Made by a program: the position numbers and the translations under genes
Notes under the pieces: model-generated
Told to the model about the DNA's origin: nothing
Databases searched by the model: none
The model's input: only the letters and a program-made list of their open reading frames with translations
NCBI GenBank assembly: GCA_035545935.1
Contig: DASZXP010000227.1
Coordinates: 655 to 64,654 of the forward strand
DNA: 64,000 nucleotides
Direction: 5' to 3'
Source: Puia sp.
GTDB taxonomy: Bacteria > Bacteroidota > Bacteroidia > Chitinophagales > Chitinophagaceae
Part shown: piece after piece, positions 1 through 64,000 of the stretch
How positions within the stretch are numbered: position 1 is the stretch's first letter
Layout of the letters: each line of letters starts with the position of its first letter

Positions 1-359
1 AGCGCTACATCCAATGTCACACTGATACCACCCTGAAGGTCCAGACCCAGCAGCAGTTCGCTCTCCTTCGACTTCTGATAGGTAGTGCCCCACCAGGTGA
101 TCTTGGTCTCCTTCGTGCTATCTAACAGCTCGCGCTTGCGTTGATTGACCAGCTCATCCAGCGTATCCTGATACAATGCTCTCGCTTCTTTGTCGGTGGG
201 ATATTTTTGGGCGGCACTGACGGGGTATAGCCGATGCACATAGCTCTTGGCTTTGGCATCCATTTCCGACTCGTGTTTGTTGACAAACCAGGTGAAGGAT
301 AATTGGTACAGTGAAATGGCGATCAATAAAGCAGCAAAAATACTTACCAGTGCTCTCAT
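1..359 (-). CDS. secDF: Protein translocase subunit SecDF, 5' part (runs off the window start)
   Basis: Translated by hand (absent from the ORF track because no stop is in the window): MRALVSIFAALLIAISLYQLSFTWFV...LLLGLDLQGGISVTLDV. It has an N-terminal TM helix and the SecD LGLDLQGG motif. Confidence 0.9.
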   Translation of the reverse strand, partial: MRALVSIFAALLIAISLYQLSFTWFVNKHESEMDAKAKSYVHRLYPVSAAQKYPTDKEARALYQDTLDELVNQRKRELLDSTKETKITWWGTTYQKSKESELLLGLDLQGGISVTLDVA

Positions 360-389
360 TTGGAAGTTTCGTTTGTTTTTTAGGAATCG

Positions 390-397
390 CAAATATA
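390..397 (-). promoter_or_regulatory. Bacteroidota sigma70 -7 element (TATATTTG) for secDF
   Basis: Exact TAnnTTTG match on the minus strand, 30 nt upstream of the secDF ATG. Confidence 0.6.
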
Positions 398-484
398 GGT
401 TTTAGTTTAGCAGAATGGCAAAAATGGGGGCCCAAATCAGGCAAATTATGCAAATTATTTAGGGGAGAACTCCTGCCTTATGTA

Positions 485-492
485 TACCTTTG
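485..492 (+). promoter_or_regulatory. -7 element (TACCTTTG) for aspC
   Basis: Exact TAnnTTTG match 34 nt upstream of the ATG at 527. Confidence 0.6.
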
Positions 493-526
493 CGCCGCAA
501 TTCTGTGTAATATATCTATATAAACT

Positions 527-1714
527 ATGCAATTATCATCCATTCTGTCCCGGTTTGCCGAACCGGAGACCCTGAAAATGGCCAAGCTGGGCCGCGAGTT
601 GAGAGCCAAAGGCATCGACGTTATTGATCTTAGTCTGGGAGAGCCCGATTTTGACACCCCCAAGCATATAAAGGATGCCGCGAAAAAGGCCATCGATGAT
701 AACTGGAGCCATTACACCCCCGTATCCGGCTACCTGGATCTGCGCGAGGCCGTCTGCACCAAGTTCAAGAGAGATAATAACCTGGATTACAAGCCCGAGA
801 ACATAGTCGTGAGCACGGGCGCCAAGCAATCCCTGGCCAACGTGATCCTGGCCCTGGTCGACGAAGGCGACGAAGTCATCATCCCCACCCCTTACTGGGT
901 CACCTACTCCGAGCTGGTAAAGATCGCCCGGGGCAAGGTCGTGGAAGTGCACACGTCCTCCGACACCTTCAAGATCACACCCGCCCAGCTGGAAGCCGCC
1001 ATCACTCCCAAAACCAAAGCGTTCCTCTTCTCTTCGCCCTGTAACCCTTCCGGGGCCGTATATAGCCGGGCGGAGCTGGAAGCCCTGGCCGCCGTCTTCC
1101 GCAAACACCCCAATGTCGTTATCCTCTCCGACGAGATCTACGAATACATCAACTTCACCGGCAAGCATGAAAGCATCGCCCAGTTCAGCGACCTGAAAGA
1201 CCGGATCGTGATCATCAATGGACTCAGCAAGGGATTTGCCATGACAGGATGGCGTCTGGGTTATACTGCCTCCAATGTGGAGATAGCAAAGGCCTGCGAG
1301 AAGCTGCAGGGACAATTCACCAGCGGCACCAACTCCATCGCTCAGAAATCCGCTGTCGTAGCGCTGACCGCCGACCTTACCCCCAGCATGGACATGGTAA
1401 AGGAATTTACCGATCGCCGGAAGAAAACGCTCGAACTCGTAAAAGCCATTCCCGGTTTGAAATGTTTCGAACCCCAGGGAGCATTCTATATCTTCCCGGA
1501 CGTATCCGCCTACTTTGGGACATCCGATGGGACCACTACTATTACGAACTCCGCCGACTTCAGCATGTACCTGCTCAATACGGCCCACGTCTCTTCCGTA
1601 ATGGGAGATGCGTTTGGCGAACCCGCCTGTGTACGCTTCTCGTTTGCCAACAGCATGGGCAACATCGAGAAAGCATGGGCCAGGATCAAGGACGCGCTGG
1701 CTAAGTTGAAATAA
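527..1714 (+). CDS. aspC: PLP-dependent class I aminotransferase (aspartate aminotransferase)
   Basis: 395 aa with LSLGEPDFDTP, SPCNPSG, DEIY and the PLP-lysine motif SKGFAMTGWRLGY. Confidence 0.9.
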   Translation: MQLSSILSRFAEPETLKMAKLGRELRAKGIDVIDLSLGEPDFDTPKHIKDAAKKAIDDNWSHYTPVSGYLDLREAVCTKFKRDNNLDYKPENIVVSTGAKQSLANVILALVDEGDEVIIPTPYWVTYSELVKIARGKVVEVHTSSDTFKITPAQLEAAITPKTKAFLFSSPCNPSGAVYSRAELEALAAVFRKHPNVVILSDEIYEYINFTGKHESIAQFSDLKDRIVIINGLSKGFAMTGWRLGYTASNVEIAKACEKLQGQFTSGTNSIAQKSAVVALTADLTPSMDMVKEFTDRRKKTLELVKAIPGLKCFEPQGAFYIFPDVSAYFGTSDGTTTITNSADFSMYLLNTAHVSSVMGDAFGEPACVRFSFANSMGNIEKAWARIKDALAKLK

Positions 1715-1723
1715 AGAAATAGA

Positions 1724-2323
1724 TTATAACGCTGCTGCCCGTTGCAGCAGCTGTTCGTGAAGGGACAGCACCTGGGATATCACCGGGTGCTGTTCGTCGT
1801 TATAGATCACCGCATCGCACAGCTTCATCTTGATATCTTCATCGATCTGGTTCTTCATGCGCTGCAGGACCTCGTCGCGGGTGAGCCTGTCGCGTTGGAG
1901 GACGCGATGCATCCGAAGGGCAGGGGGAGCATATACCCCGATGACAAAATCGAGATGCCGCACCGAGTCGCTCTCGAAGATCAGGGCCGCTTCGCGGATG
2001 GCATAGGGCGCGCGACCCGCCTGCTGTTCCATCCATCTCTCCCCCGCGGCAATGGTGGCCGGATGGACCAGGGAATTCAATAACGCCAGCTTTTCCTTGT
2101 CGGTGAAAACCTGCGCTGCCAGGTAGGGCCGGTTCAGCTCCTGGCCAAGATAGGCTTCCGTTCCGAAATGATCGATGATCTGCTGCCGGAGCACAGGGTC
2201 TTCCGTCATGACCTTTTTGGCTTCCCGGTCGGCATAGGCTACGGGAATGCCCAGCACCTCGAAGACGCCGGCCACCGTGCTCTTGCCGGATCCGATCCCG
2301 CCTGTAAGCCCGACCCTGAACAT
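1724..2323 (-). CDS. coaE: Dephospho-CoA kinase
   Basis: Walker A GLTGGIGSGKST, plus LNSLVHP and EAALIFE motifs; 199 aa. Confidence 0.95.
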   Translation of the reverse strand: MFRVGLTGGIGSGKSTVAGVFEVLGIPVAYADREAKKVMTEDPVLRQQIIDHFGTEAYLGQELNRPYLAAQVFTDKEKLALLNSLVHPATIAAGERWMEQQAGRAPYAIREAALIFESDSVRHLDFVIGVYAPPALRMHRVLQRDRLTRDEVLQRMKNQIDEDIKMKLCDAVIYNDEQHPVISQVLSLHEQLLQRAAAL

Positions 2324-2336
2324 AATAGTATAATGT

Positions 2337-2358
2337 AAAAGCCCCGCGGGAGCGGGGC
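2337..2358 (-). terminator. Intrinsic terminator after yajC
   Basis: Minus strand reads GCCCCGC-TCCC-GCGGGGC-TTTT, starting 6 nt after the yajC stop. Confidence 0.6.
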
Positions 2359-2364
2359 CGTTAT

Positions 2365-2712
2365 TTATTTTTTATCCGTTGTGGCCGGTGCGGCTGCTTT
2401 GTTCAGACTCTGTGTCCACTCGATGGAAACAGCGGTTTTCTCTATCTTCAGATAGCTGCCCGGGCTCGTCTCGATCAAAAGGGTCGTATCGTCATTTACC
2501 TTATTCACCGTACCGTGAATGCCGGCGATGGTCACGATCTTATCTCCCTTCTGCAGCTCTTCCTGGAATTTCTTGGCCAGCTTGGCTTTCTTTTGTTGCG
2601 GACGTATCATAAAGAAATAGAACACCAGGACCATACCGCCTAATAAGAACAGCATGGAATTGTTGCCTGCCGCTCCCGGAGCTCCTTGTAATAAAACCAC
2701 TAATTGAGTCAT
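2365..2712 (-). CDS. yajC: Preprotein translocase subunit YajC
   Basis: FYFFMIRPQQKK and LQKGDKIVTIAGIHGTV motifs. Confidence 0.95.
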   Translation of the reverse strand: MTQLVVLLQGAPGAAGNNSMLFLLGGMVLVFYFFMIRPQQKKAKLAKKFQEELQKGDKIVTIAGIHGTVNKVNDDTTLLIETSPGSYLKIEKTAVSIEWTQSLNKAAAPATTDKK

Positions 2713-2745
2713 GTCTATGGATGTTTGTTTGAAAGAATTTATTTC

Positions 2746-3174
2746 CTACGAAGCTTTTTTCTCTACCTCAACGACAAACTGCAAGGGGTGAGGCGAATTC
2801 TTCATATTGGCGAAAACATTCAGCGTCTTATGATTGATGCCTGACCGGCCCTTGCTGTTGAAGGTGGCCTTGATCTGTCCTTCCGAGCCGGAGGCGATGG
2901 CTTGCGTGGGCGTCTCTGCCACCGTACAGCCGCAGCTGGGTTGCACCTTTGCGATCAGCAGGGGCTTACTCCCCGTATTGCGGAATCGGAAAGACACTTC
3001 CAGCAGCTGTCCTTCCTGGATCTTGCCGAAATCCCTGGTGGAATCCAGCCATTCCACCGTAGTGAACTGCGTGGAGTCGACGGTAGTGCCGGTAGCAGCC
3101 GTCGCCTTTTTTTCATCATTTTGGCAGCTGATCAGCAGAACAGCGGCAAATAAAATGCTGGTTATTCGGAGCAT
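2746..3174 (-). CDS. DUF1573 family lipoprotein (Ig-like)
   Basis: Likely start MLRITSILFAAVLLISC (lipobox) rather than 3273, which overlaps nusB. Contains DFGKI...FRFRNTGSKPLLI..VQPSCGCT. Confidence 0.85.
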   Translation of the reverse strand: MLRITSILFAAVLLISCQNDEKKATAATGTTVDSTQFTTVEWLDSTRDFGKIQEGQLLEVSFRFRNTGSKPLLIAKVQPSCGCTVAETPTQAIASGSEGQIKATFNSKGRSGINHKTLNVFANMKNSPHPLQFVVEVEKKAS

Positions 3175-3188
3175 GGGTGATTTTTTTG

Positions 3189-3196
3189 CAAACCTA
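3189..3196 (-). promoter_or_regulatory. Internal -7 element (TAGGTTTG) overlapping the nusB stop codon
   Basis: Exact TAnnTTTG match 14 nt upstream of the DUF1573 ATG. Confidence 0.4.
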
Positions 3197-4123
3197 AGGG
3201 TTTGCCTTGAAATTGATCTTATGCATTTTTTCGTCCCGTACCAGATCCTTATGGATATTGTCCAGGATGCCATTCACGAACTGACCGCTTTGAGGGGTGC
3301 TATACTCCTTGGCCAGATCGATATATTCATTGATGGTCACCTTGGGAGGGATGGTCTCGAAATAAAGGAACTCCGAAACACCCATCTGCATCAGGATCAT
3401 ATCCAGGGTGGCGATCCGCTCCGGGTCCCAATTCTTCAGCTTGGGCTTGATCAGGTCCATCAACACGTCCTTTTTCTCCATCACCGTCTGGAGAAGCCCC
3501 CTGGCAAAATCTAATTTATCCTTGCTGATGATCTCCTGGAAATTGATGGACTGCGGCTTGTTGATATAACCCATGACCAGCTGGCTGACCATTTCACCAT
3601 CGTCGTCCCAATTGGTGAACAGCTCTTCGACATGATTCTCGAAGGTGGCATTGGGCAACATCAGACTCGTGAAAATAAATTCCAGGATGCCTTTTTCGGA
3701 CTTTTTATCCCTTCCCGCCTCGTGGATGTATTGTTTGTACTCTTCCGTAGCGACCAGCTCCTGGTACAGACGCTTGATCAGCTCCTTATTATCCTGCAGA
3801 TGGGGCTTGTCGGCGCCCACCGCCTTTTGCCAGCTGGCATCCTCCAGGATCCTCCAGAGATATTCGTTGCCCGCCAGCTTTATATTGACGTTGAGATCTT
3901 GTTCGTTGGGTAGGTGCTTGGAGGATCGAACCCGGCTGTCCGTCTCAGCATAACGGGCCACTTCGGTAACGAAATAGATGAGATAGGAAAGTAGCTGCCT
4001 GGTCTGGTCAAAATGTTTCTGTAAGATCCGTACGTGTTCGCCCGGCTTGACGGTCTGCTCCTGTGCTTCCAGGGTATATAAGGTCTGCATCACTTTTACC
4101 CTGATATTTCTTCTGCTGATCAT
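3194..4123 (-). CDS. nusB: Transcription antitermination factor NusB (long Bacteroidota type)
   Basis: MISRRNIRVKVMQTLY start and C-terminal WDPERIA..D...INEYIDLAKEYST..SGQFVNGILD. Confidence 0.93.
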   Translation of the reverse strand: MISRRNIRVKVMQTLYTLEAQEQTVKPGEHVRILQKHFDQTRQLLSYLIYFVTEVARYAETDSRVRSSKHLPNEQDLNVNIKLAGNEYLWRILEDASWQKAVGADKPHLQDNKELIKRLYQELVATEEYKQYIHEAGRDKKSEKGILEFIFTSLMLPNATFENHVEELFTNWDDDGEMVSQLVMGYINKPQSINFQEIISKDKLDFARGLLQTVMEKKDVLMDLIKPKLKNWDPERIATLDMILMQMGVSEFLYFETIPPKVTINEYIDLAKEYSTPQSGQFVNGILDNIHKDLVRDEKMHKINFKANP

Positions 4124-4149
4124 TATAATAAGAACTTTGTTAGCGGCTG

Positions 4150-4157
4150 CAAATATA
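4150..4157 (-). promoter_or_regulatory. -7 element (TATATTTG) for the nusB operon
   Basis: Exact TAnnTTTG match 26 nt upstream of the ATG. Confidence 0.6.
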
Positions 4158-4200
4158 CGGATTTACCGGCTCAGGGATAAAATTTAAAAACCCCCAAATC

Positions 4201-4216
4201 CATTGTCATGATAATG
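4201..4216. promoter_or_regulatory. Imperfect 16-bp palindrome, candidate operator
   Basis: CATTGTCATGATAATG has one mismatched pair and lies in the divergent nusB/4355 intergenic region. Confidence 0.3.
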
Positions 4217-4291
4217 TCGTATTTAAGGTATCCGGCGGTTGTTGATCACGGCGCGCCCAGCTAAATCTACTCATTCCTACAAGCACCCTAT

Positions 4292-4308
4292 ACGGACCGG
4301 AGGTCCGT
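4292..4308. repeat. REP-like 17-bp hairpin copy
   Basis: ACGGACC-GGA-GGTCCGT, intergenic. Confidence 0.75.
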
Positions 4309-4354
4309 CGTCTAAATACAATTCAGGTATTCACAAACTATTAATCTTTTTGAC

Positions 4355-4726
4355 ATGAAAAAGAAAATTGTCCTTTGGACAGTATCCATCTTTTGCGTGC
4401 TGGCGTCAGCATTGGCTATACACATCTACATCGTCACACGCCCCAAACCCGTGGACGCCCACACGCGGGCCATGGCCCGCATCGATATCCGGCAATCTAT
4501 CACGCAGGCGGATGCCGACAGGATCACCACCTGGCTCTATCGCCAAAAAGGGGTAGACCGTGTGCTGGTCAACCCCGTCAGCTCCATCGTGGTATTTACT
4601 TTTTTTCCCATCAAGACCAACGCCAGCCAGGTAGTCAGCGACTTCAGGACGGATCTGCCCTATAAGGCGCAACGCTTCCTGCCCACCGAAGCCGCGGTGC
4701 GGAGCGGATGCCCGCTCGGATATTAG
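4355..4726 (+). CDS. Membrane-anchored hypothetical protein, HMA-like fold suspected
   Basis: 123 aa with an N-terminal TM helix, a beta-alpha-beta pattern (ARIDI...ADRITTWL.RQKGVDRVLVN) and C-terminal SGCPLGY. A-rich start context. Confidence 0.6.
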   Translation: MKKKIVLWTVSIFCVLASALAIHIYIVTRPKPVDAHTRAMARIDIRQSITQADADRITTWLYRQKGVDRVLVNPVSSIVVFTFFPIKTNASQVVSDFRTDLPYKAQRFLPTEAAVRSGCPLGY

Positions 4727-4730
4727 CCCA

Positions 4731-4747
4731 ACGAGCCACAGACCCGT
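4731..4747. repeat. Degenerate REP-like hairpin copy
   Basis: ACGAGCC-ACA-GACCCGT inside an outer CCA/TGG stem. Confidence 0.5.
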
Positions 4748-4782
4748 TGGACGTACATTTTTACAAACACAAAAATTGAAAT

Positions 4783-5343
4783 ATGCAAATCAGAAAGAAC
4801 TTAGCAATGCTAACAGCCGCCCTTGGGCTCACAGCCACCGTATTCATAGCGCAGTCCTGCAGCAAAAGCAAGTCGCCTGCCAAACAGACGCTCTATGACT
4901 CCCTGGGCGGAACGGCCATGGTAGCCGACCCTGCCAATTCGGGTCAGATGATCGAGAAGGGGAGACTGGGACTTCGTTCCGTAGTGGACAGCGCCATCTT
5001 TGTCATTGCCGTGGACAGCAAGATCAATAAGTATTTCCAGACACTGCTGACGGAGGTGGGGAACAGTAACTTCACGGGATTCAACGCCCTCAGCAAGAAC
5101 CTCACCGACTTCTTCTGTGTGGCCACTGGAGCCCGGCATTTTACCTACTCGGGAAAGAACATGCATGACGCCCATGATCCCGCCACCAACTCCCGGATGA
5201 ATGGAAAGGTGGACAGCGACGATTTCGACCAGTTTGTGGCTGACATAGTGGTAGCTGCCAAAAAGAACGGCCTGTCGGACCAGCTGATCGGCCAGGTGGG
5301 GGTAGTGATCTATTCCGTCAAAGGTGTAGTGGTTCAGATGTAA
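4783..5343 (+). CDS. Group I truncated (2/2) haemoglobin, lipoprotein
   Basis: TLYDSLGG, YSGKNMHDAH (proximal His F8) and DDFDQFV motifs; signal peptide ending AQSC. Confidence 0.8.
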   Translation: MQIRKNLAMLTAALGLTATVFIAQSCSKSKSPAKQTLYDSLGGTAMVADPANSGQMIEKGRLGLRSVVDSAIFVIAVDSKINKYFQTLLTEVGNSNFTGFNALSKNLTDFFCVATGARHFTYSGKNMHDAHDPATNSRMNGKVDSDDFDQFVADIVVAAKKNGLSDQLIGQVGVVIYSVKGVVVQM

Positions 5344-5360
5344 ATTTCCCGTGATAGACG

Positions 5361-5388
5361 AAACCCTGCCGAAAGGCGGGGTTTTTTT
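5361..5388 (+). terminator. Intrinsic terminator after the globin gene
   Basis: AAACCCTGCC-GAAA-GGCGGGGTTT running into a T tract. Confidence 0.85.
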
Positions 5389-5536
5389 ATTTTCCCCCAT
5401 GGCCGGCCGCATCTCGGCATATCCCGGTATGGCCCCTGACAAACAGCCCGTTACGTCCCTGCAAAAATGGCATATCCATTCCGGCACCCTACCCGGCACT
5501 TTAACAAATCTGTAAAAATGACCTGCTTTGATGCTT

Positions 5537-5560
5537 TGGTACAAAATTCGCCTAACTTCG
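5537..5560 (+). promoter_or_regulatory. groESL promoter region: sigma54-like -24/-12 and sigma70-like -7
   Basis: TGGTACAAAATTCGC has GG-N10-GC spacing (5538-5551), followed by TAACTTCG (5553-5560), a one-mismatch TAnnTTTG. Confidence 0.4.
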
Positions 5561-5618
5561 CCGTCCGAACTTTTCATCGGACAATCTTTTTCAAAAAAAC
5601 CAATAAAATAAGACGACT

Positions 5619-5900
5619 ATGGGCAAAAAGTTAAACGTTACCCCGCTTGCTGATAGGGTAATAGTGAAGCCAGCTCCCGCTGAAGAAAAAACTGCCGGTG
5701 GCATTATCATTCCTGACACAGCCAAGGAAAAACCGCAGCGCGGTACGGTTGTGGCCGCAGGTCCTGGCAAGAAAGACGAGCCGGTGACGGTGAAGATCGG
5801 TGACACCGTCCTCTATGGCAAATATGCCGGTACGGAGATCCAGATCGAAGGCGACGACTTCCTGATCATGAGGGAGTCCGACATTCTTGCTATCGTTTAA
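5619..5900 (+). CDS. groES: Co-chaperonin GroES
   Basis: [24 protein letters not shown] and ESDILAIV motifs. Confidence 0.98.
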
Positions 5901-5911
5901 TTTATTACCGA

Positions 5912-5940
5912 ACGGACCAACGGTCCGTCGGCCGAAGGCC
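5912..5940. repeat. REP-like hairpin plus GAA-loop mini-hairpin between groES and groEL
   Basis: ACGGACC-AAC-GGTCCGT followed by GGCC-GAA-GGCC. Confidence 0.75.
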
Positions 5941-5997
5941 AATCACAAATATTTTTAAACATCACTCTCCGAAAAGGAGAGCTCAATCGAAATAATC

Positions 5998-7635
5998 ATG
6001 GCAAAACAACTTTTCTTCGATATCGAAGCCCGCAACAGAATGAAGAAGGGCGTTGATACCCTGGCAAATGCTGTTAAGGTTACATTAGGTCCCAAAGGAC
6101 GTAACGTAGTATTGGAAAAGAAATTCGGCGCTCCTTCCGTAACGAAGGACGGCGTCACTGTAGCAAAAGAAATAGAGCTGGAAGATCCCATCGAGAACAT
6201 GGGCGCCCAGATGGTGAAGGAAGTCGCTTCCAAGACGGCCGACATCGCCGGTGACGGTACTACTACCGCTACCGTGCTGGCACAAGCCATCATCAGCGAA
6301 GGGCTGAAGAACGTAGCGGCAGGCGCCAATCCCATGGACCTGAAGCGCGGCATCGACAAGGCTGTCGAAAAAGTAGTGGCTAACCTCAGCAGCCAGTCCC
6401 AGACCATCGGCAACGACAAGAACAAGATCGAGCAGGTAGCATCCATCTCCGCCAACAACGACAACGCCATCGGCAAGCTCATCGCACAGGCTTTTGGCAA
6501 GGTAGGCAAGGAAGGCGTTATCACCGTCGAAGAAGCAAAAGGCACCGACACTACCGTTGACGTAGTAGAAGGTATGCAATTCGACAGAGGATATCTCTCC
6601 GCCTATTTCGTTACCAACAGCGAAAAGATGGAAGCCGAGCTGCAGAATCCCTATATTCTTATCTATGACAAAAAGATCTCCGCTATGAAGGACATCCTTC
6701 ATATCCTGGAGAAAGTAGCGCAGAGCGGCCGTCCGCTGCTCATCATCGCGGAAGACCTCGAAGGCGAAGCGCTGGCTACCCTGGTAGTAAACAAGCTGCG
6801 CGGTACGATCAAGGTGGCTGCTGTAAAGGCTCCCGGCTTTGGCGATCGTCGCAAGGAAATGCTCCAGGACATCGCTATCCTCACAAAGGGCATCGTTATC
6901 AGCGAAGAACAGGGTTACAAGCTGGAAGGCGCCGACCTGAACTATCTGGGATCCGCTGCCAGCGTCACCATCGATAAGGACAACACTACCATCGTAGGCG
7001 GCAAGGGCAAAAAGGATGACATCGTTGCACGTGTCAACCAGATCAAAGCTCAGATCGAGACCACTACTTCCGACTACGATAAGGAAAAATTACAGGAACG
7101 TCTGGCTAAGCTCAGCGGCGGTGTAGCTGTACTGTATGTAGGTGCTGCCACCGAAGTAGAGATGAAGGAAAAGAAGGACCGCGTAGACGACGCCCTGCAT
7201 GCCACCCGCGCAGCAGTAGAAGAAGGTATCGTACCCGGCGGTGGTGTAGCATACATCCGCGCCATCGAATCCCTGGAAAAGCTGAAAGGCGCCAACGAAG
7301 ACGAGACCACCGGTATCGCTATCGTAAAACGCGCTATCGAAGAGCCTCTGCGCCAGATCGTGGTGAACAGCGGCATCGAAGGCAGCATCGTGGTACAGAA
7401 AGTAAAGGAAGGTAAAGCCGACTTTGGCTTCAATGCCCGCACCGAAGTATACGAAAATCTTCTGAAGGCCGGTGTCATCGACCCCACCAAGGTAACCCGC
7501 ATCGCGCTGGAAAATGCAGCTTCTATCGCAGGCATGGTATTGACCACTGAATGTGTCATCGCCGACAAGCCTAAGAAAGAAGAAGGTCATGCTCATCCGG
7601 GCGGCGCTCCTGGTATGGGTGGAATGGACTATTAG
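5998..7635 (+). CDS. groEL: Chaperonin GroEL
   Basis: [29 protein letters not shown] and a GGM tail. Confidence 0.99.
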
Positions 7636-7766
7636 TGGACCACAGGTCCACTGGCTGTAACCGCAAGGTTACCACCGAGGAGGAGCGTGTCAAAGCAGCT
7701 CCGACGAAGGTCTGAGTCATTAGCGGAATTCGCCGAGGGGCGAAATTCCCGATATGGCCCGAAGGC
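7635..7766 (+). repeat. Mosaic of 5-6 short hairpins in the groEL 3' UTR
   Basis: GTGGACC-ACA-GGTCCAC; GTAACC-GCAA-GGTTAC; GGAGC..GCTCC; GAC-GAAG-GTC; GGAATTCGCC-GAGG-GGCG(A)AATTCC; GCC-CGAA-GGC. Confidence 0.65.
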
Positions 7767-7795
7767 GAATTGACAATCAACTCCTTCCAAATAAT

Positions 7796-7824
7796 AAAAA
7801 GGCCTGGCATTGCCGGGCCTTTTT
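7796..7824 (+). terminator. Intrinsic (bidirectional-looking) terminator of groESL
   Basis: AAAAAGGCCTGGCA-T-TGCCGGGCCTTTTT. Confidence 0.85.
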
Positions 7825-7873
7825 GTTGTCCGCCTCCGTTGCCGTGGCAAAGTACCTCCGGCGGACAACAAAA
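7821..7873. repeat. 53-bp element with perfect 14-bp inverted ends
   Basis: TTTTGTTGTCCGCC (7821-7834) and GGCGGACAACAAAA (7860-7873) flank a 25-nt spacer containing TTGCC-GT-GGCAA. Confidence 0.7.
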
Positions 7874-7981
7874 TCTTATGATAGGGTTACCTCGATCTGT
7901 AATGTTTTTTTTTAAGGTCTCGGTGAATGCTTCGCATTTCGGCCAGCCGATCTGTGATCGGCTTTGCTACGTATATATAAT

Positions 7982-8716
7982 ATGCCCCTGTCGAAGAAAA
8001 TAGCGTCGATCGTAGCCCTGATCGTCATATGGGAAGCCGCCTGCGTAAAGCACAACGGCAACCCCGTACTGGCGACTTCTCCGCTACAGGATACCATCCT
8101 CCCGACCCCTCCCGGCGACACCCTGACCTACCTGGCCCTGGGTGACAGCTATACCATCGGCCAGTCCGTGAGCGAATATGACCGCTATCCCGTACAGGTC
8201 GTACGGAATCTCCGAAGCGCCGGCTTCTATTATAGGGATCCCGACATCATTGCCGTGACAGGATGGACCACAGGCGATCTGCTGAATGCCACCCCCGACA
8301 CGGCCCCTCATCCGCCATATCATGCCGTCACCCTCCTCATCGGCGTGAACAACCAATACCAGTTCCGCACCCAATCGGAATATCGTACCCAGTTCACGGA
8401 ACTGTTGCAACGGTCCATTCGCCTGGCCGGCGACAATCCCAGCCATGTCCTTGTCCTCTCCATCCCCGACTATTCCGTAACCCCCTTTGCAAAAGGCCGT
8501 GACAGAGCCTATATCGCCGCACAGATCGACAGCTTCAACGCCATCAATAAAGAGATAGCCGCGAACTATCACACCGCCTGGCTCGATGTCACAGGCGAAA
8601 GCCGCAAAGCCGCCAACGACCCTTCGCTCATAGCCGGCGACAGCCTGCATTTTTCCGGTAAAGAATATGCTATCTGGGCAGAGATGATGACGCCCATAAT
8701 GAAGACGATGCACTAG
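7982..8716 (+). CDS. SGNH/GDSL hydrolase family protein, probably exported
   Basis: Blocks LALGDSYT, AVTGWTT, LIGVNN and GDSLH. Likely start MPLSKKIASIVALIVIWEAAC (track start 7964). Confidence 0.9.
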   Translation: MPLSKKIASIVALIVIWEAACVKHNGNPVLATSPLQDTILPTPPGDTLTYLALGDSYTIGQSVSEYDRYPVQVVRNLRSAGFYYRDPDIIAVTGWTTGDLLNATPDTAPHPPYHAVTLLIGVNNQYQFRTQSEYRTQFTELLQRSIRLAGDNPSHVLVLSIPDYSVTPFAKGRDRAYIAAQIDSFNAINKEIAANYHTAWLDVTGESRKAANDPSLIAGDSLHFSGKEYAIWAEMMTPIMKTMH

Positions 8717-10257
8717 AACTTGAACCCCACCGTCATTAGCATCGTCCCGGTCAGCTGCTTCAGGCTTGAAACCACATTGTTCTTGTCCGATAAAAGATAG
8801 GGGAAATTGACATCCTTCGAAACACAGGCCACAAAGGCCAGGTCCACGAACATACCCGCATCACGCCAGCCGCCGCCGGCCGTGAAGTACATCTTGTTTG
8901 CCTTTAGCTCTTTACTATCCTTATAAGGATTGGTATAGTATGCAAAACCCACCCGGCTGAAATACGTATCCCACTTCATCTCGCTCCCCAACCTGACCCC
9001 CAGGTAATTCTTATAAATACTCTTGATGGTGGAATTCACCGCATCGTAATAGTCATCCGGCCCGTCCGTGCCATCCTCATTCTCCGGCTTGAAATGCGAG
9101 CTCTTCGTGGTTACATACTCCACATCCGCCGTGATAAAACCCCGCTGATTCTTTACATCCTCTTCGCCGCCGCCAAGCAGATAGCTGCCGCTGGCGATAA
9201 ACCGCCAGGGAGTGTAGAGATTATAATTGACAGTATTGGCCGGACCATATGCCGCATCCAATTCACCCGTCGTCACCTGCTGCGGGACGGAATAAGCCTC
9301 CAGGCTCGTGCTCATGCTACCGCTGATCTTATCCTTGACAGCGATGACGCTGGGGGTATGGACCGCCAGACCCACACGCACCGAATTGACGGGCTTGAAG
9401 ATCACGCCCAGCTTGGCATTCAGGCCAAAGCCCCTGGACGTATATCGCTCCGTATAGGTATAGGACTCGAAATCGTTGTTGGTATTGCCGGACGCATCCA
9501 CCTCGCGATAGGTCTGCTCGCGGGTATAGCTAAGGATAGGGACCCCGATACCGCCTCCGATAAACCATTTGTCCGCGATGCCCGTGGCTAGGTTCAACGC
9601 TATCTCCGTAATACCGCCGCTGTTGTGCAGATCGTTCTGTTGTTTCACCGAACCCGCCTTTTGCGGCTGTGCCACCACCTGCAGCTGTCCATTGATCGTG
9701 GCCGTGTCGACCAGGTAGGTATACAGCGCCATACGGGTGCCATACGAATACAATCCGGGAGTAGAGATGGCCTTGTCGATATCCGGCTGGTTGCCATAGG
9801 CGAACTCCTCCGCATACTGCTCCGCGCCGGAACTGTAATTATTGATCCCCGTGTACGATATATGCTGGTTGAAGCTGGCTGTCTGATTGACGGCAATGGA
9901 AAAGACGCTGTTGTTGCCATTGTAGCCCGTATGGCCGGTTACCAGGCCACTCACGCCCAGATTGAAATGAGAGGCGGTAACGCTGCTGTTATTGGTGTTG
10001 AGATAATTCGCCTTATTCCGCATCAGCTGCCAGCCGGGGCTGAGGACGATCTCCCGGGTCCGGTAGAATCCGAGGCCGGCCGGATTGACAAAATTGGAGG
10101 AGATCTCTCCGCCGAGGGAACCCATGGCGCCGCCGATGGCCTGTTCGCGCGCCGTTCCGCCGGGTGTCGTCCAGGAAGCCCTAAGCGCATCTTCCGGTAA
10201 CTGGGCGGTCAGTCGAAGGCATAACAATATACCTATGAAAGTTAGGAGTCTTTTCAT
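8713..10257 (-). CDS. OmpP1/FadL-family outer-membrane beta-barrel
   Basis: Signal peptide, GGTAREQAIGGAMGSLGG..S...NPAGLG N-terminus and a terminal VGFKF beta-signal. Confidence 0.8.
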   Translation of the reverse strand: MKRLLTFIGILLCLRLTAQLPEDALRASWTTPGGTAREQAIGGAMGSLGGEISSNFVNPAGLGFYRTREIVLSPGWQLMRNKANYLNTNNSSVTASHFNLGVSGLVTGHTGYNGNNSVFSIAVNQTASFNQHISYTGINNYSSGAEQYAEEFAYGNQPDIDKAISTPGLYSYGTRMALYTYLVDTATINGQLQVVAQPQKAGSVKQQNDLHNSGGITEIALNLATGIADKWFIGGGIGVPILSYTREQTYREVDASGNTNNDFESYTYTERYTSRGFGLNAKLGVIFKPVNSVRVGLAVHTPSVIAVKDKISGSMSTSLEAYSVPQQVTTGELDAAYGPANTVNYNLYTPWRFIASGSYLLGGGEEDVKNQRGFITADVEYVTTKSSHFKPENEDGTDGPDDYYDAVNSTIKSIYKNYLGVRLGSEMKWDTYFSRVGFAYYTNPYKDSKELKANKMYFTAGGGWRDAGMFVDLAFVACVSKDVNFPYLLSDKNNVVSSLKQLTGTMLMTVGFKF

Positions 10258-10293
10258 AATGGGAGTGGAATGCTAAAAGTAATGTGTTAGAAA

Positions 10294-10380
10294 AGGCTTC
10301 GTCACGAGAGCTTCGCTCGTATCCTTCGTCGGCTCCAACACTGTTGGACCTTTCCTCGGATACCTGGGACCTACTGTCCC
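10294..10380 (-). repeat. Hairpin mosaic related to the groEL 3' element
   Basis: Minus strand reads GGGAC-AGTAG-GTCCC...CCGAGGA-[20 nt with TCCAAC-AGT-GTTGGA]-CCGACGAAGG...ACGAGC-GAA-GCTCTCGT. Confidence 0.6.
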
Positions 10381-10411
10381 TGATCGAACTGGCTCCTGGC
10401 CGTCGCCGGGA

Positions 10412-11278
10412 TTAGTGCCGTACAGGCCTGCTGCTGCCTCCGCCACCACCACCGGAAGGAGGTGAATAGCTTCTGACAGGCTGGCTGCCACCAAAACTAC
10501 CGGAATTGGAGCTGGGTCTTGTGGAATAGCTCGAATTCGTATTGGGGGTGGAGTAGGAGGGCCTGTAGTAATTCCTGTTGCTGCTGCTGTTCCCGTTGCT
10601 GTAGCCGTTGATATACCGGTTGCCGGTGCCGCGGGACTGCAGCTCATTGCTATAAGCCGTGGGCGCGGGACGATAGCTCCGGTTGTTGCTATTGGTGACC
10701 CGGGCGACCAGACCATCGCGATAGCTTGTACCGTTGAAAGCGCGCAGGTGAGTATATACGTTGTTGTTATAGGGAGACCCTTTCACTACGAGGACGCCGC
10801 CTCCGTAATAAGGATTGTAGAAATACGGGTTGTAATAGCTGTTCCACATGAAGTAGCTGTTCCAACCAAAATAGGGATCTCCGAATCCGAGTCCCAGTCC
10901 CAGACCATAGTAGGACCCATAAAGCGGATAACCGTAGCCATATCCAAAGCCCATCGAATAGTAAGGGCTGACGGCGGCAGGACTGTAATAGCTATCGTAT
11001 GCGTTGTAATCGTCGAAATAGGACCAGCGGGCTTCGTCCTGGGCTTTCATCCGGACATAATTGTCGCTGGGCGCCGTGCTGTAATATTCTCCATTGGAAC
11101 CACTGCGGGAGCTGCGGGGGCTGTAATAACCGGCATCTTCATCGGATGCGGCGGCAACGGCGTTCTTCGAGCCGGGGGAATAATAGACATCGTCCGGAGT
11201 CTGTTGCGTCTTTCGGGAGGAAGAGCAGCTGCTCATCAGGATAAGACCAACGGCCAGGAAGGGTAGTATGTGTCTCAT
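10412..11278 (-). CDS. Hypothetical Tyr/Gly/Ser/Asn-rich lipoprotein
   Basis: Likely start MRHILPFLAVGLILMSSC (lipobox), followed by a low-complexity body. Co-oriented with the FadL-like gene. Confidence 0.75.
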   Translation of the reverse strand: MRHILPFLAVGLILMSSCSSSRKTQQTPDDVYYSPGSKNAVAAASDEDAGYYSPRSSRSGSNGEYYSTAPSDNYVRMKAQDEARWSYFDDYNAYDSYYSPAAVSPYYSMGFGYGYGYPLYGSYYGLGLGLGFGDPYFGWNSYFMWNSYYNPYFYNPYYGGGVLVVKGSPYNNNVYTHLRAFNGTSYRDGLVARVTNSNNRSYRPAPTAYSNELQSRGTGNRYINGYSNGNSSSNRNYYRPSYSTPNTNSSYSTRPSSNSGSFGGSQPVRSYSPPSGGGGGGSSRPVRH

Positions 11279-11423
11279 GGCGAAAGCGTTTAGTGTTTTT
11301 CGGATGAAGTTGCTACCTTCGCGCAACTTAACATCGTATTAAGGTAAAGTTACGATAAATTATCAGCGTTAATAACGAAATATAGTGGATAATTGTTAAA
11401 AGCTGATTAATAATAGGTTCAAT

Positions 11424-12899
11424 ATGAGCAAAGAGATCACAAGCCGGGCACAGGATTATTCGCAATGGTACAATGACCTGATCGTCAAGGGTAATCTGGC
11501 CGACCATTCCGGGGTCAAAGGATGTATGGTGATAAAACCCTACGGTTTTGCCCTTTGGGAGAATATGCGCGATCAGCTGGACAGGATGTTCAAGGATACG
11601 GGACACGTCAATGCCTATTTTCCCCTCTTCATCCCCAAGAGCTTTCTCAGCAAGGAAGCCGCCCACGTGGAAGGCTTTGCCAAGGAATGCGCCGTCGTGA
11701 CGCATTACAGGCTGAAGAACGATCCAAATGGGGGAGGAGTGATCGTCGACCCCGAAGCCAAACTGGAAGAAGAGCTCATCGTTCGTCCCACCAGCGAGAC
11801 CATCATCTGGAACACCTATAAAGGCTGGATCCGTAGCTACCGTGACCTCCCCTTGCTCATCAACCAATGGGCCAATGTCGTACGGTGGGAAATGAGGACC
11901 CGTCTCTTCCTCCGCACCGCGGAATTCCTCTGGCAGGAAGGACATACTGCCCATGCTACGGCTAAAGAAGCCATTGCGGAGGCCGAACAGATGCTGGAGG
12001 TCTATGCCACTTTTGTCGAAGAATACATGGCCGTGCCGGTGATCCGGGGCGTCAAGACGGAAAGCGAACGCTTTGCCGGCGCCGTCGATACCTATTGCAT
12101 AGAGGCGCTGATGCAGGATGGAAAAGCCTTGCAGGCCGGCACCTCCCACTTCCTCGGTCAGAACTTCGCCAAAGCCTTCGACGTAAAATTCTCCGATAAG
12201 GATAACAAGCTGGACTATGTTTGGGCCACCAGCTGGGGAGTAAGCACCCGTCTCATCGGCGGGCTCGTCATGGCGCACAGCGATGACGAAGGACTGATAT
12301 TGCCGCCCCGCATCGCACCGCTGCAGGCCGTCATCGTCCCCATCTACAAAGGCGAGGAAAAGAAGGACCAGCTGGATGCCAAAGGGAAAGAGCTCACCGC
12401 GCAGCTCAAGGCCGCCGGCGTCCGTGTCAAATACGACGACAACGACAATGCCCGTCCCGGTTGGAAATTCGCCGAATATGAAATGAAAGGAGTGCCCGTC
12501 CGGATCGCCATGGGGTTGCGCGACCTGGAGAACGGGGTCGTGGAGATCGCCCGCCGGGACACAAGGGAAAAGACCTCCGTTCCCATGGAAGGACTGGCCG
12601 CCTATGTGACGAATTTATTGGAGACCATCCAAAAAACCATGTATGAAAAGGCGCTGAGTTTCCGGCAGGAACACATCACCCGCGTCGACACCTGGGACGA
12701 ATTCGAAAAAATACTCAACGGAAAGGGTGGGTTCATATCCGCCCATTGGGATGGCACTGCGGCCACCGAAGAGGCCATCAAGGATAAGACAAAGGCCACC
12801 ATTCGCTGCATCCCGCTGAACAACCCTGCCGAAGAGGGAAAATGCATCCTGACGGGTAAGCCGAGCAAACAACGGGTGCTTTTTGCAATAGCTTATTAG
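11424..12899 (+). CDS. proS: Proline--tRNA ligase (archaeal/eukaryotic type)
   Basis: [33 protein letters not shown] and a C-terminal LFAIAY. Confidence 0.97.
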
Positions 12900-12929
12900 C
12901 CAGTACGTTTATAGGATAAAACCCCTTCT

Positions 12930-13361
12930 ATGGACACAAACAATACCGTCAGCCTGTTCGAGCTCCAGGTCGACCACGAGTCTACTATCTATCTTCGGGA
13001 GAGCGCCAAATGGGCAAGATTTCTTGCTACCCTGGGCTTTGTATGGTGCGGTATCCTCATTCTGATCGGTCTGTCTATCCTGGCGACAAGAACAAAGGCT
13101 TACAGCGGCTCCGACTTAGGCATAGGTTATACCGTCGGCCTGTCCGCCGGCTACATGATCATAGCCGTGATCAATTTCTTCCCCTGTCTCTACACGAACA
13201 ATTTTGCCCGAAGGATGAGGACGGCCTTGCAGAACAATGACCAGGAACAGCTGAACAGCTCCCTGAAAAGTCTGAAAGCCGTCATGCGCTATCTGGGGAT
13301 CACGGCTATTGTAGGACTGGCCCTGCTGGTGGTGGTGATCCTGTTCAACCTGTTTGGATAG
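12930..13361 (+). CDS. DUF5362-like small membrane protein
   Basis: LRESAKWARFLA.LGF start with three hydrophobic segments; family assigned from memory. Confidence 0.65.
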   Translation: MDTNNTVSLFELQVDHESTIYLRESAKWARFLATLGFVWCGILILIGLSILATRTKAYSGSDLGIGYTVGLSAGYMIIAVINFFPCLYTNNFARRMRTALQNNDQEQLNSSLKSLKAVMRYLGITAIVGLALLVVVILFNLFG

Positions 13362-13370
13362 TCCGCGGTA

Positions 13371-14129
13371 TTACTGGGTGGAATAGTAATTATAATCCTT
13401 CAAAAGAGTTTCCAGGAATTCCAGCGAATCCTGATCGCTGGAGATATTCAGCTTCGCCTTGATCCTTTCCCCGATGCGAAAGGAAAGATCATAATCCCTC
13501 TTTCGCTGCACCGTATTGATGATGCTTTTCAGCGTATTGATATCCTTATCCGTGAGCTGCATCACCTGGGGGAACCTGGGCTGGTAATTGGTCCCCAGCT
13601 CCGTGAATACCGTGTCTTCCCAGGAAGTATGCGTCTTGGTATCGATGACGATGGTGCCCGCCACCAGGTCCCCGATGCGCTGGGTCAGCGGCGTGGCCAG
13701 CACGCAGACCAGCCCCGAGAAAAGGAAGATCATGAGCCACCAATCCGCGTCGACATACCGGATAAAACCTAGTATCCAGATAGGGAAATCCGCCAGCCGG
13801 AACGCCCACCGTATGAGGTATTGACTCAGAGAAGGCTGTCCTCCGTCCAGGGTGATCACCCGGATGGCCATGGCCTTTTTCCCGATGCTCTGACCATGAA
13901 GGGTTATCTCGCAGATAAGATGATAGAACAGGGGCGGTATGCTCAGCAGCACATATACCCATAGCTCTTCCTCATCCCAGCCCAGGGCCGAAGCCATCTT
14001 GTTCATCATAAAATAGTAGCCGAACAGGACGGTCAGGTCGATCAGCCAGGCAAACATCCGCTTGTGGAAAGGAGTGATGGCAAACTCTACTTCTATGTTG
14101 AAGCCGGTGTCTAATTTTACGATGGGCAT
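13371..14129 (-). CDS. RDD family membrane protein
   Basis: KRMFAWLID, GQSIGKKAMAIRV and QRIGDLVAGT motifs. Confidence 0.9.
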   Translation of the reverse strand: MPIVKLDTGFNIEVEFAITPFHKRMFAWLIDLTVLFGYYFMMNKMASALGWDEEELWVYVLLSIPPLFYHLICEITLHGQSIGKKAMAIRVITLDGGQPSLSQYLIRWAFRLADFPIWILGFIRYVDADWWLMIFLFSGLVCVLATPLTQRIGDLVAGTIVIDTKTHTSWEDTVFTELGTNYQPRFPQVMQLTDKDINTLKSIINTVQRKRDYDLSFRIGERIKAKLNISSDQDSLEFLETLLKDYNYYSTQ

Positions 14130-14199
14130 ATGGTGACTTCGGGATGGTAAAGATTATTTACTATATTGTATCCGTAAATATAAAGCTAAATCTTCCGAC

Positions 14200-15150
14200 G
14201 TGCGAGAAGGACTTTTTATTAAGAAAAATATTGATAAGTGGAAACAATATCAATATGAGGAGACATCCGATCCTGATGAAATGGCAGGACAATTCACCGA
14301 GCTGGTGAACGATCTGGGCTATGCAAAAACATTTTACCCGCACAGTAAGGTAACGCAGTATCTCAATGGATTGTCATCCCGGATCTATCTGGGGATCTAC
14401 CGTAATAAGAAGGAACAGACATCCCGGATCCTCAACTTCTGGCGCAAGGAATTACCCCTCGTGATCCGCAAGCACCACCGCGAGCTCCTGTACGCTTTCC
14501 TGATCTTTATGCTTTTTGTCATTTTCGGGGCTTTTTCCACCGCCCATGATCAGACATTCGTCAGGGGGATCCTGGGCGATCAATATATGGATGTGACGGA
14601 AGACAATATTGCCAAAGGCGACCCGTTCGGTATCTACAAGTCCGAGTCACAATTGAACATGTTCCTCTGGATAGCCAAGAACAACATCGAAGTATCCTTC
14701 ATGGTATTCATATGCGGATTCCTCGTCTCCATCGGCACCGTCTGGCAGCTGTTCACGAATGGCGTCATGCTGGGAGTTTTTCAATACTATTTCTTTTCAA
14801 AAGGACTGGGATGGCAATCCGTGCTTGTCATCTGGATACATGGTACGCTGGAAATATCTTCCATCATAATAGCAGGGGCTGCCGGCTTCGTATTGGGCAA
14901 CAGCATTCTTTTCCCGGGGACGCACAAGCGATTGCATTCCCTGAAACAGGGAGGCAAGGACGGGGTAAAAATGATGATCGGACTGATGCCCATGTTCATC
15001 GTAGCCGCTTTTTTGGAGGGGTTCGTCACACGATATTCCGGTATGCCTGTCTGGCTGAGCATATCCATTCTTGCCGCTTCATTGACCTTTGTCATCTGGT
15101 ACTTTATCATCTATCCACGTCGTCTTGCATCCAAACTCTCCTTAAACTAA
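14200..15150 (+). CDS. Stage II sporulation protein M (SpoIIM)-family membrane protein
   Basis: GTG start MREGLFIKKN..W; DLGYAKTFYP, NNIEV, IHGTLE and AAFLEGFVT motifs. Confidence 0.88.
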   Translation: MREGLFIKKNIDKWKQYQYEETSDPDEMAGQFTELVNDLGYAKTFYPHSKVTQYLNGLSSRIYLGIYRNKKEQTSRILNFWRKELPLVIRKHHRELLYAFLIFMLFVIFGAFSTAHDQTFVRGILGDQYMDVTEDNIAKGDPFGIYKSESQLNMFLWIAKNNIEVSFMVFICGFLVSIGTVWQLFTNGVMLGVFQYYFFSKGLGWQSVLVIWIHGTLEISSIIIAGAAGFVLGNSILFPGTHKRLHSLKQGGKDGVKMMIGLMPMFIVAAFLEGFVTRYSGMPVWLSISILAASLTFVIWYFIIYPRRLASKLSLN

Positions 15151-15154
15151 ACGC

Positions 15155-16027
15155 ATGGGTTTACGCCTGCTTCTCCTGACCTTGACCTTACTGCTGACGA
15201 CGCTGCAAAGCCCGGCGCAACGGCATCACCGGCGCGGGTATGAACAACGTACCCAACATGCCAGCCGTCTGCCCGACTCCGTGAGCACATCCGATGAGGA
15301 GATCAAACTCTCTTCTTCGGAAGAGGGCAACGCTTCCGTAGATACCCCGACAGAGGAGGTCAAGGTGGATTCCGTACAGAAAGATATTTCCACTGAAACG
15401 GACACGTCGGTGCGCGAGACGCCGGAACCGCTTGTGCTGCGCTCCATTCCCGACACTGCCGTCCGCCGCTGGAAGAACGACCATGATTTCGACTATGCCA
15501 ATGACCCTTCTTTGTGGAAGCAGTCGGATGAAAAAGAAAGCCTGCTGCAGCGGTTCTTCAATAGTGATGGCTTCCGCTGGTTTATTTATCTTCTCTTAGG
15601 CGGCATACTGCTTTATGCGCTATACAAGATCATTTCGGAGAACAACCTTCGCTTTTTCTACCGGAAGCCGACCCGGCTAAAGGGAACCTCGCTGGAAGAG
15701 GCCGAGCTGCCCGAAGAGGACCTGGACCAGCTGTTAAGACATGCATTGGAGTCGGGAGAATACCGCATGGCTACCCGGTATCTTTATCTAAAGACCCTGC
15801 GTCACCTGGACTCTCTGGAGCTCATCCGCTGGCATAGCCAGGCCACGGATGAAGAATACCTGCGCCAGATGGATGCAAAGCCCCAGGGAGGACGTTTTCG
15901 CTGGCTTACTTCCGCCTATGAGCGGGTCTGGTATGGCAAGTTCCCTTTGGATGAACATCAGTTTGCAAGGCTGTCACAATATTTTCAGGACTTTCGTAAC
16001 GATATCGATCATCCCCAACATTCATGA
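15155..16027 (+). CDS. DUF4129 domain protein
   Basis: Signal peptide, one TM helix and C-terminal YR.ATRYLYLKTL..L...TDEEYL...YERVWYG. Confidence 0.8.
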   Translation: MGLRLLLLTLTLLLTTLQSPAQRHHRRGYEQRTQHASRLPDSVSTSDEEIKLSSSEEGNASVDTPTEEVKVDSVQKDISTETDTSVRETPEPLVLRSIPDTAVRRWKNDHDFDYANDPSLWKQSDEKESLLQRFFNSDGFRWFIYLLLGGILLYALYKIISENNLRFFYRKPTRLKGTSLEEAELPEEDLDQLLRHALESGEYRMATRYLYLKTLRHLDSLELIRWHSQATDEEYLRQMDAKPQGGRFRWLTSAYERVWYGKFPLDEHQFARLSQYFQDFRNDIDHPQHS

Positions 16028-17238
16028 ACCTTATCAACGATATCTTCAGGGGGCTGAAAAGCCTGCGTGGCTGGATGGCGGCATCCCTCCTTATCATGCT
16101 GATATCCTGCAACGATAAAAAAAGCACGCCGAGCCAGCGGGTAACGCTCTGGCGCAAGGACAAGCTGCCTTACGGCACTTTTATTGCATATGAAAGCCTG
16201 CCGTATCTTTTCCCCAATGCCGAGATCTCCGTCAATCGAAAGGATATGACATCCCTCTCGCAAAATGATGGGAAAAAAGCGCTGATCTTTATCGGATATT
16301 ATGCCGACCCCGAACCTTTGGACCTCAATGCGCTGATGAATTTTGTGGGCAATGGAAATCACGTCTTCATATCGGCCCTTTATTTCGGCGACACCCTGCT
16401 GAATACCTTGAATGTCCGGTTGGGCAAGGAGGGAGAGATGAAGGAGGACAGTCTGCGTGTCAGTGTATACCGGCCTGTCACGAACGACTCGCTCTCTTAT
16501 GCTTATCCCGGCTTTGCATTCGACAGATGGATAGATTCCATGGACACCAAATACGCAACGGTGCTGGGCAGGGATGAAAAAGGGCGTCCCGATCTCATCC
16601 GGTTCACCTACAAAGGAGGAGGATCGATACTCCTGCATTTTGCCCCCCTGGCATTCAGCAACTATTTCCTGCTTCATAAGAATAATAAGACATACTACGA
16701 TAATGTGCTCTCCTATATTCCCCAAAGCGTCAACGAGGTGATATGGGACGAATCCTTCCGGTATAACAAGCGGAAAAGATTTTCGGCGCTTGACTATATC
16801 CTGAACAGCAAGAACCCGGCGGGACAGCCGTCATTGTCCTGGGCTTTATGCCTGTTGCTGTTCCTTTTCCTTCTCATCTACCTGTTCGAATCCAAACGCA
16901 AGCAACGGACAGTACCCGTGATCGCCCCTTTACGCAATACTTCCCTGGATTTTGTAACTACCATCGGTCGCCTGTATTATCAGCGAAGGGACAATCAGAA
17001 CCTGGCCGCCAAGATGGCGACCCATTTTCAGGACTACATCCGCACAAAGTATAATATTCCCGTGCATCTTTCCGACCCCGCATTTGTCGAGCGGTTGTCT
17101 TACAGGACGGGTATCGATAAGGATTTCCTGCACGGGCTGGCAAAGGATATCCTGCGCATGCAGCAGGGTGGGAACGTAATGGATAACAAGCTGCTGGAGC
17201 TAAACCAAAAACTGGAAGAATTTTATAAACAAGCATAA
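16024..17238 (+). CDS. DUF4350 domain protein
   Basis: KDKLPYGT, FVGNGNHVFISA, AFSNYFLL and DFVTTIGRLY motifs. ATGA overlap with the upstream gene. Confidence 0.75.
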   Translation: MNLINDIFRGLKSLRGWMAASLLIMLISCNDKKSTPSQRVTLWRKDKLPYGTFIAYESLPYLFPNAEISVNRKDMTSLSQNDGKKALIFIGYYADPEPLDLNALMNFVGNGNHVFISALYFGDTLLNTLNVRLGKEGEMKEDSLRVSVYRPVTNDSLSYAYPGFAFDRWIDSMDTKYATVLGRDEKGRPDLIRFTYKGGGSILLHFAPLAFSNYFLLHKNNKTYYDNVLSYIPQSVNEVIWDESFRYNKRKRFSALDYILNSKNPAGQPSLSWALCLLLFLFLLIYLFESKRKQRTVPVIAPLRNTSLDFVTTIGRLYYQRRDNQNLAAKMATHFQDYIRTKYNIPVHLSDPAFVERLSYRTGIDKDFLHGLAKDILRMQQGGNVMDNKLLELNQKLEEFYKQA

Positions 17239-17240
17239 AA

Positions 17241-18218
17241 ATGGAAGAAAATCTTTTCGAACAACGGACTGACCTGAGCGTACTGCAACAGACCATCGGG
17301 GAGCTCAAGACGGAGATAGGCAAGGTGATCGTGGGACAGGAGCAGATGATCGAACTGTTGCTGGCAGGCATCATGGCGGATGGACATATATTGATAGAAG
17401 GTGTCCCCGGCGTGGCCAAGACACTCACGGCCAAGCTGTTGAGCAGGGCCATTTCCGTAAACTTCTCGCGTATACAGTTTACGCCCGATCTTATGCCCAG
17501 CGATGTCATCGGGACCTCCATCTTCAATCCCCGGGAGAACACATTCCAGTTCAAGCCGGGACCCATTTTCAGCAATATCGTGCTCATCGATGAGATCAAC
17601 AGGGCCCCCGCCAAGACCCAGTCCGCCCTTTTCGAGGTGATGCAGGAAAAACAGATCACGGTGGACGGCCAGACCTTTGTAATGCCGCCTCCTTTTATGG
17701 TCGTAGCTACACAAAACCCCATTGAACAGGAAGGCACCTACCATCTTCCGGAAGCGCAGCTGGACAGGTTCCTGTTCAAGATCAACGTGGGATATCCCAC
17801 CCTCGAGCAGGAATTCCGTATCGTCTATGATCATCACCTGGCCGGGACGGAACAACGCATGGACCAGGTCCGCCCCGTACTATCGGCCCAGCGTATCGAT
17901 GAATTGCGCAAACAGGTGCATGTGCTGGTAGTGGAAGAAAAGCTGATACAATTCATTACCTCTATCGTAGCCGCTACACGTAATCACAAATCCATATATC
18001 TTGGAGCGTCGCCACGCGCCAGCATCGGCATCCTCAATGGAGCAAAAGCCCTGGCAGCCATGCGGGGACGCGACTTCGTCCTGCCGGACGATATCGTATA
18101 CATAGCCCCCGCCGTCCTCCGTCACCGGCTGGTGCTGACGCCCGAAAAGGAAATGGAAGGCGCGTCCACCGATGACGTTATTGGAGAAATCATTCAATCT
18201 ATTGAAATACCACGGTAA
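17241..18218 (+). CDS. MoxR family AAA+ ATPase
   Basis: Walker A EGVPGVAKT, RIQFTPDLMPSD, Walker B LIDEINRA, ATQNPIEQEGTY.LPEAQLDRF and GASPRA. Confidence 0.96.
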   Translation: MEENLFEQRTDLSVLQQTIGELKTEIGKVIVGQEQMIELLLAGIMADGHILIEGVPGVAKTLTAKLLSRAISVNFSRIQFTPDLMPSDVIGTSIFNPRENTFQFKPGPIFSNIVLIDEINRAPAKTQSALFEVMQEKQITVDGQTFVMPPPFMVVATQNPIEQEGTYHLPEAQLDRFLFKINVGYPTLEQEFRIVYDHHLAGTEQRMDQVRPVLSAQRIDELRKQVHVLVVEEKLIQFITSIVAATRNHKSIYLGASPRASIGILNGAKALAAMRGRDFVLPDDIVYIAPAVLRHRLVLTPEKEMEGASTDDVIGEIIQSIEIPR

Positions 18219-19559
18219 ATGCTCCGTCGATTCTACAAATCTCTTTTTATCTCCCGTCGCTGGTACTGGCTGTTCGTGTCGGTGATCCTTCTTTTTATAC
18301 TGTCCTTCGGTATCAGTCTTCTTTTTATGGTAGCGCAGCTGCTGCTGCTCTTTGTCGTGGTGACAAGCCTGTTGGATTACCTGATCCTCTTCACACGCAA
18401 GGAGCCGGTATCGGTCCAGCGGGAATTGTCCGACCGGTTCAGCAACGGAGATCAAAACCTCGTGAAACTGGTGGTGACCAATCAGTACCCTTTCCGCATC
18501 CGCTACCGGATCATCGATGAGCTACCCGATCAGTTCCAACGCAGGGACTTTCATTTGGATGGCGAGCTCAGACCGGGTGAGACGAAAGAGCTGTTCTATG
18601 AGCTGCGGCCGACACAACGCGGGGAATACCTTTTTCATGACATCAATGTATTTATCAAGAGTCCTTTTAACCTGGTGGTCCGGCGCAAGATACTGCCGTC
18701 GGAAAGGATGGTAAAGGTCCTGCCTTCCTACTTTGCCCTACGGCATTTCGAGCTGCTGGCGGCATCGAACAACCTGGCGGAGAGCGGCAGTAAAAGGATA
18801 CGCAGACAGGGACAAAGTCTGGAATTCGAACAGATAAAGGAATACGTGACAGGAGACGATATACGCAATATCAACTGGAAGGCGACAGCTCGCAAAGGCG
18901 GCCAGCTCATGGTGAATAATTACACGGATGAGAAAAGCCAGCAGATCTATTGTGTCGTCGACAAGGGGCGCGTCATGAAAATGCCCTTTGACGGCATGAG
19001 TCTTTTGGATTATGCCATCAATGCCACGCTGATCCTCTCACGGGTGGCGCTTATCAAGCAGGACAAGGCCGGGATAGTGACCTTCGGAGATCAGATAGGC
19101 ACTTTTCTTCCCGCCAGCCGCAGGGCGATGCAGATGACCAGTATCCTGGAGATACTATATAACCAGCAGACCCGGTTCCAGGAGACGGATTATGAAAAGC
19201 TGCATGCGCTGGTCCGTACCCGTATCACCCAGCGAAGCCTTATCGTGCTGTTCACAAACTTCGAATCCCTCTCCGGTCTGAGAAGAGAGCTGCCTTCCAT
19301 CCGCGCCATCGCCAGGAATCACCTGCTGCTGGTGGTGTTCTTTGAAAATACAGGCTTGCAGCAGATACGGACCGCCGGCCCTGAAGACATTGAAGGACTT
19401 TACATAAAGACCATCGCTGAAAAATTCGCGTATGAAAAAAGGCTCATTGTAAAAGAGCTGAATCAACATGGTATTTTGACCATCCTTACCGCGCCGGAGA
19501 ACCTCACCGTGCAGACGGTGAACAAATACCTGGAAATAAAGGCCCGGCAGGCCATCTGA
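18219..19559 (+). CDS. DUF58 domain protein (MoxR-associated, vWA-like)
   Basis: EFEQIKEYVTGDDIRNINWKATAR and VVDKGRVM motifs; N-terminal TM segments. Confidence 0.92.
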   Translation: MLRRFYKSLFISRRWYWLFVSVILLFILSFGISLLFMVAQLLLLFVVVTSLLDYLILFTRKEPVSVQRELSDRFSNGDQNLVKLVVTNQYPFRIRYRIIDELPDQFQRRDFHLDGELRPGETKELFYELRPTQRGEYLFHDINVFIKSPFNLVVRRKILPSERMVKVLPSYFALRHFELLAASNNLAESGSKRIRRQGQSLEFEQIKEYVTGDDIRNINWKATARKGGQLMVNNYTDEKSQQIYCVVDKGRVMKMPFDGMSLLDYAINATLILSRVALIKQDKAGIVTFGDQIGTFLPASRRAMQMTSILEILYNQQTRFQETDYEKLHALVRTRITQRSLIVLFTNFESLSGLRRELPSIRAIARNHLLLVVFFENTGLQQIRTAGPEDIEGLYIKTIAEKFAYEKRLIVKELNQHGILTILTAPENLTVQTVNKYLEIKARQAI

Positions 19560-19577
19560 TCCCTACCGGGAGAGTTG

Positions 19578-19585
19578 TACCTTTG
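19578..19585 (+). promoter_or_regulatory. -7 element (TACCTTTG) 5 nt before the truB ATG
   Basis: Exact TAnnTTTG match. Confidence 0.65.
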
Positions 19586-19590
19586 CGCCG

Positions 19591-20298
19591 ATGCAACAGA
19601 ACCATACGGATAACAACCCTTTTGCGGAAGGACAGGCGCTTCTGATCGACAAGCCCCTGGACTGGACCTCTTTCGATGTAGTGCGGAAAATAAGAGGCAT
19701 GGTGAAGATAAAAAAGGTGGGTCATGCCGGCACGCTGGACCCTCTGGCCACGGGGCTGCTCATCGTCTGCACGGGAAAATATACAAAAAGGATCAACGAA
19801 TACATGGCCCAGGAGAAGGAGTATACCGGCAGCATTACCCTGGGCGCCACCACTCCTACATTCGACCTGGAGAGCGAGCCGGAGAACTTTTCAGACCATT
19901 CTTTTATCACCATGGAATTATTGCAACAGGCCGTAAGCCAGCTCACCGGTCCCATCAAGCAGGTGCCACCCATCCATTCCGCCATCAAAAAGGATGGACA
20001 GCGGGTATATGAGCTGGCCAGGAAGGGTAGGGAAGTAAAGCTGGACCCGCGTCCCGTGACGATCCATGTCTTCGAGATCACGGATGTTAGTTTGCCCGTG
20101 GTAAGGTTCCGGGTGGTATGTTCAACGGGTACCTATATTCGCAGTCTCGCCAATGACCTGGGAGCCATCCTGGGCTGCGGAGGATATCTCAGCAGTCTCC
20201 GCCGGACACGTATAGGAAATTTCCCGATCGAAGAGGCGATGACGATGGAGGAGGCAGGAAAATATATAAAGGACAGCCTCCTCAGAATGGATAATTGA
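19591..20298 (+). CDS. truB: tRNA pseudouridine(55) synthase
   Basis: IDKPLDWTSFDVV, KVGHAGTLDPLATG and CSTGTYIRSLA motifs. Confidence 0.97.
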   Translation: MQQNHTDNNPFAEGQALLIDKPLDWTSFDVVRKIRGMVKIKKVGHAGTLDPLATGLLIVCTGKYTKRINEYMAQEKEYTGSITLGATTPTFDLESEPENFSDHSFITMELLQQAVSQLTGPIKQVPPIHSAIKKDGQRVYELARKGREVKLDPRPVTIHVFEITDVSLPVVRFRVVCSTGTYIRSLANDLGAILGCGGYLSSLRRTRIGNFPIEEAMTMEEAGKYIKDSLLRMDN

Positions 20299-22639
20299 TG
20301 CCCAGCTGGAACTGACCGTCACCAAGCCGCATTTTGTAGAACCACTTGTCCGCATTTTCCAGACGCTGGGGGTCTCTCAGCTTGTACGCCCAGTCAAATC
20401 GGATAAGGAAATAGTCGAAATCCAGCCGTAAGCCGGTACCGGCATCCACGGCAAATTCCTTATAAAATCTGTTGAGCTGGAAATCGCTGCCCATATCCCG
20501 TTTGGGATTGGCCGTATCCGTGAGCTGACGGTTCCAAATATTACCCGCATCCGCGAACAGGGCGCTTTTTATCTTGACGGTAAATAGGGTCGCCAGCGGG
20601 AATCTGTATTCGATGTTGCCCTCCAGCTGGATATCGCCAAACCTGTCCAATTGCTTGGGTTGTGTTGTATAAAAAGTGGAGGAACCCAATCCCAGCTGCC
20701 GGATCTGCCAGCCCCGCATACTATTGGGGCCGCCGGCAAAGAATGCCTTATAAAAAGGCAGCGTCTCCTCATAGCCCTGACCGGCCCTGCCATAGGCGAT
20801 GCCTCCTCCCGCATAGGCGCGCATGGCCAGCTCCGTACGTTTGAAGTCGATGTGATGACTGTACTCTACCTCGCCTTTTACAAAGCGCCAGAGATCCCCT
20901 TTATCCAGCGCCGATATGGTCCCCAGCAAGGCGCCGCTCTCTTCCGCACTGATGCGGAGGAAATTAGTATGGATGCCTTTTTTCCTGACGGAACTGTAGA
21001 CGAACTGCATCCCTACTACCAGCCCGCTGCGGAAGGCCAGGTTCAGCGAGGGGAAGCTGTCCAGCAGCTTTTGAAAGCTGTCTGTCTTGAACAGCTTGGT
21101 ATATTCGACATTGATCAGATTGAAGAGATAGGAGCGATTGCCTTTTGTCCACTGATACCCCCAGGAGGTATTGATGGATTGGGCGGTAAAGAACTGTCTT
21201 CTGTCCGTATAGGAGGCGTTCACATTAAGCACGGAGCGAAGGCTGTCCAGCCGTCCTTCCCTGCGGACCAGCCACCGTTTGATGAACTCGGGCGCGATCA
21301 GCCGGGGAACGGAAATAGTATGGGCGATGCTGGCCTGGGTGGTCTGTATAAAGTCATCTCCCAACTCTACCCCTGCCCGCAGATTGGTAGTGGAAAGTAC
21401 AGACTGGCGAAAGGTATTCCGGTTCTGCAGGGCGAAGTTGACGCCAACCCCGAAAAGATTGCCCACCGTTATGATATCGGCCGTGTTGCGGCTGGCTTCT
21501 ACGCCTACCTGCAGATGTTGTTTCTTGTTGGGATAAAGACGCACGGCGGCATCCAATAAGGAATCCGATGTGCCGGAAGGAGTAAAGCTGATGGCTGCCT
21601 GCTGCCAGGCGCTCATCTGGCTGAATCGGTTGAAGGTCCTGTCGGCATTGGACTGCCGGTACAGACGTCCCGGACGCAGATATACATTGTTGGCGATAAA
21701 GGAGGGCTTGAACTTGTCCGAACGGGAAATAATGGTAAGTCCCCTGGCCGTGGTAGTATCGGCGCCGTTGATCGTGGCCGTATCCTCCAGCATCTGCAGG
21801 TCGGGATATACCGTCACATTCCCGATGTAATATGGACGGAGGTGACCGGAATCCTTGGGGGGACGCTGTTCCATGACGACATTGATCGTAGGGTTCTCTC
21901 TTTTTTTCTGAAGCTTTTCCAGGAGGGCGGCCTGTTCGAAGGGGTCCAGGGTCGGATCGATGAGGGCGGCTGCCACCGTATCGATGACGGCAACAATGTC
22001 ATCCTTGGTGAATTCGTAATAACCGTTCTCATGAAAGAGGGTGACCAGCCTGTCCCGCTCGTCCGAGATAAGCCTGTTCGAATACGGCTGCCCTTTTTTG
22101 AGGAAGGACTGTCCTTTTGTTTGCAGGGCCAGCGCCTGCAGGGCCGGCGTATGCAGGTCGAAGCCTACGGAGTCCAGCCGCAGCTGTTTGCCTGGCCATA
22201 CCGTGAAATCGACCGTCACCCGATATTGGTCCTTGATGTGGTTCTTTTTACGGATGGTATCGATGCGGACCGTATCCTTTATCACCGGCGTATAATAACC
22301 CGAAGCGTTCAGCAGGATGACCATGAAGTTGATGCTGCGCCGCATATTGTTCGAATCATAGGCCGGGGGATTGACGATCCTGGTATAAACGCCGGCTATG
22401 GAGGTTTCCTGCGTACGCAGGCTGTCGTCCAGCTGATTCGCCAGGCGTAACGCCAGGTCTTTTTTTTCGCCATGGGAGATATTCCCTTCTACTTTTATAT
22501 TTGTATGAAAAACGAAGGGCTTTCCATACTGGTAGCCCGAGACATGATGGAATCCGGAACAGGACCACAGAAAAAGAGAAGCCGCCGAAGCAATCAATAG
22601 GTGAAGGAGAGAAATACTAACTTGCCGGCGGTATCCCAT
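20282..22639 (-). CDS. Omp85/BamA-TamA family outer-membrane protein with lipobox (TamL-like)
   Basis: FLWSC lipobox, POTRA-like N-terminus, FFAGGPNSMRGW, G.RLDFDYFLIRFD and a terminal GINYPF. The track start at 22654 is TTG; ATG at 22639 preferred. Confidence 0.85.
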   Translation of the reverse strand: MGYRRQVSISLLHLLIASAASLFLWSCSGFHHVSGYQYGKPFVFHTNIKVEGNISHGEKKDLALRLANQLDDSLRTQETSIAGVYTRIVNPPAYDSNNMRRSINFMVILLNASGYYTPVIKDTVRIDTIRKKNHIKDQYRVTVDFTVWPGKQLRLDSVGFDLHTPALQALALQTKGQSFLKKGQPYSNRLISDERDRLVTLFHENGYYEFTKDDIVAVIDTVAAALIDPTLDPFEQAALLEKLQKKRENPTINVVMEQRPPKDSGHLRPYYIGNVTVYPDLQMLEDTATINGADTTTARGLTIISRSDKFKPSFIANNVYLRPGRLYRQSNADRTFNRFSQMSAWQQAAISFTPSGTSDSLLDAAVRLYPNKKQHLQVGVEASRNTADIITVGNLFGVGVNFALQNRNTFRQSVLSTTNLRAGVELGDDFIQTTQASIAHTISVPRLIAPEFIKRWLVRREGRLDSLRSVLNVNASYTDRRQFFTAQSINTSWGYQWTKGNRSYLFNLINVEYTKLFKTDSFQKLLDSFPSLNLAFRSGLVVGMQFVYSSVRKKGIHTNFLRISAEESGALLGTISALDKGDLWRFVKGEVEYSHHIDFKRTELAMRAYAGGGIAYGRAGQGYEETLPFYKAFFAGGPNSMRGWQIRQLGLGSSTFYTTQPKQLDRFGDIQLEGNIEYRFPLATLFTVKIKSALFADAGNIWNRQLTDTANPKRDMGSDFQLNRFYKEFAVDAGTGLRLDFDYFLIRFDWAYKLRDPQRLENADKWFYKMRLGDGQFQLGINYPF

Positions 22640-22693
22640 AAAGAAATTAAACAAACCCGATAGGGGTCAACTTTTGTATAATAACGAAAAGCA

Positions 22694-23422
22694 ATGCTTG
22701 CAAAATCGCAGGTCAAATATATTCAAAGTTTAGGCCAGAAAAAATTTCGTGATCAGGAAGGGGCTTTTGTCGTGGAAGGCCCGAAGATGGTCAGGGAGCT
22801 GCTGGCCGCTCCCAACCTGGAGCTGATACACCTCATCGGGGACGCTTCTTTCCGGCAGACAGGTATCCCTTTTACGGAGGTAAAGGACGGCGAGCTGGAA
22901 CGGATCTCTTCCTTGTCGACACCCAACCAGGTGCTGGCCGTATTCAAAAAACCCGTCTTTGCCGAGCCGCGGTTCGACGACGGTATAAGTCTTGTTCTGG
23001 ATGGTATCCAGGACCCCGGGAACCTTGGCACCATAGTCCGGATCGCCGACTGGTTTGGCGTCTCCAGAGTAATATGCACTCCCGACAGCGCCGATATCTT
23101 CAACCCCAAGGCCACCCAATCCACCATGGGCAGCATCACCCGTGTACAGGTGCTATATAAGGACCCTATGGCATTGATGGCCCGTCATCCGGACCTGCCT
23201 GTTTATACCGCTGTACTGGAAGGAAAAAGCATTTATGAGCAGCCCGCCGTCCGGAAAGGGTGGATCGTCATCGGCAATGAATCGAAAGGCATCCGGGATG
23301 AGCTATTGCAACGGGCTACCCATCCTATCACCATACCCAGGATCGGGCGGGCCGAATCGTTGAATGCGGCGGTGGCGACAGGCATCATTCTGTCGCACTT
23401 AGTGGGGCAGGACGTCACCTGA
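22694..23422 (+). CDS. TrmH/SpoU family RNA 2'-O-methyltransferase
   Basis: SPOUT motifs LDGIQDPGNLGTIVR, IGNESKGI and ESLNAAVA. Confidence 0.93.
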   Translation: MLAKSQVKYIQSLGQKKFRDQEGAFVVEGPKMVRELLAAPNLELIHLIGDASFRQTGIPFTEVKDGELERISSLSTPNQVLAVFKKPVFAEPRFDDGISLVLDGIQDPGNLGTIVRIADWFGVSRVICTPDSADIFNPKATQSTMGSITRVQVLYKDPMALMARHPDLPVYTAVLEGKSIYEQPAVRKGWIVIGNESKGIRDELLQRATHPITIPRIGRAESLNAAVATGIILSHLVGQDVT

Positions 23423-24644
23423 ATTGAATGGCCCTGGCCGGCTGCATCTTTCGGACCACCAGCGTGGGGATCATCAGTATGAGGAAGCTGACGAGAAAGG
23501 TGCCTCCATTCACCACAACAAAATGCCACCACTCCAGTCTGCCGATCGCCTTGGAGATAAAATAAGCTTCTTCCGGCAGGGTGATAAAACCGTATCTGTC
23601 CTGGAGCCAATAGAGCAGCAATGCAAACGCGTTGCCGATGACCATGCCGAAGAGCGTAATGATCGCCCCCTGGTAGAGGAAGATCCTTTGCACCGAGGCG
23701 GTAGGGGCTCCAACGGCTTTCAGGATGCCGATCATACGGGTACGTTCCAGCACCAGGATGATCAGACAGGTGACAAGGTTCAACGTGGCGATCACCGTCA
23801 TGATGATCAGCACGATGAGGATGGTGACATCCTGCAGGTTCAGCCAGTCGAAGATATTGGGCGTGATATCCGTAAGGGTGCGGCTGCTCCAGGCGACAGG
23901 CAGCTCGTCATAAAGCCTGGAGCTCACCGTATCGGCCTTTTCATAATCCTTGACAAACACCTCGTACCCGCTGATCTCATCAGGAGCCCAATTGTTCAAT
24001 CGTTGTATCAGCTTGAGGTCCCCGATGGCGACCAGCTTGTCATAATCTTCGATGCCTATCTTGAAGATGCCCGCTACCGTCAGCTGTCGCACCCGTGGGG
24101 AACCCTGTGGCTGGATAAAATAGATGAGGACCTTATCGCCAACTTTTAGCTTCAGCTGGTCGGCCATATAAGAAGAGATATTGATCTCGCTGCTATAGCC
24201 GCTGTCGGGCCAGCTGATCCAGCGACCGCTTTTCAGAAAGCCCTCCATATTGCTGAAATCGTACCCCTTTTGCACGCCCTTCAGCAGTATTCCCTGGATG
24301 CCTTCGCTGCTGCGAAGGACGGCGTTTTTGATGGCGTATGCGCCGATGCTTTTTATATCCTTGTCGGCGCGCAGGATGCGATATACCGTATCGTTTTCCG
24401 TGACAGGCAGCTCTTCGGAAATGATAGCCCGGTTGGGCGCGGCATATTGGACGCGGATATGTCCCCACAGGCTGAATACCTTTTGTCCCACCGTATACTG
24501 AAACCCTTTGGTAAATGCAAACGTCAGCAACATGGCTGCTATGCTGATAGCTGTAGCCGTTATCGCCAGCCGGATGATAAACCTGGAAAATGATCGTTCC
24601 CGGTTGAAGGCCACACGCCGGGCGATAAATGCTGCTACATTCAA
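23415..24644 (-). CDS. FtsX/MacB-like ABC permease (LolC/E-like)
   Basis: N-terminal TM helix, periplasmic domain and C-terminal ILVLERTRMIGILKAVGA plus TM helices. Confidence 0.85.
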   Translation of the reverse strand: MNVAAFIARRVAFNRERSFSRFIIRLAITATAISIAAMLLTFAFTKGFQYTVGQKVFSLWGHIRVQYAAPNRAIISEELPVTENDTVYRILRADKDIKSIGAYAIKNAVLRSSEGIQGILLKGVQKGYDFSNMEGFLKSGRWISWPDSGYSSEINISSYMADQLKLKVGDKVLIYFIQPQGSPRVRQLTVAGIFKIGIEDYDKLVAIGDLKLIQRLNNWAPDEISGYEVFVKDYEKADTVSSRLYDELPVAWSSRTLTDITPNIFDWLNLQDVTILIVLIIMTVIATLNLVTCLIILVLERTRMIGILKAVGAPTASVQRIFLYQGAIITLFGMVIGNAFALLLYWLQDRYGFITLPEEAYFISKAIGRLEWWHFVVVNGGTFLVSFLILMIPTLVVRKMQPARAIQFR

Positions 24645-24721
24645 ACCTATTTCGATTTAAAGGCATAAAACTATAAAAGTGTTTCCATTTTTGTACTACA
24701 TTGTCAAGCAATTCTTTTCCC

Positions 24722-25999
24722 ATGAAGTTCCTTTTGTTGTTTTTTGCCGCCGGCATGACCTTCCTGCCGACATCCGCCCAGGCGCCGGACTCCGTCTACG
24801 CTCCGAATATCCGAACGCCACAGCTATACAAGGCCGGCAACCAGCTGGCCTATCCGATCCTCCGGCTGCATGGCAACGATCAGCTGGAGCTGCATTTCGA
24901 CGATGTGGATGGAGACGTAAAGAATTATTATTATACCTATCAATTATGCAATGTCGACTGGACCCCGGCAGTCGTCAGCGAATTCGACTATATCCGGGGC
25001 TTTTCACAGGTGCGGATCGCCAGCTATCAGGTATCTTCGGTGGCGCTGACCCATTATACGCATTACCAGGCTGTCCTGCCCGACCAAAGCTGTCTGCCCA
25101 TCCACTCGGGCAACTATCTGCTCAAGGTCTTTCTGGACGCGGACACTTCCAAGCTCGTCTTCACCCGCCGCATGCTGATAGTGGACAGCAAGATCACCAT
25201 CGGGGCGCAGATCTTACAACCGCTGAACCCCGATATCGCGCATACCCATCAACGCCTTATCTTCAAGGCAAACGCCACGGCCCTGAACCCCAATAATCCC
25301 CTGGATCAGATCAAGGTCGTGATATTGCAAAATCATCGCTGGGACAATGCCATCCGGGATATCAAACCCACTTTTTATGTGAACAATGATCTGGATTACA
25401 GCAGTGCGTCCGATGACATCGTATTCCCCGGCGGCAGCGAGTGGCGCTGGCTGGACCTGCAAAGCTTCCGCTATCAAAGTGACAGGGTACAGAATGCCGT
25501 CTATGGCAAGACGTCCACCGAAATATTCGTACGTCCGGACGGGGACAGGAGCCGTCAGCCGTATTTGTTTTATAAGGATTATAACGGCCTTTATTTTATA
25601 CAGACCACAGAAAGCATCAGCCCATTTTTCCAAACGGACTATGCCACCGTACACTTCAATTTCACACCGCCGGACCATTCTCCCTGGCCCGACAAGGATG
25701 TATACCTGCTGGCTAAATTTACAGGCGGTGGTCTCAACGACAGCACCCGGATGGTATTCAACGCCGAGAAAGGCAGGTACGAGCTGTCTTTTCCAATGAA
25801 ACAAGGATACTACAGCTATGCTTATGTGACGGTGGACAGGAACGATCCCGACCGAAAACCTTCGTTTGAATTCACGGAAGGCAACCACATCGAGACGGAG
25901 AACGGGTATACGATACTCATGTATTACAGGGCGCTGGGAGCAAGGGCCGATGAACTGGTGGGGATCACGAATGTCAGCAGCCTCAATACTTTCCGGTAA
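24722..25999 (+). CDS. DUF5103 protein (type IX secretion plug-like)
   Basis: Signal peptide MKFLLLFFAAG..., LELHFDD..YYYTY.LCN.DW, SGNYLLKV and EGNH.ETEN.Y; family assigned from memory. Confidence 0.8.
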   Translation: MKFLLLFFAAGMTFLPTSAQAPDSVYAPNIRTPQLYKAGNQLAYPILRLHGNDQLELHFDDVDGDVKNYYYTYQLCNVDWTPAVVSEFDYIRGFSQVRIASYQVSSVALTHYTHYQAVLPDQSCLPIHSGNYLLKVFLDADTSKLVFTRRMLIVDSKITIGAQILQPLNPDIAHTHQRLIFKANATALNPNNPLDQIKVVILQNHRWDNAIRDIKPTFYVNNDLDYSSASDDIVFPGGSEWRWLDLQSFRYQSDRVQNAVYGKTSTEIFVRPDGDRSRQPYLFYKDYNGLYFIQTTESISPFFQTDYATVHFNFTPPDHSPWPDKDVYLLAKFTGGGLNDSTRMVFNAEKGRYELSFPMKQGYYSYAYVTVDRNDPDRKPSFEFTEGNHIETENGYTILMYYRALGARADELVGITNVSSLNTFR

Positions 26000-26039
26000 A
26001 AAATAAAAAAAATTCAGTGGGCGTTACCCGTTTAATATG

Positions 26040-26047
26040 TATCTTTG
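26040..26047 (+). promoter_or_regulatory. -7 element (TATCTTTG) of the SRP RNA gene
   Basis: Exact TAnnTTTG match 5 nt before the RNA 5' stem. Confidence 0.8.
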
Positions 26048-26052
26048 TGCCC

Positions 26053-26147
26053 GGCAAGTCTTATACGACCAGCTCCCGCTGAACCCCCCCAGGGCCGGAA
26101 GGCAGCAAGGGTAAGTGGTCGCAGCGGTGCGATGTAAGTAACTTGCC
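26053..26147 (+). ncRNA. ffs: Signal recognition particle RNA (4.5S, small type)
   Basis: Terminal stem GGCAAGT/ACTTGCC and conserved helix 8 CAGGGCC-GGAA-GGCAGCA. Promoter directly upstream and a T tract directly downstream. Confidence 0.93.
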
Positions 26148-26211
26148 TTTTTTTATTGACGAACCCCCGGTTTGTCGGCCAATACTCCCGAAAAAGATAA
26201 ATTTTAAAACA

Positions 26212-26865
26212 ATGAAATTTTTCATTGATACTGCCGACCTGGCACAAATCAAAGAAGCAAATGATCTAGGCATTTTAGATGGGGTAACCACCAATCCTTC
26301 CCTGATGGCGAAGGTGGGCATCAAGGGCGAAGCCGCCGTTACCAACCATTACAAGACGATCGCAGAACTGGTAGACGGAGATGTAAGCGCGGAAGTGGTA
26401 TCTACTGAATTCAAGGACATCGTCGAAGAAGGAAAGAAACTGGCTGCCATCCACCCCAACATCGTAGTAAAGGTGCCCATGATCAAGGAAGGTATCAAAG
26501 CATTGAAATGGTTTTCCGACAATGGCATCAAGACCAACTGTACGCTGGTATTCTCCGCGGGCCAGGCCATCCTTGCGGCCAAGGCAGGCGCCAACTATGT
26601 ATCTCCTTTCATCGGTCGCATCGACGACAGCAACTGGGACGGTGTAGAGCTTATCGCACAGATCGCGCAGATCTATGCTGTGCAGGGCTATGAGACAGAG
26701 ATCCTGGCAGCCAGCATCCGCAGCCCTTTACATATCGTAAAATGCGCCGAGGCCGGAGCCGACGTAGTCACTTCTCCGTTGGAGCCGATCCTGGGATTGC
26801 TGAAGCATCCCCTGACGGACATCGGACTGGCCAAGTTCCTGGCCGATGCAAAGGCGTTCAAATAA
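26212..26865 (+). CDS. fsa: Transaldolase / fructose-6-phosphate aldolase family
   Basis: Start MKFFIDTA (track start 26143 overlaps the SRP RNA); GVTTNPSL, VVKVP and YVSPFIGR motifs. Confidence 0.93.
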   Translation: MKFFIDTADLAQIKEANDLGILDGVTTNPSLMAKVGIKGEAAVTNHYKTIAELVDGDVSAEVVSTEFKDIVEEGKKLAAIHPNIVVKVPMIKEGIKALKWFSDNGIKTNCTLVFSAGQAILAAKAGANYVSPFIGRIDDSNWDGVELIAQIAQIYAVQGYETEILAASIRSPLHIVKCAEAGADVVTSPLEPILGLLKHPLTDIGLAKFLADAKAFK

Positions 26866-26873
26866 TCAAATAA

Positions 26874-27722
26874 CTACGCCGGACGGGCCAACGGCCCGTC
26901 GGCTGGAACCGAAGGTCTCCGGACATAAGATTTATTGTGCAGGCTATGGGTGCCCGACGATGAGGCGCTTATAGCCTGTAATGTTATATCCCTCCCCAAA
27001 TCTACGACCTCTCCGATAATGATGATGGATGGATGCGTCAGCTGATGCTCCGATGCCATGGACGGCAGCTCTTCGACGGCGCCCCGCACCATTTTTTCTT
27101 CCGGCAAAGAAGCATAATGGATAATAGCCGCCGGCGTATGGCTCATTCCTTCTTCCCGATAGATAGCCGCTATTTCCTTTAGCTTTTTCATACCCATATA
27201 GACCACGATCGTGGCCTTGCTTTTCATGGCAAGCCGCAGGTCGTTGGATAGTTCTCCGTCCTTCTTTGTTCCCGTAATGACCCAGATGCTTTCGCTGAGG
27301 TGACGATGGGTGAGGGGGATGGCCGAAAGCCCTGCCGCCTGCATGCTGCTGATACCGGGGATATAGGATACGGCAATGCCCTGCTGACGGGCAAACAGCG
27401 CTTCTTCAAAGCCCCGCCCAAAGATAAAGGGATCGCCTCCTTTTAGCCGGACGACCCGGCCGGCGCTAAAGGCCTTTTCTTTTATCAACGCATGGATGGT
27501 CTCCTGGGGCGTATAATCTCCATAGGGCAGCTTGCCTACATATATTTTCTCGCAGGACGGAGAAGCCCAGTCCAAAAGAGCGGTATTGCACAGATTGTCA
27601 TACAGGATCACGGGCGCCTCCTGCAGGACCCTGCAGGCCTTAAGCGTGATAAGCTCGGGATCGCCCGGACCGGCGCCAACCAATACCAGTTCCGGAGGAC
27701 TATGCTGCGAAATTACGTACAT
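26874..27722 (-). CDS. cobA: Uroporphyrinogen-III C-methyltransferase (siroheme synthesis)
   Basis: LVGAGPGDPELIT, VVRLKGGDPFIFGRG.EE and IPLTHR motifs. Confidence 0.93.
   Translation of the reverse strand: MYVISQHSPPELVLVGAGPGDPELITLKACRVLQEAPVILYDNLCNTALLDWASPSCEKIYVGKLPYGDYTPQETIHALIKEKAFSAGRVVRLKGGDPFIFGRGFEEALFARQQGIAVSYIPGISSMQAAGLSAIPLTHRHLSESIWVITGTKKDGELSNDLRLAMKSKATIVVYMGMKKLKEIAAIYREEGMSHTPAAIIHYASLPEEKMVRGAVEELPSMASEHQLTHPSIIIIGEVVDLGRDITLQAISASSSGTHSLHNKSYVRRPSVPADGPLARPA
26883..26925. repeat. REP-like hairpin with GAA mini-hairpin and CGGACAT tail
   Basis: ACGGGCC-AAC-GGCCCGT...ACC-GAA-GGT...CCGGACAT, inside the 3' tail of cobA. Confidence 0.7.
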
Positions 27723-27780
27723 ATAATATATTTATATTTGACTTTAACGTACAAGTTAGATAAAAATATTTGCTTTGGCG

Positions 27781-27788
27781 CAAATCTA
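27781..27788 (-). promoter_or_regulatory. -7 element (TAGATTTG) for cobA
   Basis: Exact TAnnTTTG match in the AT-rich divergent region. Confidence 0.5.
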
Positions 27789-27936
27789 TGTGATATAAAT
27801 AATGTTTTTAATGAAAAAAATCATTATACTTGTGTAAGTATATTATATGTAAATATATATAATATATAGAAATGACTGCTAACGTTTGCCTGCCATCATT
27901 CCGGGCCAGTCGCCCGGTTCCCTTAAAAATTAGATT

Positions 27937-30438
27937 ATGAGCGCCTCCAACAAGCCCGTAGTGGTTGTCATCGGCAATGGCATGGTCGGTCACAGGTTCT
28001 GTGAGAAACTAATGGCTGCCACCTCCTCCTTCCGGATCATCGTTTTTGGCGAAGAGTCCCGGCCGGCGTACGACCGGGTGCACCTGAGCGAGTATTTTAA
28101 TGGGCGGTCGGCCCATGACCTCAGCCTTTCCATGGCAGGCTGGTTTGATGAGCAGGATGTGGAGCTGCACATAGGGGACCCCGTAAGGGAGATCGACCGG
28201 GCAGCCCGGGTGGTGCACTCGAGAAAAGGCATTGTCCAGCCATATGACTGGCTGGTGCTGGCCACCGGCTCCGCCGCCTTTGTACCGGATATCAGCGGTA
28301 TCGAGAAAAAGGGCGTATTCGTCTATCGTACCATCGAAGACCTGGACCTGATCCGGGAGTATGCACGGAGCGCTCAATGTGCAGCCGTCATGGGAGGGGG
28401 GCTGTTGGGGCTGGAGGCTGCCAAAGCCCTGCTCGACCTGGGCATCCCCGATCCCTATGTCATCGAATTTGCCAGCCGTCTGATGCCCAGGCAGATCGAC
28501 AGCGCGGGCAGCCATATCCTGGAGACGAGATTGAAGAAGCTGGGACTGCAGATCCTGCTGAATAAGAGCACCCTGGCGGTGGAAGGCGGGGAGAGCATCC
28601 GCGCCCTGCGTTTTGCCGACGATACAAGCCTGGACCTGGACATGCTGGTCATCTCTGCGGGTATACGGCCCCGTGACGAGCTGGCGAGACTGGCCGGACT
28701 GCAGGTAGGTACCCGAGGCGGCATTCTGGTCAACGAAAAAATGCAAACCAACGACCCGCATATCTTCGCCGTCGGGGAATGCGCGCTGGCATCCGGGATG
28801 ATCTATGGACTGGTGGCGCCGGGATATGAGATGGCGGAAGTGGTGGTCTCTCAATTGACGGAAGGCAACGAATCTTTCACCGGATTTGACATGAGCACCA
28901 AGCTAAAGCTTATTGGCGTGGATGTGGCCAGCTTTGGGGATGCTTTTGTCAGCGAGCCGGATAGCAGGACCATCGTATTCGAGGACAGACATAAAGGCAT
29001 TTACAAACGGATCAATATTACCGGCGATGGAACACGTCTGCTGGGTGGGATCCTTATAGGGGATGCCGCGGCATATAATATATTATTACAGACCGTCAAT
29101 AACCGGCTGCCGCTGCCTCCGGACCCGGAAGACCTGGTCCTTGGCAGCCGGGGCGGCGCCGCTACCGGCGCCGGCGTGATGGACCTTCCCGACGAGGCGT
29201 TGATCTGTTCCTGCGAGGCTGTTACCAAGGCGGCGATCTGTACGGCCGTAACGGAAAAAGGCGTCGAATCGATGGAGGGAATGAAGAAGTGTACGAAGGC
29301 TGGAACGGGCTGTGGCGGCTGCGTACCCTTGGTAAAGGACCTGATCGCCGGAACATTGAAGGCGAATGGACGCTATATCCGCAATGTCATTTGCGAACAT
29401 TTCGATCAATCCCGCCAGGAGCTGTTGCATCTTATAAAGCTCCATGATATAAAGACCTATGACGAGGTGCTGGGCCGTTGGGGGAAAGGCGATGGATGCG
29501 AGGTCTGCAAACCGGCCGTGGCCAGCATCCTGGCCAGCTGCTGGAATGAGAATATCCAACAGCAGCCTGTTATACAGGACAGCAATGACCGGTTCCTGGC
29601 CAATATCCAGAAAGGCGGCACCTATTCTGTCGTGCCCCGCATACCCGGCGGAGAGATCACTCCCGAGAAGCTCATCGTACTGGGCAAGGTGGCAAAGAAA
29701 TACAACCTCTATACAAAGATCACGGGCGGACAACGTATCGACCTCTTTGGCGCGCATGTGGGCGACCTGCCCGATATATGGGAAGAGCTGATCGAGGCGG
29801 GTTTCGAGAGCGGCCATGCATATGGTAAGGCCCTTCGCACCGTAAAAAGCTGTGTCGGCAGCACCTGGTGCCGTTTTGGTTTGCACGACAGCGTCTCTTT
29901 CGCCATCGAGGTAGAAGAAAGATACCGCGGTATCCGTGCTCCGCATAAATTAAAAGGCGGCGTCAGCGGTTGTATCCGCGAATGCGCCGAAGCGCAAAGC
30001 AAGGACTTTGGCATCATCGCCACCGAGAAGGGATGGAACCTGTATGTCTGTGGCAATGGCGGGTCCAAACCACAGCACGCACAGCTCCTGGCTACCGACA
30101 TCGATACCGCAACGGTGATACGCTATCTCGACAGATTCCTCATGTTCTATATCCAGACTGCTGATCCCCTGACCCGCACCGCCACCTGGCTGAATAAGAT
30201 GGATGGCGGTATGTCCTACCTGAAGAATGTGGTCCTGGAGGACAGTCTGGGCATGGCAGCGCAATGGGAGGCAGAGATGCAGGCGCTGGTGAATAGCTAT
30301 AAGTGTGAATGGAAGGAAGTGGTGGAAGATCCCGCCCTCCGGCAGCGGTTCGTTCATTTTGTAAATGCGCCCCGAAAAAAAGACCCCAGCGTATCCTTCG
30401 ATGACATGCGGGGACAGATCAAGGCCAAAGAATGGTAA
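27937..30438 (+). CDS. nirB: NADH-dependent nitrite reductase, large subunit
   Basis: FAD/NAD sites IGNGMVG and GGGLLGLEAA, two BFD-like Cys clusters and the siroheme/4Fe-4S ligands CVGSTWC...GCIREC. Confidence 0.97.
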   Translation: MSASNKPVVVVIGNGMVGHRFCEKLMAATSSFRIIVFGEESRPAYDRVHLSEYFNGRSAHDLSLSMAGWFDEQDVELHIGDPVREIDRAARVVHSRKGIVQPYDWLVLATGSAAFVPDISGIEKKGVFVYRTIEDLDLIREYARSAQCAAVMGGGLLGLEAAKALLDLGIPDPYVIEFASRLMPRQIDSAGSHILETRLKKLGLQILLNKSTLAVEGGESIRALRFADDTSLDLDMLVISAGIRPRDELARLAGLQVGTRGGILVNEKMQTNDPHIFAVGECALASGMIYGLVAPGYEMAEVVVSQLTEGNESFTGFDMSTKLKLIGVDVASFGDAFVSEPDSRTIVFEDRHKGIYKRINITGDGTRLLGGILIGDAAAYNILLQTVNNRLPLPPDPEDLVLGSRGGAATGAGVMDLPDEALICSCEAVTKAAICTAVTEKGVESMEGMKKCTKAGTGCGGCVPLVKDLIAGTLKANGRYIRNVICEHFDQSRQELLHLIKLHDIKTYDEVLGRWGKGDGCEVCKPAVASILASCWNENIQQQPVIQDSNDRFLANIQKGGTYSVVPRIPGGEITPEKLIVLGKVAKKYNLYTKITGGQRIDLFGAHVGDLPDIWEELIEAGFESGHAYGKALRTVKSCVGSTWCRFGLHDSVSFAIEVEERYRGIRAPHKLKGGVSGCIRECAEAQSKDFGIIATEKGWNLYVCGNGGSKPQHAQLLATDIDTATVIRYLDRFLMFYIQTADPLTRTATWLNKMDGGMSYLKNVVLEDSLGMAAQWEAEMQALVNSYKCEWKEVVEDPALRQRFVHFVNAPRKKDPSVSFDDMRGQIKAKEW

Positions 30439-30449
30439 ATAAACTTTTT

Positions 30450-30797
30450 ATGGAAATAACTACGACTCCCAAATGGAGATTTGCCTGTCAGGTGGAAGAT
30501 ATCCCTTCCGATGGGGGCGCCTGTGTCAGCCTCGGTGAGGAACAGATCGCGATCTTTAATTTCTCCCGCCGTGGACAATGGTATGCCACCGAGAACCGCT
30601 GTCCGCACAAACAGCAGATGGCGCTGTCCCGTGGCATGACCGGCAGCATGGGGGAACAGTGCGAACCCAAAGTGGCCTGTCCCTTTCACAAAAAGACCTT
30701 TTCGCTGACGACGGGCGAATGCCTGACGGGGGAGGATTATAAGATCAGGACCTTTCCGGTGAAAGTGAAGGAGGGTAAGCTGTATATTTGGGTATAA
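30450..30797 (+). CDS. nirD: Nitrite reductase small (Rieske-type) subunit
   Basis: QIAIF, ENRCPHK, SRG..G and VACPFHK motifs; likely start MEITTTPKW. Confidence 0.93.
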   Translation: MEITTTPKWRFACQVEDIPSDGGACVSLGEEQIAIFNFSRRGQWYATENRCPHKQQMALSRGMTGSMGEQCEPKVACPFHKKTFSLTTGECLTGEDYKIRTFPVKVKEGKLYIWV

Positions 30798-30805
30798 ATC
30801 GATAC

Positions 30806-31756
30806 ATGCGCGACATCTCCCACAAACAGATCACGCTCCGCACCGCAGACGCCATGGGTGTCATCTTCTGTTCACCCACTACCATCGAGCTTATCCGCAA
30901 TGACCAGCTGCCAAAAGGCAACCTCTTCGACGTGGCCCGCGCCGCCGCTTTCCTGGGAGCCAAGAGTACGCCACAGCTGCTGCCCCATTGTCACCCCGTG
31001 ACCATCGATGGGATGGACCTGCAATTTGAATTTCTCGACAAAGACCTGCACGGTCATTTACTGAACGCCGAAGTGTTCACCCGCCATGGCATCCTGATAA
31101 AAGGCCAGGCCCGCTCCATCGGCAGGACTGGCATCGAGATGGAAATGCTGATGGGCATATCCGTGGCCGCGCTGGAGATCTACGATATGCTCAAGCCCGT
31201 GGACAAGCAGTTGGAGATCGGTCATATCCGCCTGCTGGAAAAAAAGGGAGGGAAGAGCGACAGGGAACGATACTTCGCCACGCCCCCTTCCTGCGCCGTG
31301 CTGGTATGTTCGGACTCGACGGCGGCGGGCAAAAGAGAGGACAATAGCGGGAAGATCATCTGCGAAATGCTGGAATCCGTGCGCGCGCAGGTAAAATATT
31401 ATGATATCATCCCCGATGACAAAGAGGCTATCCAGGGAAAGATACGCAAATGGGTGACCGAAGATATACAATTCATCTTCACGACAGGCGGAACAGGCCT
31501 TGGCCCCCGCGACAACACCGTCGATGCGGTACAGGAGATGCTCGAACGGGATGCCGACGGCATCGTGGAAGCCATGCGTGTCTATGGTCAGATGCGTACT
31601 CCCATGGCCATGATGAGCAGGGCCGTAGCAGGGTCCATCGCAGAAACCCTCGTCGTTACCCTGCCCGGCAGCAGCGCCGGCGCCCGGGAATCCCTGGAAG
31701 CGATCCTGCCCGCCATATTCCATGCGCGCAAGATGATGAAAGGAGGGGGGCATTGA
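30806..31756 (+). CDS. moaCB: MoaC-MoaB/Mog fusion (Moco biosynthesis)
   Basis: LLPHCHP, G.EMEML and IYDMLKP (MoaC), followed by TTGGTGLGPRD.T and TLPGS (MogA/MoaB). Likely start MRDISHK. Confidence 0.9.
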   Translation: MRDISHKQITLRTADAMGVIFCSPTTIELIRNDQLPKGNLFDVARAAAFLGAKSTPQLLPHCHPVTIDGMDLQFEFLDKDLHGHLLNAEVFTRHGILIKGQARSIGRTGIEMEMLMGISVAALEIYDMLKPVDKQLEIGHIRLLEKKGGKSDRERYFATPPSCAVLVCSDSTAAGKREDNSGKIICEMLESVRAQVKYYDIIPDDKEAIQGKIRKWVTEDIQFIFTTGGTGLGPRDNTVDAVQEMLERDADGIVEAMRVYGQMRTPMAMMSRAVAGSIAETLVVTLPGSSAGARESLEAILPAIFHARKMMKGGGH

Positions 31757-31757
31757 T

Positions 31758-32942
31758 ATGATAAATTATACCGAAGCCCTGGCAATGGTGCGGTCGAAAG
31801 CACATTCGTTCGGAACAGAAACAATCCCCCTGGACCAGGCCTATGGCCGCGCCCTCGCCGGCCTGGTTCGATCAGACAGAGATTATCCCCCTTTCGACAG
31901 GGCTACCATGGATGGCTATGCGCTCCGGAGCAATGACCTGCAACAACACATCCGTGCATTCAGGATCATAGAGACCATCCTGGCAGGTGATAGCGCAACC
32001 CGGTCGTTGTCGTCCGCGGAGTGCTACAAGATCATGACCGGTGCATCGGTGCCGGCAGGCGCCGACATAGTGATACGCAGAGAAGACACGATAGAGGAGG
32101 GGAGCGTCGTCCGGATACAGACAGAGACGACAAGACCATGGCTTAATATCGCCCGGAGAGGCGAAGACCTGAAAGATGGAGACATCGTCATCGATAGCCC
32201 CTGTATGGCCGACCCCGCGATCATCGGACTGCTGGCTTCGTTGGGGCAAAAAGAGCTGAAAGTGGCCCAACTACCCAGGGTTGCCCTGATCACCACAGGG
32301 AACGAAATAGTGCCGATGGAGACAACGCCGGGTCCCACGCAGATACGCAACAGCAATCGCTGGCTATTACAGGCTTTTTTAAAGAAATGGCAGATCGACC
32401 CCTGGTTGTATCAGCATGCTCCCGATGACAAAATCCTCTTAAGGGCGGCATTGGAAAAAGCGCTGCCGGCCGACATGGTCATCCTTTGCGGCGGCGTCTC
32501 TGCCGGCGACGCGGATCATGTCCCCGAGACGCTGGAGGCTGCGGGCGTTACCCGGCTCTTTCATAAATTGGCCATCAAGCCGGGAAAACCCGTCTGGTGC
32601 GGCAGCGGCCCCCGTGACACAATGGTGTTTGCCCTACCCGGCAACCCTTTCTCCTGCCTGGTAGGATTTATATTGCTGATCCAGCCTTATTTGAAGGCTT
32701 GCTTCGGTGTCCCGGAGGAAGGACCCCTAAGCCTCCCTATGAGCGTGGCAAAGAAAAAGAGCACGCCCCTGGATGAATTCTTCCCTGTCCGCGTGCAGGG
32801 CGCTCCCGCCGGACTATTGCCCGTGTCGCTCAACGGGTCCGGGGACATCCGGCTGGGAATGCAGGCCAATGCCCTGGCCTTACATCCGTCGGGCATGCCG
32901 GACCTGGCCGCCGGGGACAATGTTGCCTATCTATCCTTGTGA
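31758..32942 (+). CDS. moeA: Molybdopterin molybdotransferase
   Basis: PPFDRATMDGYA, IMTGA.VP, ITTGNE and KPGKP...LPGNP motifs. Confidence 0.93.
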   Translation: MINYTEALAMVRSKAHSFGTETIPLDQAYGRALAGLVRSDRDYPPFDRATMDGYALRSNDLQQHIRAFRIIETILAGDSATRSLSSAECYKIMTGASVPAGADIVIRREDTIEEGSVVRIQTETTRPWLNIARRGEDLKDGDIVIDSPCMADPAIIGLLASLGQKELKVAQLPRVALITTGNEIVPMETTPGPTQIRNSNRWLLQAFLKKWQIDPWLYQHAPDDKILLRAALEKALPADMVILCGGVSAGDADHVPETLEAAGVTRLFHKLAIKPGKPVWCGSGPRDTMVFALPGNPFSCLVGFILLIQPYLKACFGVPEEGPLSLPMSVAKKKSTPLDEFFPVRVQGAPAGLLPVSLNGSGDIRLGMQANALALHPSGMPDLAAGDNVAYLSL

Positions 32943-32956
32943 TCCCCACAACATAG

Positions 32957-33652
32957 CTATCCTTCCGTCTCGCGTGTGAGCGCACGTAACTTATCGAGGT
33001 CCAGTAAGACAATATTTTTTCCCTCCGTCCGTATGGACCGTTCGTCCGTGAATTCGTTGATAATGCGGAAGACCGTCTCGTAGGTGGTGCCTGCATAGGA
33101 GGCAAGGTCCTGCCGGCTCAATGAGATGTCGATAAATCCTTCCGCCGTCGTTCCGAACTTTTCCTGCAAGGCCAGCAATGCCTGTGCAATACGTCCTTTT
33201 ACCTGCATATGGGCCAGGTTGCGCATTTTTCTCTCCGACTCCTGCAGTTCGTCGGCAAAGAAGAGCAGCAGCTGAAAAATGAACTCGTAATTCACTTTCA
33301 GCGTGGATTGAAAGAAATCCAGATCGATATAACAAACATCGACAGGCTCGAGGGCCGTGGCGGAGATAGGATAATAAACGTTGTGCCCCAGTCCCCGGTG
33401 CCCCAAAATATCTCCCCGTTGGGCAAATCGTATGATGAGCTCTTTTTCCGACCCCCATCTTTTATGGACTTTTACCTTGCCGCTATAGACAAAATAGATC
33501 CCTTTTACTTCTTCCCCTTCCTGGAAAAGGAGCTCTCCCTTTTTATAATGAAAACTTTTTTTATGGGCCTCGACGGCTGGTATCCATTCGGGTAAACATC
33601 GTTTGCAGAGAAAGCAGCTTTTCAGATCACAGGTATGATTAATTTTCTTCAT
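32957..33652 (-). CDS. Crp/Fnr family regulator with N-terminal Cys cluster
   Basis: Start MKKINHTCDLKSCFLCKRC, a cNMP-like domain and HTH SRQDLASYAGTTYETVFR. Confidence 0.9.
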   Translation of the reverse strand: MKKINHTCDLKSCFLCKRCLPEWIPAVEAHKKSFHYKKGELLFQEGEEVKGIYFVYSGKVKVHKRWGSEKELIIRFAQRGDILGHRGLGHNVYYPISATALEPVDVCYIDLDFFQSTLKVNYEFIFQLLLFFADELQESERKMRNLAHMQVKGRIAQALLALQEKFGTTAEGFIDISLSRQDLASYAGTTYETVFRIINEFTDERSIRTEGKNIVLLDLDKLRALTRETEG

Positions 33653-34053
33653 GTCCGTCGCATTGGGGGATTGCCGGGGCAAATGTACTTCGAAACCCGA
33701 CAAATAATTATATTATTTAAATAAATATATGTTTATTGCAAGATAAAAGAGCTAAAATAGGGTATAAATTCATTATTTTTATGATGTACGTAATGTTTGA
33801 GTGGAATTAATTCGATAGGTAGTATAATAAACATTAAATGTATTTTATTTTAATGTATCAAGTCACCCGTCTTTTCCCTCGCTAAACTATTACGTAGTCA
33901 CCCGTCTGCGATAGCCTTCCACGTCTGCGATCAGCCTGCTATGCGAAATCACCGGTGCACCTTCCGGTATACAAAAAATGGCCTCGGTAGAGTAACAGTC
34001 TATCCGAGGCCTGAAGGATAAAATGAATGCTCATTTTAAACCAAAACAAATTT

Positions 34054-35553
34054 ATGATGAAAAAAAGAGATTTCATCGTAGCATTCGTAAGCCTGTTGGT
34101 CCTGGGACGGCCACTCGGCGGACATGCTCAATTTTCTCTCACGGGACAGCTTCGCACCCGTACAGAACTCAGGGACGGCTACGGCACCCTGGAAACGAAA
34201 GGTAACACACCCGCTTTCCTCACCTCCCAACGCGCGCGTCTTAACTTCAGCTACCGTTCTTCCAGAGTGGTTTTCCAGGCCTCCCTACAGGATGTACGGG
34301 TCTGGGGCGCGGATGCCTCCACCATCAACAATGCCGACGGCAATCGCCTCAGCCTGCATGAAGCCTGGGCCGACATCATCCTGGCCAACGCAAAGGACAG
34401 CGCCCTGCCAAAAAACGCTGTCGACTACTTCAGCATACGCATTGGCAGACAGGAGCTGGTATACGACGATCAGCGGCTGCTGGGCAATCTCGACTGGCTG
34501 CAGCAGGCCCGGCGTCACGATGCCGTCGTCTTCAAACTCCTGCACAAAGGCTGGCAGGCGGACCTGGGCGCCGCCTTCAACCAAAACACGGATGCGGTGG
34601 GATATAACGGCACCTATTATACGCCCGGCAACCTGCTCCCTTATGTAAAGGACAGCAAGGGCAACCTGGCCCCTACGCCTGCCGCGATGATACCCCTCGC
34701 CAACGCCGCAGGACTGAGCGCCCGTACAGGCTCCCCCGTGCTGGCTACCGCTGCCGGCACCAACGGCATGAACCAGGATTACAAATCCATGCAGTTCCTC
34801 TACCTGGCTAAAAAATTCGGCAGCACACGTATCGCGGGACTGGCTTTCTCCGACGAATTTGCGAGATACAGCCTCGACTCCGTAAAGAACATCGCCGGTA
34901 CGGATACAGGATATATATATGGCCGTAGGTTCAACCACAGCGGCGTTAACACCCGCGTGACCGCCGGCGCCTTATTGACAAGCCGGCTGGGGCAGAAAAA
35001 GGATTGGACCCTGCAGGCCGGCTACTATTACCAGACAGGTAAAAGCAAGGACGGCGTCGCCCTTGGCTCCTATACCACTACCTTGTCCCTTGCCTTTGCC
35101 CGGCAACGCTTTATCTGGACAGCGGGCTGGGATTATTTAAAAGGAGGGTTCGACCCCTTATACGGAACGCCCCATAAATTCTGGGGATCCATGGATTATT
35201 TCTATGCCGCCTCCGGATCGCCGGCCGCGGGACTGAACAACCCTTTCCTGAAAGCAAAATATAGTTCACAGGGAGGGCGGTTCCTGGTGGAGCTGGCCTA
35301 TCACTATTTCGCCTTTGCCGACGATCAGCAGGACGCCAAGGGCGATCCGCTGTCCAAATATTTGGGCAGCGAAGTGGATGTCACACTGGACTACAGCCTG
35401 AACAAGATCACGACGCTGGAGCTGGGCGCCTCCCGGATGGCGGCCACACACAGCATGGAATACGCCAAGGGCATCACCCCCGGCGCCGCTCGTCTGAACG
35501 CCGGCTGGGTCTATCTGCAGGTAAACATCCGCCCGGACTTCTTTAATAAATAA
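34054..35553 (+). CDS. Alginate-export (AlgE-like) family outer-membrane porin
   Basis: Signal peptide, GQLRTRTELRDGY, SLQDVRVWG, IGRQEL.YDDQRLLGNLDW.Q.AR.HD and LYGTPHKFWG.MDYF. Confidence 0.8.
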   Translation: MMKKRDFIVAFVSLLVLGRPLGGHAQFSLTGQLRTRTELRDGYGTLETKGNTPAFLTSQRARLNFSYRSSRVVFQASLQDVRVWGADASTINNADGNRLSLHEAWADIILANAKDSALPKNAVDYFSIRIGRQELVYDDQRLLGNLDWLQQARRHDAVVFKLLHKGWQADLGAAFNQNTDAVGYNGTYYTPGNLLPYVKDSKGNLAPTPAAMIPLANAAGLSARTGSPVLATAAGTNGMNQDYKSMQFLYLAKKFGSTRIAGLAFSDEFARYSLDSVKNIAGTDTGYIYGRRFNHSGVNTRVTAGALLTSRLGQKKDWTLQAGYYYQTGKSKDGVALGSYTTTLSLAFARQRFIWTAGWDYLKGGFDPLYGTPHKFWGSMDYFYAASGSPAAGLNNPFLKAKYSSQGGRFLVELAYHYFAFADDQQDAKGDPLSKYLGSEVDVTLDYSLNKITTLELGASRMAATHSMEYAKGITPGAARLNAGWVYLQVNIRPDFFNK

Positions 35554-35580
35554 GATACCTACATCTATAAAAAATTTCAC

Positions 35581-36873
35581 ATGATCTCCAACAACCAACC
35601 TCTTACTTCCATCCGCCTGTTTTCGCTCAGCAGCATACAAATGCGCACCTTCCATATCACCTGGCTGATGTTCTTCGTTTGTTTTTTCGGATGGTTCGGA
35701 TTGGCGCCACTGATGCCGACCATTCGAGCCGACCTGGGGTTGACCAAGGCGCAGATAGGAAACACCATTATCGCATCCGTGTCTTCCACGATCCTGGCCA
35801 GACTGATCATCGGCAGGCTTTGCGATAAATGGGGACCGCGCAAGACGGCCATACGACTGCTGTTGATAGGATCCATACCCGTCTTCCTGGTGGGACTGGC
35901 AAAAGACTATACCACCTTCCTGCTGTTCCGTTTGGCTATTGGAATTATCGGCGCCTCTTTTGTCATCACGCAATTCCATGCCTCTATGATGTTTGCGCCT
36001 AACATTCGAGGCACGGCCAACGCCATTACCGGAGGCTGGGGCAACCTGGGCGGTGGCGTGACCAATATGGTAATGCCATTGATCTTTGCCGCCATCGTGG
36101 GCTTTGGCTATACCAAACACGAAGCCTGGCGTTATGCCATGATCCTGCCGGGGCTGATGATGCTGGTCATCGCCTTTCTTTACTATCGTTATACGAAGGA
36201 TACGCCCCAAGGTAATTTTTCGGACATCGGACGCAGCAGCTCCGCGGGCAGGACAGACTGGTCGGCCCTGGCTGACTGGCGCGTATGGGCATTGATGTTG
36301 GCGTATGGCTGCTGCTTTGGCATGGAGATCACCTTCGACAATGTGGCATCCCTTCATTTCGTGGATTCTTTCAAACTTTCTCAAAGCAGCGCGGGTCTCT
36401 GGGCCGGTATCTTTGGGGCCATGAACCTTTTTGCCCGCGCTCTGGGCGGGATGATATCCGACAAGGTCGGGGCGCGTTGGGGACTCCGGGGGAAGGGGAT
36501 CTTGCTGGCCGCAGTGCTCCTGCTGGAAGGAGCAGGACTTGTCGCCTTTGCCGCCGCCGGCTCTTTTGCGCTGGCCATCGTCTGTATGCTGTCCTTTGCG
36601 CTATTCCTTAAAATGGCCAATGGCGCCACCTATGGCATAACACCTTTTATCAACGAAAAAAATATAGGACTCGTCAGCGGCGTGGTAGGCGCGGGAGGGA
36701 ACTTAGGAGGTATGATCTTTGGGTTCCTGTTCAAATCGGAATCTATCAGCTATGTGCAAGCCTTTACATATATAGGCTTTACGGTCATGATCGTATCCCT
36801 GATCATTCTGTCGACCCGCTTCCGGAAGGAAACTTCCGAAGAAATAGCCCTGGCGGAAACAGCATTTTCATGA
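35581..36873 (+). CDS. NarK/NRT2 family nitrate/nitrite MFS transporter
   Basis: Nitrate signature GTANAITGGWGNLGGG and FARALGG..SD; multiple TM helices consistent with an MFS fold. Confidence 0.92.
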   Translation: MISNNQPLTSIRLFSLSSIQMRTFHITWLMFFVCFFGWFGLAPLMPTIRADLGLTKAQIGNTIIASVSSTILARLIIGRLCDKWGPRKTAIRLLLIGSIPVFLVGLAKDYTTFLLFRLAIGIIGASFVITQFHASMMFAPNIRGTANAITGGWGNLGGGVTNMVMPLIFAAIVGFGYTKHEAWRYAMILPGLMMLVIAFLYYRYTKDTPQGNFSDIGRSSSAGRTDWSALADWRVWALMLAYGCCFGMEITFDNVASLHFVDSFKLSQSSAGLWAGIFGAMNLFARALGGMISDKVGARWGLRGKGILLAAVLLLEGAGLVAFAAAGSFALAIVCMLSFALFLKMANGATYGITPFINEKNIGLVSGVVGAGGNLGGMIFGFLFKSESISYVQAFTYIGFTVMIVSLIILSTRFRKETSEEIALAETAFS

Positions 36874-39800
36874 GGAAAGCGCACTCTTTTTCCACCACCT
36901 GTTGTTACTGCGGAGTAGGCTGCGGCATCACCGTCCATAAGGACAAAAAAGGGGATATCACGGTGCAGGGCGATGCGGCCTATCCGGTGAACAAAGGGAT
37001 GTTGTGCAGCAAGGGTCTCAATCTGCACTATACTGTCAACGACAGGAGCGATCGTCTTCTGTACCCGCAGATGCGATACAACAAACAAATGCCTTTGCAA
37101 CGGGTCAGCTGGGAGACAGCCATCGACAGAGCAGCGGCCGTATTCAGGTCCCTGGTTCAAAAATATGGACCGGACTCCGTGGCCTTTTATATATCCGGTC
37201 AATGCCTGACGGAGGAATATTATGTGATCAATAAGCTGATGAAAGGCTTCATCGGCAGCAACAATGTCGACAGCAATTCCCGTCTCTGTATGAGCAGCGC
37301 GGTCGCCGCCTATAAAAAGGCCCTGGGAGAGGACAGCGTTCCCCTGAACTATTCGGACATCGAAGAGGCGGATTGCTTTTTTATCACGGGCGCCAACCCG
37401 GCCTGGTGTCATCCCATTCTCTGGAGAAGGATAGAAGCGCACAAGGCGGCCAATCCCCACGTAAGGATCATCGTATCGGACCCACGGCAGACAGATACAG
37501 CGGCGCTCGCGGATTGCTATCTGCCCATCCGCCCCGGTACGGATATCACCCTGCATCATGCCTTCGGCAGGATCCTCATCGAAGAAGGCAATATCGATCC
37601 CAATTTCATAAAGGATCATACGGAAGGTTTTGCCGCCTATAAAGAGGCTGCCTTCCAGCACAGTATCGAAGAATCCGCCTCATTGTGCGGCATATCCGAA
37701 ATGGATATCCGCCGGGCCGCGGGTTATATCGCGGACGCCAAAGGATTTATCAGCATGTGGACCATGGGGCTGAACCAAAGCGTCAACGGCGTGGACAAGA
37801 TCCTTTCCCTGATCAACCTGCACCTGGCGACAGGACATATCGGCAAGCCGGGATCAGGGCCTTTTTCTCTCACCGGTCAGCCAAACGCCATGGGCGGCCG
37901 GGAGGTAGGAGGACTGGCCAATCTGCTGCCAGCTCATATGGACCTTTCCAACCCCGTCCATCGTGACAAATTGCAGCAGTTCTGGAATGGCGTGCCTATC
38001 TCGCCAGCGCCGGGATTGACAGCCACCGAGATCTTCGAAGCCCTGGAAAAGGGAAAACTAAAGGCCATCTGGATCATTGGCACCAACCCTTTAATAAGCC
38101 TGCCGGATGTGCGACAGGCAGAGGCCGCTCTTAAAAAAGCAAAATTCGTCGTGGTACAGGAGATCAGCAACAAACCCGAGACATTGACCTACGCGGACCT
38201 GGTGCTGCCTGCTGCCGGCTGGACGGAAAAGGAAGGCACCATGACAAACTCCGAACGAAGGATCAGCTACCTCCATAAGATCGTAGACCCTCCGGGCGAA
38301 GCATTGCCGGATGCCGACATCATTTGCCGCTTGGCCAGGAAAATGGGATTCCCTGGCTTTGACTTCCCCGACGCAGCAGCTATCTACAAAGAATATGCCC
38401 GGCTGACAAAAGGCTCATCCATCGATATCAGCGATCTCAGCCATGAAGCGCTGCGCGAACAACGCTCGGTACAGTGGCCGCGCACAAAGGACGGCCCTAC
38501 CGCCACACCATTCCATGACCTGCGATTCTCCACTCCTTCAGGTCGCGCTCAATTCCACGCCGTACCCGATACCCCTTCCAGCGAGATGCCGGACGCGGAC
38601 TTCCCCCTGGTACTAACGACGGGGCGTATCCGTGATCAATGGCATACCATGACAAAGACAGGGAAGGTCAATAAATTGAAACAGCATATCGCACAGGCTT
38701 TTCTGGAAATACATCCCGAGGATGCCCGTCCCCTGGGCATTGCCGATAACGACCTGGTGCTGGTAAGCTCCGGACGGGGCGAGGCGAGGGTAAAGGCCCG
38801 TTACTCCCTATCCATCCGGAAAGGGGTGGTATTCATGCCCATGCATTGGGGCAAGGTGCTGGGGAACGACCTCAACAGGGCCAACAATCTTACCAACAAT
38901 CTGGTAGACCCTGTCTCCAAAGAGCCCGACTTCAAATACTCCGCCGTCCGTGTCGTCAAATACAGAAAGCCAAAGGAAAGGATCGTCATCATTGGAGCAG
39001 GCGCCGGCGCCTTCGGATTTGTCCAGTCCTACCGGCAGCTGAACAAAGAGGACGAGATCGTGATCTTCAGCAAAGAAAATTTCCCTTTTTACAATCGGGT
39101 ACAGCTCCCTGACTATATCAGCGGCACGCAGGACTGGGAGCAGCTGATCAAGATGACGGACGAAGAAGAGCCCCTGTATAACATCCGGCTGCATAAAGGC
39201 GTCAGTATCGAGACCATCGACAGGGAAGAGAAATATGTAGTGGATTCCAGAGGTGTAACGACCTATTTTGATAAACTATTGCTGGCCACGGGCAGCAGGG
39301 CCGCGCTTCCAAAGAACGTTCCTTTCCTGGAGGGCATTTTTACCATGCGCAGCCGTACGGACGCCGACAGGTTCAAGCAGCAGCTGCCGGCCGGCGGTCA
39401 TGTCGTCATCGTGGGAGGCGGGTTGCTGGGATTGGAAATGGCAGCATCGCTTCGGGAAATAAATATAAGGGTCTCCGTTATCCACCGCAGCTCGCGCTTT
39501 CTCGACAGACAGCTGGACGTATTGGCCAGCCAGCTGCTCCACGAAGAGATCATCGACCAGGGCTGTGACGTATACTATTCCGACGAAGTACAGCTGTTCT
39601 ATGGACACCCCCGGCTGACGGGCATCCGTCTCAAAAGCGGCAGGATGATCGATTGCGATGCCCTGATATTTGCCATCGGCACCGTACCGAATACCGAACT
39701 GGCCGTGGCGGCGGGACTGCATTGCCAACGGGGCGTCATCGTCAATGAATACATGCAGACCAGCGACCCTAACATTTATGCGGTAGGAGAGATCGCAGAA

Positions 39801-40370
39801 TTCGATGGAATGCTCTATGGCTTTACCGCAGCAGCGGAACAGCAGGCCGGCATATTCGCCGGCTATCTCAGTGGGGACATCAGCAACTATTACAAGGGCA
39901 CGACTTCGATGAGCATCATCAAGATCCATGGATTCGACCTTTGCTGTCTTGGTATTCCCGACAGACCGAACGAACATGAATATGAAGAGATCGTCTTCAT
40001 CGACCTGGCCCGCCGTTATTACAAGAAATGTATCGTCCACCAGGACAGGCTCGTAGGAGCTATCCTCGTCGGGGACAAAGACGAATTCCTGGAATTCAAA
40101 GAACTCATCTCCGGCCGGATCGAGCTGAACGAACGGCGTCTTCAGCTGCTGCGCAGCGGGAAAAGGTCGGAACCCGTACTGGGCAAGCTGGTCTGCAGCT
40201 GTAACAACGTGGGCAGCGGCAACATCGAGAACAAAATTGCATCAGGCTGTACGGAGCTGGCGCAGATCTGCGCCGCTACGGGAGCTGGCACCGGTTGCGG
40301 CTCCTGCCGGCCCGAGGTAAAAAAGATATTGGAAAACAAACTACAGGAGGCGGCCATAGGTGTTTCGTAA
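36870..40370 (+). CDS. Assimilatory Mo-bisMGD nitrate reductase fused to an FAD/NADH oxidoreductase and a BFD [2Fe-2S] domain
   Basis: CCYCGVGC...LCSKG (4Fe-4S), SRLCMSSA (Mo ligand), GQPNAMGGRE, LTTGRIRDQWHT, then two GxG motifs and CSCNNV...GCGSC. Confidence 0.92.
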   Translation: MRKAHSFSTTCCYCGVGCGITVHKDKKGDITVQGDAAYPVNKGMLCSKGLNLHYTVNDRSDRLLYPQMRYNKQMPLQRVSWETAIDRAAAVFRSLVQKYGPDSVAFYISGQCLTEEYYVINKLMKGFIGSNNVDSNSRLCMSSAVAAYKKALGEDSVPLNYSDIEEADCFFITGANPAWCHPILWRRIEAHKAANPHVRIIVSDPRQTDTAALADCYLPIRPGTDITLHHAFGRILIEEGNIDPNFIKDHTEGFAAYKEAAFQHSIEESASLCGISEMDIRRAAGYIADAKGFISMWTMGLNQSVNGVDKILSLINLHLATGHIGKPGSGPFSLTGQPNAMGGREVGGLANLLPAHMDLSNPVHRDKLQQFWNGVPISPAPGLTATEIFEALEKGKLKAIWIIGTNPLISLPDVRQAEAALKKAKFVVVQEISNKPETLTYADLVLPAAGWTEKEGTMTNSERRISYLHKIVDPPGEALPDADIICRLARKMGFPGFDFPDAAAIYKEYARLTKGSSIDISDLSHEALREQRSVQWPRTKDGPTATPFHDLRFSTPSGRAQFHAVPDTPSSEMPDADFPLVLTTGRIRDQWHTMTKTGKVNKLKQHIAQAFLEIHPEDARPLGIADNDLVLVSSGRGEARVKARYSLSIRKGVVFMPMHWGKVLGNDLNRANNLTNNLVDPVSKEPDFKYSAVRVVKYRKPKERIVIIGAGAGAFGFVQSYRQLNKEDEIVIFSKENFPFYNRVQLPDYISGTQDWEQLIKMTDEEEPLYNIRLHKGVSIETIDREEKYVVDSRGVTTYFDKLLLATGSRAALPKNVPFLEGIFTMRSRTDADRFKQQLPAGGHVVIVGGGLLGLEMAASLREINIRVSVIHRSSRFLDRQLDVLASQLLHEEIIDQGCDVYYSDEVQLFYGHPRLTGIRLKSGRMIDCDALIFAIGTVPNTELAVAAGLHCQRGVIVNEYMQTSDPNIYAVGEIAEFDGMLYGFTAAAEQQAGIFAGYLSGDISNYYKGTTSMSIIKIHGFDLCCLGIPDRPNEHEYEEIVFIDLARRYYKKCIVHQDRLVGAILVGDKDEFLEFKELISGRIELNERRLQLLRSGKRSEPVLGKLVCSCNNVGSGNIENKIASGCTELAQICAATGAGTGCGSCRPEVKKILENKLQEAAIGVS

Positions 40371-41829
40371 GAACTATACGGTCAAGATCAATCTTCCCGG
40401 CGGCATCGTCGCTCCGGGGGAACTGTATGCCATTGTAGAGGCGGCTGAACGGGCAAGGGTTTCAGACATGCAGCTGGGCACACGCCAGCAGCTGTTTTGC
40501 AAGGTGACGGATAAATACGGACCCGATTTTTTAAAGGCGCTGCAGGAAGCCGGTGTTTCCTTCGAAGCCAACGAGGACAGACATCCCAACATCGTCAGCT
40601 CCTATGTCACGGAAGGGATCTTTACCACCCAAAGCTGGGTCAGCGAGGGACTCTACAAGGATATCCTATCCGCCTTCGACTTCAAACCCCGCCTGAAGAT
40701 CAATCTGGTGGAAAAAAGCCAATCCTTTGTACCCTTCTTCACCGGCAATATCAACTTTATCAGCTCCGACATCGGCAACTACTGGTACCTCTACATACGG
40801 ATGCCCCAGACCACGCAGATCCATCCCTGGAAAGACCTCGTCTGTTCCGAAGATATCCCGCGTATCAGCCGGATCATCGAAGAGCTGATACTCCAGGGGA
40901 AACCGTTCCCGGGAGATGAACTGTACGCCGCTGTCCTTCCCCATGGCCCTTTTGCCACACAGCCGGTGAGAGCAGCGTTGCAATGGCCTGTCTTCGACCT
41001 CCCTTATTACGAAGGTTTCGCCCGATGGAAGAACAAAATATGGCTCGGCATCTACCGTAGAGAAGAGCTCTTCCCCGTCGCTTTTCTAAAGGACATTTGC
41101 CTTATCTGCCTGGAGACCCGTATCGGACAGCTGTATACCACGCCATGGAAATCCCTGATCATAAAGGGCATCGGGGAAAGTCACCGGGCATTATGGGAAT
41201 ACGTCATGGGGAAATACCGTATCAACCTCCGGCACGCCGGCAATGAGCTGAACTGGCAGGTAGAAGACATGAATGAAGAAGGCTTGCGGCTCAAGCGGTA
41301 CCTGGTACGCCAGCTCGATCTGGAAGATGTCCGTACGGAAGGGTTATGCTTTGCCATCAAGACCCGACCGAAGTCAGGCCTCTCGGGCTCCGTCATCATT
41401 CGCAAACAGACGGGAGGACGCGCCGACCAGCGGAAACTGCTGGACAGATATGATATTTTGCATACACCCGATTTCAATGCCAACTCAAAAGAGTTCATCC
41501 TCTATCGGGAAGGCCTGGAAAAAGAAAACCTCTTTGTCTACCTGGTCTCGCTATGTAAATCCTTTTATGAACAACAAAGCGGGAGGGAGCCCGCCCCTCT
41601 CCAAAGGCCCTTTGGAGGCATCGATACCTCCTCCGGGAATGATAAGAATGCGACGGTCTTCCAATGCCGGCACTGTCTTACGCTGTATGACGAACAATAC
41701 GGCGACCCGGACGCAGGCGAACCTCCCGGACGCCCCTTCGAACAGACGGCTCCCGGCTATGCCTGTCCTGTCTGCGGCAGCGGTAAAGAGGACTTCCAAC
41801 CCGTCGAAAAAACGCAGTTTATGGGCTGA
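40360..41829 (+). CDS. NiR/SiR ferredoxin-like half-domain protein with C-terminal rubredoxin
   Basis: GTG start; KINLPGGIV..GEL..I...A.......LGTRQQL and CRHC...YDEQYGDP...CPVC. Confidence 0.8.
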   Translation: MFRKNYTVKINLPGGIVAPGELYAIVEAAERARVSDMQLGTRQQLFCKVTDKYGPDFLKALQEAGVSFEANEDRHPNIVSSYVTEGIFTTQSWVSEGLYKDILSAFDFKPRLKINLVEKSQSFVPFFTGNINFISSDIGNYWYLYIRMPQTTQIHPWKDLVCSEDIPRISRIIEELILQGKPFPGDELYAAVLPHGPFATQPVRAALQWPVFDLPYYEGFARWKNKIWLGIYRREELFPVAFLKDICLICLETRIGQLYTTPWKSLIIKGIGESHRALWEYVMGKYRINLRHAGNELNWQVEDMNEEGLRLKRYLVRQLDLEDVRTEGLCFAIKTRPKSGLSGSVIIRKQTGGRADQRKLLDRYDILHTPDFNANSKEFILYREGLEKENLFVYLVSLCKSFYEQQSGREPAPLQRPFGGIDTSSGNDKNATVFQCRHCLTLYDEQYGDPDAGEPPGRPFEQTAPGYACPVCGSGKEDFQPVEKTQFMG

Positions 41830-41835
41830 CTATCG

Positions 41836-41843
41836 TAACTTTG
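41836..41843 (+). promoter_or_regulatory. Internal -7 element (TAACTTTG) 5 nt before the moaA ATG
   Basis: Exact TAnnTTTG match in a 19-nt intergenic gap. Confidence 0.6.
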
Positions 41844-41848
41844 AACAC

Positions 41849-42805
41849 ATGTCCGTTATACACGATCGATATGGAAGGACTTTCAGGACCTTACGGCTGA
41901 GCCTGCTCAACCATTGCAACCTGGGTTGTGTCTATTGTGTGGCTGGTGACAATGAGATCAAGGCGGCCAATGCCACCCATTCGTCCCTCCCCGTATCCAG
42001 CCTTCTCGACATTATCAGACGGCTGCACAGACACCTGGACCTTTCCACCATTCGCCTTACGGGAGGCGAGCCGCTTTTATACCATGGCCTGACGGGCCTC
42101 ATCGGCGGTATTCGTGAAATGGGCATAACGTCGATCAAGCTGACGACAAATGGATTCCTGCTGGAACGTCTGGCGATGCCGATGAAACAGGCTGGTATGC
42201 GATCCATCAATGTGTCGCTGGATGCCGTCGATGAAGATGTTTTCTACAAGATGAGCAGACGACACGCGGTGCAACGGGTCATCCAGGGCATCGATAAGGC
42301 ATTGGAGGCGGGATTGGAGGTAAAGATCAACAGCGTCATCATGAAGGGGATCAATGACGGACAGATCCTGCCTTTGCTGGAATTTGCTTTTTCCCGCGGT
42401 TGTCGTATCCGGCTCCTGGAAGTGATGGCCATGGGACATTTGCACGACCAGGCGGATCGATACCTCTTTCCACAGGAAGAAATGCTGGCGACGATAGCCG
42501 GCCGCTATACATTCGAGCCGTTGGGCCGGACCAGATCGGCTACGGCAAGCTACTGGCAGACGGATAAGGGACATCAATTTGGGATCATCGCCAACGAGAC
42601 GGCGCCTTTTTGCAGCGACTGCGACAGGCTGAGACTGGACAGCAGCGGACATATCTACGGATGTCTCAGCAGCAATCATCCCATCTTGCTGGATGAGAAC
42701 GAAAACGAAGAGACATGGACAACGAAGCTACAGCAGGCGCTTCTACAGAAACAGACCCTGCGATTCACGGGCAGCGATCTCAGCATGCTGCATATTGGAG
42801 GATAG
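41849..42805 (+). CDS. moaA: GTP 3',8-cyclase (radical SAM)
   Basis: Start MSVIHDRYGR (the track's 41273 extension is a shadow); CNLGCVYC, RLTGGEP, CSDC-x13-C and a terminal GG. Confidence 0.93.
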   Translation: MSVIHDRYGRTFRTLRLSLLNHCNLGCVYCVAGDNEIKAANATHSSLPVSSLLDIIRRLHRHLDLSTIRLTGGEPLLYHGLTGLIGGIREMGITSIKLTTNGFLLERLAMPMKQAGMRSINVSLDAVDEDVFYKMSRRHAVQRVIQGIDKALEAGLEVKINSVIMKGINDGQILPLLEFAFSRGCRIRLLEVMAMGHLHDQADRYLFPQEEMLATIAGRYTFEPLGRTRSATASYWQTDKGHQFGIIANETAPFCSDCDRLRLDSSGHIYGCLSSNHPILLDENENEETWTTKLQQALLQKQTLRFTGSDLSMLHIGG

Positions 42806-42851
42806 TTTTCGGCCTCCGGGTTAAGTTGAAAGTACCCTCCGGCCAAGAACA

Positions 42852-42890
42852 GCTAATGATGGCGCTTCGCGCAACGGACCTGTGGTCTGT
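42852..42890 (-). repeat. REP-like hairpin mosaic between moaA and moaD
   Basis: Minus strand ACAGACC-ACA-GGTCCGT-T-GCGC-GAA-GCGC-CA-TCATTAGC shares GACCACAGGTCC and TCATTAGC with the groEL 3' element. Confidence 0.65.
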
Positions 42891-42923
42891 TTAATCGCGG
42901 CCGGGCCGCACAAAAGAACGAAC

Positions 42924-43157
42924 ATGAAAATTCACGTTTATGCCAAATTGAAAGATTATTTCTCGCCGGAGTTCGAGCTGGATGCTGTTGCGCACAACAC
43001 CGACGAGCTAAAGCTCCGCCTGCTGGAGATCAATGGAGAGGCCGGACAGATACTGGACAGCTGTCGCTTTGCCATCGAAGAAGGATTCATCGATCACGAT
43101 CACAAATTAAAGGAAAATGATACGGTCATCATCATCCCCCCTTCCAGCGGAGGTTAG
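42924..43157 (+). CDS. moaD: Molybdopterin synthase sulfur carrier
   Basis: 77 aa ending IIPPSSGG; start MKIHVYAKLKDYF. Confidence 0.9.
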   Translation: MKIHVYAKLKDYFSPEFELDAVAHNTDELKLRLLEINGEAGQILDSCRFAIEEGFIDHDHKLKENDTVIIIPPSSGG

Positions 43158-43164
43158 TAATGTA

Positions 43165-43593
43165 TTGCCCGAGTCCATACGGGTCGTCACCGGCGATCCG
43201 CTGGACATTGTCTCGCTGCTGCGTCAGGCGCATCATCCCGGCGCAGGGGCCGTCGTCCTTTTCAGCGGCGAAGTGCGCGACAGCAATAAGGGCAGGGAAG
43301 TGGCCTACCTGGAATATGAATCCCATGTTCCGCTGGCTGAAAAAATGGTCCATGACATACTGGATGAAGCCCGGGAGAAATGGGGATTGAAGGCGGCCAT
43401 TGCGCAGCACCGTATCGGGAAGCTGGCTATCGGCCAGTCGGCGGTAGTGGTGATCACGGCAGCTGCCCATCGCCGTGAGGCGTATGAAGCCAATCAGCAT
43501 ATCATACACAGGATCAAGCACGAGGTTCCCATCTGGAAATGCGAATATTTCTCCGACGGCACTCACCAGTGGGGGAATAACTGTAACTGTTGA
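43165..43593 (+). CDS. moaE: Molybdopterin synthase catalytic subunit
   Basis: GAVVLFSGEVR, LEYE, HRIG.L and K.EVPIWKCE motifs. Start uncertain; TTG at 43165 assumed. Confidence 0.88.
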   Translation: MPESIRVVTGDPLDIVSLLRQAHHPGAGAVVLFSGEVRDSNKGREVAYLEYESHVPLAEKMVHDILDEAREKWGLKAAIAQHRIGKLAIGQSAVVVITAAAHRREAYEANQHIIHRIKHEVPIWKCEYFSDGTHQWGNNCNC

Positions 43594-43647
43594 CCATGAC
43601 ACGAGCGCAGCGACTGCATGACTCCAATGAAAAGACATTAACTCGTC

Positions 43648-43953
43648 ATGAAACCTACCATTACCATCGAATATTGTCCTAAATGCGGGTGGATGCTTCG
43701 TGCGGCCTATATGGCGCAGGAACTGCTCACTACTTTTACCGAAGAGCTCCATGCCATAAGCCTTCAACCTTCCGAGCGGTCCGGATCCTATATCATATCC
43801 GTCGGCGGAGAAGAGCTTTTCAACAGACGGAGGGAAGGGCGCTTTCCCGAAATAAAGGAATTGAAACAGCTGGTCAGGGACAAGGTCTGTCCGGACAAGG
43901 ATCTCGGACATTCCGACAAACCGGCGGACAGGAGCGCGGGTTCCGGCATCTGA
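43648..43953 (+). CDS. Rdx (SelT/SelW/SelH) family protein
   Basis: ITIEYCPKCGWMLRAAYMAQELL.TF and FPE.KELKQ.VRD motifs. Confidence 0.9.
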   Translation: MKPTITIEYCPKCGWMLRAAYMAQELLTTFTEELHAISLQPSERSGSYIISVGGEELFNRRREGRFPEIKELKQLVRDKVCPDKDLGHSDKPADRSAGSGI

Positions 43954-43954
43954 T

Positions 43955-44506
43955 ATGGGAACGCTCATGGGTGTCATACTATGCGGCGGAGAAAGCCGTC
44001 GCATGGGCCGGGATAAAGGGCTCCTGGAAAAGGACGGCCTCCCCTGGGCAAAACATATGGCGGACAAACTGGCGGCCTACCATCTCCCCGTGGTCTTTTC
44101 CGTGAATACAGGACAGGTGAATGATTATACGGCCGCATTGCCCGGCGCCCGGCTGGTAGTAGACGGTGTGGCTGCCGGCGGCCCCCTGAAAGGCCTTCTC
44201 AGCGTACACGAACAATTCCCCGATAATGACCTGCTGTTATTGGCTTGCGATATGCTGGATATGGACACACCGACCATCCATCACCTGATAGCGGCATACC
44301 GCAAAGAAGATCATAACTATTACGCCTATGCCAAAGACGGCTTCTTTGAGCCTCTTTGCTGCATTTATACGGCAGCGGGCCTAATCCGGGCGCATACATC
44401 CCCGAGCCTGCAGCAGCTCCTTCATCAGGGCAAAACAAAAAGCCTCGTCATGCTAAATAACGAGGCTTTTCAAAATTATAATAACGGACCCGCAGGGGCC
44501 ATCTGA
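43955..44506 (+). CDS. mobA: Molybdenum cofactor guanylyltransferase
   Basis: ILCGGESRRMGRDK, GPLKG, LACDM and EPLCCIY motifs; located in a Moco cluster. Confidence 0.85.
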   Translation: MGTLMGVILCGGESRRMGRDKGLLEKDGLPWAKHMADKLAAYHLPVVFSVNTGQVNDYTAALPGARLVVDGVAAGGPLKGLLSVHEQFPDNDLLLLACDMLDMDTPTIHHLIAAYRKEDHNYYAYAKDGFFEPLCCIYTAAGLIRAHTSPSLQQLLHQGKTKSLVMLNNEAFQNYNNGPAGAI

Positions 44507-44507
44507 G

Positions 44508-45740
44508 CTAGTTCAGCTTCTTCTGCAAATTCTGGTCGATGGCATCCAGGAACTCTTCCGTGTACAGGAAATGTTTCCCATGCTCCACCTTGTTCCCGTG
44601 TATGCAGATAGCCAGGTCCTTTGTCATCTTACCGCTTTCCACCGTCTCGATACACACGGATTCCAGGGCATTGGCAAAGTCGATCAGATCCTGGTTGCCA
44701 TCCAGCTTGCCACGGAAGGCCAGACCCCTGGTCCATGCGAAAATGGAAGCGATGGGATTGGTAGAAGTGGGCTTGCCGGCCTGGTGATCCCTGTAGTGAC
44801 GGGTGACCGTGCCATGGGCTGCCTCAGCCTCCATGATCTTGCCATCGGGCGTGATCAGCACCGAGGTCATCAACCCCAGCGAGCCGAACCCCTGGGCTAC
44901 GGAATCGCTCTGTACGTCTCCGTCATAGTTCTTACAGGCCCATACGAAATTGCCGTTCCATTTCAGGGCGCTGGCCACCATGTCATCGATCAGACGATGT
45001 TCATAGACGATGCCTGCTTCCTTGAAGGCTTGCGCAAACTCCTTCTCATAGATGTCCTGGAAGATGTCCTTGAATCGGCCATCGTATTTTTTGAGGATGG
45101 TATTCTTGGTAGAAAGATACAGGGGCCATTTCTTGCTCAGCGCCATGTTGAAACAGCTCCGGGCAAAACCCTTGATCGACTCGTCCGTGTTGTACATGCT
45201 GAGTGCAACGCCATCGCCCTTGAAATTGAATACTTCGAAGGTCTGGGGTGCGCTGCCGTCCTCGGGTGTAAAGGTCATGGTCAGCTTGCCTTTGCCTTTG
45301 ATAACGGTGTCGGTCGCACGGTATTGGTCGCCGAATGCATGACGGCCTACGATGATGGGAGCCGTCCAGTTCGTCACCAGCCGGGGAACATTCGACATGA
45401 CGATGGGTTCGCGGAAGACCGTACCATCTAAGATATTCCGGATGGTACCGTTGGGGCTCTTCCACATCTGCTTCAGGCTGAACTCCTTCACACGGGCCTC
45501 ATCCGGCGTGATCGTGGCGCACTTGATACCTACGCCGTATTGCTTGATGGCATTGGCTGCATCGATAGTGACCTGGTCGTTGGTCTGGTCACGATACTCT
45601 ACACCCAGGTCATAGTATTTGATGTCTACATCCAGGTAGGGTAGGATCAACTTGTCTTTGATGAATTTCCAGATAATGCGGGTCATTTCATCCCCATCTA
45701 ACTCCACCACAGGGTTTGCAACTTTGATTTTCTTGGCCAT
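44508..45740 (-). CDS. icd: NADP-dependent isocitrate dehydrogenase (type II)
   Basis: Start [21 protein letters not shown]; [17 protein letters not shown] and [12 protein letters not shown] motifs. Confidence 0.96.
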
Positions 45741-45792
45741 ATTTCTTCTTTTTTTATATAATCGATTCCCGGCAACGAACCAGGAGCTCATT

Positions 45793-45810
45793 AATGTCCG
45801 AAAAACGGGT
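45793..45810 (+). repeat. 18-bp direct repeat, copy 1
   Basis: AATGTCCGAAAAACGGGT, identical to 47205-47222. Confidence 0.75.
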
Positions 45811-45850
45811 ATTGGAAAATGTTACCCCTTTTTCGGAAAAATCTAATATC

Positions 45851-45880
45851 TGTCCTTCGGACAATGAACCGAAGGTTCAT
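45851..45880. repeat. Two adjacent REP-like hairpins
   Basis: TGTCC-TTC-GGACA and ATGAACC-GAA-GGTTCAT. Confidence 0.65.
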
Positions 45881-45966
45881 TAAGGGAGAGCAAACGTACA
45901 AGAATATGATGAAATTGGGCCTCCGATGCCGGTTTTTTTTTATGTTTGTATCCCAACTGCTTTTGA

Positions 45967-46557
45967 ATGTTAGAGGCCTTAAAACAATACATATCCGGCT
46001 TTGTTTCGTTGACGAACGAGGAGTTTGCGCTGCTGGCGAATAAGCTGGTGATCCGCAACTTTGACAAACGGGAGCAGCTGCTCGGGGCCGGCGAGGTGGA
46101 AATCTATCTGAATTTCGTCGTAAAAGGCCTGGTGCGCAAATACTTTTACAAGGGTCGGACGGAGATCGTTACACAAATAGCGAAGGAAGGAGAGTTCGTC
46201 AATTCCTCCGCCTCTTTTTTATCCGGCTCCCCTTCGCCCTACCTGGTGGAGACGCTGGAACCTTCGACCTTTTTGTCCATTACCCGCGACCAGCTGGAAA
46301 AGCTCTACGAGGACAACCCTCGCATAGAAAGGCTGGGCCGTATCACCATTACACATTTATTTCTGCAACGGGAAGAATGGGAGCATGAATGTCTCAGGCT
46401 GGACACCCGGGAAAGGTTCCTTCGATTTGTAGAAAATAATCCGGACCTGATGCAAAGGGTCCCGCAGAAATACCTGGCCTCATACCTGAATATGAAGCCG
46501 GAGACCTTCAGTCGTCTGAAACACCTGTTGCAACGACCGCGGACCGCCACCCGGTAG
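45967..46557 (+). CDS. Crp/Fnr family protein (short Bacteroidota type)
   Basis: cNMP-binding fold (FVVKGLVRKY) and PQKYLASYLNMKPETFSRLK. TTG start. Confidence 0.88.
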   Translation: MLEALKQYISGFVSLTNEEFALLANKLVIRNFDKREQLLGAGEVEIYLNFVVKGLVRKYFYKGRTEIVTQIAKEGEFVNSSASFLSGSPSPYLVETLEPSTFLSITRDQLEKLYEDNPRIERLGRITITHLFLQREEWEHECLRLDTRERFLRFVENNPDLMQRVPQKYLASYLNMKPETFSRLKHLLQRPRTATR

Positions 46558-46558
46558 A

Positions 46559-46575
46559 ACGAGCCGGAGGCTCGT
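46559..46575. repeat. REP-like 17-bp hairpin copy
   Basis: ACGAGCC-GGA-GGCTCGT preceded by GTAGA; identical to 63700-63716. Confidence 0.8.
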
Positions 46576-46601
46576 CGAAGGACATACATAAATGACTATA
46601 C

Positions 46602-47237
46602 ATGGGTAAACAAAAGTCCTCTTATAAGACCGCCCTGGATGGATTACACCACTATCTTTCCAGGTACTTTCCTATTTCACGGACGGAATTCCAGCACCTA
46701 TTGCCGTATATCGAGATCAGGGAATACGATAAAAAAGCAAAGGTGACAAAAGAGGGCGAGGTCGAACGTTATTTCAACATCATTGCCCGTGGGCTGGTGC
46801 GCAAATACCTCCCGCTCAAAAATGGGGAGCAGACCATTCAGCTGGCGGTGGAAGGGCATATCATTCATTCGGAACTTTCCTTCTTTTACCGTACACCCTC
46901 GGCCAGCGTCGTGGAGACCATAGAACCCACTGTCTTTCTTTCCATCAGCTATGAAAGCCTGGAACAGCTCTACAGCAAACAACCCAAATTCGAGCGGCTG
47001 GGTAGACTGATCATAACGGATCTCTTTGTCAGAAAGGACCATCGGTATTTCGATCAGCTGCGGAAGAATACGCGGGAACGCTTCCTGGATTACATAAAGA
47101 CCCACTCTCATATGTTGCAGCGGGTGCCGCAGAAATATATAGCGAGCTATCTCAACATCAAACCCGAGACCTTTAGCAGGCTAAAGCACCTGATGCGCCC
47201 CAGGAATGTCCGAAAAACGGGTCCGGAGGAAAAATAA
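46602..47237 (+). CDS. Crp/Fnr family protein, tandem paralog
   Basis: IIARGLVRKY and PQKYIASYLNIKPETFSRLK. Confidence 0.88.
   Translation: MGKQKSSYKTALDGLHHYLSRYFPISRTEFQHLLPYIEIREYDKKAKVTKEGEVERYFNIIARGLVRKYLPLKNGEQTIQLAVEGHIIHSELSFFYRTPSASVVETIEPTVFLSISYESLEQLYSKQPKFERLGRLIITDLFVRKDHRYFDQLRKNTRERFLDYIKTHSHMLQRVPQKYIASYLNIKPETFSRLKHLMRPRNVRKTGPEEK
47205..47222 (+). repeat. 18-bp direct repeat, copy 2
   Basis: AATGTCCGAAAAACGGGT in the last codons of the second Crp gene. Confidence 0.75.
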
Positions 47238-47244
47238 CCCGTTA

Positions 47245-49128
47245 TCAGAGGTTGACGATCAGCACCGGTATCTTCAGAGCATGCCGCACCGCATCCACCG
47301 TTTGTCCATAGATAAAATCCTGCAGACCGCGATGACCATGGGCGCCGATGACCAGCATATCCGCCTTTTGTTCCTTGGCTATACGGGCGATCTCGCGGCT
47401 GCGATGCCGGAATCCCAACGCCGTCACACTACGGTAGCCTTTTTTTATCAGCGCATCCCGGTAATGATCCAATCTTTCCTGGTCCCTTCGCGTCTCGAAA
47501 TCATCGCTCTCTTTACCCAGCATATGGGCGGAAGCGCTCTCCACTACATGGATCAGCAGGTACTCGCCATCTTTTCCACCCTGCGCCAGGGCATAGGCCA
47601 GCAGTTTTTCGTCATGCGCGCTGAAGTCCAGGGCAACAGCGATATTCCGGAATGCCGGCGGGGTCCACTCCGCCAGGGGGCCCGGTTGAGGGTGGAGCAG
47701 GGTAGTAGCCTTCCGGGGCTGCCGGGTGAGCCAGGGATGAAGGATGATATAGCCCAGGAGCAGCAGGGCGCCGATGCTCCCGATGATAATGCCCAGCTTG
47801 GCGATAAAGTACCCTGTCTGGCCGAAGAGCGGGCTGGCTTCCTCCACCACCAGCTTTACGTTCAGGTATACCAGCAAGCTGGCGATCGCCCAGGCCAGGG
47901 CCCTTATAAGGGGACTGGCGACAAATTCTCCCATGGTGGTCTTGTCACTGACAAAATGGATAAGGGGAATGATGGCAAACCCCAGCTGTACGCTTAGAAT
48001 GACCTGGCTAAGCACCAGCAGGTTATCCACGGCGCCTTCTCCTATCAACAGGATGACGATGACAGCCGGTATGATGGCCAGCAGACGGGTCAGCAATCGC
48101 CTCAGCCAGGGATTGATACGCAAATGCAGATACCCTTCCATGACGATCTGCCCTGCCAGGGTGCCGGTGATCGTAGAGCTTTGCCCGGCGGCGATCAGGG
48201 CGATGGCAAACAGCTTGGGCGCCAGGTCCGTGCCCAGCATGGGCAGCAGACGGTGGGCTTCTTTGATGGAGGCCACATCCGTCCGGCCCGTTTTGAAAAA
48301 GACGGTGGCCGCCAGCACCAGGATGGCCGCGTTGACGAAAAAGGCGAGATTTAAGGCGATGGTACTATCTAAGAAATTGATCTTTAGCGCCTTCCGTATA
48401 TGGTTGGCCCCTGGCTGGATCTTACGGGTCTGTACGAGGGCCGAATGGAGATACAGGTTATGAGGCATCACGGTAGCGCCGATGATCCCGATGGCGATAT
48501 AAAGGGCCTCTTTCCCCTGCAGGATGGGGACCAGGCCGGTGGCGACCTCTTTCAGGTCGGGTTTTGCCAGCACGATCTCTATAAGAAAAGACAGCCCCAC
48601 GATCCCGATAAGCCCGATGATAAATGCTTCCATCCTCCGCATACCCAGGTTTTGCAGGAAAAGAAGGAGAAAAGTATCCAGCACCGTGATACATACGCCG
48701 TAGATCAGGGGAAGACCCGTCAGCAGCTGGATACCGATGGCCATACCCAGCACTTCGGCCAGATCGCAGGCCGCAATGGCGATCTCCGCCAGTATATACA
48801 AGGTAATGTTGACATAGCCAGGGTATACTTCCCGATTGGCCTGGGCCAGATCCCTGCCGCGGACGATACCCAGGCGGGCTGACAGGTTTTGGAGAAGAAT
48901 GGCCATGCCATTGCTCATCAACAGCACCCAGATAAGGGAATAGCCGAACTTACTGCCTCCCGCCAGGTCGGTAGCCCAGTTGCCCGGGTCCATATATCCT
49001 ACGCTGACCAGGTACGCCGGACCGAAAAAAACAAAAACCTGCTTCCACCAGGGCCCTCGGGTCATAGTAGTATCCACGCTGCCGTGCACTTCACTTAAAC
49101 TGACATCCTTTTGAAATCTATTCATCAT
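47245..49128 (-). CDS. mntH: Nramp Mn(II) transporter with C-terminal USP domain
   Basis: GYMDPGNWATD, GATVMPHNLYLHS and GQSSTITGT motifs, then IAVALDFS...ADMLVIGAHGHRG. Confidence 0.93.
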   Translation of the reverse strand: MMNRFQKDVSLSEVHGSVDTTMTRGPWWKQVFVFFGPAYLVSVGYMDPGNWATDLAGGSKFGYSLIWVLLMSNGMAILLQNLSARLGIVRGRDLAQANREVYPGYVNITLYILAEIAIAACDLAEVLGMAIGIQLLTGLPLIYGVCITVLDTFLLLFLQNLGMRRMEAFIIGLIGIVGLSFLIEIVLAKPDLKEVATGLVPILQGKEALYIAIGIIGATVMPHNLYLHSALVQTRKIQPGANHIRKALKINFLDSTIALNLAFFVNAAILVLAATVFFKTGRTDVASIKEAHRLLPMLGTDLAPKLFAIALIAAGQSSTITGTLAGQIVMEGYLHLRINPWLRRLLTRLLAIIPAVIVILLIGEGAVDNLLVLSQVILSVQLGFAIIPLIHFVSDKTTMGEFVASPLIRALAWAIASLLVYLNVKLVVEEASPLFGQTGYFIAKLGIIIGSIGALLLLGYIILHPWLTRQPRKATTLLHPQPGPLAEWTPPAFRNIAVALDFSAHDEKLLAYALAQGGKDGEYLLIHVVESASAHMLGKESDDFETRRDQERLDHYRDALIKKGYRSVTALGFRHRSREIARIAKEQKADMLVIGAHGHRGLQDFIYGQTVDAVRHALKIPVLIVNL

Positions 49129-49780
49129 CTTTTACCAGAACATTTTTTGCCACCTGGGCGCTAAGCGTCACCGGCGGCCGGTTGCGGATCTTTACTTCCA
49201 GGGAATTATCGAAGGGAAATTTTTTACGCACCTCGAGCCGGGTGCCTAATCTTATATTCTTGTGCTGCAGCAGCTCCAGCATCTCCGTCGTTTGACTGGC
49301 AATAGCGGAGACCTGTACCACCTTGTTTAGCGGCAGCTCCGACAAGCTGATCTGCCGGCGCTGCAGGAACCGCCCCTGGCTGTCGGGAATAGGGTCCCCA
49401 TGCGGGTCCGTATCCGGGAACCCCAGGAAAGCATCCAGACGGTCTACCAGCTTCTTGCTGCTGATATGCTCCAGCTCTTCGGCTATCTCATGCACTTCAT
49501 CCCAGCCAAACTGCAATTTTTTTACCAGGAAGTACTCCCAAAGCCGGTGCTTGCGGATCACCTGTATGGCGGCCTTCTTCCCTTCGTTGTTGAGCCGGAA
49601 TCCCTTATACCGCTCGTATATCAACAATTTCTGCTCTTTCAGCTTTTTCAGCATGTCCGTCACAGAGGCCGGACGGGTCTGTAAAGCCGCGGCCAGGGCA
49701 TTGGTCGTAACGATGCCTTGTTCGTGCTGCAGATGAAAAATAGCCTTCAGATGGTTCTCCTTACTGGCTGAAAATTTCAT
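49118..49780 (-). CDS. mntR: DtxR/MntR metal-dependent repressor with FeoA domain
   Basis: ENHLKAIF, ASVTDMLKKL, RKHRLWE, EVHEIAEELEH and DPHGDPIP motifs. Confidence 0.93.
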   Translation of the reverse strand: MKFSASKENHLKAIFHLQHEQGIVTTNALAAALQTRPASVTDMLKKLKEQKLLIYERYKGFRLNNEGKKAAIQVIRKHRLWEYFLVKKLQFGWDEVHEIAEELEHISSKKLVDRLDAFLGFPDTDPHGDPIPDSQGRFLQRRQISLSELPLNKVVQVSAIASQTTEMLELLQHKNIRLGTRLEVRKKFPFDNSLEVKIRNRPPVTLSAQVAKNVLVKDDE

Positions 49781-49781
49781 G

Positions 49782-49819
49782 TTTAAGATTATCTAAAATA
49801 AAATTTAGACAAATCTAAA
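49782..49819. promoter_or_regulatory. Tandem DtxR/MntR-type operators
   Basis: TTTAA-GATTAT-CTAAA (49782-49797) and TTTAG-ACAAAT-CTAAA (49804-49819), 22 bp apart, abutting the mntR ATG. Confidence 0.7.
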
Positions 49820-49911
49820 ATTAAAAATTCATAAATAACAGGAAAAATACTGCCTAATTGGCACGAATGTTTATTTTTAACACTGGTAGTTTATCTCAAT
49901 AGAACCATTGT

Positions 49912-50877
49912 ATGATTAAATCCCTGTTGCTGACGGTATTGACAGGCTTATTTTTCTCCTGCAAGAGTAAACCGACCTCCCTTGCAGGCGAGGACGTCGA
50001 AGTAGATGTACACGACTTCATAGAATATTTCCAACCCATCAAACTGCCTTACCAGGTGACAGACACCATCCTGCGGCGTAAAGAGCAGGAAGCTTCCCTC
50101 ATCAGCTATAGGGTATTTACACAGCTGGTACCGGACTCGGTCCTGACGAAACTATTCGGTAAAGAGCTGAAGCCAAAATTGTATACCGTCGGCCGGGTGA
50201 CGGTGCCCAAGAGCGAATCCTATCTTTTTGTCAAAGCCACCGCCGGGTCCCGCAAAGCCTTGTACATCGTTTGTTTCAGCAAGGCCAATAAATTCGCCGC
50301 CGCCCGCCCCATCCTTTACTCCGACAATGAGTCAGGTGTCAGCGGCATTGCCGCCATGGATGCGAAATACACGCTTACCCTCACCCATCAGCGACGGGCA
50401 TCCGACGGACAGATCTATTTTAAAAGGGACGCCTATATCTTCAACGAGGACAACGGGTTCATGCTGATATTGACAGAATCCAACGAGGCAAAGAACAAGG
50501 TGCCGCCTATCTACAACCCCATCGACACCTTCTCCCGCAAGCATAAGTTCACGGGCGACTATATGCAGGACAAACGCAACATCATTTCTTTCCGTGATGG
50601 GAAAGACCCTTCCCGGATCCTTTTCTTTGTTCATTTCGAAAAGGACGAAGGCGCCTGTAAAGGAGAGCTGAAAGGCGAGGCAAAATTCATATCGGCCAAT
50701 ATGGCGCGCTTCCGGGGGAGCGGAGACCCCTGCACGGTGGATTTTACCTTCGGCTCCTCGGGCGTCACGATGAAGGAACTGGAAGGCTGTGGCAATCACC
50801 GGGATATTAAATGTTTTTTTGAAGGTTATTACGAGCGCCGGGCAGCCGCAAAGGCCAAGGCAAAGAAGAAGAGCTGA
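49912..50877 (+). CDS. Hypothetical lipoprotein
   Basis: 321 aa with lipobox LFFSC, four C-terminal Cys and a Lys-rich tail. No family recognised. Confidence 0.75.
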   Translation: MIKSLLLTVLTGLFFSCKSKPTSLAGEDVEVDVHDFIEYFQPIKLPYQVTDTILRRKEQEASLISYRVFTQLVPDSVLTKLFGKELKPKLYTVGRVTVPKSESYLFVKATAGSRKALYIVCFSKANKFAAARPILYSDNESGVSGIAAMDAKYTLTLTHQRRASDGQIYFKRDAYIFNEDNGFMLILTESNEAKNKVPPIYNPIDTFSRKHKFTGDYMQDKRNIISFRDGKDPSRILFFVHFEKDEGACKGELKGEAKFISANMARFRGSGDPCTVDFTFGSSGVTMKELEGCGNHRDIKCFFEGYYERRAAAKAKAKKKS

Positions 50878-50929
50878 CGCGGGCGGACGTATCCTCCCTC
50901 CGGGCAATTCAATTCACGATTATCCGTTA

Positions 50930-50962
50930 TATTGCGTACCTATTGCGTACCTATTGCGTACC
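50930..50962 (+). repeat. Perfect tandem repeat, 3 x 11 bp
   Basis: (TATTGCGTACC)x3 at 50930, 50941 and 50952, ending 31 nt before glgP. Confidence 0.9.
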
Positions 50963-50993
50963 AGATACATGATAAATACAATTTGGAAGTGCT

Positions 50994-52652
50994 ATGAGTA
51001 GTTTTAGAAATTTTACAGTTCCTTACACGGTAGAAGAACGTTATTCAAAAAAAGTGGCTTATTTCTCGATGGAATTTGCCGTCCACCAACCCCTCAAAAT
51101 ATACAGCGGCGGCCTGGGCTTCCTGGCCGGGTCCCATCTTCGCAGCGCATACGAGCTGCGCCAGAATATGATCAATATCGGCATATTATGGAAATATGGC
51201 TATTATGACCAGGCGCGCAACCAGGATCAGACCTTGCTGGTCACCTGGATGGAAAAACAATACAGCTTCCTGGAGGACACCGGTATAAAGTTCCAGGTCA
51301 ATATACACGAACATCCCGTATGGGTGAAGGTCTGGTATCTCAACCCCGAGACCTTCAAGAGCGCGCCGTTATTCCTGTTGAGTACGGACCTCCCGGAGAA
51401 CGATTATGTTTCACAGACCATCACCCATCGTTTGTACGATGCCAATGTGGCGACGAAGGTCGCGCAGTTCATCCTGCTGGGTGTGGGCGGAGCGAAGCTG
51501 GTGGATGAGCTCGGTTTCAACCCCGACCTTTATCACCTCAACGAAGCGCATGGTATCAGCGCGGCCTTCCATCTCTATCAGAAATACAACCAGGATATAG
51601 AAGAGGTAAGAAAGCGGCTGGTATTCACCACGCATACGCCGGAAGAGGCGGGTAATGAAAAACATGACATCTATCTCTGTCACAAGATGAGCTACTTCTG
51701 CGGTCTTAGCATCGACGAAGTGCGCAAGCTGACGGGCATAGAGGACGATGCATTCAATCATTCCCTGGTGGCCCTGCGTTTTGCGCATCTTGCCAATGGC
51801 GTGTCCAAACTGCACGGAGATGTGGCAAGGGCCATGTGGAGCAAATACAGCAATATCTGCCCGATCATTTCCATCACCAACGCCCAGAACTGGCGGTATT
51901 GGGCGGACAAGGAGCTGTACCGGAAGATGGAGGAAGGCAACGACTACTGGTGGGACGATCGCAAGAAATACATGAAGAAAAGGGCGTTCGAGATCGTCGC
52001 CGATCAGACAGGGAAGGTATTCGATCCCAATATATTCACCATCGTCTGGGCCCGCCGTTTCGCGGGCTATAAAAGAGCGGGATTCCTTACCCGGAACATG
52101 GATAAATTCAACGAGCTTGTCCACGACACGAAACATCCCGTCCAGATCATCTGGGCCGGCAAGCCATACCCGATGGACTATCCCGCGATCAATGAATTCA
52201 ATCATCTCGTTCACCTGAGCAAAGGATATAAGAATGTCGCGGTGGTCATTGGATATGAGATGAGCCTGTCCAAGCGGCTCAAACAAGCGGCGGACTGCTG
52301 GCTGAACAATCCCCGCGTACCCCGTGAAGCATCCGGCACCAGCGGTATGACGGCTGCCATGAATGGGGCTGTCAACTTCTCCACGGATGACGGCTGGATA
52401 CCCGAATTCGTCAACCATGGCAATAACGGATTTGTGATCCCCAAGGCGGATTATGCCAACATGCATGTCGAACAACAGGACGACTATGACTTCGACAAGC
52501 TGTACGAGATGCTGCAGAACGAGATACTTCCATTGTACTATGAAAAATACGATACCTGGCGCCAAATTGCCAAGAACGGTATGCGCGACGTACGCTACCA
52601 GTTCGATGCAGGCCGGATGGCCCATGAGTATTACGAGCTGCTATACAAATAG
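50994..52652 (+). CDS. glgP: Alpha-glucan family phosphorylase (short type)
   Basis: YSGGLGFLAGS, HLNEAH, ARRFAGYKRA and REASGTSGMTA motifs. Confidence 0.92.
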   Translation: MSSFRNFTVPYTVEERYSKKVAYFSMEFAVHQPLKIYSGGLGFLAGSHLRSAYELRQNMINIGILWKYGYYDQARNQDQTLLVTWMEKQYSFLEDTGIKFQVNIHEHPVWVKVWYLNPETFKSAPLFLLSTDLPENDYVSQTITHRLYDANVATKVAQFILLGVGGAKLVDELGFNPDLYHLNEAHGISAAFHLYQKYNQDIEEVRKRLVFTTHTPEEAGNEKHDIYLCHKMSYFCGLSIDEVRKLTGIEDDAFNHSLVALRFAHLANGVSKLHGDVARAMWSKYSNICPIISITNAQNWRYWADKELYRKMEEGNDYWWDDRKKYMKKRAFEIVADQTGKVFDPNIFTIVWARRFAGYKRAGFLTRNMDKFNELVHDTKHPVQIIWAGKPYPMDYPAINEFNHLVHLSKGYKNVAVVIGYEMSLSKRLKQAADCWLNNPRVPREASGTSGMTAAMNGAVNFSTDDGWIPEFVNHGNNGFVIPKADYANMHVEQQDDYDFDKLYEMLQNEILPLYYEKYDTWRQIAKNGMRDVRYQFDAGRMAHEYYELLYK

Positions 52653-52664
52653 TGCTCATACCCC

Positions 52665-52696
52665 CCGAACGGGCCGAGGCTCGTTTTCGGACATTA
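52665..52696. repeat. REP-like hairpin with CGGACATT tail
   Basis: CCGA-ACGGGCC-GA-GGCTCGT-TTTCGGACATT downstream of glgP. Confidence 0.7.
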
Positions 52697-52725
52697 CACC
52701 CGTAGACTACTAAACCTGGAATAAA

Positions 52726-54621
52726 ATGGAAACTCCTATCCTCAAATGGGGACTGATCATTCTGATCCCCTTATTATGCCTGCTCCTATACAAGCTGATC
52801 CTCCGTGTATTTTTCGGAGTGGTCATCGTACCGGAAGATAAAATTGGCCTCGTTAAAAAGAAATTCGTGCTGGTGGGAAAACAATCCCTGCCGGAAGGGC
52901 GTATCATCGCCACCAATGGCGAAGCCGGCTTTCAGGCGCAGACCCTGGCGCCCGGCGTCTATTTCTGGAAATGGTACTGGCAGTACCAGATCACCTTTCA
53001 GGACTTTACCATCGTGCCCACGGGTAAGATCGGCCTGGTGCTGGCGCGTGATGGAGTGGAACTGGAAACGGGTTCGATCCTGGGCCGGAAAGTACCCTGC
53101 GACTCTTTCCAGGATGCGGAAGCATTCCTAAAAAATGGAGGCCGCAAGGGGCGTCAGACGGCGATCATCACACCCGGATCTTTTCGTATCAATACTTTTT
53201 TATTCGACGTAGAGATAACGGATATGGTCAGTGTTCCGGATAATGCAGTGGGCATCGTGACGACACAAGAAGGCAAGTCGCTGGAAGAGGGACAGATCGC
53301 CGGCAAGATCATCAGCGATCATAATAAGTTCCAGGATGTGGACCTATTCCTGAACAATGGAGGATATAAAGGGCTCCAGGAACAGGTGATACTGGCCGGC
53401 ACTTATTTCCTCAACCCCTGGTTTGCCAAAGTGGATATGGTGAAAATGACGGAGATCCCCATCGGTTATGTAGGGGTGGTGATATCCTATGTAGGCAATG
53501 ACGGGGTGGACCTCAGCGGTACGGAATTCAAACATGGGAATATCGTGGCCAAGGGCTCGAAAGGCGTATGGGCAGAACCGTTGGGTCCCGGCAAATATCC
53601 TGTCAATCCATTTATCCTGAAGGTGGAGCTGGTGCCGACGACCAACCTGGTGTTGAACTGGGCCAGCGCACGCAGTGAAGCGCATCAGCTGGATAAGAAC
53701 CTCTCTACGATCACCGTGCGTAGCAAAGATGGATTCCCCTTCAATCTCGACGTCGCCCAGATCATTCATATACCCACCTATGAAGCGCCAAAAGTGATCG
53801 CGCGGTTTGGGAACATGGTCAACCTCGTAAGCCAGGTGCTGGAGCCTACCATCGGCAACTACTTCCGCAATTCGGCGCAGGACAGCGATGTGATCGCCTT
53901 CTTAGGTACGAGAAAGGAAAGACAGGAGTCTGCGAAGGAACATATCGGCCGGGTGCTGGAGCAGTATAACGTATTTGGCGTGGACACGCTGATAGGGGAT
54001 ATCGTACCCCCGGAAAGTTTGATGAAGACCCTCACCGACCGTAAACTGGCCGAAGAGCAAAAGGTCACCTACGAGACGCAGCGCAAGGCGCAGGAGACAA
54101 GACAAAGCCTGGAAAAGGAAACGGCTATCGCCGAAATGCAAAAAGAGATCGTCAAGGCGGACCAGGGCGTGGTCATTGCGGAACGCGTGGCGGATGCATC
54201 GGTAAAGAAAGCCACCGGTGACGCCAACAGCGTTCGTCTCCAGGCCAATGCGGAGGCAGACAGGCTCAAGCTGTTGGCCAGCGGCGAGGCGGAGAAAACA
54301 AGATTGCTGGCAAAGGCCGAGGCCGAGAAGATCGAATGGCTCGCCAAGGCGGATGCGGAGAAAATATCGCTCACGGGTAATGCCGAGGCGGAAAAGACCC
54401 TTGCCATCGGTAAATCCTCGGCAGAGTCCTATAAACTGGCCGTCGAGGCCATGGGCGGCGACAACTTTACCCAGCTCAAAGTAATGGAAGCCATCGGTGC
54501 GCAGCATATCCGGATCATGCCCGACGTGCTCATCGGCGGGGGAGAAGGAGGAAGCCCTATCAATGGGCTCCTGGGACTTCAATTATTGGAACAGCTGCGT
54601 AAAAAGGCAAAAGAAGAATAG
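52726..54621 (+). CDS. SPFH/flotillin-like membrane protein with four N-terminal repeats
   Basis: TM helix, four VP.G.IG.V...G.KG.Q..L.PG.Y..NP units, the SPFH core ITVRSKDGF and 11-residue AEAEK repeats. Confidence 0.88.
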   Translation: METPILKWGLIILIPLLCLLLYKLILRVFFGVVIVPEDKIGLVKKKFVLVGKQSLPEGRIIATNGEAGFQAQTLAPGVYFWKWYWQYQITFQDFTIVPTGKIGLVLARDGVELETGSILGRKVPCDSFQDAEAFLKNGGRKGRQTAIITPGSFRINTFLFDVEITDMVSVPDNAVGIVTTQEGKSLEEGQIAGKIISDHNKFQDVDLFLNNGGYKGLQEQVILAGTYFLNPWFAKVDMVKMTEIPIGYVGVVISYVGNDGVDLSGTEFKHGNIVAKGSKGVWAEPLGPGKYPVNPFILKVELVPTTNLVLNWASARSEAHQLDKNLSTITVRSKDGFPFNLDVAQIIHIPTYEAPKVIARFGNMVNLVSQVLEPTIGNYFRNSAQDSDVIAFLGTRKERQESAKEHIGRVLEQYNVFGVDTLIGDIVPPESLMKTLTDRKLAEEQKVTYETQRKAQETRQSLEKETAIAEMQKEIVKADQGVVIAERVADASVKKATGDANSVRLQANAEADRLKLLASGEAEKTRLLAKAEAEKIEWLAKADAEKISLTGNAEAEKTLAIGKSSAESYKLAVEAMGGDNFTQLKVMEAIGAQHIRIMPDVLIGGGEGGSPINGLLGLQLLEQLRKKAKEE

Positions 54622-54714
54622 ATTAACATTTCGTTGGCGGAGTTGGGAGTCCAATTGCCGAAAATTTTTGTGTATTCCGGCGGATGCCTGCATCTGGTGA
54701 AAAAACGAAACCAT

Positions 54715-56358
54715 ATGCATCGTGTATCCGCCTTTTTATTGCTCCTGAGCATTGCTTTCCATCAGGCCCGCGCCGCCGACGAGAAAAACATCGTCACGTC
54801 TACTCTCCGGAGTGCCACGGTCTACCGCACCGGCGCCGAGCTGGTGCATACAGCCACCGCCACGCTCCCGCAAGGCAGCAGCGAGCTTATTATCGGGGAC
54901 ATCAGCAGCACCATGGACATGAACGACCTGCGTGTCAGCTGCAACGGCAACGTCACCGTAATGTCCGTGGCCTTCTCCACGGAATACCTCAAGCCGGAGA
55001 CGGTCAGTCCCTTTGTCAAAAAGCTGCAGGACTCCATGGAATCCATAAAAAAGGAAATGGACAGACTGAATGTGCTGATCCGGAGTGATAACGAACTGCT
55101 CGAGCTGCTGGCCGCCAATAAGAACATCGGAGGCAAGGATGGCATTTCCGTAGCGGAGCTTACAAAGATGGTGGACTACTACAAACAAAAATCCGTCGAG
55201 CTGCGCACGGAGATCAATACCTACAACGAAAAGAACGACAAATGGAAACAACTTGTCGGCAAGCTGGAAAATCAAATAAAGGAAGAGGAGAAAAAGAACA
55301 GTAAGACCAGCGGCCGCCTTATCCTCCAGCTGATGAGCCCTGCCGCGGGACCCGTTGCCTTTACCATTTCCTACCTGACACAGGCCGCTTCCTGGAGTCC
55401 CTTCTACGACCTGAAAGTAAACAATATCAACGACCCCTTACAGATACTCTACAAGGCCCGGCTGGAACAGACCACAGGCCTCGACTGGAAAAAGGTCAAA
55501 TTAAGTCTTTCCACCTCGGCGCCCAATCAGACCGGCAATGCGCCCGTGCTGAAGGCCTGGTTCCTGCATTTTATGGATGATGTCGCCGTGGTGGGATATG
55601 GCAGGCTGCGAAAAAGCGATTATTATAAGAACTCTACCGTCAATACCATCAGTATCAGCGGCTACACTCCCGGCCTGCAGATCGGCCAGGACGCGGTGAT
55701 TGAAGCAGACAGCATCAGGGTACCTCAGTATTTTTCCGTCAACGAAAATCAAATGGACGTCACCTTCGACATCGACATCCCATACGATGTGCCCGCGAAT
55801 GGGAAAGAGCAGGATGTGGTGCTCAAAGAGCTAAAGGCGCCCTGTTTCTATCAATACTATTCCGCGCCAAAAGTGGACAAGGACGCCTATCTGCTGGGTG
55901 GGATCCCCGGGTGGGAAGGCCTCAATCTACTGCCGGGCGAGGCGAATATCATCGTGGAAGGAACGAATGTAGGCAAATCCTTCATCGACCCCAGCTCTAC
56001 ACAGGATACATTGAACCTTACGCTGGGGCGCGATAAGCGCATCGTGGTCAAAAAAGAAAAGGTAGTGGACTACAGCAGCGTGAAGTTCCTGGGTAATAGC
56101 AAGAAACAGGTGTTTGCCTATGATATCACGGTACGGAACAACAGAAAGGAAAAGATACAAATGCTGTTGAAGGATCAGTATCCCATCAGCACCGACAAGG
56201 AGATAGAGCAGGAGCTGCTGCAGCATGATGGCGCCACTGTAAACAACGACACCGGCATACTCACCTGGAAGATAGAGCTGAATCCCGGCGAGACGAGAAA
56301 ATACCGTGTCAGCTACAGCGTGAAATACCCTAAGGACAAGAATATTAATATTTATTAA
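54715..56358 (+). CDS. DUF4140/DUF4139 (MuiA-like) protein
   Basis: Start MHRVSAFLLLLS; ATVYRTGAEL, SWSPFYDL, QTTGLDW..V.LSLST and YSAPK.D..AYL motifs. Confidence 0.85.
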   Translation: MHRVSAFLLLLSIAFHQARAADEKNIVTSTLRSATVYRTGAELVHTATATLPQGSSELIIGDISSTMDMNDLRVSCNGNVTVMSVAFSTEYLKPETVSPFVKKLQDSMESIKKEMDRLNVLIRSDNELLELLAANKNIGGKDGISVAELTKMVDYYKQKSVELRTEINTYNEKNDKWKQLVGKLENQIKEEEKKNSKTSGRLILQLMSPAAGPVAFTISYLTQAASWSPFYDLKVNNINDPLQILYKARLEQTTGLDWKKVKLSLSTSAPNQTGNAPVLKAWFLHFMDDVAVVGYGRLRKSDYYKNSTVNTISISGYTPGLQIGQDAVIEADSIRVPQYFSVNENQMDVTFDIDIPYDVPANGKEQDVVLKELKAPCFYQYYSAPKVDKDAYLLGGIPGWEGLNLLPGEANIIVEGTNVGKSFIDPSSTQDTLNLTLGRDKRIVVKKEKVVDYSSVKFLGNSKKQVFAYDITVRNNRKEKIQMLLKDQYPISTDKEIEQELLQHDGATVNNDTGILTWKIELNPGETRKYRVSYSVKYPKDKNINIY

Positions 56359-56360
56359 AG

Positions 56361-56387
56361 AAGAGGGCCGGTATTACCAGCCCTCTT
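56361..56387. terminator. Bidirectional terminator between convergent genes
   Basis: AAGAGGGC-CGGTATTACCA-GCCCTCTT. Confidence 0.65.
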
Positions 56388-56390
56388 TGA

Positions 56391-57128
56391 TTATTTCACG
56401 ATATCCAAAAGCTCCACTTCGAATATCAGGGTGGAGCCGGGAGTGATCAATGGACCGGCCTGCTGATCTCCATAAGCCAGGCTGGAAGGAATAAAGAGCT
56501 TCCATTTGCTGCCGACGGGCATCAGTTGCAGGGCTTCCGTCCAGCCGGGGATAACGCCGTTGACGGCCAGCTCGATGGGCTCACCTCTGTCGACGGAGCT
56601 GTCGAATACGCGACCGTCGATAAGCGTACCATGATAGTGCACCTTTACCTTATCGGTGGGGCCGGGCTTGGGACCCGTACCTTCCTTCATCACCGTGTAC
56701 TGAAGCCCGCTGGGCAAAGTGACAACGCCCGGCTTGTTCTTATTGGCGGCCAGGAATTCCTCTCCGATCTTCCGGTTGCCGGCAGACTTCTCCGACTTGG
56801 CCTTTTGCATAAAATTGACCATACAGCTATTGGCCTGTTGATCGTCCATCAAAAGCTTCCCATTATTCTTTACGTCATTGATGGCTTTTACCAGCAGGGC
56901 GGTATTGATATTGGTCAGGTTCGACTGTTTATAGAAATTGGCCACGCTGAGGCCGATGGCATAGCTCACGGAATCCAGCTCACTCTTGAGCGTGACGGTG
57001 GAAGACTTGGCAGCCGTAGCATGTGTAGCGCTGTGGGCCGCGGTAGCAGGTTTCTTCACCTGCGCCGTCAAAGACAATGCCGCGGAACAGGCGATCATGG
57101 ATACGATGAGATGCTTACTTACGATCAT
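56391..57128 (-). CDS. FKBP-type peptidyl-prolyl isomerase (Mip/FkpA-like)
   Basis: Start MIVSKHL; DSVSYAIG, LPSGLQY, VHYHGTLIDG.VFDSS and VIPGWTEAL motifs. Confidence 0.93.
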   Translation of the reverse strand: MIVSKHLIVSMIACSAALSLTAQVKKPATAAHSATHATAAKSSTVTLKSELDSVSYAIGLSVANFYKQSNLTNINTALLVKAINDVKNNGKLLMDDQQANSCMVNFMQKAKSEKSAGNRKIGEEFLAANKNKPGVVTLPSGLQYTVMKEGTGPKPGPTDKVKVHYHGTLIDGRVFDSSVDRGEPIELAVNGVIPGWTEALQLMPVGSKWKLFIPSSLAYGDQQAGPLITPGSTLIFEVELLDIVK

Positions 57129-57177
57129 ATTCGATTTTTTAAGGATTTTGCAAATTTGGAGCCGCAAAATACGCCTT

Positions 57178-57189
57178 TGTCCGGACATT
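57178..57189. repeat. TGTCCGGACATT palindromic module
   Basis: Identical 12-mer at 63717-63728; related to tails at 26919-26925 and 52687-52696. Confidence 0.55.
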
Positions 57190-57965
57190 TACCCCCCGGG
57201 GAACAACCGTGTTCTCAGCTCCCTGACCAGCTCCGCCTTCTCCTTATCGCCTGCCGCATCCAGCACATAGGCATAGGACACAAGCTCTCCGGATGAACCG
57301 ACCAGGGATCTCAACTTTTCCGTCAGCTGCGGCAGCTGCCGCCTGATCTTCCCGACCTTCTCCCGGTGGAACAAGGCCGCCAGCAGGGCCTCGCCAGGGT
57401 ATTTGGGTGTATAAGGCGCTCCCGAGACGATGGACAAAAGGTCCTTTTCCAGCGAAGTCACAGGGGATTCCACCACCCGGCCCAGCTCCCGCCCATGATC
57501 CAGGACGATAAAATCCGGTACCCGGAATATATCACGCCCTCGTTCCTCATGCCCCGGGCTTTGTTTATACTTATCCGCCGAGGCGGCCACCGTGATCAGC
57601 TGGACGGCGCCGGTGTCTATTCCGCAACAATCCAGTATCTTGAAAAAACGAGGTACTTCCCGCCGGCTGTCTCCGCACCAGGTACCCATAAATACCATTA
57701 TTTGCTTGCCGGCCAGCTCCGACCGGAGCCGGCTGACCGCGGCCGAATCTACCACGTAAGAATCATAGTTCTTATTGTACCATTCCCCAAAAGGGGCCTG
57801 TTCCAGCCTCTTACGGGAGGCTTTTCCCAATAATTGGACATTGCCTTTTGTATCGGTGATCTCTATGCCGGCAGAAGACGAGCTTTGAGGGGCAAGCGTA
57901 TGATGACAGGACAGGGTGGTCATGGCAAAGCATGACAGGGCTATATATGAAAATAAGCGCTTCAT
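57189..57965 (-). CDS. Thioredoxin-fold lipoprotein (WCGDS, CxxS type)
   Basis: Lipobox TTLSC, FMGTWCGDSRREVPRF and RVPDFI...ELGRVVE.P. Confidence 0.85.
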   Translation of the reverse strand: MKRLFSYIALSCFAMTTLSCHHTLAPQSSSSAGIEITDTKGNVQLLGKASRKRLEQAPFGEWYNKNYDSYVVDSAAVSRLRSELAGKQIMVFMGTWCGDSRREVPRFFKILDCCGIDTGAVQLITVAASADKYKQSPGHEERGRDIFRVPDFIVLDHGRELGRVVESPVTSLEKDLLSIVSGAPYTPKYPGEALLAALFHREKVGKIRRQLPQLTEKLRSLVGSSGELVSYAYVLDAAGDKEKAELVRELRTRLFPGG

Positions 57966-58018
57966 AATTAATGAGGTTTTAATGGTGATCCAATCAAATA
58001 AATAGGGGAGGGGAGACG

Positions 58019-58354
58019 TTAGCCCCGGGGAGGTTGAAAGATGGAAGTAGTGCTCCCGGCAGCGATCATGGATGTCCCGTGAGGTCTGCCCGATAGGAGC
58101 AGGCCGACAGGGTGGCCGGGAGAAGGAAGCGTAAAGGCCATAAAGACCTCATCAGGTCTGAACTTATAAGCGGAGTTTTCCGTGTTATGCTGTTTATCGC
58201 CGGTAGTGGCTTCCGCGGAAGATTTTTGACAGTCGCAGGTAACTTCCTGAATGGTAGACAACGGTGTGATCTGACAATGCTGATAATTCAAGACCCTGCT
58301 GTATTGGAATAACAGCCAGGATAAGAATAATAGTATAGAAAAGGTCTTTTTCAG
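58019..58354 (-). CDS. Small ORF ending IFQPPRG, candidate leader/arrest peptide (non-ATG start)
   Basis: The frame stays open 21 codons upstream of the track's 58291 start, adding LKKTFSILLFLSWLLFQYSRV. Contains C-x10-C-x-C. A CTG start at 58354 is assumed, 5 nt after TATATTAG. Confidence 0.55.
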   Translation of the reverse strand: MKKTFSILLFLSWLLFQYSRVLNYQHCQITPLSTIQEVTCDCQKSSAEATTGDKQHNTENSAYKFRPDEVFMAFTLPSPGHPVGLLLSGRPHGTSMIAAGSTTSIFQPPRG

Positions 58355-58443
58355 GTGTACTAATATAACATTACTTTACCAGTTTGTTGAATTATTTTTA
58401 GGGCGTAGCACAAACCATGAATTTGAAAAATAAAATATCCATT

Positions 58444-59193
58444 ATGAGGAAAATTATTGCTGTTGTATCGCTATCCTTTTGTTCCTTTCTGCTGGTCGGT
58501 ACGGTGAATGCGCAGGGCTTGCTTAAGAGCGCCAAGAGTGCATTGAACTCCGTAAAAGGAGGAAGCAGCGGATCGCTTAGCTCGGACGATATCGTAGCCG
58601 GCTTGAAGGAAGCCTTGTCCAGGGGAGCACAGAAGAGCGCGGACAAGCTTTCGGCCGTGGATGGCTTTTTTAAGGATGCTGCCGTAAAGATCCTGCTCCC
58701 TCCCGAAGCTGCCAAGGTAGAAAAGGCCTTGCGTAGCGCCGGATTTGGCAAACAGGTGGATGATGCCATCCTCAGTCTCAACCGTGCCGCCGAAGATGCC
58801 GCTAAATCCGCCGCACCCATCTTCCTGAATGCCATCAAAGGCATGAGCGTGCAGGATGGCGTGGGAATCCTGAAAGGACCGGATACGGCAGCCACTGCCT
58901 ATCTCCGGAAATCCACTACTTCGCCCCTAACGGCGGCTTTCCGGCCGGTGATCGACTCTTCCCTCCAAAAAACAGGCGCTACCAAATACTGGAAAGCAGT
59001 ATTCGAGACATACAACAAACTCCCCGTGACCGCATTGGGGGGACAGAAGGTAAACCCTGACCTGTCCTCATACGCCACCGGCAAAACCATCGACGGTGTC
59101 TTCTACTATGTGGCACAAGAAGAAAAAAATATTCGACAAAACCCTGCCGCCCAGGTCACCGACCTGCTGAAAAAGGTATTCGGCGGAAAATAA
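58444..59193 (+). CDS. DUF4197 family exported protein
   Basis: Signal peptide MRKIIAVV...VNA (alternative start 58417); AGLKEAL..G, KILLPPE, SLNRAAE.A and E.NIR.NP motifs. Confidence 0.88.
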   Translation: MRKIIAVVSLSFCSFLLVGTVNAQGLLKSAKSALNSVKGGSSGSLSSDDIVAGLKEALSRGAQKSADKLSAVDGFFKDAAVKILLPPEAAKVEKALRSAGFGKQVDDAILSLNRAAEDAAKSAAPIFLNAIKGMSVQDGVGILKGPDTAATAYLRKSTTSPLTAAFRPVIDSSLQKTGATKYWKAVFETYNKLPVTALGGQKVNPDLSSYATGKTIDGVFYYVAQEEKNIRQNPAAQVTDLLKKVFGGK

Positions 59194-59201
59194 GGATAAC
59201 G

Positions 59202-59243
59202 TAACTTTGTCGGGCCCCGTAACATCGTTACGGGGCTTTTTTT
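59202..59243 (+). terminator. Intrinsic terminator of the DUF4197 gene, preceded by a -7 element
   Basis: GCCCCGTAAC-ATC-GTTACGGGGC-T7 (59214-59243), TAACTTTG at 59202-59209 and the next ATG at 59244. Confidence 0.7.
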
Positions 59244-60188
59244 ATGGAAAAACTATCGATGTTCCGCAACAGGCTGACCAAAGTCTTCCGCCATGTCTCC
59301 AAGCTGGCCGGACGGCAGTCCGTCACCTGCTATCGCGTCTATGATCATGACCTGCCCGAATTCCCTTTTTGTATCGAGCTGTACGAGGATAAGGTATACC
59401 TGGCGGAATACCGCCGCCGTCATGGCATGACGGATGAAGAACATGAGGCATGGCTGGAATCCTGTCTGCCGGTGATCACCGAAGTATTGGGCAGGCCGGA
59501 TGACGCCATCTACTGGCGGCAGCGTCAGCGCAAGGCCGGCAGACAAGGGCAATACGAGAAACTGGCCAGCGAGCAGGAATTCTTTGTGGCGCAGGAAGCA
59601 GGACTTTCCTTCAAGGTCAACCTGACGGATTATCTCGACACCGGACTCTTTCTGGATCATCGCATCACCCGAGGCATGGTCCGCTCCGAATCGAAGGATA
59701 AAAAGGTCCTCAACCTTTTTTGCTACACAGGGTCTTTCTCCGTCTATGCCGCGGCGGGAGGCGCCACAGGAGTGGACTCCGTGGACCTTTCCAAGACCTA
59801 TCTCAACTGGGCGGAAGAGAACATGCGGCTGAACCATTCTCTCACCGACAAGACCAGCAGTAATTTTATCCATGCCGATGTCAAACAATGGCTCGACGAC
59901 GCGCCCGCCGGGTATTACGACCTGGTGGTCATGGACCCGCCCACCTTTAGCAACAGCAAGAGGATGAAGGACTTTCTGGATATACAACGTGACCATGCGG
60001 AACTGCTGAACAAGACCCTGCATGCCATGAAGCCGGGAGGCGTTCTGTATTTCAGCACCAATTCCCGAAAATTCCAATTGGAGACGGAGAAGATAGCCGC
60101 CTCATCCATAAGGGATATCACCAATGCCACCACTCCCTTCGACTTCCAGGGCAAGCTGTTCCGTTGGTGTTATAAGCTCATCAAATAG
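59244..60188 (+). CDS. Stand-alone RlmK/RlmI-like SAM-dependent rRNA methyltransferase
   Basis: YRVYDHDLPE, TGLFLDHR, LNLFCYTGSFSV and DPPTFSNSKRM motifs. Confidence 0.88.
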   Translation: MEKLSMFRNRLTKVFRHVSKLAGRQSVTCYRVYDHDLPEFPFCIELYEDKVYLAEYRRRHGMTDEEHEAWLESCLPVITEVLGRPDDAIYWRQRQRKAGRQGQYEKLASEQEFFVAQEAGLSFKVNLTDYLDTGLFLDHRITRGMVRSESKDKKVLNLFCYTGSFSVYAAAGGATGVDSVDLSKTYLNWAEENMRLNHSLTDKTSSNFIHADVKQWLDDAPAGYYDLVVMDPPTFSNSKRMKDFLDIQRDHAELLNKTLHAMKPGGVLYFSTNSRKFQLETEKIAASSIRDITNATTPFDFQGKLFRWCYKLIK

Positions 60189-60196
60189 CGGGATGA

Positions 60197-61690
60197 TCAG
60201 TTCAGGGGAATGTCTCTTTTTAGCATGCTGTCCCTGTTGGCCATATCCCAGGCCGTATAGAAGACCAAACGCGCTCTTTTTACCATCAGGTCATAATTGA
60301 TCTTATCCGGCGTGTCCGTGGGACGATGATAATCCTTGTGGATCCCGTCGAAATAAAAGATGATGGGTACACCCTTGCGTGCGAAATTATAATGATCGCT
60401 GCGGTAATAGATCCTTTCCGGGTCGGATGGATCATTGAACTTATAATCCAGTTCGAGCCGGGTATGTTGGGTATTTTGCGACTCGCTGATGGGTTTAAGG
60501 TCCGAACTCAGCTTGTCATCGCCGACGACATACACATAATTGGTCGAATCGCCTTTCTTACGATTGGGATCGATGCGTCCGATCATATCTATGTTCAGGT
60601 CCACCGTCGTCTGTGCGAGCGGGTAGGCGGGATGTTCGGAATAATATTCGGAACCCCAGAGCCCTTTTTCCTCTCCCGAATTGGCCAGGAAAAGAATGCT
60701 GCGGCGGGGCCCTTTTCCCTCCGCCTTGGCCTTGGCAAAGGCTTTCGCCAGCTGCAAAATGCTCACCGTGCCGGAGCCGTCGTCGTCCGCACCATAGAAG
60801 ATGATGCTGTCCCTTTTGCCCAGGTGATCGTAATGCGCGGATATGACCACATACTGGTCTTTCAGGTCCGTGCCCTCCAGCAACCCCAGGACATCGCTGC
60901 TTTGTCCCATGCTGATCGCTTTGTTGAACTCCAGCACGACATCCGCCTGGTAGGCCTTGGGAGCTAAATTCCCCGACCGGGCGGCTGTATAATCATCACC
61001 CATAATAGCGGCTGCTATCTTTTCGGAAACAAAAAAACTATTGGGAAGAATGCTCTTTGTAAAACCGTCCAGGTAAACGGAACCCCTGCCCGAATAAGCT
61101 CTTTGAGGGAACCCTGTCTCGATGATCAGAAGGGCCGCGGCGCCATTTTTCTGCGCCGCCTCCAGCTTGATAAAGGAACCTCTCCTGCCGGACGGGATGT
61201 GACTGCCTGCCGGCGCGCCATTCAATACCAGCACGATCTTTCCGTGTGTATCCAGCCCCTTGTAATCATCCCGGGCGGAATCGCTGATACCATATCCCGC
61301 GAATACCACTTCGCCGCTATACAAGGTAGCCGTATGATTGATGCTGGTGATGACGGAAAGGTCCTCGGAAAGACGGAACACCTGTCCATTCACCTGGACA
61401 GAAGTTTTTATCAACGAATCCTGAAATAAGGGATAGTACAGCTGATAACTTGTCTTGTTGCCCGGCAGCAGACCCATGCTGCGGAACTGCTCTTCGATGT
61501 AGGCGGCTGCCTTTCTTTGCCCTTCCGTTCCCGTCTCGCGTCCTTCGAACTCCTTGCTGGCCACCTGGTACAGATGTGTGCGCAGATCCCCGGCCGTGAT
61601 GACATCGGCAAAAGCATCGGGGCCGGATTTTTGCTGTGCATTAGCCAGACATGCAATGAACAAAGGCAGTAAAAAGGACAGACGTACCAT
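60197..61690 (-). CDS. M28 family metallopeptidase with PA domain
   Basis: SAHYDHLG, GADDDGSG, GEEKGLWGS, NIDMIGR and RSDHYNF motifs; start MVRLSFLL. Confidence 0.92.
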   Translation of the reverse strand: MVRLSFLLPLFIACLANAQQKSGPDAFADVITAGDLRTHLYQVASKEFEGRETGTEGQRKAAAYIEEQFRSMGLLPGNKTSYQLYYPLFQDSLIKTSVQVNGQVFRLSEDLSVITSINHTATLYSGEVVFAGYGISDSARDDYKGLDTHGKIVLVLNGAPAGSHIPSGRRGSFIKLEAAQKNGAAALLIIETGFPQRAYSGRGSVYLDGFTKSILPNSFFVSEKIAAAIMGDDYTAARSGNLAPKAYQADVVLEFNKAISMGQSSDVLGLLEGTDLKDQYVVISAHYDHLGKRDSIIFYGADDDGSGTVSILQLAKAFAKAKAEGKGPRRSILFLANSGEEKGLWGSEYYSEHPAYPLAQTTVDLNIDMIGRIDPNRKKGDSTNYVYVVGDDKLSSDLKPISESQNTQHTRLELDYKFNDPSDPERIYYRSDHYNFARKGVPIIFYFDGIHKDYHRPTDTPDKINYDLMVKRARLVFYTAWDMANRDSMLKRDIPLN

Positions 61691-61790
61691 AAAGCATTTA
61701 TTTAAGAGGCAAGACCAAATATAAAGTATATTCATTTATTGCCGCTGAAACTGTGAATAGAGATCAGGCGACGCATGCCTATGCCGATCC

Positions 61791-63677
61791 CTAGCTTTCA
61801 GCCTCGCTGAGCTCCAGCCAACGCAGCTCCTTTTCGTCCAGCAGCTGTTCGATCTCGCCGATGCGTATGGAAAGTCTTTGTAGTTCGTCGAAAGCCGCGG
61901 CGCCGCTGTTGAGCTTTTCGGTGACCTGCTTTTTCTCTTCCGTCAGCTGGGCGATCTCCTTGTCGAGACCTTCCAGCTCTCTTTTTTCTTTGTAGGATAA
62001 CCTTTTTTTCTCCGTGGAGGCCGCGGAGGATACAGGGGCCGTCGATGGGGTAGCGGCCTTGACGGCGGGGGCCGGAGCTTCTTCCTCCTCGCGCCGGGCA
62101 ATACGGTATTGCGTATAGTTGCCGGGGAAATCCCGGACGACGCCATCGCCTTCCAGCACCAGCAGATGATCTACCAGCCTGTCCATAAAATACCGGTCAT
62201 GGCTGACGATCAGCAGACAACCCTGGTATTCGCTCAGGAAATTCTCCAACACGCCCAACGTGGGCAGGTCCAGATCATTGGTAGGCTCGTCCAGTACCAG
62301 GAAATTGGGATTGCGAAAGAGTATGGACAGGAGATGAAGCCTTCTTTTTTCTCCTCCGCTGAGCTTGGAAATATACGTATACTGCTGCTCGGGAGGGAAG
62401 AGGAAAAGATTGAGAAACTGGGATGCGCTGAGCGAGCCTCCTCCCGCCAGGGGGAACACCTCGGCGATGTTCTTTACATACTCTATCACCCGCTGATCCT
62501 CCTTTATGACAAGACCCTGCTGGGAATAATTGCCGAAGATCACCGTCTCTCCGATATTGACCTTTCCGCTGTCGGGCTGTTCGATACCTTGCAGGATATT
62601 GATGAACGTGGATTTGCCGACGCCATTCTTTCCGACTACACCCAGGCGTTCGCCTCTCTTGAAGGTATAGTCGAACCCTTTGAGTATTATTTTATCGCCA
62701 AAGCTTTTATATACTTTTTTCAGCTCGGCCACCTTCCCACCCAGCCGGTTCATTTTCACCTGGAGCTCCACCTGCTGGTCCTCTATCCGTTGTTTGGCCT
62801 TTGCCTCCACAGCATAGAAATTATCCTGTCTGCTCTTGCTCTTTGTCGTCCTGGCCTTGGGCTGCTTGCGCATCCATTCCAGCTCCTTGCGATAGGTATT
62901 GCGCGCCTTCTCGATACTGGACGTCTCGTTCTCCAGGCGGGCCGCTTTTTTCTCCAGATAATTTTCGTAATCGCCCTTATAGGTATACAGGTTGCTGCCA
63001 TCCATTTCCCAAACCTCATTGCACACCGCATCCAGGAAATACCGGTCGTGCGTCACCAATAGGAGGGTGACCTTTTCCTGGTTGAGATAATGCTCCAGCC
63101 ATTCCACCATTTCTACATCCAGATGATTGGTAGGCTCATCCATGATAAGGAGCACATGCTTGTGCTCGAAGCCGATGTCGATAAGGGTCTTGGCGAGGGC
63201 TACGCGTTTGCGTTGACCGCCGGAAAGAGTGCCCGCGATCTGCTGCAGATGGTGGATATTCAGCTTACCCAGTATCTGTTTTACCCTGGCGTCGAAATCC
63301 CAGGCGCCCAGCTCATCCATTTTTACGATGGCAGCCGTCAGCTTGTCGATATCCTCCTCTTCGCTGACCTTTTCGTATTCCCGGATGGCATTGATGATGG
63401 GGTGGTTATGATGAAAGATATTGTCCAGAATGGACCTGTCTTCCATGAACACGGGCTCCTGCTCGAACAATGCCACGGTGACGTCCTTGTGTATCCAGAC
63501 AGTGCCGCTATCGGCCGTCTCGGTGGATGCCAATATCTTAAGCAGAGTGGATTTGCCGCTGCCATTCCTGGCCACCAGCGCGATCTTGTCCCCTTCCTCT
63601 ATGTGAAAGCTAATGTCCCCGAAAAGGGGCTTTATGCCGTACGATTTGCTCAGACCTTCGACAGAAACATAATGCAT
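61791..63677 (-). CDS. ABC-F ATPase (Uup-like)
   Basis: Two ABC domains (ARNGSGKST and GKNGVGKST; LSGG; MDEPTN and LDEPTN), no TM helices, C-terminal KKRLSYKEKRE. Start MHYVSVEGL. Confidence 0.93.
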   Translation of the reverse strand: MHYVSVEGLSKSYGIKPLFGDISFHIEEGDKIALVARNGSGKSTLLKILASTETADSGTVWIHKDVTVALFEQEPVFMEDRSILDNIFHHNHPIINAIREYEKVSEEEDIDKLTAAIVKMDELGAWDFDARVKQILGKLNIHHLQQIAGTLSGGQRKRVALAKTLIDIGFEHKHVLLIMDEPTNHLDVEMVEWLEHYLNQEKVTLLLVTHDRYFLDAVCNEVWEMDGSNLYTYKGDYENYLEKKAARLENETSSIEKARNTYRKELEWMRKQPKARTTKSKSRQDNFYAVEAKAKQRIEDQQVELQVKMNRLGGKVAELKKVYKSFGDKIILKGFDYTFKRGERLGVVGKNGVGKSTFINILQGIEQPDSGKVNIGETVIFGNYSQQGLVIKEDQRVIEYVKNIAEVFPLAGGGSLSASQFLNLFLFPPEQQYTYISKLSGGEKRRLHLLSILFRNPNFLVLDEPTNDLDLPTLGVLENFLSEYQGCLLIVSHDRYFMDRLVDHLLVLEGDGVVRDFPGNYTQYRIARREEEEAPAPAVKAATPSTAPVSSAASTEKKRLSYKEKRELEGLDKEIAQLTEEKKQVTEKLNSGAAAFDELQRLSIRIGEIEQLLDEKELRWLELSEAES

Positions 63678-63681
63678 CCCG

Positions 63682-63689
63682 CAAAGATA
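63682..63689 (-). promoter_or_regulatory. -7 element (TATCTTTG) 4 nt before the ABC-F ATG
   Basis: Exact TAnnTTTG match. Confidence 0.65.
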
Positions 63690-63699
63690 CGTTTTCAAG

Positions 63700-63728
63700 A
63701 CGAGCCGGAGGCTCGTTGTCCGGACATT
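63700..63728. repeat. REP-like hairpin plus TGTCCGGACATT module
   Basis: ACGAGCC-GGA-GGCTCGT-TGTCCGGACATT. Confidence 0.8.
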
Positions 63729-64000
63729 ATGCCTTGATGAACTCCAATGCTACATGGATACGGACCTCGTCGCTGACGACAAGACTGCCCGTTTCCGTTA
63801 CGGCATGGAATTGCAGACCGTACTCTTTACGGTTGATCTTGCCGCTGACGGTGATACCCGCGCGGGTATTGCCCCAGGGATCCTTTATCACGCCGCCAAA
63901 TTCGGCATCCAGCTTCACCTGCCTGGTGACATCCCGTATAGTAAGATCGCCATACACTTCATAGGAGCCGTCGTTATCCACATTCTCATACCTGGTGGCG
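63727..64000 (-). CDS. YceI family protein, 3' part (5' end beyond the window)
   Basis: GDLTIRDVT..V.L...FGG..KDPWGN.RAG...SG.INRKEYGL; the frame is open to the window edge. Confidence 0.9.
   Translation of the reverse strand, partial: ATRYENVDNDGSYEVYGDLTIRDVTRQVKLDAEFGGVIKDPWGNTRAGITVSGKINRKEYGLQFHAVTETGSLVVSDEVRIHVALEFIKA

Follow-up and report, generated by a model that had tools for sequence, protein, structure and literature searches.

A 17-bp palindrome recurs in a 64,000-nucleotide stretch of Puia sp. DNA (hereafter the window), nearly always between genes, and raises the question of what kind of element it belongs to and how it was dispersed. An initial annotation had listed about 11 copies and proposed either a REP/BIME-like repeat family or a structured-RNA module. 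All of these copies were confirmed at their positions and a twelfth was found at 26159, but the entry at 10304 proved to belong to another module array and the one at 4731 is a decayed copy. Much is known of REP-type repeats in Proteobacteria, but very little has been described from Bacteroidota. As far as the sequence allows us to judge, the palindromes are probably part of a small, non-autonomous, lineage-specific family of REP-like mobile hairpin DNA.

Architecture of the element

The palindrome is just one module, H1, the first or terminal hairpin of a larger modular, directional and mobile intergenic repeat. The whole element is ~40–150 nt in size and its modules follow one another, 5' to 3', in the order C-N-R-A foot, H1, H2, GACATTAG tail and optional H3. 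H1 has an 8-bp stem of free sequence and a triloop for which GGA is preferred; H2 is the hairpin GTCC-GAA-GGAC, and the tail has the consensus (A)GACATTAG. The GAA-loop mini-hairpin and GGACAT tail noticed earlier behind several palindromes are real and correspond to H2 and the tail. H3 is a long hairpin 3' of the tail with the loop CTAnnTTT, and a second optional part is a two-hairpin module seated in the H2 loop. The H3 loop (TAnnTTT) was also considered as a promoter and rejected, as its spacing to any TTTG, read by eye, misfits the Bacteroidota -33/-7 arrangement.

The C-N-R-A foot was seen in 48 of 91 oriented copies, whereas a control position gave it in 6 of 92. In 2 of 7 junctions the empty site itself has a CTA(A), and the foot may be the element's own or the target's. 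The GTAG reported at 46559 does occur there, yet it is no feature of the family, as GT[AG]G occurred within 8 nt upstream of none of the 91 oriented copies. The two ends of the element are unlike, which makes it directional, and they fall at hairpin bases; neither terminal inverted repeats nor a target-site duplication was found at eight clean filled/empty junctions. The copies are singletons: just two neighbour pairs lie ≤150 nt apart, both in direct orientation, and four more lie ≤400 nt apart.

Table 1. Element copies and related modules in the window.
Feature	Position	Strand	Composition and context
Solo H1	4292..4308	+	ACGGACC-GGA-GGTCCGT, then CGTC; no H2 or tail; divergent promoter region
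Decayed copy	4731..4758	+	Two H1 stem mismatches; TGGAC..GTACAT, an H2/tail remnant
Short form, groES/groEL spacer	5908..5945	+	Foot CCGA; H1 5912-5928; H2 CGGCC-GAA-GGCC; tail AATCA
Composite element	7635..7780	+	Between groEL stop codon and groEL terminator
Composite element, H1	7635-7651	+	GTGGACC-ACA-GGTCCAC
Composite element, insert	7656-7704	+	49-nt two-hairpin module within H2 loop
Composite element, tail	7716-7723	+	GTCATTAG; then H3 7724-7751
Composite element, last hairpin	to about 7780	+	GGCC-CGAA-GGC, 3' of H3
"Extended" module array	10294..10380	-	Hairpin and CGAGGA/CGACGAAGG modules; related family, no H1 copy
Copy absent from the earlier list	26159..26185	+	H1 ACGAACC-CCC-GGTTTGT (one G.T); CGGCC..AATAC, an H2/tail remnant
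Element between convergent genes	26879..26929	+	H1 26883-26899; H2; tail GGACATAAG
Reverse-orientation element	42852..42894	-	Tail (GCTAATGAT); H2 variant GCGC-TTCG-CGCA; H1 42874-42890 (one G.T)
Long form	45761..45882	-	H1 45864-45880 (ATGAACC); H2; tail; H3; further degenerate hairpin
Copy with truncated H2/tail	46555..46585	+	H1 46559-46575 directly 3' of stop codon (TAG-A); CGAAGGACAT
Copy with foot CCGA	52665..52696	+	H1 with 2-nt loop, one G.T; TTTCGGACATTA
Copy with foot CAAG	63696..63729	+	H1 63700-63716; loop-less H2 and tail TGTCCGGACATTA

Perfect ACGRRCC-N3-GGYYCGT copies start at 4292, 5912, 26883, 46559 and 63700 (Table 1). The twelfth copy lies 7 nt 3' of the SRP RNA (26045-26152), and the H2 of the element at 26879..26929 holds a nested hairpin, GGAACC-GAA-GGTcTCC.

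Abundance and placement in the genome

The motif is more frequent than chance allows. Ten matches with ≤3 mismatches were counted in the window against 2.5 expected, and none of 100 shuffles reached 10. Throughout the genome, a 7.1-Mb Chitinophagaceae MAG, strict H1 copies numbered 104–108 and H1 followed by TGTCC 73, with no match to the reversed control pattern in either case, and the commonest perfect 7-bp hairpin stem was ACGAACC. The other modules were likewise abundant relative to their controls: H2 plus tail cores with ≤1 mismatch (194 vs 27 for the reversed control), H3 hairpins (133 vs 28) and the extended modules (48 vs 3).

The intergenic location was borne out as well. Outside crude gene calls lay 79 of 104 strict copies, intergenic DNA being ~9% of the genome; of the 25 inside gene calls, 17 were no more than 100 nt from the end of an ORF, so that >90% were in intergenic DNA or at its margin. 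Annotation misses the elements. Observed and expected numbers were 71 and 65 in tandem spacers, 12 and 15 in convergent spacers, and 36 and 39 in divergent spacers; placement is proportional to intergenic length, and every kind of intergenic region is occupied in both orientations. In tandem spacers the sense orientation was found 46 times and the antisense 25 times. Element orientation showed no link to local GC skew (p = 0.75), a crude proxy for the replication strand. A common regulon was rejected, as long-form copies precede housekeeping genes that are unrelated to one another. Several contigs break at element copies.

Insertion polymorphism and taxonomic distribution

Comparison of orthologous spacers in relatives, which the initial annotation had suggested, revealed that occupancy varies by precise presence or absence. 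The groES-groEL spacer lacks the element in three related genomes (G023, G022 and G006) and in five other relatives, and this copy was found in the present genome alone. The element after groEL is found in G023 minus the 49-nt insert, and more distant relatives lack it as a whole. At 45761..45882 an insertion of ~122–128 nt is present in this genome only, with the site empty in G023, G022 and G006; a related soil-metagenome contig among the Logan contigs provided one more empty site here, and within-population insertion polymorphism was not found in these contigs. The element at 42852..42894 is common to this genome and G023, whereas G009 has H2 and tail alone and G022 has nothing. The orthologue of the copy at 46555..46585 is decayed in G023 and absent in G022 and G006, and that of the copy at 52665..52696 differs in G023 in both arms of one stem pair.

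Of ~20 elements in another 15 orthologous spacers, ~12 were missing from G023 and at least 2 were in G023 alone, and most copies are unshared between species with 91% groEL identity. The filled/empty junctions are clean, and the elements come and go as precise blocks with sharp, reproducible ends; H3 is present or absent on its own between orthologous spacers. The empty sites are A/T-rich, and a consensus target motif was not found in them. In G023, CCGAAGG-containing units also form tandem arrays.

The family is confined to one small subclade of Puia-like soil Chitinophagaceae. The strict core was counted 53, 64, 41, 15, 11, 9, 7, 7 and 3 times in nine species of this subclade, in which groEL is 84–91% identical, but 0–1 times in each of 15 further species from the genus and not at all in 16 other families. 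An exact 23-mer was found in just four Puia-like MAGs among 185,579 species.

Conserved pairing and a possible role as RNA

Covariation was judged by pattern counts with reversed controls and by a pair-count test on copies selected by an anchor. At the two R/Y stem positions the counts were A-T 51/61 and G-C 26/19. Among 150 elements chosen by the H2 plus tail anchor alone, all 8 H1 pairs vary on both sides, 83.4% of cells were paired against 62.1% in shuffles, and the covariation score was 0.507 vs 0.167; none of 500 shuffles was as high in either measure. A hairpin of at least 7 bp abutted H2 in 120 of 189 anchor-selected cores, compared with 4 at the control position and 2 in shuffled sequence, and the stems of these hairpins comprised 46 distinct sequences. 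H1 thus conserves structure and not sequence, as the concerted change of both arms had suggested.

This pairing would be expected of selected functional RNA modules, such as mRNA 3'-end stabilisers, processing sites or translational insulators, whose spread would be secondary. Consistent with such a role, some copies lie inside transcription units (in the groES-groEL spacer, and between the groEL stop codon and its canonical terminator), there is the modest sense excess in tandem spacers, the folds are stable (z = -3 to -4.5), and classical REPs have a known stabilising effect on upstream mRNA (PMC3733652). However, about one-third of tandem-spacer copies are antisense and many copies lie in divergent promoter regions; the adjoining genes are unrelated housekeeping genes, and most copies are not conserved even between the species at 91% groEL identity. 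A G.T excess on one strand was seen in the ACGRRCC subfamily (23 vs 4), but family-wide it was weak (24 vs 15) and independent of the direction of transcription, and we dropped it as an argument for one-strand folding; G.T and A.C usage is alike in sense and antisense copies. With Rfam 15 at the gathering threshold the SRP RNA was the sole match, and none fell over the elements; at E ≤ 1, the region 4200–8000 gave two weak matches, both over the terminator and none on an element. Both orientations relative to genes, high turnover between sister species and the lack of an Rfam match argue against the structured-RNA proposal, and we regard RNA function as an unlikely explanation of the family.

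A RAYT-like protein with histidine at the catalytic position

The initial annotation had also asked for a RAYT/IS200-like gene flanked by the hairpins. A RAYT-like gene exists: a single-copy gene encodes a 198-aa HUH protein whose best profile is the REP-associated tyrosine transposase NF047646 (66.9 bits) and whose top match in fold comparison is 4ER8. The protein keeps the HuH motif (HHLH/SHLH) and the Asn, but in all six orthologues the position of the catalytic Tyr is occupied by His (HIHENP vs YIH[QN]NP). HIHENP was found in 111 of the 120 closest public homologues and Tyr in none, and distant Chitinophagales homologues carry the subclass signature YIH[QN]NP. The flanking by hairpins is inconsistent: 5' of the gene there is one element in G006, two in G023, none in G022 and G021 and a doubtful remnant in G000, and nothing consistent was seen 3' of it.

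The gene or its remnant is present in all 9 element-bearing species, but homologues 43–65% identical are found in 24 other Chitinophagaceae genomes without the element, and within the genus the co-occurrence follows one clade and so counts as about one evolutionary event. No further Y1/RAYT gene was found in eight element-bearing genomes, one of them 100% complete, and HUH candidates in these genomes are limited to the RAYT-like protein and its dead paralogue. In the sole IS200-like protein the Tyr position is Phe, and its gene lies inside an aro operon without hairpins. A REPtron was rejected, as neither of the two Y1-family loci lies between elements, and so were TnpB/IS605 systems (IS200/IS605 derivatives), as PF07282 had no matches in six genomes and there is no canonical TnpA.

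The lineage-specific insertions are later than the Tyr-to-His change. Because the lineage's sole RAYT-like enzyme had already lost its Tyr when the repeats multiplied, either the enzyme works differently or something else mobilises them. The RAYT-like protein could itself be the mobilising enzyme, although we consider this doubtful. A more specific and decidedly speculative version, which we think improbable, is that this Tyr-less RAYT relative, its metal site retained, spreads or processes the elements by chemistry without a covalent 5'-phosphotyrosine intermediate; it might, for example, make a hydrolytic nick at the C-N-R-A foot, after which host replication or repair would copy the element.

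How the elements may have spread

One interpretation of these observations, and the one we prefer, is that the elements owe their spread to an HUH/REP-type mechanism that acts on single-strand DNA and recognises hairpins. Copies in operons or 3' UTRs, such as that between groES and groEL, would then be co-transcribed passengers that may alter mRNA structure.

Another interpretation is that host replication and repair copied the modules with no dedicated transposase, by template switching at hairpins or gene-conversion-like patching. Neither TnpB nor a Y1 enzyme with canonical catalytic residues is present in these genomes, one module can insert in the loop of another, H3 varies independently of the rest, and the tandem CCGAAGG-unit arrays of G023 point to slippage-type expansion; REPs of the CGTC type are also reported without a dedicated transposase (PMC3733652). 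However, whole elements of 40–130 nt stand at unrelated A/T-rich sites, and homology between donor and target is not evident at the junctions. Sharp ends and a conserved foot fit site-specific cleavage and joining better than slippage, and copying by the host alone does not seem a likely explanation.

MITEs derived from a DDE-type insertion sequence would share the small size, number, intergenic location and species variability of the elements, and several contigs break at copies, but the eight clean junctions have neither terminal inverted repeats nor target-site duplications, the element is directional with unlike ends, and a parent IS with these ends was not seen; we consider this origin very improbable. 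Intrinsic transcription terminators resemble the elements in being G+C-rich hairpins often directly 3' of stop codons, but they can hardly be the explanation, because no U-tract follows H1 in the common orientation, the groES-groEL operon contains one copy, the true groEL terminator lies 3' of another, convergent spacers are not enriched (12 observed vs 15 expected) and many copies are upstream of genes.

Relation to known repeat families

Close to the Puia elements are the REP/REPIN-RAYT systems of E. coli and Pseudomonas (PMC2817692, PMC3116915, PMC3479197). Both are lineage-specific families of short extragenic hairpins with ~100 or more copies and compensatory stem changes; orthologous spacers differ in occupancy and the target is not duplicated, and in both cases the genomes also carry one vertically inherited copy of an HUH gene with the RAYT fold. 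However, REP/REPIN sequences have a GT[AG]G foot and form inverted dimers, whereas the Puia elements have C-N-R-A, triloops and 8-bp stems, are singletons and consist of a directional string of unlike hairpins, and their RAYT-like gene is unreliably flanked by repeats and encodes His at the catalytic Tyr.

The 198-aa protein resembles TnpA_Y1 subclass 2.6, which corresponds to RAYT group 5 of Bertels et al. and belongs to Bacteroidetes (Quentin et al. 2018, PMC6006769; Bertels et al. 2017, PMC5581495). Genes of this subclass are described there as flanked by unusual hairpins ("atypical secondary structures") that recur in the genome (PMC6006769), and a CnGA foot is described for another Y1 class, class 3 (Quentin et al. 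2018, PMC6006769). The two agree in length class, phylum, WQ motif, SS tail and the ..IHxNP context; the differences are that His replaces Tyr throughout the clade studied here, that the repeats are now defined in their modules, foot and insertion polymorphism, and that flanking is inconsistent, the hairpins being compared by description only.

CGTC-tagged REPs, reported in some Bacteroidetes, have no associated transposase known (Di Nocera et al. 2013, PMC3733652). The published families mostly form head-to-head dimers; their loops measure 4–5 nt, stem positions 1 and 2 are A/T, the tag is unpaired and a CCA tail is present. Compared by description only, their 8–9-bp stems and adjacent CGTC/TGTC agree with Puia H1, but the Puia loops are 3 nt, TGTC/CGTC is the 5' arm of H2, and the elements are singletons without a CCA tail.

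In enterobacteria, BIMEs consist of alternating inverted REPs with fixed linker motifs, and the BOX modules of Streptococcus pneumoniae are 45–59 bp. Both share with the Puia elements a mosaic, modular build, with units present, absent or multiplied, and an intergenic, co-transcribed location, but neither has the order foot-H1-H2-tail-H3, and BOX is unrelated in sequence. The REP/BIME-like proposal is accordingly upheld in its general part, namely dispersed intergenic hairpins with conserved pairing, species-variable insertion and an encoded RAYT-like HUH protein, but not in its particulars, as the foot is not GTAG, REPIN dimers and BIME clusters are lacking, and the RAYT-like protein lacks the catalytic Tyr.

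Implications

We think it probable that the palindromes represent a new REP-like family of selfish DNA, neither a known RNA nor a terminator. The family provides a clean and recently active REP-type example in Bacteroidota, with defined modules, ends and empty sites, and it demonstrates that hairpin modules can nest within one another's loops. If the Tyr-less HUH route were true, it would be a new REP-type mobility and a new activity of the HUH fold. The repeats break soil-MAG assemblies and could serve as strain-typing markers, and they may perturb operon mRNAs such as that of groESL.

A directional repeat built around the palindrome

The 17-bp palindrome described in the initial annotation is one module, H1, of a larger directional element, whose modules follow a fixed order once the flanks are aligned. 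The element begins with a foot, C-N-R-A (C at 68%, R at 83% and A at 85% at the respective positions), which was matched in 48/91 copies versus 6/92 at a control position. H1 is an 8-bp stem with a triloop, most commonly GGA (29/92 copies), and is followed by a second hairpin, H2 (GTCC-GAA-GGAC or GGCC-GAA-GGCC), and the tail (A)GACATTAG. About half of the copies carry a third hairpin, H3, which is long (10–13 bp), has the loop CTAnnTTT and occurs with several unrelated stem sequences. The H2 loop may also hold an optional two-hairpin module, …GGTTAC-C-GACCGAGGA-GGAGC…GCTCC-GACGAAGG. H2 plus tail gave 194 matches (≤1 mismatch) versus 27 for the same pattern reversed; the corresponding numbers were 133 versus 28 for H3 and 48 versus 3 for the extended module. 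Separately, two loci of the related genome G023 (L122 on C664, downstream of the RAYT-like gene discussed below, and L112 on C572) contain tandem arrays of ~20-nt CCGAAGG/CCAAAGG units, which look like slippage-type expansions of the loop-and-spacer motif used by the hairpin modules.

All palindrome copies listed in the initial annotation were found in place, and nine are good hairpins with the 7-bp stem, 3-nt loop and CC-NNN-GG core that it described. The copy called degenerate is so, and the one called bulged instead belongs to a related multi-hairpin array. The motif exceeded chance in the window, with 10 matches (≤3 mismatches) versus 2.5 expected and none of 100 shuffles reaching 10. The whole assembly, which derives from a soil metagenome, comprises 7.11 Mb in 260 contigs with 51.9% G+C (the window being C227:655-64654), and its most frequent perfect 7-bp hairpin stem is ACGAACC, followed by the relatives ACGGACC, ACGAGCC and ACGGGCC. 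Genome-wide there are 108 matches to ACGRRCC-N(2-6)-GGYYCGT, of which 99 have a loop of 3 nt, and 73 to H1 extended by the five bases that follow it, versus 0 for the reversed control. The expected intergenic location also held: 79/104 strict copies (ACGRRCC-type H1 matches) were intergenic and 17 of the 25 "inside" copies were ≤100 nt from an ORF end, as judged by a crude home-made gene caller that called 90% of the genome coding. One strict H1 with H2 and tail, on contig C56, lies 844 nt into a high-scoring 869-codon ORF and may be a genuine intragenic insertion. Elsewhere, the gene caller could not retain both of two long overlapping ORFs in the nitrate-assimilation cluster of the window, which may represent a frameshift or a mis-call.

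Features of the window and of other contigs of the same genome (positions without a contig name are window coordinates; L001 and L002 are extracted loci)
Feature	Position	Strand	Remarks
H1 copy	4731		degenerate, two stem mismatches
Composite element	7635-7780		post-groEL; two-hairpin insert in H2 loop
groEL intrinsic terminator	7789-7827		canonical; GGCCTGGCA-TTGCCGGGCC + T-run
Multi-hairpin array	10304	−	related to the element
SRP RNA	26045-26152		Bacteroidota type
Additional H1 copy	26159-26185		decayed; adjoins 3' end of SRP RNA gene, past its T-run
Overlapping ORFs	40360-42805	+	40360-41829 and 41273-42805
Lineage-specific block	45761-45882		~122–128 nt by alignment
H1 copy	52669		loop of 2 nt
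Strict H1 with H2 and tail	C56:41530		inside an ORF
IS200-like Y1 gene	C37:4807-5235 (L001:1477-1905)	+	142 aa
RAYT-like gene	C86:22291-22887 (L002:1183-1779)	−	198 aa; outside the window
Tandem paralogue	C86:23018-23554 (L002:1910-2446)	−	178 aa; directly upstream of RAYT-like gene

Conservation of pairing

For the pairing test, elements were chosen by the H2 plus tail anchor alone and the sequence upstream was then inspected. A hairpin of at least 7 bp abutted H2 in 120/189 elements selected in this way, versus 4 at a position 100 nt off and 2 in shuffles; the abutting hairpins had 46 distinct stems, and a second large H1 subfamily, GRRCCGCN-GGA-NGCGGYYC, was found among the selected elements. 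When 150 anchor-selected sequences were aligned, 83.4% of cells were paired in the named structure versus 62.1% when shuffled (0/500) and 30–47% when slid, figures that count sequences rather than events, the copies being related by descent. Each of the eight H1 pairs in this alignment varies in both arms, and in H2 one pair alternates between U-A (93) and G-C (42). The excess over shuffled sequences bears out the earlier claim that the stems change in a compensatory manner, keeping pairing rather than sequence. In one orthologous spacer, H3 differs between the genome of the window and G023 by a double change from T-A to C-G.

An excess of G.T over A.C had been considered as a sign that one particular strand folds. 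On the strand reading H1-H2-tail the counts were 23 versus 4 in the ACGRRCC subfamily, but only 24 versus 15 across all anchor-selected copies and stem positions, with the same ratio for sense and antisense copies, and this argument was dropped.

Turnover, range and placement

Comparison of orthologous spacers showed that the elements move, or at any rate come and go as blocks. The groES-groEL spacer contains foot-H1-H2 only in the genome of the window, and nine relatives lack it. The post-groEL element is common to this genome and G023, and a 49-nt module between TGGC and CGAAGG of H2 is present only in the former; in more distant relatives the groEL stop codon leads directly to the terminator with no element between. 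G023, G022 and G006 lack the lineage-specific block in the table, as does a 92%-identical contig from a second soil sample; the junction at the empty site is clean. Over 15 further orthologous spacers, ~12 of ~20 elements were not in G023, ~5 were shared and at least 2 were G023-only, and H3 was present or absent independently. At clean junctions one end of the inserted block is the foot/H1 and the other is either the tail or the outer H3 base, with neither duplication of flanking bases nor inverted termini. The empty sites are rich in A/T but share no clear motif; CTA(A) already occupied the foot position in 2/7 of them, so the foot may be partly target sequence.

The strict core pattern was found in nine species (53, 64, 41, 15, 11, 9, 7, 7 and 3 copies); the remaining 15 species of the genus had 0–1 copies, and none was found in 16 further families of the same order. 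GroEL is 84–91% identical to that of the window in the nine element-bearing species and 77–78% in element-free species. An exact 23-mer of the element matched only four MAGs among 185,579 species genomes, all from the element-bearing group. The closest relatives of the window GroEL and of the RAYT-like protein are likewise Chitinophagaceae MAGs, several named Puia sp.

The number of copies in each class of spacer follows the length available: 71 were found in tandem, 12 in convergent and 36 in divergent spacers, versus 65, 15 and 39 expected. In tandem spacers, 46 copies have the same orientation as the genes and 25 the opposite one. The genes downstream have housekeeping roles and no relation to one another (pheT, leuS, gyrB and thyA, for example), the copies are singletons, and element orientation had no relation to local GC skew. 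These features argue against terminators or a regulon, and the placement fits near-neutral insertion into intergenic DNA. The canonical groEL terminator lies downstream of the composite element, indicating that ordinary terminators are in use in these bacteria and placing the element within the 3' UTR.

A RAYT-like protein lacking the catalytic Tyr

The genome has two Y1-family loci. The protein on C37 (PF01797, 78 bits) has no hairpins beside its gene, whose neighbours we read as DAHP-synthase/chorismate-mutase-type and 3-dehydroquinate-synthase-type genes; its Y-motif, FIEKQEEHH, has Phe instead of Tyr, which suggests a domesticated protein. The RAYT-like HUH protein on C86 aligned end to end with its best profile, REP-associated tyrosine transposase NF047646, at 66.9 bits (cut-off 80), and its homologues are annotated by JGI as "REP element-mobilizing transposase RayT". 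The fold closest to its AlphaFold model (pLDDT 76, pTM 0.78) is the E. coli RAYT-REP complex 4ER8, followed by IS200/IS605 transposases. The tandem paralogue has neither HuH nor Y motif, and the gene pair is kept in all subclade genomes.

In distant homologues from Chitinophagales the motifs read [NS]H[LIA]H … WQ … YIH[QND]NP … SS, close to the subclass 2.6 signature of Quentin et al. (NH[LIV]H, WQ, YIH[QN]NP, SS tail; PMC6006769), and those retaining YIHxNP are 35–42% identical to the RAYT-like protein. Tyr is replaced by His (HIHENP) in 6/6 orthologues and in 111 of the 120 nearest public homologues, most of which are from Puia/Chitinophagaceae MAGs, and none of these 120 has Tyr at the catalytic position. 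[quoted passage not shown]

An orthologue or remnant of the 198-aa gene is present in 9/9 element-bearing species and in just one or two further members of the genus, a distribution matching a single clade; 24 other Chitinophagaceae genomes have homologues 43–65% identical and no such element. Searches of the element-bearing genomes yielded no further RAYT or Y1 gene and no TnpB. The initial annotation suggested looking for a RAYT flanked by the hairpins; two genomes, G006 and G023, have elements just upstream of the gene, and G022 and G021 have none there. The link between the protein and the elements is thus suggestive. Lineage-specific insertions arose after Tyr had given way to His, so either the RAYT-like protein works by some means other than the usual Tyr nucleophile or the elements are moved by something else.

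Comparison with known repeats

MITE, PATE, terminator and Rfam family were each rejected as the identity of the family. As to the proposed REP/BIME-like nature, the family is REP-like in behaviour and shares its mosaic build with BIME and BOX elements, but it departs from the definition of GTAG-REPs/REPINs in its foot, in the lack of dimers and in the missing catalytic Tyr, and its RAYT-like gene is not consistently flanked by the repeats. It partially resembles the CGTC-tagged REPs, which are likewise without a known transposase (PMC3733652). Our literature search found no description of such repeats in Chitinophagaceae. What gives the family its interest is the spread of REP-like DNA in genomes whose RAYT-like HUH protein lacks the Tyr.

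Follow-up and report, generated by a model that had tools for sequence, protein, structure and literature searches.

A conserved rubredoxin-tailed protein with a sulfite/nitrite reductase-like fold and without the cluster cysteines, encoded next to the fused nitrate reductase of Bacteroidota

The gene that directly follows the fused nitrate reductase gene nasA in the window (the whole stretch of DNA analysed, 64,000 nucleotides) encodes a protein whose body is predicted to adopt the two-repeat fold of sulfite and nitrite reductase hemoproteins (SiR/NiR) and whose C-terminus is a rubredoxin domain. Judged from the alignments, all four cysteines for [4Fe-4S] and siroheme bridging have been lost from the body. 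Our preferred, still tentative, reading is that this cytoplasmic, rubredoxin-tailed protein may assist the fused NAD(P)H-dependent NasA as an auxiliary partner in redox and ligand handling, and is most likely not a nitrite reductase. The gene and its immediate neighbors are arranged as follows:

36870..40370, plus strand: fused nitrate reductase NasA, 1166 aa, a single chain; the upstream partner
40360..40370, plus strand: 11-nt overlap between the start of the gene and the end of nasA (nasA stop TAA, 40368-40370)
40360..41829, plus strand: gene for the rubredoxin-tailed protein, 489 aa, GTG start, TGA stop; SiR/NiR-fold body and C-terminal rubredoxin
41849..42805, plus strand: moaA, downstream after a 19-nt spacer, followed by moaD, moaE, an Rdx-family ORF and mobA

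From the reading frame, GTG 40360 is the earliest possible start downstream of an in-frame stop, and a GGAGG at 40346-40350 lies 9 nt ahead of it. The 11-bp overlap with the reductase gene described in the first-pass annotation is real, and an overlap of -11, with an ATG or GTG start, is kept at the loci of the six closest relatives (L040-L046).

The coupling to nitrate reductase that had been proposed proved tight and widespread; the alternative, that the gene is unlinked from nitrate clusters elsewhere, fails. A related-loci search run with 12 closer sequences gave 75 informative loci in named genomes, of which 74 have a fused nasA immediately upstream; 43 of the 75 show an overlap or a gap of ≤30 nt, and the lone local exception is an additional paralog whose genome carries the canonical copy as well. 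Of 14 Bacteroidota genomes sampled, 12 have the gene immediately behind the fused nasA; family members of only 25% identity show the same nasA-adjacent arrangement, and within the window's own class all 14 sampled genomes with fused NasA (the window's included) carry the rubredoxin-tailed protein. In another family of the phylum, three genomes encode the same fused NasA, and the rubredoxin-tailed protein was not found in them; because that lineage has NasA without this protein, an obligatory electron-transfer subunit is unlikely. In genome G071 the only copy is not near nasA but adjoins genes for VIT1 and Nramp metal transporters; no gene remnant follows nasA there, only a 1.2-kb AT-rich spacer without a match. 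Bacteroidota-like narK-nasA loci with the rubredoxin-tailed gene also occur on MAG contigs labelled Rhodanobacter, Janthinobacterium and Williamsia (L071, L116, L118), probably through mis-binning. No fusion of NasA with the rubredoxin-tailed protein (Rosetta stone) was seen among longer proteins, which is a weak kind of evidence. Among sequencing runs, the stretch turned up only in DNA from soil metagenomes, one of these runs probably being its source, and no RNA run containing it was listed. The database label of the family is 'rubredoxin' only, and full-text literature searching, with subscription journals outside its coverage, found no paper on it.

The neighborhood bears on one other role, which we consider rather unlikely: that the protein holds or inserts a NasA cofactor (Mo-bisMGD or Fe-S), or reactivates NasA reductively in its aerobic hosts, with the rubredoxin as the source of reducing power. 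Co-translation with NasA would fit a chaperone, and in the window the gene is part of a co-directional string with moaA-moaD-moaE-mobA; the downstream neighbor varies among genomes, moaA or mobA being next in 27 of 80 loci. Rubredoxin-type proteins are, moreover, maturation helpers for O2-tolerant hydrogenases. On the other hand, in about 15 Chitinophagaceae loci a separate gene between nasA and the rubredoxin-tailed gene encodes NarM (PF09655), the recognized NasA/NarB maturation protein, so that neither stands in for the other. The window's genome yielded no NarM, and the rubredoxin-tailed protein gave no match to the NarM profile. Like it, NarM (PF09655/TIGR02664) is encoded by a small accessory gene that goes with those for assimilatory nitrate reductase; the two can co-occur but are not homologous. 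The lineage with fused NasA alone also speaks against a maturation role, as does the lack of similarity to NarJ/TorD/NapD-type chaperones.

The protein itself can be divided as follows:

40360..41589, plus strand: residues 1-410, predicted two-repeat sulfite/nitrite-reductase hemoprotein fold without cluster cysteines (Foldseek, VIA-align, hhalign)
40372..40551, plus strand: residues 5-64, first NIR_SIR ferredoxin-like half-domain (PF03460; Pfam)
41035..41214, plus strand: residues 226-285, second ferredoxin-like half-domain (WLGIYRR...TPWKSLIIKG), by structure and profile only
41221..41259, plus strand: residues 288-300, family motif IN-x-RH-xx-ELNWQ, at the site of the CysI Cx5C cluster loop
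41578..41649, plus strand: residues ~407-430, variable linker of low confidence (pLDDT <50 at 416-425)
41650..41811, plus strand: residues 431-484, rubredoxin domain with C436, C439, C469 and C472

The AF2 model (pLDDT 92.8) aligned with E. coli SiRHP (4g38) at Z 29.4 and rmsd 3.2 Å over 386 residues (VIA-align; model 7-427 against SiRHP 81-566) and with NirA and plant NiR at Z of about 25, and Foldseek matched it to M. tuberculosis NirA (1zj8) with E 1.5e-17 and TM 0.64. The fold of two repeats and ~400 residues is common to the body, SiRHP/CysI (1aop, 4g38), NirA/SirA (1zj8) and plant NiR (2akj, 3b0g), with Z 25-29 and rmsd 3.2-3.9 Å over ~390 aligned residues, and an hhalign alignment to this genome's own CysI was colinear over 377 columns. 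As modeled, body residues 1 to ~410 form a complete SiRHP-type fold, and the likeness to NiR/SiR that was suspected from the sequence thus withstood structure searching. The first of the two ferredoxin-like half-domains seen at first pass is recognizable by sequence (NIR_SIR_ferr, residues 5-64, 34.3 bits against a cut-off of 24) and was detected in 73 of 80 family members; the second gave no Pfam match and was recovered from the AF2 secondary structure (E226-232, H240-252, E265-271, H273-285), from hhalign to the genome's own CysI and from the SiRHP and NirA fold matches. Every motif quoted in that annotation was located: KINLPGGIV at 9-17, LGTRQQL at 39-45, LGIYRR at 229-234, LYTTPWKSLIIKG at 258-270, CRHC at 436-439 and CPVC at 469-472.

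Identity to SiRHP and NirA is only 13-14%. PDB searches by sequence, single or profile, matched the rubredoxin part alone, so the body is detectable only by its fold. The NIR_SIR 4Fe-4S/siroheme family PF01077 gave no match in the whole protein (E up to 0.01), in its segments (E up to 10) or in 80 family members (E up to 0.01), and searching the ESM Atlas by feature and by fold brought up nothing beyond the protein's own family and canonical SiR/NiR clusters. Compared with SiRHP, the rubredoxin-tailed protein lacks the N-terminal 80 residues (the model begins at SiRHP 81) and has gained a C-terminal rubredoxin. Those 80 residues of SiRHP bind its flavoprotein.

The loss of the C-x5-C..C-x3-C siroheme/4Fe-4S ligands, noted at first pass, is seen alike in the cysteine columns, in hhalign and in a survey of representatives. 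Outside the rubredoxin, the columns with ≥30% Cys are 247 (58%), 250 (75%) and 399 (31%), none of which is a ligand position. In the alignment to the genome's own CysI, the Cx5C and Cx3C sites fall opposite gaps or non-Cys residues, with deletions at the Cx5C site, and a correctly placed Cx5C and Cx3C pair was absent from every full-length protein (≥400 aa) among the 150 best representatives. The body has no conserved Cys and a sole conserved His, H292, which belongs to the family motif (H292 93%, W299 96% conserved).

SiRHP binds its anion through Arg83, Arg153, Lys215 and Lys217 in E. coli numbering (PMC11947256). Equivalent positions were mapped by profile alignment to the genome's own CysI and a structural offset (model residue 7 = SiRHP 81), not by coordinates; the offset makes K9 the equivalent of R83 and R42 that of R117. 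Basic residues occupy the R83 position in 84% of sequences (K9, R/K), the R153 position in about 14%, the K215 position in 45% and the K217 position in 83% (K113, K/R); R42 is 94% conserved. On this mapping, a basic residue has mostly been retained at two of the four positions that bind the anion in SiRHP, and SiRHP-type anion binding appears not to be preserved as such.

A partly retained basic pocket would suit a sensor or regulator, in which the degenerate pocket senses nitrite or nitrate, the rubredoxin senses redox state, and NasA is tuned post-translationally. Pseudoenzymes often turn into ligand sensors, and in Pinibacter unlinked paralogs adjoin stress genes (Usp, RelA/SpoT). We nevertheless regard this role as highly unlikely: it has no specific support, the protein has no DNA-binding or signaling domain, and the Crp/Fnr gene adjacent in the window's locus already gives transcriptional control.

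Loss of the catalytic ligands is also what would be expected of a relic, that is, a leftover of a former NirA-type nitrite reductase with no present function. The family, however, comprises 167 clusters at 50% identity, is conserved over its full length down to 25% identity, and has relatives with intact ORFs in at least 574 species genomes. W93, Q121 and the four rubredoxin Cys are invariant, many positions are >90% conserved, and purifying selection is apparent even in forms without the rubredoxin. Such sequence conservation effectively refutes the relic reading, to which we assign a negligible probability.

The C-terminal rubredoxin (CRHC..CPVC) is intact, as first described. Residues 434-479 matched Rubredoxin (PF00301) at 39.3 bits against a cut-off of 23, the best PDB rubredoxin match had E 4.9e-13, and the domain aligned with solved rubredoxins at Z 9.4 and rmsd 1.1-1.7 Å over 52-54 residues; all 80 sequences examined keep its two CxxC knuckles (C436 and C439, C469 and C472). 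The preceding low-confidence stretch of ~25 residues may be read, from the model, as a flexible tether. A C-terminal rubredoxin on a linker is shared with NorV, rubredoxin-fused Hcp and AlkB-rubredoxin, and the tail gave a match of NF003954 to that of NorV; the body, in contrast, is unrelated to the flavodiiron fold of NorV and has no recognizable catalytic metal site. NorW reduces the rubredoxin tail of NorV. A module resembling NorW is present in the neighbor NasA, which consists of a Mo-bisMGD module (1-~700), a NirB-N/NorW-like FAD/NAD(P)H reductase, Rubredoxin_C and a BFD [2Fe-2S] domain. Here the FAD/NAD module and Rubredoxin_C are part of a nitrate reductase, and residues 703-1002 matched NorW NF003437 with E 1e-50 and 172.9 bits, far below the cut-off of 392; the module is equally like the NirB N-terminal half, its homolog.

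NirB belongs to the same pathway and cluster. Its Cx5C and Cx3C are kept, its single functional repeat is joined to a reductase of its own, and it lacks a rubredoxin, whereas the rubredoxin-tailed protein has two repeats, the first of which aligns with the NIR_SIR_ferr plus NIR_SIR unit of NirB (hhalign E 1e-4, 162 columns). A split-off C-terminal half of NirB was rejected as an identity for the protein because the body is two full repeats and only the first aligns with the NirB unit. A second nitrite reductase replacing NirB was likewise rejected, since NirB is encoded in the window (27937-30438) and in 5 of 5 other genomes tested that bear the rubredoxin-tailed protein. A missing siroheme ferrochelatase/dehydrogenase was rejected too, given cobA in the window and a cysG-N-type gene on contig C76; CbiX was not found, and the siroheme pathway is still without a gap.

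As the four cluster cysteines are lost, canonical cluster-siroheme nitrite/sulfite reduction is not to be expected of this protein. An enzyme of a different kind, which we think unlikely, would hold siroheme or haem in the absence of the cluster, perhaps via His292 or a different residue, with the tethered rubredoxin replacing the [4Fe-4S] as electron entry; its substrates would be nitrite or, more likely, by-products of nitrate reduction (NO, hydroxylamine), and its electrons would come from the NorW-like module of NasA. The matched characterized tethered-rubredoxin proteins (NorV, the rubredoxin-fused hybrid cluster protein and AlkB-rubredoxin) are all redox enzymes in which the rubredoxin feeds a catalytic metal site. 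Basic residues at the R83, R117 and K217 positions and the conserved polar Q121 and H292 are consistent with such an enzyme, as are the siroheme synthesis genes in the window's genome and in that of a rubredoxin-less form (G287). In the lineage with fused NasA and without the rubredoxin-tailed protein, furthermore, genes for a globin and an FAD/NAD reductase sit between nirA and nasA, an arrangement that resembles the Bradyrhizobium NasC-linked NO-detoxification module (PMC4724949). Against this, the protein has neither the axial bridging Cys nor either cluster loop, conservation fails at the R153 equivalent and in the anion loop, PF01077 finds no match, a single conserved His is available, and the rubredoxin-less forms would need another electron donor. 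We know of no cluster-less siroheme enzyme of the SiR/NiR fold. In its boldest form, which is very unlikely, the proposal would make this the first SiR/NiR-fold enzyme without a coupled [4Fe-4S], one that binds siroheme or haem via a non-Cys ligand, is rubredoxin-fed from NasA and removes NO or hydroxylamine at source; if that were true, nitrate reductase and detoxification would be one electron-sharing unit in Bacteroidota.

Rubredoxin-less derivatives of the protein exist and retain nearly all conserved body motifs. Two such forms whose divergence postdates the loss share 58% identity, and their pS of 0.83 (saturated) against a pN of 0.28 indicates at the sequence level that they are under purifying selection. 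In one rubredoxin-less genome neither NasA nor NirB was found, and a search of the same genome with a NasA query found no Mo-bisMGD enzyme, a further point against a maturation role. Selection on these forms, including the one whose genome yielded no NasA or NirB, suggests that the body probably functions in its own right, at least in part independently of NasA. Together with the NasA lineage that does without the protein, these forms complicate the scaffold reading.

Modeling of a complex with the reductase, a check suggested by the first-pass annotation, gave weak support. NasA 700-1166 (the part that follows the Mo module) and the whole rubredoxin-tailed protein scored 0.50 (runs 0.46, 0.72 and 0.50) against 0.00 for the best control, with partner pLDDT ≥81. 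When the tool was calibrated, 58 of 80 solved complexes passed the mark, as did 2 of 110 mismatched pairs; only 7 of the 80 solved complexes passed with scores of ≤0.60, the range in which both mismatches fell. The contacts are not reproducible, the runs agreeing in at least 0% of them; the score may also reflect likeness and not binding, since rubredoxin-reductase complexes are already solved.

In the auxiliary-partner reading that we prefer, NasA and the rubredoxin-tailed protein would be made together and then associate. The tethered rubredoxin would be reduced by the NirB-N/NorW-like FAD module of NasA, by analogy with the action of NorW on NorV, and would then shuttle single electrons. 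The SiR-like body would be more than a mere docking surface; its own function would most plausibly be to bind an anionic ligand, either nitrite or a tetrapyrrole, in what may be left of the former active-site cavity. The protein would thereby improve or protect nitrate reduction without being a second nitrite reductase or an electron-transfer subunit that NasA cannot do without, nitrite reduction being left to the NirBD of the same genomes. Several observations sit uneasily with this auxiliary role. The NasA chain is already complete (FAD, BFD [2Fe-2S], [4Fe-4S], Mo), so that the need for a rubredoxin is not obvious; the others are the three genomes having NasA without the protein, the G071 copy off nasA, the rubredoxin-less forms, the weak complex prediction and the poor conservation of the R153 and K215 equivalents.

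What is new here is that, judged from sequence divergence, purifying selection maintains rubredoxin-less derivatives, including one whose genome yielded neither NasA nor NirB. Bacteroidota are abundant in soils, freshwater and the ocean, and their assimilatory nitrate reduction is annotated as complete with a fused NasA, NirBD and a transporter; the rubredoxin-tailed protein is a fourth linked and conserved part. Once its function is solved, the list of parts for a major nitrogen-cycle pathway would be complete, and the family can show to what uses a reductase fold is put after metal-cluster loss. Should the protein's role be to handle electrons or reactive nitrogen by-products, that would account for the safe use of an NAD(P)H nitrate reductase by these aerobes.

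The gene for the rubredoxin-tailed protein directly follows nasA, which encodes a single-chain NAD(P)H nitrate reductase. Its neighbours in the window are cobA, nirB, nirD, moaC-mog, moeA, a divergent crp/fnr, an Alginate_exp-like porin and narK, and the gene is followed by moaA (start 41849), moaD, moaE, an Rdx-family ORF and mobA.

30788-31756, forward strand, single 322-residue protein joining MoaC to a MoaB/Mog-type MoCF_biosynth domain
34027-35553, forward strand, outer-membrane porin of 508 residues with a weak Alginate_exp match, immediately 5' of narK
36870-40370, forward strand, fused nasA, a single chain of 1166 residues
40360-41829, forward strand, rubredoxin-tailed gene, GTG start, 489 residues encoded
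43648-43953, forward strand, Rdx-family ORF of 101 residues, SelW/SelT-like thioredoxin fold (PF10262, E 1e-26)

The GTG is the earliest start available downstream of an in-frame stop and has GGAGG 9 nt 5' of it. The 11-bp overlap reported in the first-pass annotation stands, with the GTG at 40360 and the nasA TAA at 40368-40370. The Puia genome has a single copy of the gene. The Rdx-family ORF, between moaE and mobA, is unusual company for Moco biosynthesis genes. The porin has a homolog at the equivalent position in about half of related loci, which suggests a dedicated nitrate/nitrite porin of Bacteroidota.

Fused NasA comprises, in order, a NasA-type Mo-bisMGD module whose Fe4S4 domain is N-terminal, an FAD/NAD(P)H pyridine-nucleotide-disulphide reductase, Rubredoxin_C and a BFD-like [2Fe-2S] domain. 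Its C-terminal ~460 residues match both the N-terminal half of NirB (TIGR02374, positions 1-472) and NorW (E 1e-50). In Klebsiella-type systems the nitrate reductase and its FAD/BFD-type reductase roles lie on separate proteins.

The protein is widespread. An exhaustive search cut at E below 1e-30 gave 167 representatives clustered at 50% identity, of which the full-length ones almost all have 465-510 residues; a word-index search gave more than 2000 matches, annotated merely 'rubredoxin'; and a one-genome-per-species scan confirmed at least 574 relatives from at least 599 matching stretches. The best 80 of these relatives came from Chitinophagaceae, Sphingobacteriaceae, Hymenobacteraceae and relatives. 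Among the best 80 loci, fused nasA was the nearest same-strand upstream gene in 74 of the 75 with upstream room. Relatives with just 25% identity to the query are arranged alike. The sole local exception was a second paralog in Pinibacter (locus L114), whose genome carries a canonical copy right behind nasA. From nasA stop to target start, 16 of the 75 loci overlapped, 27 had 0-30 nt, 12 had 31-150 nt and 20 had more. The downstream gene varied across the best 80 loci (moaA in 11, mobA in 16, no query-set gene in 51). Across 300 evenly sampled genomes from the phylum, together with the Puia genome, the protein occurred in 15 and full-length fused NasA in 17; within the window's own class, all 14 fused-NasA genomes had both. 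Loci with narK, nasA and the target that resemble Mucilaginibacter and relatives also occurred on metagenome-assembled contigs labelled Rhodanobacter (L071), Janthinobacterium (L116) and Williamsia (L118), probably because the contigs were mis-binned and not because the locus has moved to other phyla.

In about 15 loci with a larger gap, that gap contains a gene for NarM (PF09655/TIGR02664), a maturation protein of nitrate reductase that is known in cyanobacteria, as at loci L047 (5489-5977), L074 (5552-6004) and ~13 other Chitinophagaceae loci; NarM was not found in the Puia genome. That the rubredoxin-tailed protein is itself a maturation or protection factor seems unlikely.

Pfam recognised only a NIR_SIR ferredoxin-like half-domain (residues 5-64) and a rubredoxin (434-479), with no match to residues 100-430. 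The AlphaFold2 model, built from the 80-sequence family alignment (A1), had mean pLDDT 92.8 and pTM 0.82, with poor definition limited to residues 416-425, which join the body (residues 1-~410) to the rubredoxin. The body's Foldseek matches were NirA of M. tuberculosis, the sulfite reductase hemoprotein (SiRHP) of E. coli and nitrite reductases of plants (E 1e-17 to 1e-13, TM ~0.6). VIA-align superposed model residues 7-427 on SiRHP 81-566 (Z 29.4, 386 residues, rmsd 3.2 Å), gave Z ~25 against NirA and plant nitrite reductase, and Z 9.4 for residues 431-484 against rubredoxins. Profile comparison with the Puia CysI (P0272) was colinear over 377 columns, and the first repeat could be aligned with the NirB functional unit. 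Together these models and comparisons indicate that the body is a complete two-repeat fold of the SiRHP/NirA type, lacking the N-terminal 80 residues with which SiRHP binds its flavoprotein (PMC11947256).

Across A1, invariance is confined to W93, Q121 and the four Cys of the rubredoxin, and Cys is conserved in no further column. In the profile alignment, the family lacks residues opposite the CysI Cx5C loop, in the surroundings of its motif IN-x-RH-xx-ELNWQ, and has non-Cys residues at the Cx3C site. Of the 150 best representatives, none that is full-length (at least 400 residues) has the Cys pairs correctly placed, which excludes a [4Fe-4S] cluster and a cysteine bridge to siroheme across the family. 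The first-pass annotation had thus correctly described a nitrite/sulfite reductase scaffold with missing cluster and siroheme ligands and an intact rubredoxin, which is an ordinary member of the rubredoxin family.

SiRHP binds anions through Arg83, Arg153, Lys215 and Lys217 (PMC11947256). By profile alignment to Puia CysI with a structural offset, the equivalents were basic in 84% (K9), ~14% (P76), 45% (R111) and 83% (K113) of sequences, respectively, and R42, the equivalent of SiRHP R117, was 94% conserved. This uneven retention points to an old active-site region that is remodelled, not randomised. The fold places the protein in the SiR/NiR superfamily, but it fails three tested defining features of siroheme reductases (cluster cysteines, PF01077 match and anion-binding residue set); filing the protein as a nitrite or sulfite reductase is not warranted. 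That it is a reductase which lacks the cluster yet still carries a cofactor, and acts on nitrite, NO or hydroxylamine, is improbable. Replacement of NirB was rejected because NirB is in the window and in all 5 other target-bearing genomes tested, and a missing siroheme chelatase because cobA is in the window and a cysG-N-type gene elsewhere in the genome.

We infer an auxiliary NasA partner from the reductase-type fold, the loss of its ligands, the intact rubredoxin on its tether, the coupling to NasA that suggests co-translation, and the co-resident NirBD. In this partner the rubredoxin would exchange electrons with the NorW/NirB-N-like module and the body would add a ligand-binding function. 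Complex prediction with NasA 700-1166 and the whole protein lent this weak support, scoring 0.50 (runs 0.46, 0.72 and 0.50; best control 0.00), with partner pLDDT ≥81 and 0% contact agreement among runs. Of 80 solved complexes used for calibration, 58 reached the mark, as did 2 of 110 mismatches; at ≤0.60 only 7 of those 80 did, along with both mismatches. The score may reflect likeness to solved rubredoxin-reductase complexes. Arguing against an obligatory electron carrier, the internal chain of NasA is already complete, and NasA exists without the protein in another lineage. A sensor, built from the same body and rubredoxin, seems very unlikely; sequence cannot separate the three rivals (reductase, maturation or protection factor, and sensor).

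That other lineage comprises three genomes from another family of the phylum, whose clusters (L033 2717-11772 in genome G008; also L032 and L034) run narK, nirA, a CysJ-like FAD/NAD reductase, globin and nasA. The two-repeat nirA retains its NIR_SIR domains, and the globin and reductase recall the NasC-linked NO-detoxification module of Bradyrhizobium (PMC4724949). Genome G071 has nasA-nirBD-narK on one contig, with no remnant of the rubredoxin-tailed gene found behind nasA, and an unlinked single copy on another (L030 9269-12834), co-directional with Nramp and VIT1 genes; these iron/manganese transporter neighbours may indicate a link to iron.

Rubredoxin-less forms of ~420 residues, located outside nitrate gene clusters, were P0134 (two metagenome contigs), P0197 and P0273 of genome G287 (L031 63-1556). 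In the body tree they fall at two places inside rubredoxin-bearing sequences and are therefore derived losses. P0273 and P0134 have a common truncation and 58% identity, with pS 0.83 (synonymous sites saturated) and pN 0.28, a contrast indicating that purifying selection acted for a long time once the rubredoxin had been lost; P0273 retains nearly all conserved body residues. G287, 100% complete by markers, has CysI and a cysG-N gene, and searches for a NasA-like Mo enzyme and NirB found neither. These selected forms suggest that the body probably has a function requiring neither rubredoxin nor NasA. A mere relic was rejected, given the family-wide conservation and purifying selection even after rubredoxin loss.

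A full-text literature search found no paper on the rubredoxin-tailed protein, and we know of no described cluster-less, rubredoxin-tailed protein of the sulfite reductase fold. New here are the residue-level anion-site map, the NarM co-occurrence, the globin-bearing fused-NasA lineage lacking the target, the rubredoxin-less derivatives kept by selection in a genome without detected nitrate reductase, and the weak complex prediction. The rubredoxin-tailed protein is a real, conserved, uncharacterised component.

Follow-up and report, generated by a model that had tools for sequence, protein, structure and literature searches.

The minus strand of the window, the 64,000-nt stretch of Puia sp. 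DNA analysed here, carries a genuine, unannotated gene of an unnamed Chitinophagaceae family, which is under purifying selection (Table 1). The small open reading frame (ORF) encodes a conserved protein built of a membrane helix, a Cys cluster, a ruler-like spacer that lacks a predicted fold and a terminal Pro-Pro motif, and occupies an obligate position before a thioredoxin-like lipoprotein gene. By analogy with the bacterial leaders CutF and CruR, we see about an even chance that it is a cis-acting nascent-chain sensor-leader of that type, which would pause the ribosome at FQPP. Its build, like that of the copper-sensing, ribosome-stalling CruR and CutF, hints that it may switch genes for thiol redox and protein folding in the envelope in a comparable way.

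Translation of minus-strand positions 58375..58019 yields SNVILVHLKKTFSILLFLSWLLFQYSRVLNYQHCQITPLSTIQEVTCDCQK...STTSIFQPPRG*, identical to the frame read in the first-pass annotation of this DNA. In-frame TAA codons lie upstream at 58378-58376 and at the end of the ORF (58021-58019), the latter 53 nt before the ATG (57965) of a lipoprotein with a WCGDS site. The ORF has 20 close homologues, 72 homologue representatives at 50% clustering and, in a profile search, 97 homologue clusters. Pairwise dN/dS in this frame is 0.18-0.39 (0.24 against the nearest relative), synonymous changes are numerous in the membrane segment, and the protein pattern is kept at 20-30% identity while codons vary. We regard the ORF as real because the number of homologues and the low dN/dS values go far beyond chance, and rejected a spurious ORF in view of the many homologues and the coding-type conservation. 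The transmembrane (TM) segment, the three cysteines and the FQPP end, whose conservation the first-pass annotation had proposed as a check, are all conserved, with dN/dS below 1. Scans of the small ORF and 40 family members against Pfam and NCBIfam returned chance-level matches only and no named family, and a lipoprotein identity of the product was rejected since YQHC is not a lipobox.

Table 1 Coordinates of the small ORF, its segments and flanking features in the window
Feature	Position	Strand	Basis
Small ORF, 111 codons plus stop	58019..58354	-	Translation, homologues, alignments, dN/dS
Probable start codon CTG	58352..58354	-	Homologous position TTG in L021; ATG/GTG/TTG/CTG across family
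Candidate promoter TCAACA-17 nt-(TG)TATATT, including Bacteroidota -7-like box TATATTAG (58367-58360)	58360..58390	-	Consensus scan
Basic n-region (KK) and one membrane helix, residues 2-26	58277..58351	-	AlphaFold2, alignment, dN/dS
Cys cluster C27-x12-C40-D-C42	58229..58276	-	Three Cys invariant in family alignment
Polar, predicted-disordered spacer, residues 43-100	58055..58228	-	Distances, dN/dS, AlphaFold2
C-terminal module MIAAGSTTSIFQPPRG	58022..58054	-	Invariant Pro-Pro codons 58033-58028, two codons before stop
Intergenic region of 53 nt, C-rich and G-poor	57966..58018	-	A13 C16 G4 T20
Probable thioredoxin-fold lipoprotein, monothiol WCGDSRRE site	57189..57965	-	Weak Thioredoxin_9 match, PDB alignment, orthologs, co-occurrence
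FKBP-type peptidyl-prolyl isomerase (FKBP_N + FKBP_C)	56391..57128	-	Pfam and NCBIfam; third gene of conserved trio

AlphaFold2 predicts a single helix at residues 2-26 (block pLDDT 92-97 for residues 1-20 and 81 for residues 21-30) and scores residues 30-111 at 54-68, confident prediction being limited to the TM helix. The helix segment evolves at a dN/dS of 0.08-0.23, and a QY(S/G)(R/K)..(N/S)Y motif is conserved at its end in the family alignment. We propose that the product would insert N-in/C-out via the one membrane helix. The cysteines that follow (C27, C40 and C42) form a C-x12-C-x-C motif, which corrects the C-x10-C-x-C given in the first-pass annotation; D41 and K44 are nearly invariant, and the first and second Cys are 12-14 positions apart in 73 of the 82 members in which both can be scored. 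The spacer (pLDDT 54-59, almost without secondary structure) includes a semi-conserved K(F/E)(R/K)x(D/E)E.F block and a length-fixed, neutrally evolving stretch at residues 81-100, where dN/dS is ~1-1.7 in pairs with more diverged relatives and indels are absent. CxC and PP lie 65-69 aa apart in 89 of 91 members, and the 19 loci found via the neighbouring gene give 65-71 aa. The family ends in (I/V)FQPPR, usually followed by one residue and the stop, with P108 and P109 invariant and F106 nearly so, and the stop lies exactly two residues past PP in 52 of 91 members. The Pro codons of PP vary (CCN), which places its conservation at the protein level. The length-conserved, sequence-free spacer and the lack of a predicted fold beyond the TM helix favour a leader-type role.

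The lipoprotein encoded next matches Thioredoxin_9 weakly (21.1 bits against a cut-off of 25) and has Ser in place of the second active-site Cys, PDB thioredoxins aligning their WCGPC with its WCGDS; a YKQSPxHEE...VP motif is conserved among its orthologs. When 21 loci were picked solely for a long thioredoxin-like lipoprotein with WCGDS(K/R)RE, 19 proved to have the small ORF immediately before its gene in the same orientation. An upstream, same-strand small ORF is present in the window's own locus and in L002, L003, L004, L016, L020, L021 and L083-L086, and the FKBP gene follows the thioredoxin-like gene in all loci with wide flanks (our own, L004, L020, L021 and L083-L086), in keeping with the conserved downstream gene class for which the first-pass annotation had suggested looking. 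Across 41 related genomes, the small ORF and the thioredoxin-like gene are either both present or both absent, and an uncharacterised, probably thioredoxin-fold lipoprotein family is now tied to an obligate partner gene. Part of this synteny is vertical inheritance within one bacterial family. A metal signal, also put forward at first pass, found no specific support, the neighbours being thiol-redox and folding genes and not metal genes.

The closest known parallels are found among DUF2946 (PF11162) leaders. [quoted passage not shown] Both CruR and the present gene are small upstream ORFs with an N-terminal export or anchor segment and a Cys motif, which is essential in CruR (PMC9426467), and both encode a poorly structured protein as the first gene before an envelope gene, across a sizeable intergenic gap. 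The small ORF, however, lacks sequence or HMM similarity to CruR and belongs to a different phylum; it has CxC plus a juxtamembrane Cys instead of CXXC, ends in FQPPR instead of RAPP, has a Cys-to-Pro spacer of ~66 aa compared with 45 (fixed spacing in both), and precedes a thioredoxin-like lipoprotein gene instead of one for a TonB-dependent transporter. CutF of Rhodobacter capsulatus combines a Sec signal, CxxxC and a C-terminal Pro-rich stall with periplasmic Cu sensing (PMC9973294; bioRxiv 10.1101/2025.02.05.636593). The likeness proposed is one of logic: a Cys motif exposed to the periplasm would be read out as the chain is exported during translation, with the C-terminal prolines still in the ribosome. 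The N-terminus of the small ORF, in contrast, looks like an uncleaved anchor and not a cleavable Sec signal, and the stem-loop that shields the next start in CutF has no counterpart in the window. By the published filters, a 'CutF-like' protein is shorter than 150 aa, has PP among its final 15 residues, begins with a targeting signal and is followed on the same strand by a gene no more than 1 kb away (PMC9973294); at 111 aa, with PP at 108-109, an n-region and helix at 2-26 and the next gene 53 nt away, the small ORF falls within them. The neighbours reported for CutF-like genes are metal-homeostasis genes, and thioredoxin and FKBP go unmentioned (PMC9973294; bioRxiv 10.1101/2025.02.05.636593). 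Membership of DUF2946 itself was rejected: neither the window ORF nor 40 family members match the model, Pfam matches at E <= 1 arise only by chance, and neither CXXC nor CxxxC is present. At the C-terminus, an invariant PP stands two residues short of the stop, in an (I/V)FQPPR context that is neither RAPP nor PPP.

Two uncharacterised Bacteroidota families each resemble one end of the protein. DUF6660 (PF20365) shares the C-terminal s(I/V)(W/F)QPP(K/R) followed by 1-2 residues and the stop, with an hhalign probability of 66% (E 5.5e-5) over the last 25 columns; it, too, starts with a TM segment, keeps the Cys-to-PP distance fixed and comes first, ahead of envelope genes. DUF6660, however, has a spacer of 41-46 aa and precedes metal efflux pumps (contig C231 of the same genome), and membership was rejected because its Pfam model is unmatched and its PCxD and CSPFCxCxCC motifs, with a His-rich segment, are absent from the small ORF. 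The Bacteroidota QPP precedent named at first pass exists: in this genome, DUF6660 ends in IWQPPK before a metal pump. HYC_CC_PP (NF047658) instead resembles the small-ORF family over its N-terminal 47 columns (basic n-region, TM segment and ..YxxC; hhalign probability 45%, E 2e-4), and is also a Cys-rich small protein with PP conserved near its end, upstream of a TonB-dependent receptor. It differs in its HYC and CC...CC motifs, a tail of 12-22 residues past PP and a spacer of 51-60 aa, and was rejected as the parent family on its unmatched NCBIfam model and differing tail lengths. By profile-profile comparison, homology to either family is established for no more than one terminal module each. 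Within the same genome, the PP-ended DUF6660 and HYC_CC_PP ORFs head genes for a CzcA-type pump and an HMA-TonB receptor, respectively, and when the whole genome was scanned for frames with [FWYIL][QHR]PP[KR] close to their end, only the small ORF and the DUF6660 gene emerged as credible cases. Literature searches on DUF6660, HYC_CC_PP, FQPPR and WQPP returned nothing relevant, and no report of QPP-type arrest was found in the literature searched. SecM, MifM, VemP, ApdA/ApdP and the RQH family offer a further parallel, each being a small ORF that is targeted to the membrane, carries a conserved motif with Pro at its C-terminus and immediately precedes the gene for the factor on which it may report (PMC7897499, PMC10987492). 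Those peptides precede Sec or YidC genes and carry RAPP/RAGP-like or other proven arrest sequences, whereas the small ORF precedes thiol-redox and folding genes and its FQPP arrest is only proposed.

For the putative sensor, that it pauses, what it senses, which way it regulates and by what downstream route are all inferred here. Translation of the small ORF would begin at a weak CTG on an mRNA with a short leader or none, and the protein would act mainly while still on the ribosome. Elongation would pause when the ribosome meets the invariant (I/V)FQPP, two codons before the stop, and during the pause the 66-residue spacer would fill the exit tunnel and the translocon, so that the three-Cys cluster would have just emerged on the periplasmic face. 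Whether the cluster is oxidised, reduced or liganded, a state that the monothiol thioredoxin-like lipoprotein encoded downstream might itself impose, may then alter the pull on the chain and hence the dwell of the ribosome near the ORF end. Ribosome occupancy would in turn set expression of the lipoprotein gene and perhaps of the FKBP gene; the ribosome might shield the transcript from Rho-type polarity or govern how accessible the next start region is.

To our knowledge, proof that a nascent chain couples an extracytoplasmic signal to ribosome pausing is confined to a few proteobacterial DUF2946 proteins, which sense copper, and to the monitoring substrates of Sec/YidC. A sensor at this locus would extend the principle to Bacteroidota, which initiate without Shine-Dalgarno pairing, with FQPP in the role of pause motif and a monothiol thioredoxin-like lipoprotein plus an FKBP foldase as output, both differing from the proven cases. 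With 111 codons, three Cys, one PP and a length-fixed spacer, the system is compact and directly testable. A more specific version, which we advance tentatively and consider rather unlikely, is that the product is a new Bacteroidota-specific 'FQPP' arrest peptide and monitoring substrate for envelope thiol-redox and folding capacity, in which the spacer would serve as a tunnel-plus-translocon ruler and the lipoprotein (and FKBP), acting on the exposed Cys cluster, would set the pause and so feed back on their own genes. If so, periplasmic redox or folding state would for the first time be the signal read by a nascent-chain sensor, in place of metal or Sec/YidC activity, and the family and DUF6660 together would make (W/F)QPP an arrest motif distinct from RAPP.

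Several observations run against a nascent-chain sensor: FQPP is not a RAPP-like motif, the gap in our locus has no significant structure or Rfam element, no shared motif lies downstream of PP, and the polar QYG[KR]..SY..C conservation and monothiol thioredoxin partner are just as compatible with a stable partner protein. On the main rival explanation, the protein may be a stable small bitopic membrane protein working post-translationally with the monothiol lipoprotein, as thiol partner or resolving cysteine, as substrate or as membrane tether, with FQPPR as a protein-contact or FKBP recognition element, an explanation that we take seriously while thinking it somewhat improbable. Strict co-occurrence and adjacency are also expected of subunits of one system, and the third gene encodes an FKBP prolyl isomerase; the lipoprotein has one active-site Cys, the small protein offers three invariant periplasm-side Cys, and residues at the TM-helix end are strongly conserved (dN/dS 0.08-0.23). 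However, ~80 of the 111 residues are predicted to be unstructured, and the spacer is fixed in length though free in sequence, which a simple tether would not need. The PP-near-stop end recurs without FKBP neighbours in the unrelated DUF6660, HYC_CC_PP and DUF2946 families, the mostly non-ATG starts, CTG included, argue for low abundance, and the gene order is invariant with the small gene always first.

Translation initiation in Bacteroidota does not rely on Shine-Dalgarno pairing. In the window, no in-frame ATG, GTG or TTG occurs between the TAA at 58378-58376 and a TTG at 58291, and the CTG at 58354-58352 sits 5 nt after the -7-like box; the first-pass annotation was right on both the missing ATG and this spacing. 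Across the family, the start position reads ATG in 8 cases, GTG in 6, TTG in 6, CTG in 9 and another codon in 1, and the Leu codons found there, 15 in number, are YTG without exception, compared with 48% YTG among Leu codons of the same genes (P ~2e-5). Because the start is CTG, the public protein for the source contig (74,371 bp), P0002, is shortened to a 90-aa TTG-start version, the very truncation by gene callers that had been predicted, and the frequent CTG, TTG or GTG starts leave the conserved family systematically mis-called or truncated. The prevalence of non-ATG starts would suit a regulatory product made in small amounts. Our locus, G023 and G022 share the block TGGTAAAGTAATGTTATATTAG without a change and L021 has it in near-identical form, and the candidate promoter would yield a leaderless or nearly leaderless mRNA. 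A gene decaying to nonfunction in this genome, its proper start lost to CTG and the clade's usual 9-residue tail truncated by a 1-nt insertion, would account for a start position without ATG, GTG or TTG and for the extra C that gives GGC TAA where relatives read GGT AAC ..., but we judge this very unlikely, since CTG is kept in G023, G022, F. flava and five further distant lineages, a stop two residues after PP is the family norm (P0005 ends likewise), and the frame is intact with a dN/dS of 0.24 to the nearest relative. The pseudogene reading was rejected on its intact frame, conserved CTG and family-typical end.

The stop-to-ATG gap, whose length and C-rich, G-poor composition were given correctly at first pass, contains, 29 nt ahead of the lipoprotein ATG, the one-mismatch -7-like box TTTATTTG, which could give the thioredoxin-like gene its own promoter. 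Bacteroidota -7 boxes (TAnnTTTG) precede this gene at a plausible distance (~30-60 nt) in 4 of 19 loci, as one-mismatch matches only. In relatives, DNA matching the gap encodes a 9-aa tail, GNVFLPLFI, or runs in another frame. The RNA fold of the stop-to-start region in the window is not significant (z = 0.6), no intrinsic terminator lies between the small ORF and the lipoprotein gene, there is no Rfam match, and no nucleotide motif downstream of PP is shared across 32 loci. That the region is noncoding and the conserved item a long 5' leader RNA or the lipoprotein-gene promoter region is scarcely credible and already contradicted by the coding-type conservation: close relatives do share nucleotide blocks on both sides, before CTG and past PPRG, irrespective of frame, but changes follow codon position with dN/dS well below 1, the protein pattern outlasts its codons at 20-30% identity, and neither an Rfam match nor a significant fold is present. 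Gaps between the small ORF and the thioredoxin-like gene span 24-330 nt across loci, often with hairpins, and resemble leader-to-gene spacers. T-rich 'TTTATTT(G)' strings recur downstream of PP among the 32 loci, though not universally.

The open minus-strand frame between the DUF4197 gene and the gene for the thioredoxin (Trx)-like lipoprotein, named here for its WCGDS motif, translates as ...LKKTFSILLFLSWLLFQYSRVLNYQHCQITPLSTIQEVTCDCQK...SIFQPPRG*. This is exactly the peptide of the first-pass annotation, including LKKTFSILLFLSWLLFQYSRVLNYQHCQITPLSTIQEVTCDCQK and the SIFQPPRG* end; the sole deviation is the cysteine pattern, given there as C-x10-C-x-C and actually C-x12-C-x-C. The frame lacks a canonical start before TTG at 58291 and, as had been noted, has a CTG, at 58354, 5 nt after TATATTAG. 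Its TAA stop (58021-58019) lies 53 nt from the lipoprotein ATG, and the gap (A13 C16 G4 T20) is indeed C-rich and G-poor. The truncation expected of gene callers has also occurred, the public call for the contig being a 90-aa version (P0002).

Coordinates of the small ORF and neighboring features in the window
Feature	Position	Strand	Remark
DUF4197 gene	58417..59193	+	divergent neighbor upstream of small ORF
Small ORF	58354..58019	-	probable CTG start
Conserved tract TAACGTCTYCYYTCCCYTATTTATTTGA	57995-58024		about 30 nt after PPRG
WCGDS lipoprotein gene	57965..57189	-	downstream neighbor of small ORF
FKBP gene	56391-57128	-	next downstream

A single-sequence search retrieved 20 homologues from Puia sp., Chitinophagaceae MAGs and Flavitalea flava, and profile searches returned 72 matches among 1.8 billion representatives and 97 clusters in a 5.8-billion-protein set. 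The homologues are annotated as 'hypothetical' throughout and contain no Pfam domain, and the family matches no Pfam or NCBIfam model. The dN/dS check proposed earlier, run on codon alignments with three relatives, gave coding-type values: 0.18-0.39 for the whole frame and 0.08-0.23 for its membrane segment, with numerous synonymous substitutions at third codon positions. The small ORF is a real gene. Its family is rare and largely restricted to Chitinophagaceae; the profile finds it in 7/301 genomes of the order and 3/401 of the phylum, both undercounts as shown by the gene-context test below.

The homology searches also bear out conservation of the TM, Cys and FQPP pattern across the family. 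An N-terminal M/L/V-(K/R)(K/R) leads into a hydrophobic helix with QYG(K/R)xxSYxxC at its end, and CDC(E/Q)K(Q) stands twelve residues further on. The polar stretch after it includes a partly conserved K(E)KxEExF block and gives way to a variable stretch; a C-terminal GFxxx(I/V)FQPPR and one further residue precede the stop. The three Cys and two Pro are invariant. The CxC-to-PP distance is 65-69 residues in 89 of the 91 family sequences (66 in 43, 67 in 23, 68 in 15), and in 52/91 the stop falls exactly two residues past PP. Residues 81-100 show a dN/dS of about 1-1.7 in pairs with more diverged relatives and zero indels among four close relatives. In the AlphaFold2 prediction made with the family alignment, helix 2-26 is the only confident element (block pLDDT 92-97 over residues 1-20 and 81 over residues 21-30); for the other ~80 residues, pLDDT is 54-68 and hardly any secondary structure is predicted.

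Weak start codons are a trait of the family. The codon homologous to the window CTG is also CTG in two relatives (G022 and G023) and in F. flava, and is TTG in Sphingobacteriales bacterium 50-39, where NCBI's own call for the homologous protein (P0003) starts. Across 30 family loci, the position is occupied by ATG in 8, GTG in 6, TTG in 6, CTG in 9 and another codon in 1. All 15 Leu codons at this position are YTG, compared with 48% among Leu codons of the same genes (chance probability about 2e-5), which is how an initiation codon would behave. CTG initiation at such a frequency (9/30 loci) is very unusual for bacteria, and ATG is present at only 8/30; this start usage explains why the genes are called in truncated form or not at all. 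A candidate sigma-70-like match (TCAACA-17-TGtTATATT) takes in the -7-like TATATTAG and stops 8 nt short of the CTG, within a block identical in three genomes with 57-81% protein identity, so that the mRNA leader may be very short or absent.

The proposed check of downstream gene classes revealed a constant order, small ORF, Trx-like lipoprotein and FKBP, wherever the flanks are long enough (the window, F. flava, Sphingobacteriales bacterium 50-39, L004 and L083-L086). In the reverse test, 121 family genomes were searched with the Trx-like lipoprotein as query; about 22 contain a close, mostly long 'WCGDS(K/R)RE' ortholog, and most others only a short paralog. A same-strand upstream small ORF (a TM segment and a Cys, then CxC and, 65-71 aa later, (I)F(Q/H/R)PP, with 1-13 aa left before the stop) is present at 19 of 21 ortholog loci examined, many of these ORFs being too diverged for detection by the family profile. 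One exception is cut by a contig end and the other is apparently frameshifted in both genes. No PP-ended upstream ORF was found at paralog loci. Among 41 relatives, small ORF and Trx-like gene are both present in four (the window's genome, G003, G022 and G023), G004 has the small ORF at a contig end, and the remaining 36 have neither. The gap between the two genes varies from 24 to 330 nt, often with inverted repeats inside. As a possible output element, the window's own gap yielded neither a conserved RNA structure nor a terminator nor a match to an RNA family.

CruR and CutF provide precedents. CruR loses copper control, which works via Rho-dependent termination, when RAPP or CXXC is mutated (PMC9426467). 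CutF detects copper in the periplasm while it is being exported co-translationally, and a stall at its C-terminal Pro-rich sequence opens a stem-loop (PMC9973294; bioRxiv 10.1101/2025.02.05.636593). The small ORF passes the published filters of the broad, filter-defined 'CutF-like' class, whose reported neighbors are metal genes; thioredoxin and FKBP are unmentioned among them (PMC9973294). The diprolyl arrest cores described are the RAPP-like motifs RAPP, RGPP, HAPP and QAPP, and the literature searched contained no description of FQPP or WQPP as such. DUF6660 (PF20365; 37/201 Bacteroidota genomes) ends in SIWQPPK(I)(S)*, with 41-46 aa from Cys cluster to PP and 2-4 residues beyond; HYC_CC_PP (NF047658; 60/201 genomes) has PP 12-22 residues from the end. 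Their likeness to the small-ORF family is limited to the last 25 columns for DUF6660 (hhalign, probability 66%) and the first 47 for HYC_CC_PP (probability 45%). Both occur on contig C231 of the window's own genome (11503-17408 and 18858-21872). There, a DUF6660 gene ending AVWQPPRIG lies 78 nt before a 1432-aa ACR_tran+OEP fusion pump accompanied by a CusB-like adaptor, in agreement with the first-pass statement that QPP(R/K)-ended Bacteroidota ORFs often precede metal or envelope genes, and a HYC_CC_PP gene lies 43 nt before an HMA-domain TonB-dependent receptor.

The most economical explanation, in which we place about even confidence, is that the small ORF encodes a putative nascent-chain sensor that would act in cis, in the manner of CutF and CruR. 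It combines five traits: PP is invariant close to the stop, the spacer keeps its length while its sequence is free, the rest of the product lacks predicted structure, start codons are weak, and the gene always comes first, ahead of a gap of variable size. The main rival, which we regard as possible but less probable, has the product persist as a small, stable membrane protein that partners the monothiol lipoprotein, and it explains the conserved near-membrane residues well. The spacer exceeds those of DUF6660 and CruR by about 22 residues, an excess that would roughly match the length for crossing the translocon; in a nascent-chain sensor, a ribosome paused on PP would then place the three Cys just outside the membrane. 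The neighboring genes suggest thiol-redox or folding state, rather than metal, as the sensed signal.

The Trx-like lipoprotein aligns with thioredoxins, with WCGDS replacing WCGPC, and retains the cis-Pro VP along with a family-specific YKQSPxHEE motif. A short (about 180-aa) paralog, present in most Chitinophagaceae, is encoded in the same genome (C129:1251-1676) without an upstream PP-ended ORF. The FKBP protein scores 111.3 against the 100-bit cut-off of the NCBIfam model for BamJ, the subunit that supplies the Bacteroidota BAM complex with an FKBP-type isomerase (PMC12578637); its FklB and FkpA scores are higher, yet below those models' own cut-offs. Its N-terminus (..VSMIAC) could be a lipobox.

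More distant PP-ended relatives sit upstream of MbnP/MbnH-like or Met-rich outer-membrane genes. The small ORFs of L017 and L018, both in family f19, and of L022, in a different family of this class, have a TM segment and a Cys cluster, and end in FFRPPQL, IFHPPCC or VFHPPTFIG. Met-rich outer-membrane-type proteins without a family match follow at L017 and L018, and copper-associated MbnP-like and MbnH-like genes at L022, so that several unnamed families of Bacteroidota share the PP-ended design. An arsenic-type cluster, judged by eye from ORF translations, apparently adjoins the PP-ended genes on C231.

The TAACGTCTYCYYTCCCYTATTTATTTGA tract is conserved at the nucleotide level, independently of frame, in the Puia-like clade (the window, L002, L003 and L021). 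Most relatives translate it as a tail, GNVFLPLFI*, and P0020 uses a third frame; unlike in most relatives, an extra C in the window genome brings TAA in frame after PPRG. A -7-like promoter box and an RNA signal are possible roles. In G022, about 60 nt flanked by repeated CCT(T)ATTTATT lie between the small-ORF stop and the lipoprotein start, suggesting a small insertion with target duplication. In Sphingobacteriales bacterium 50-39, about 100 nt (L021:6389-6500) are apparently inserted in the part encoding the Trx-like signal peptide, and the annotated product has a later start (225 aa, without signal). Small ORF and Trx-like gene both appear frameshifted in G268, either because the pair is decaying together or because the sequence contains errors; both are intact in the congeneric G310.
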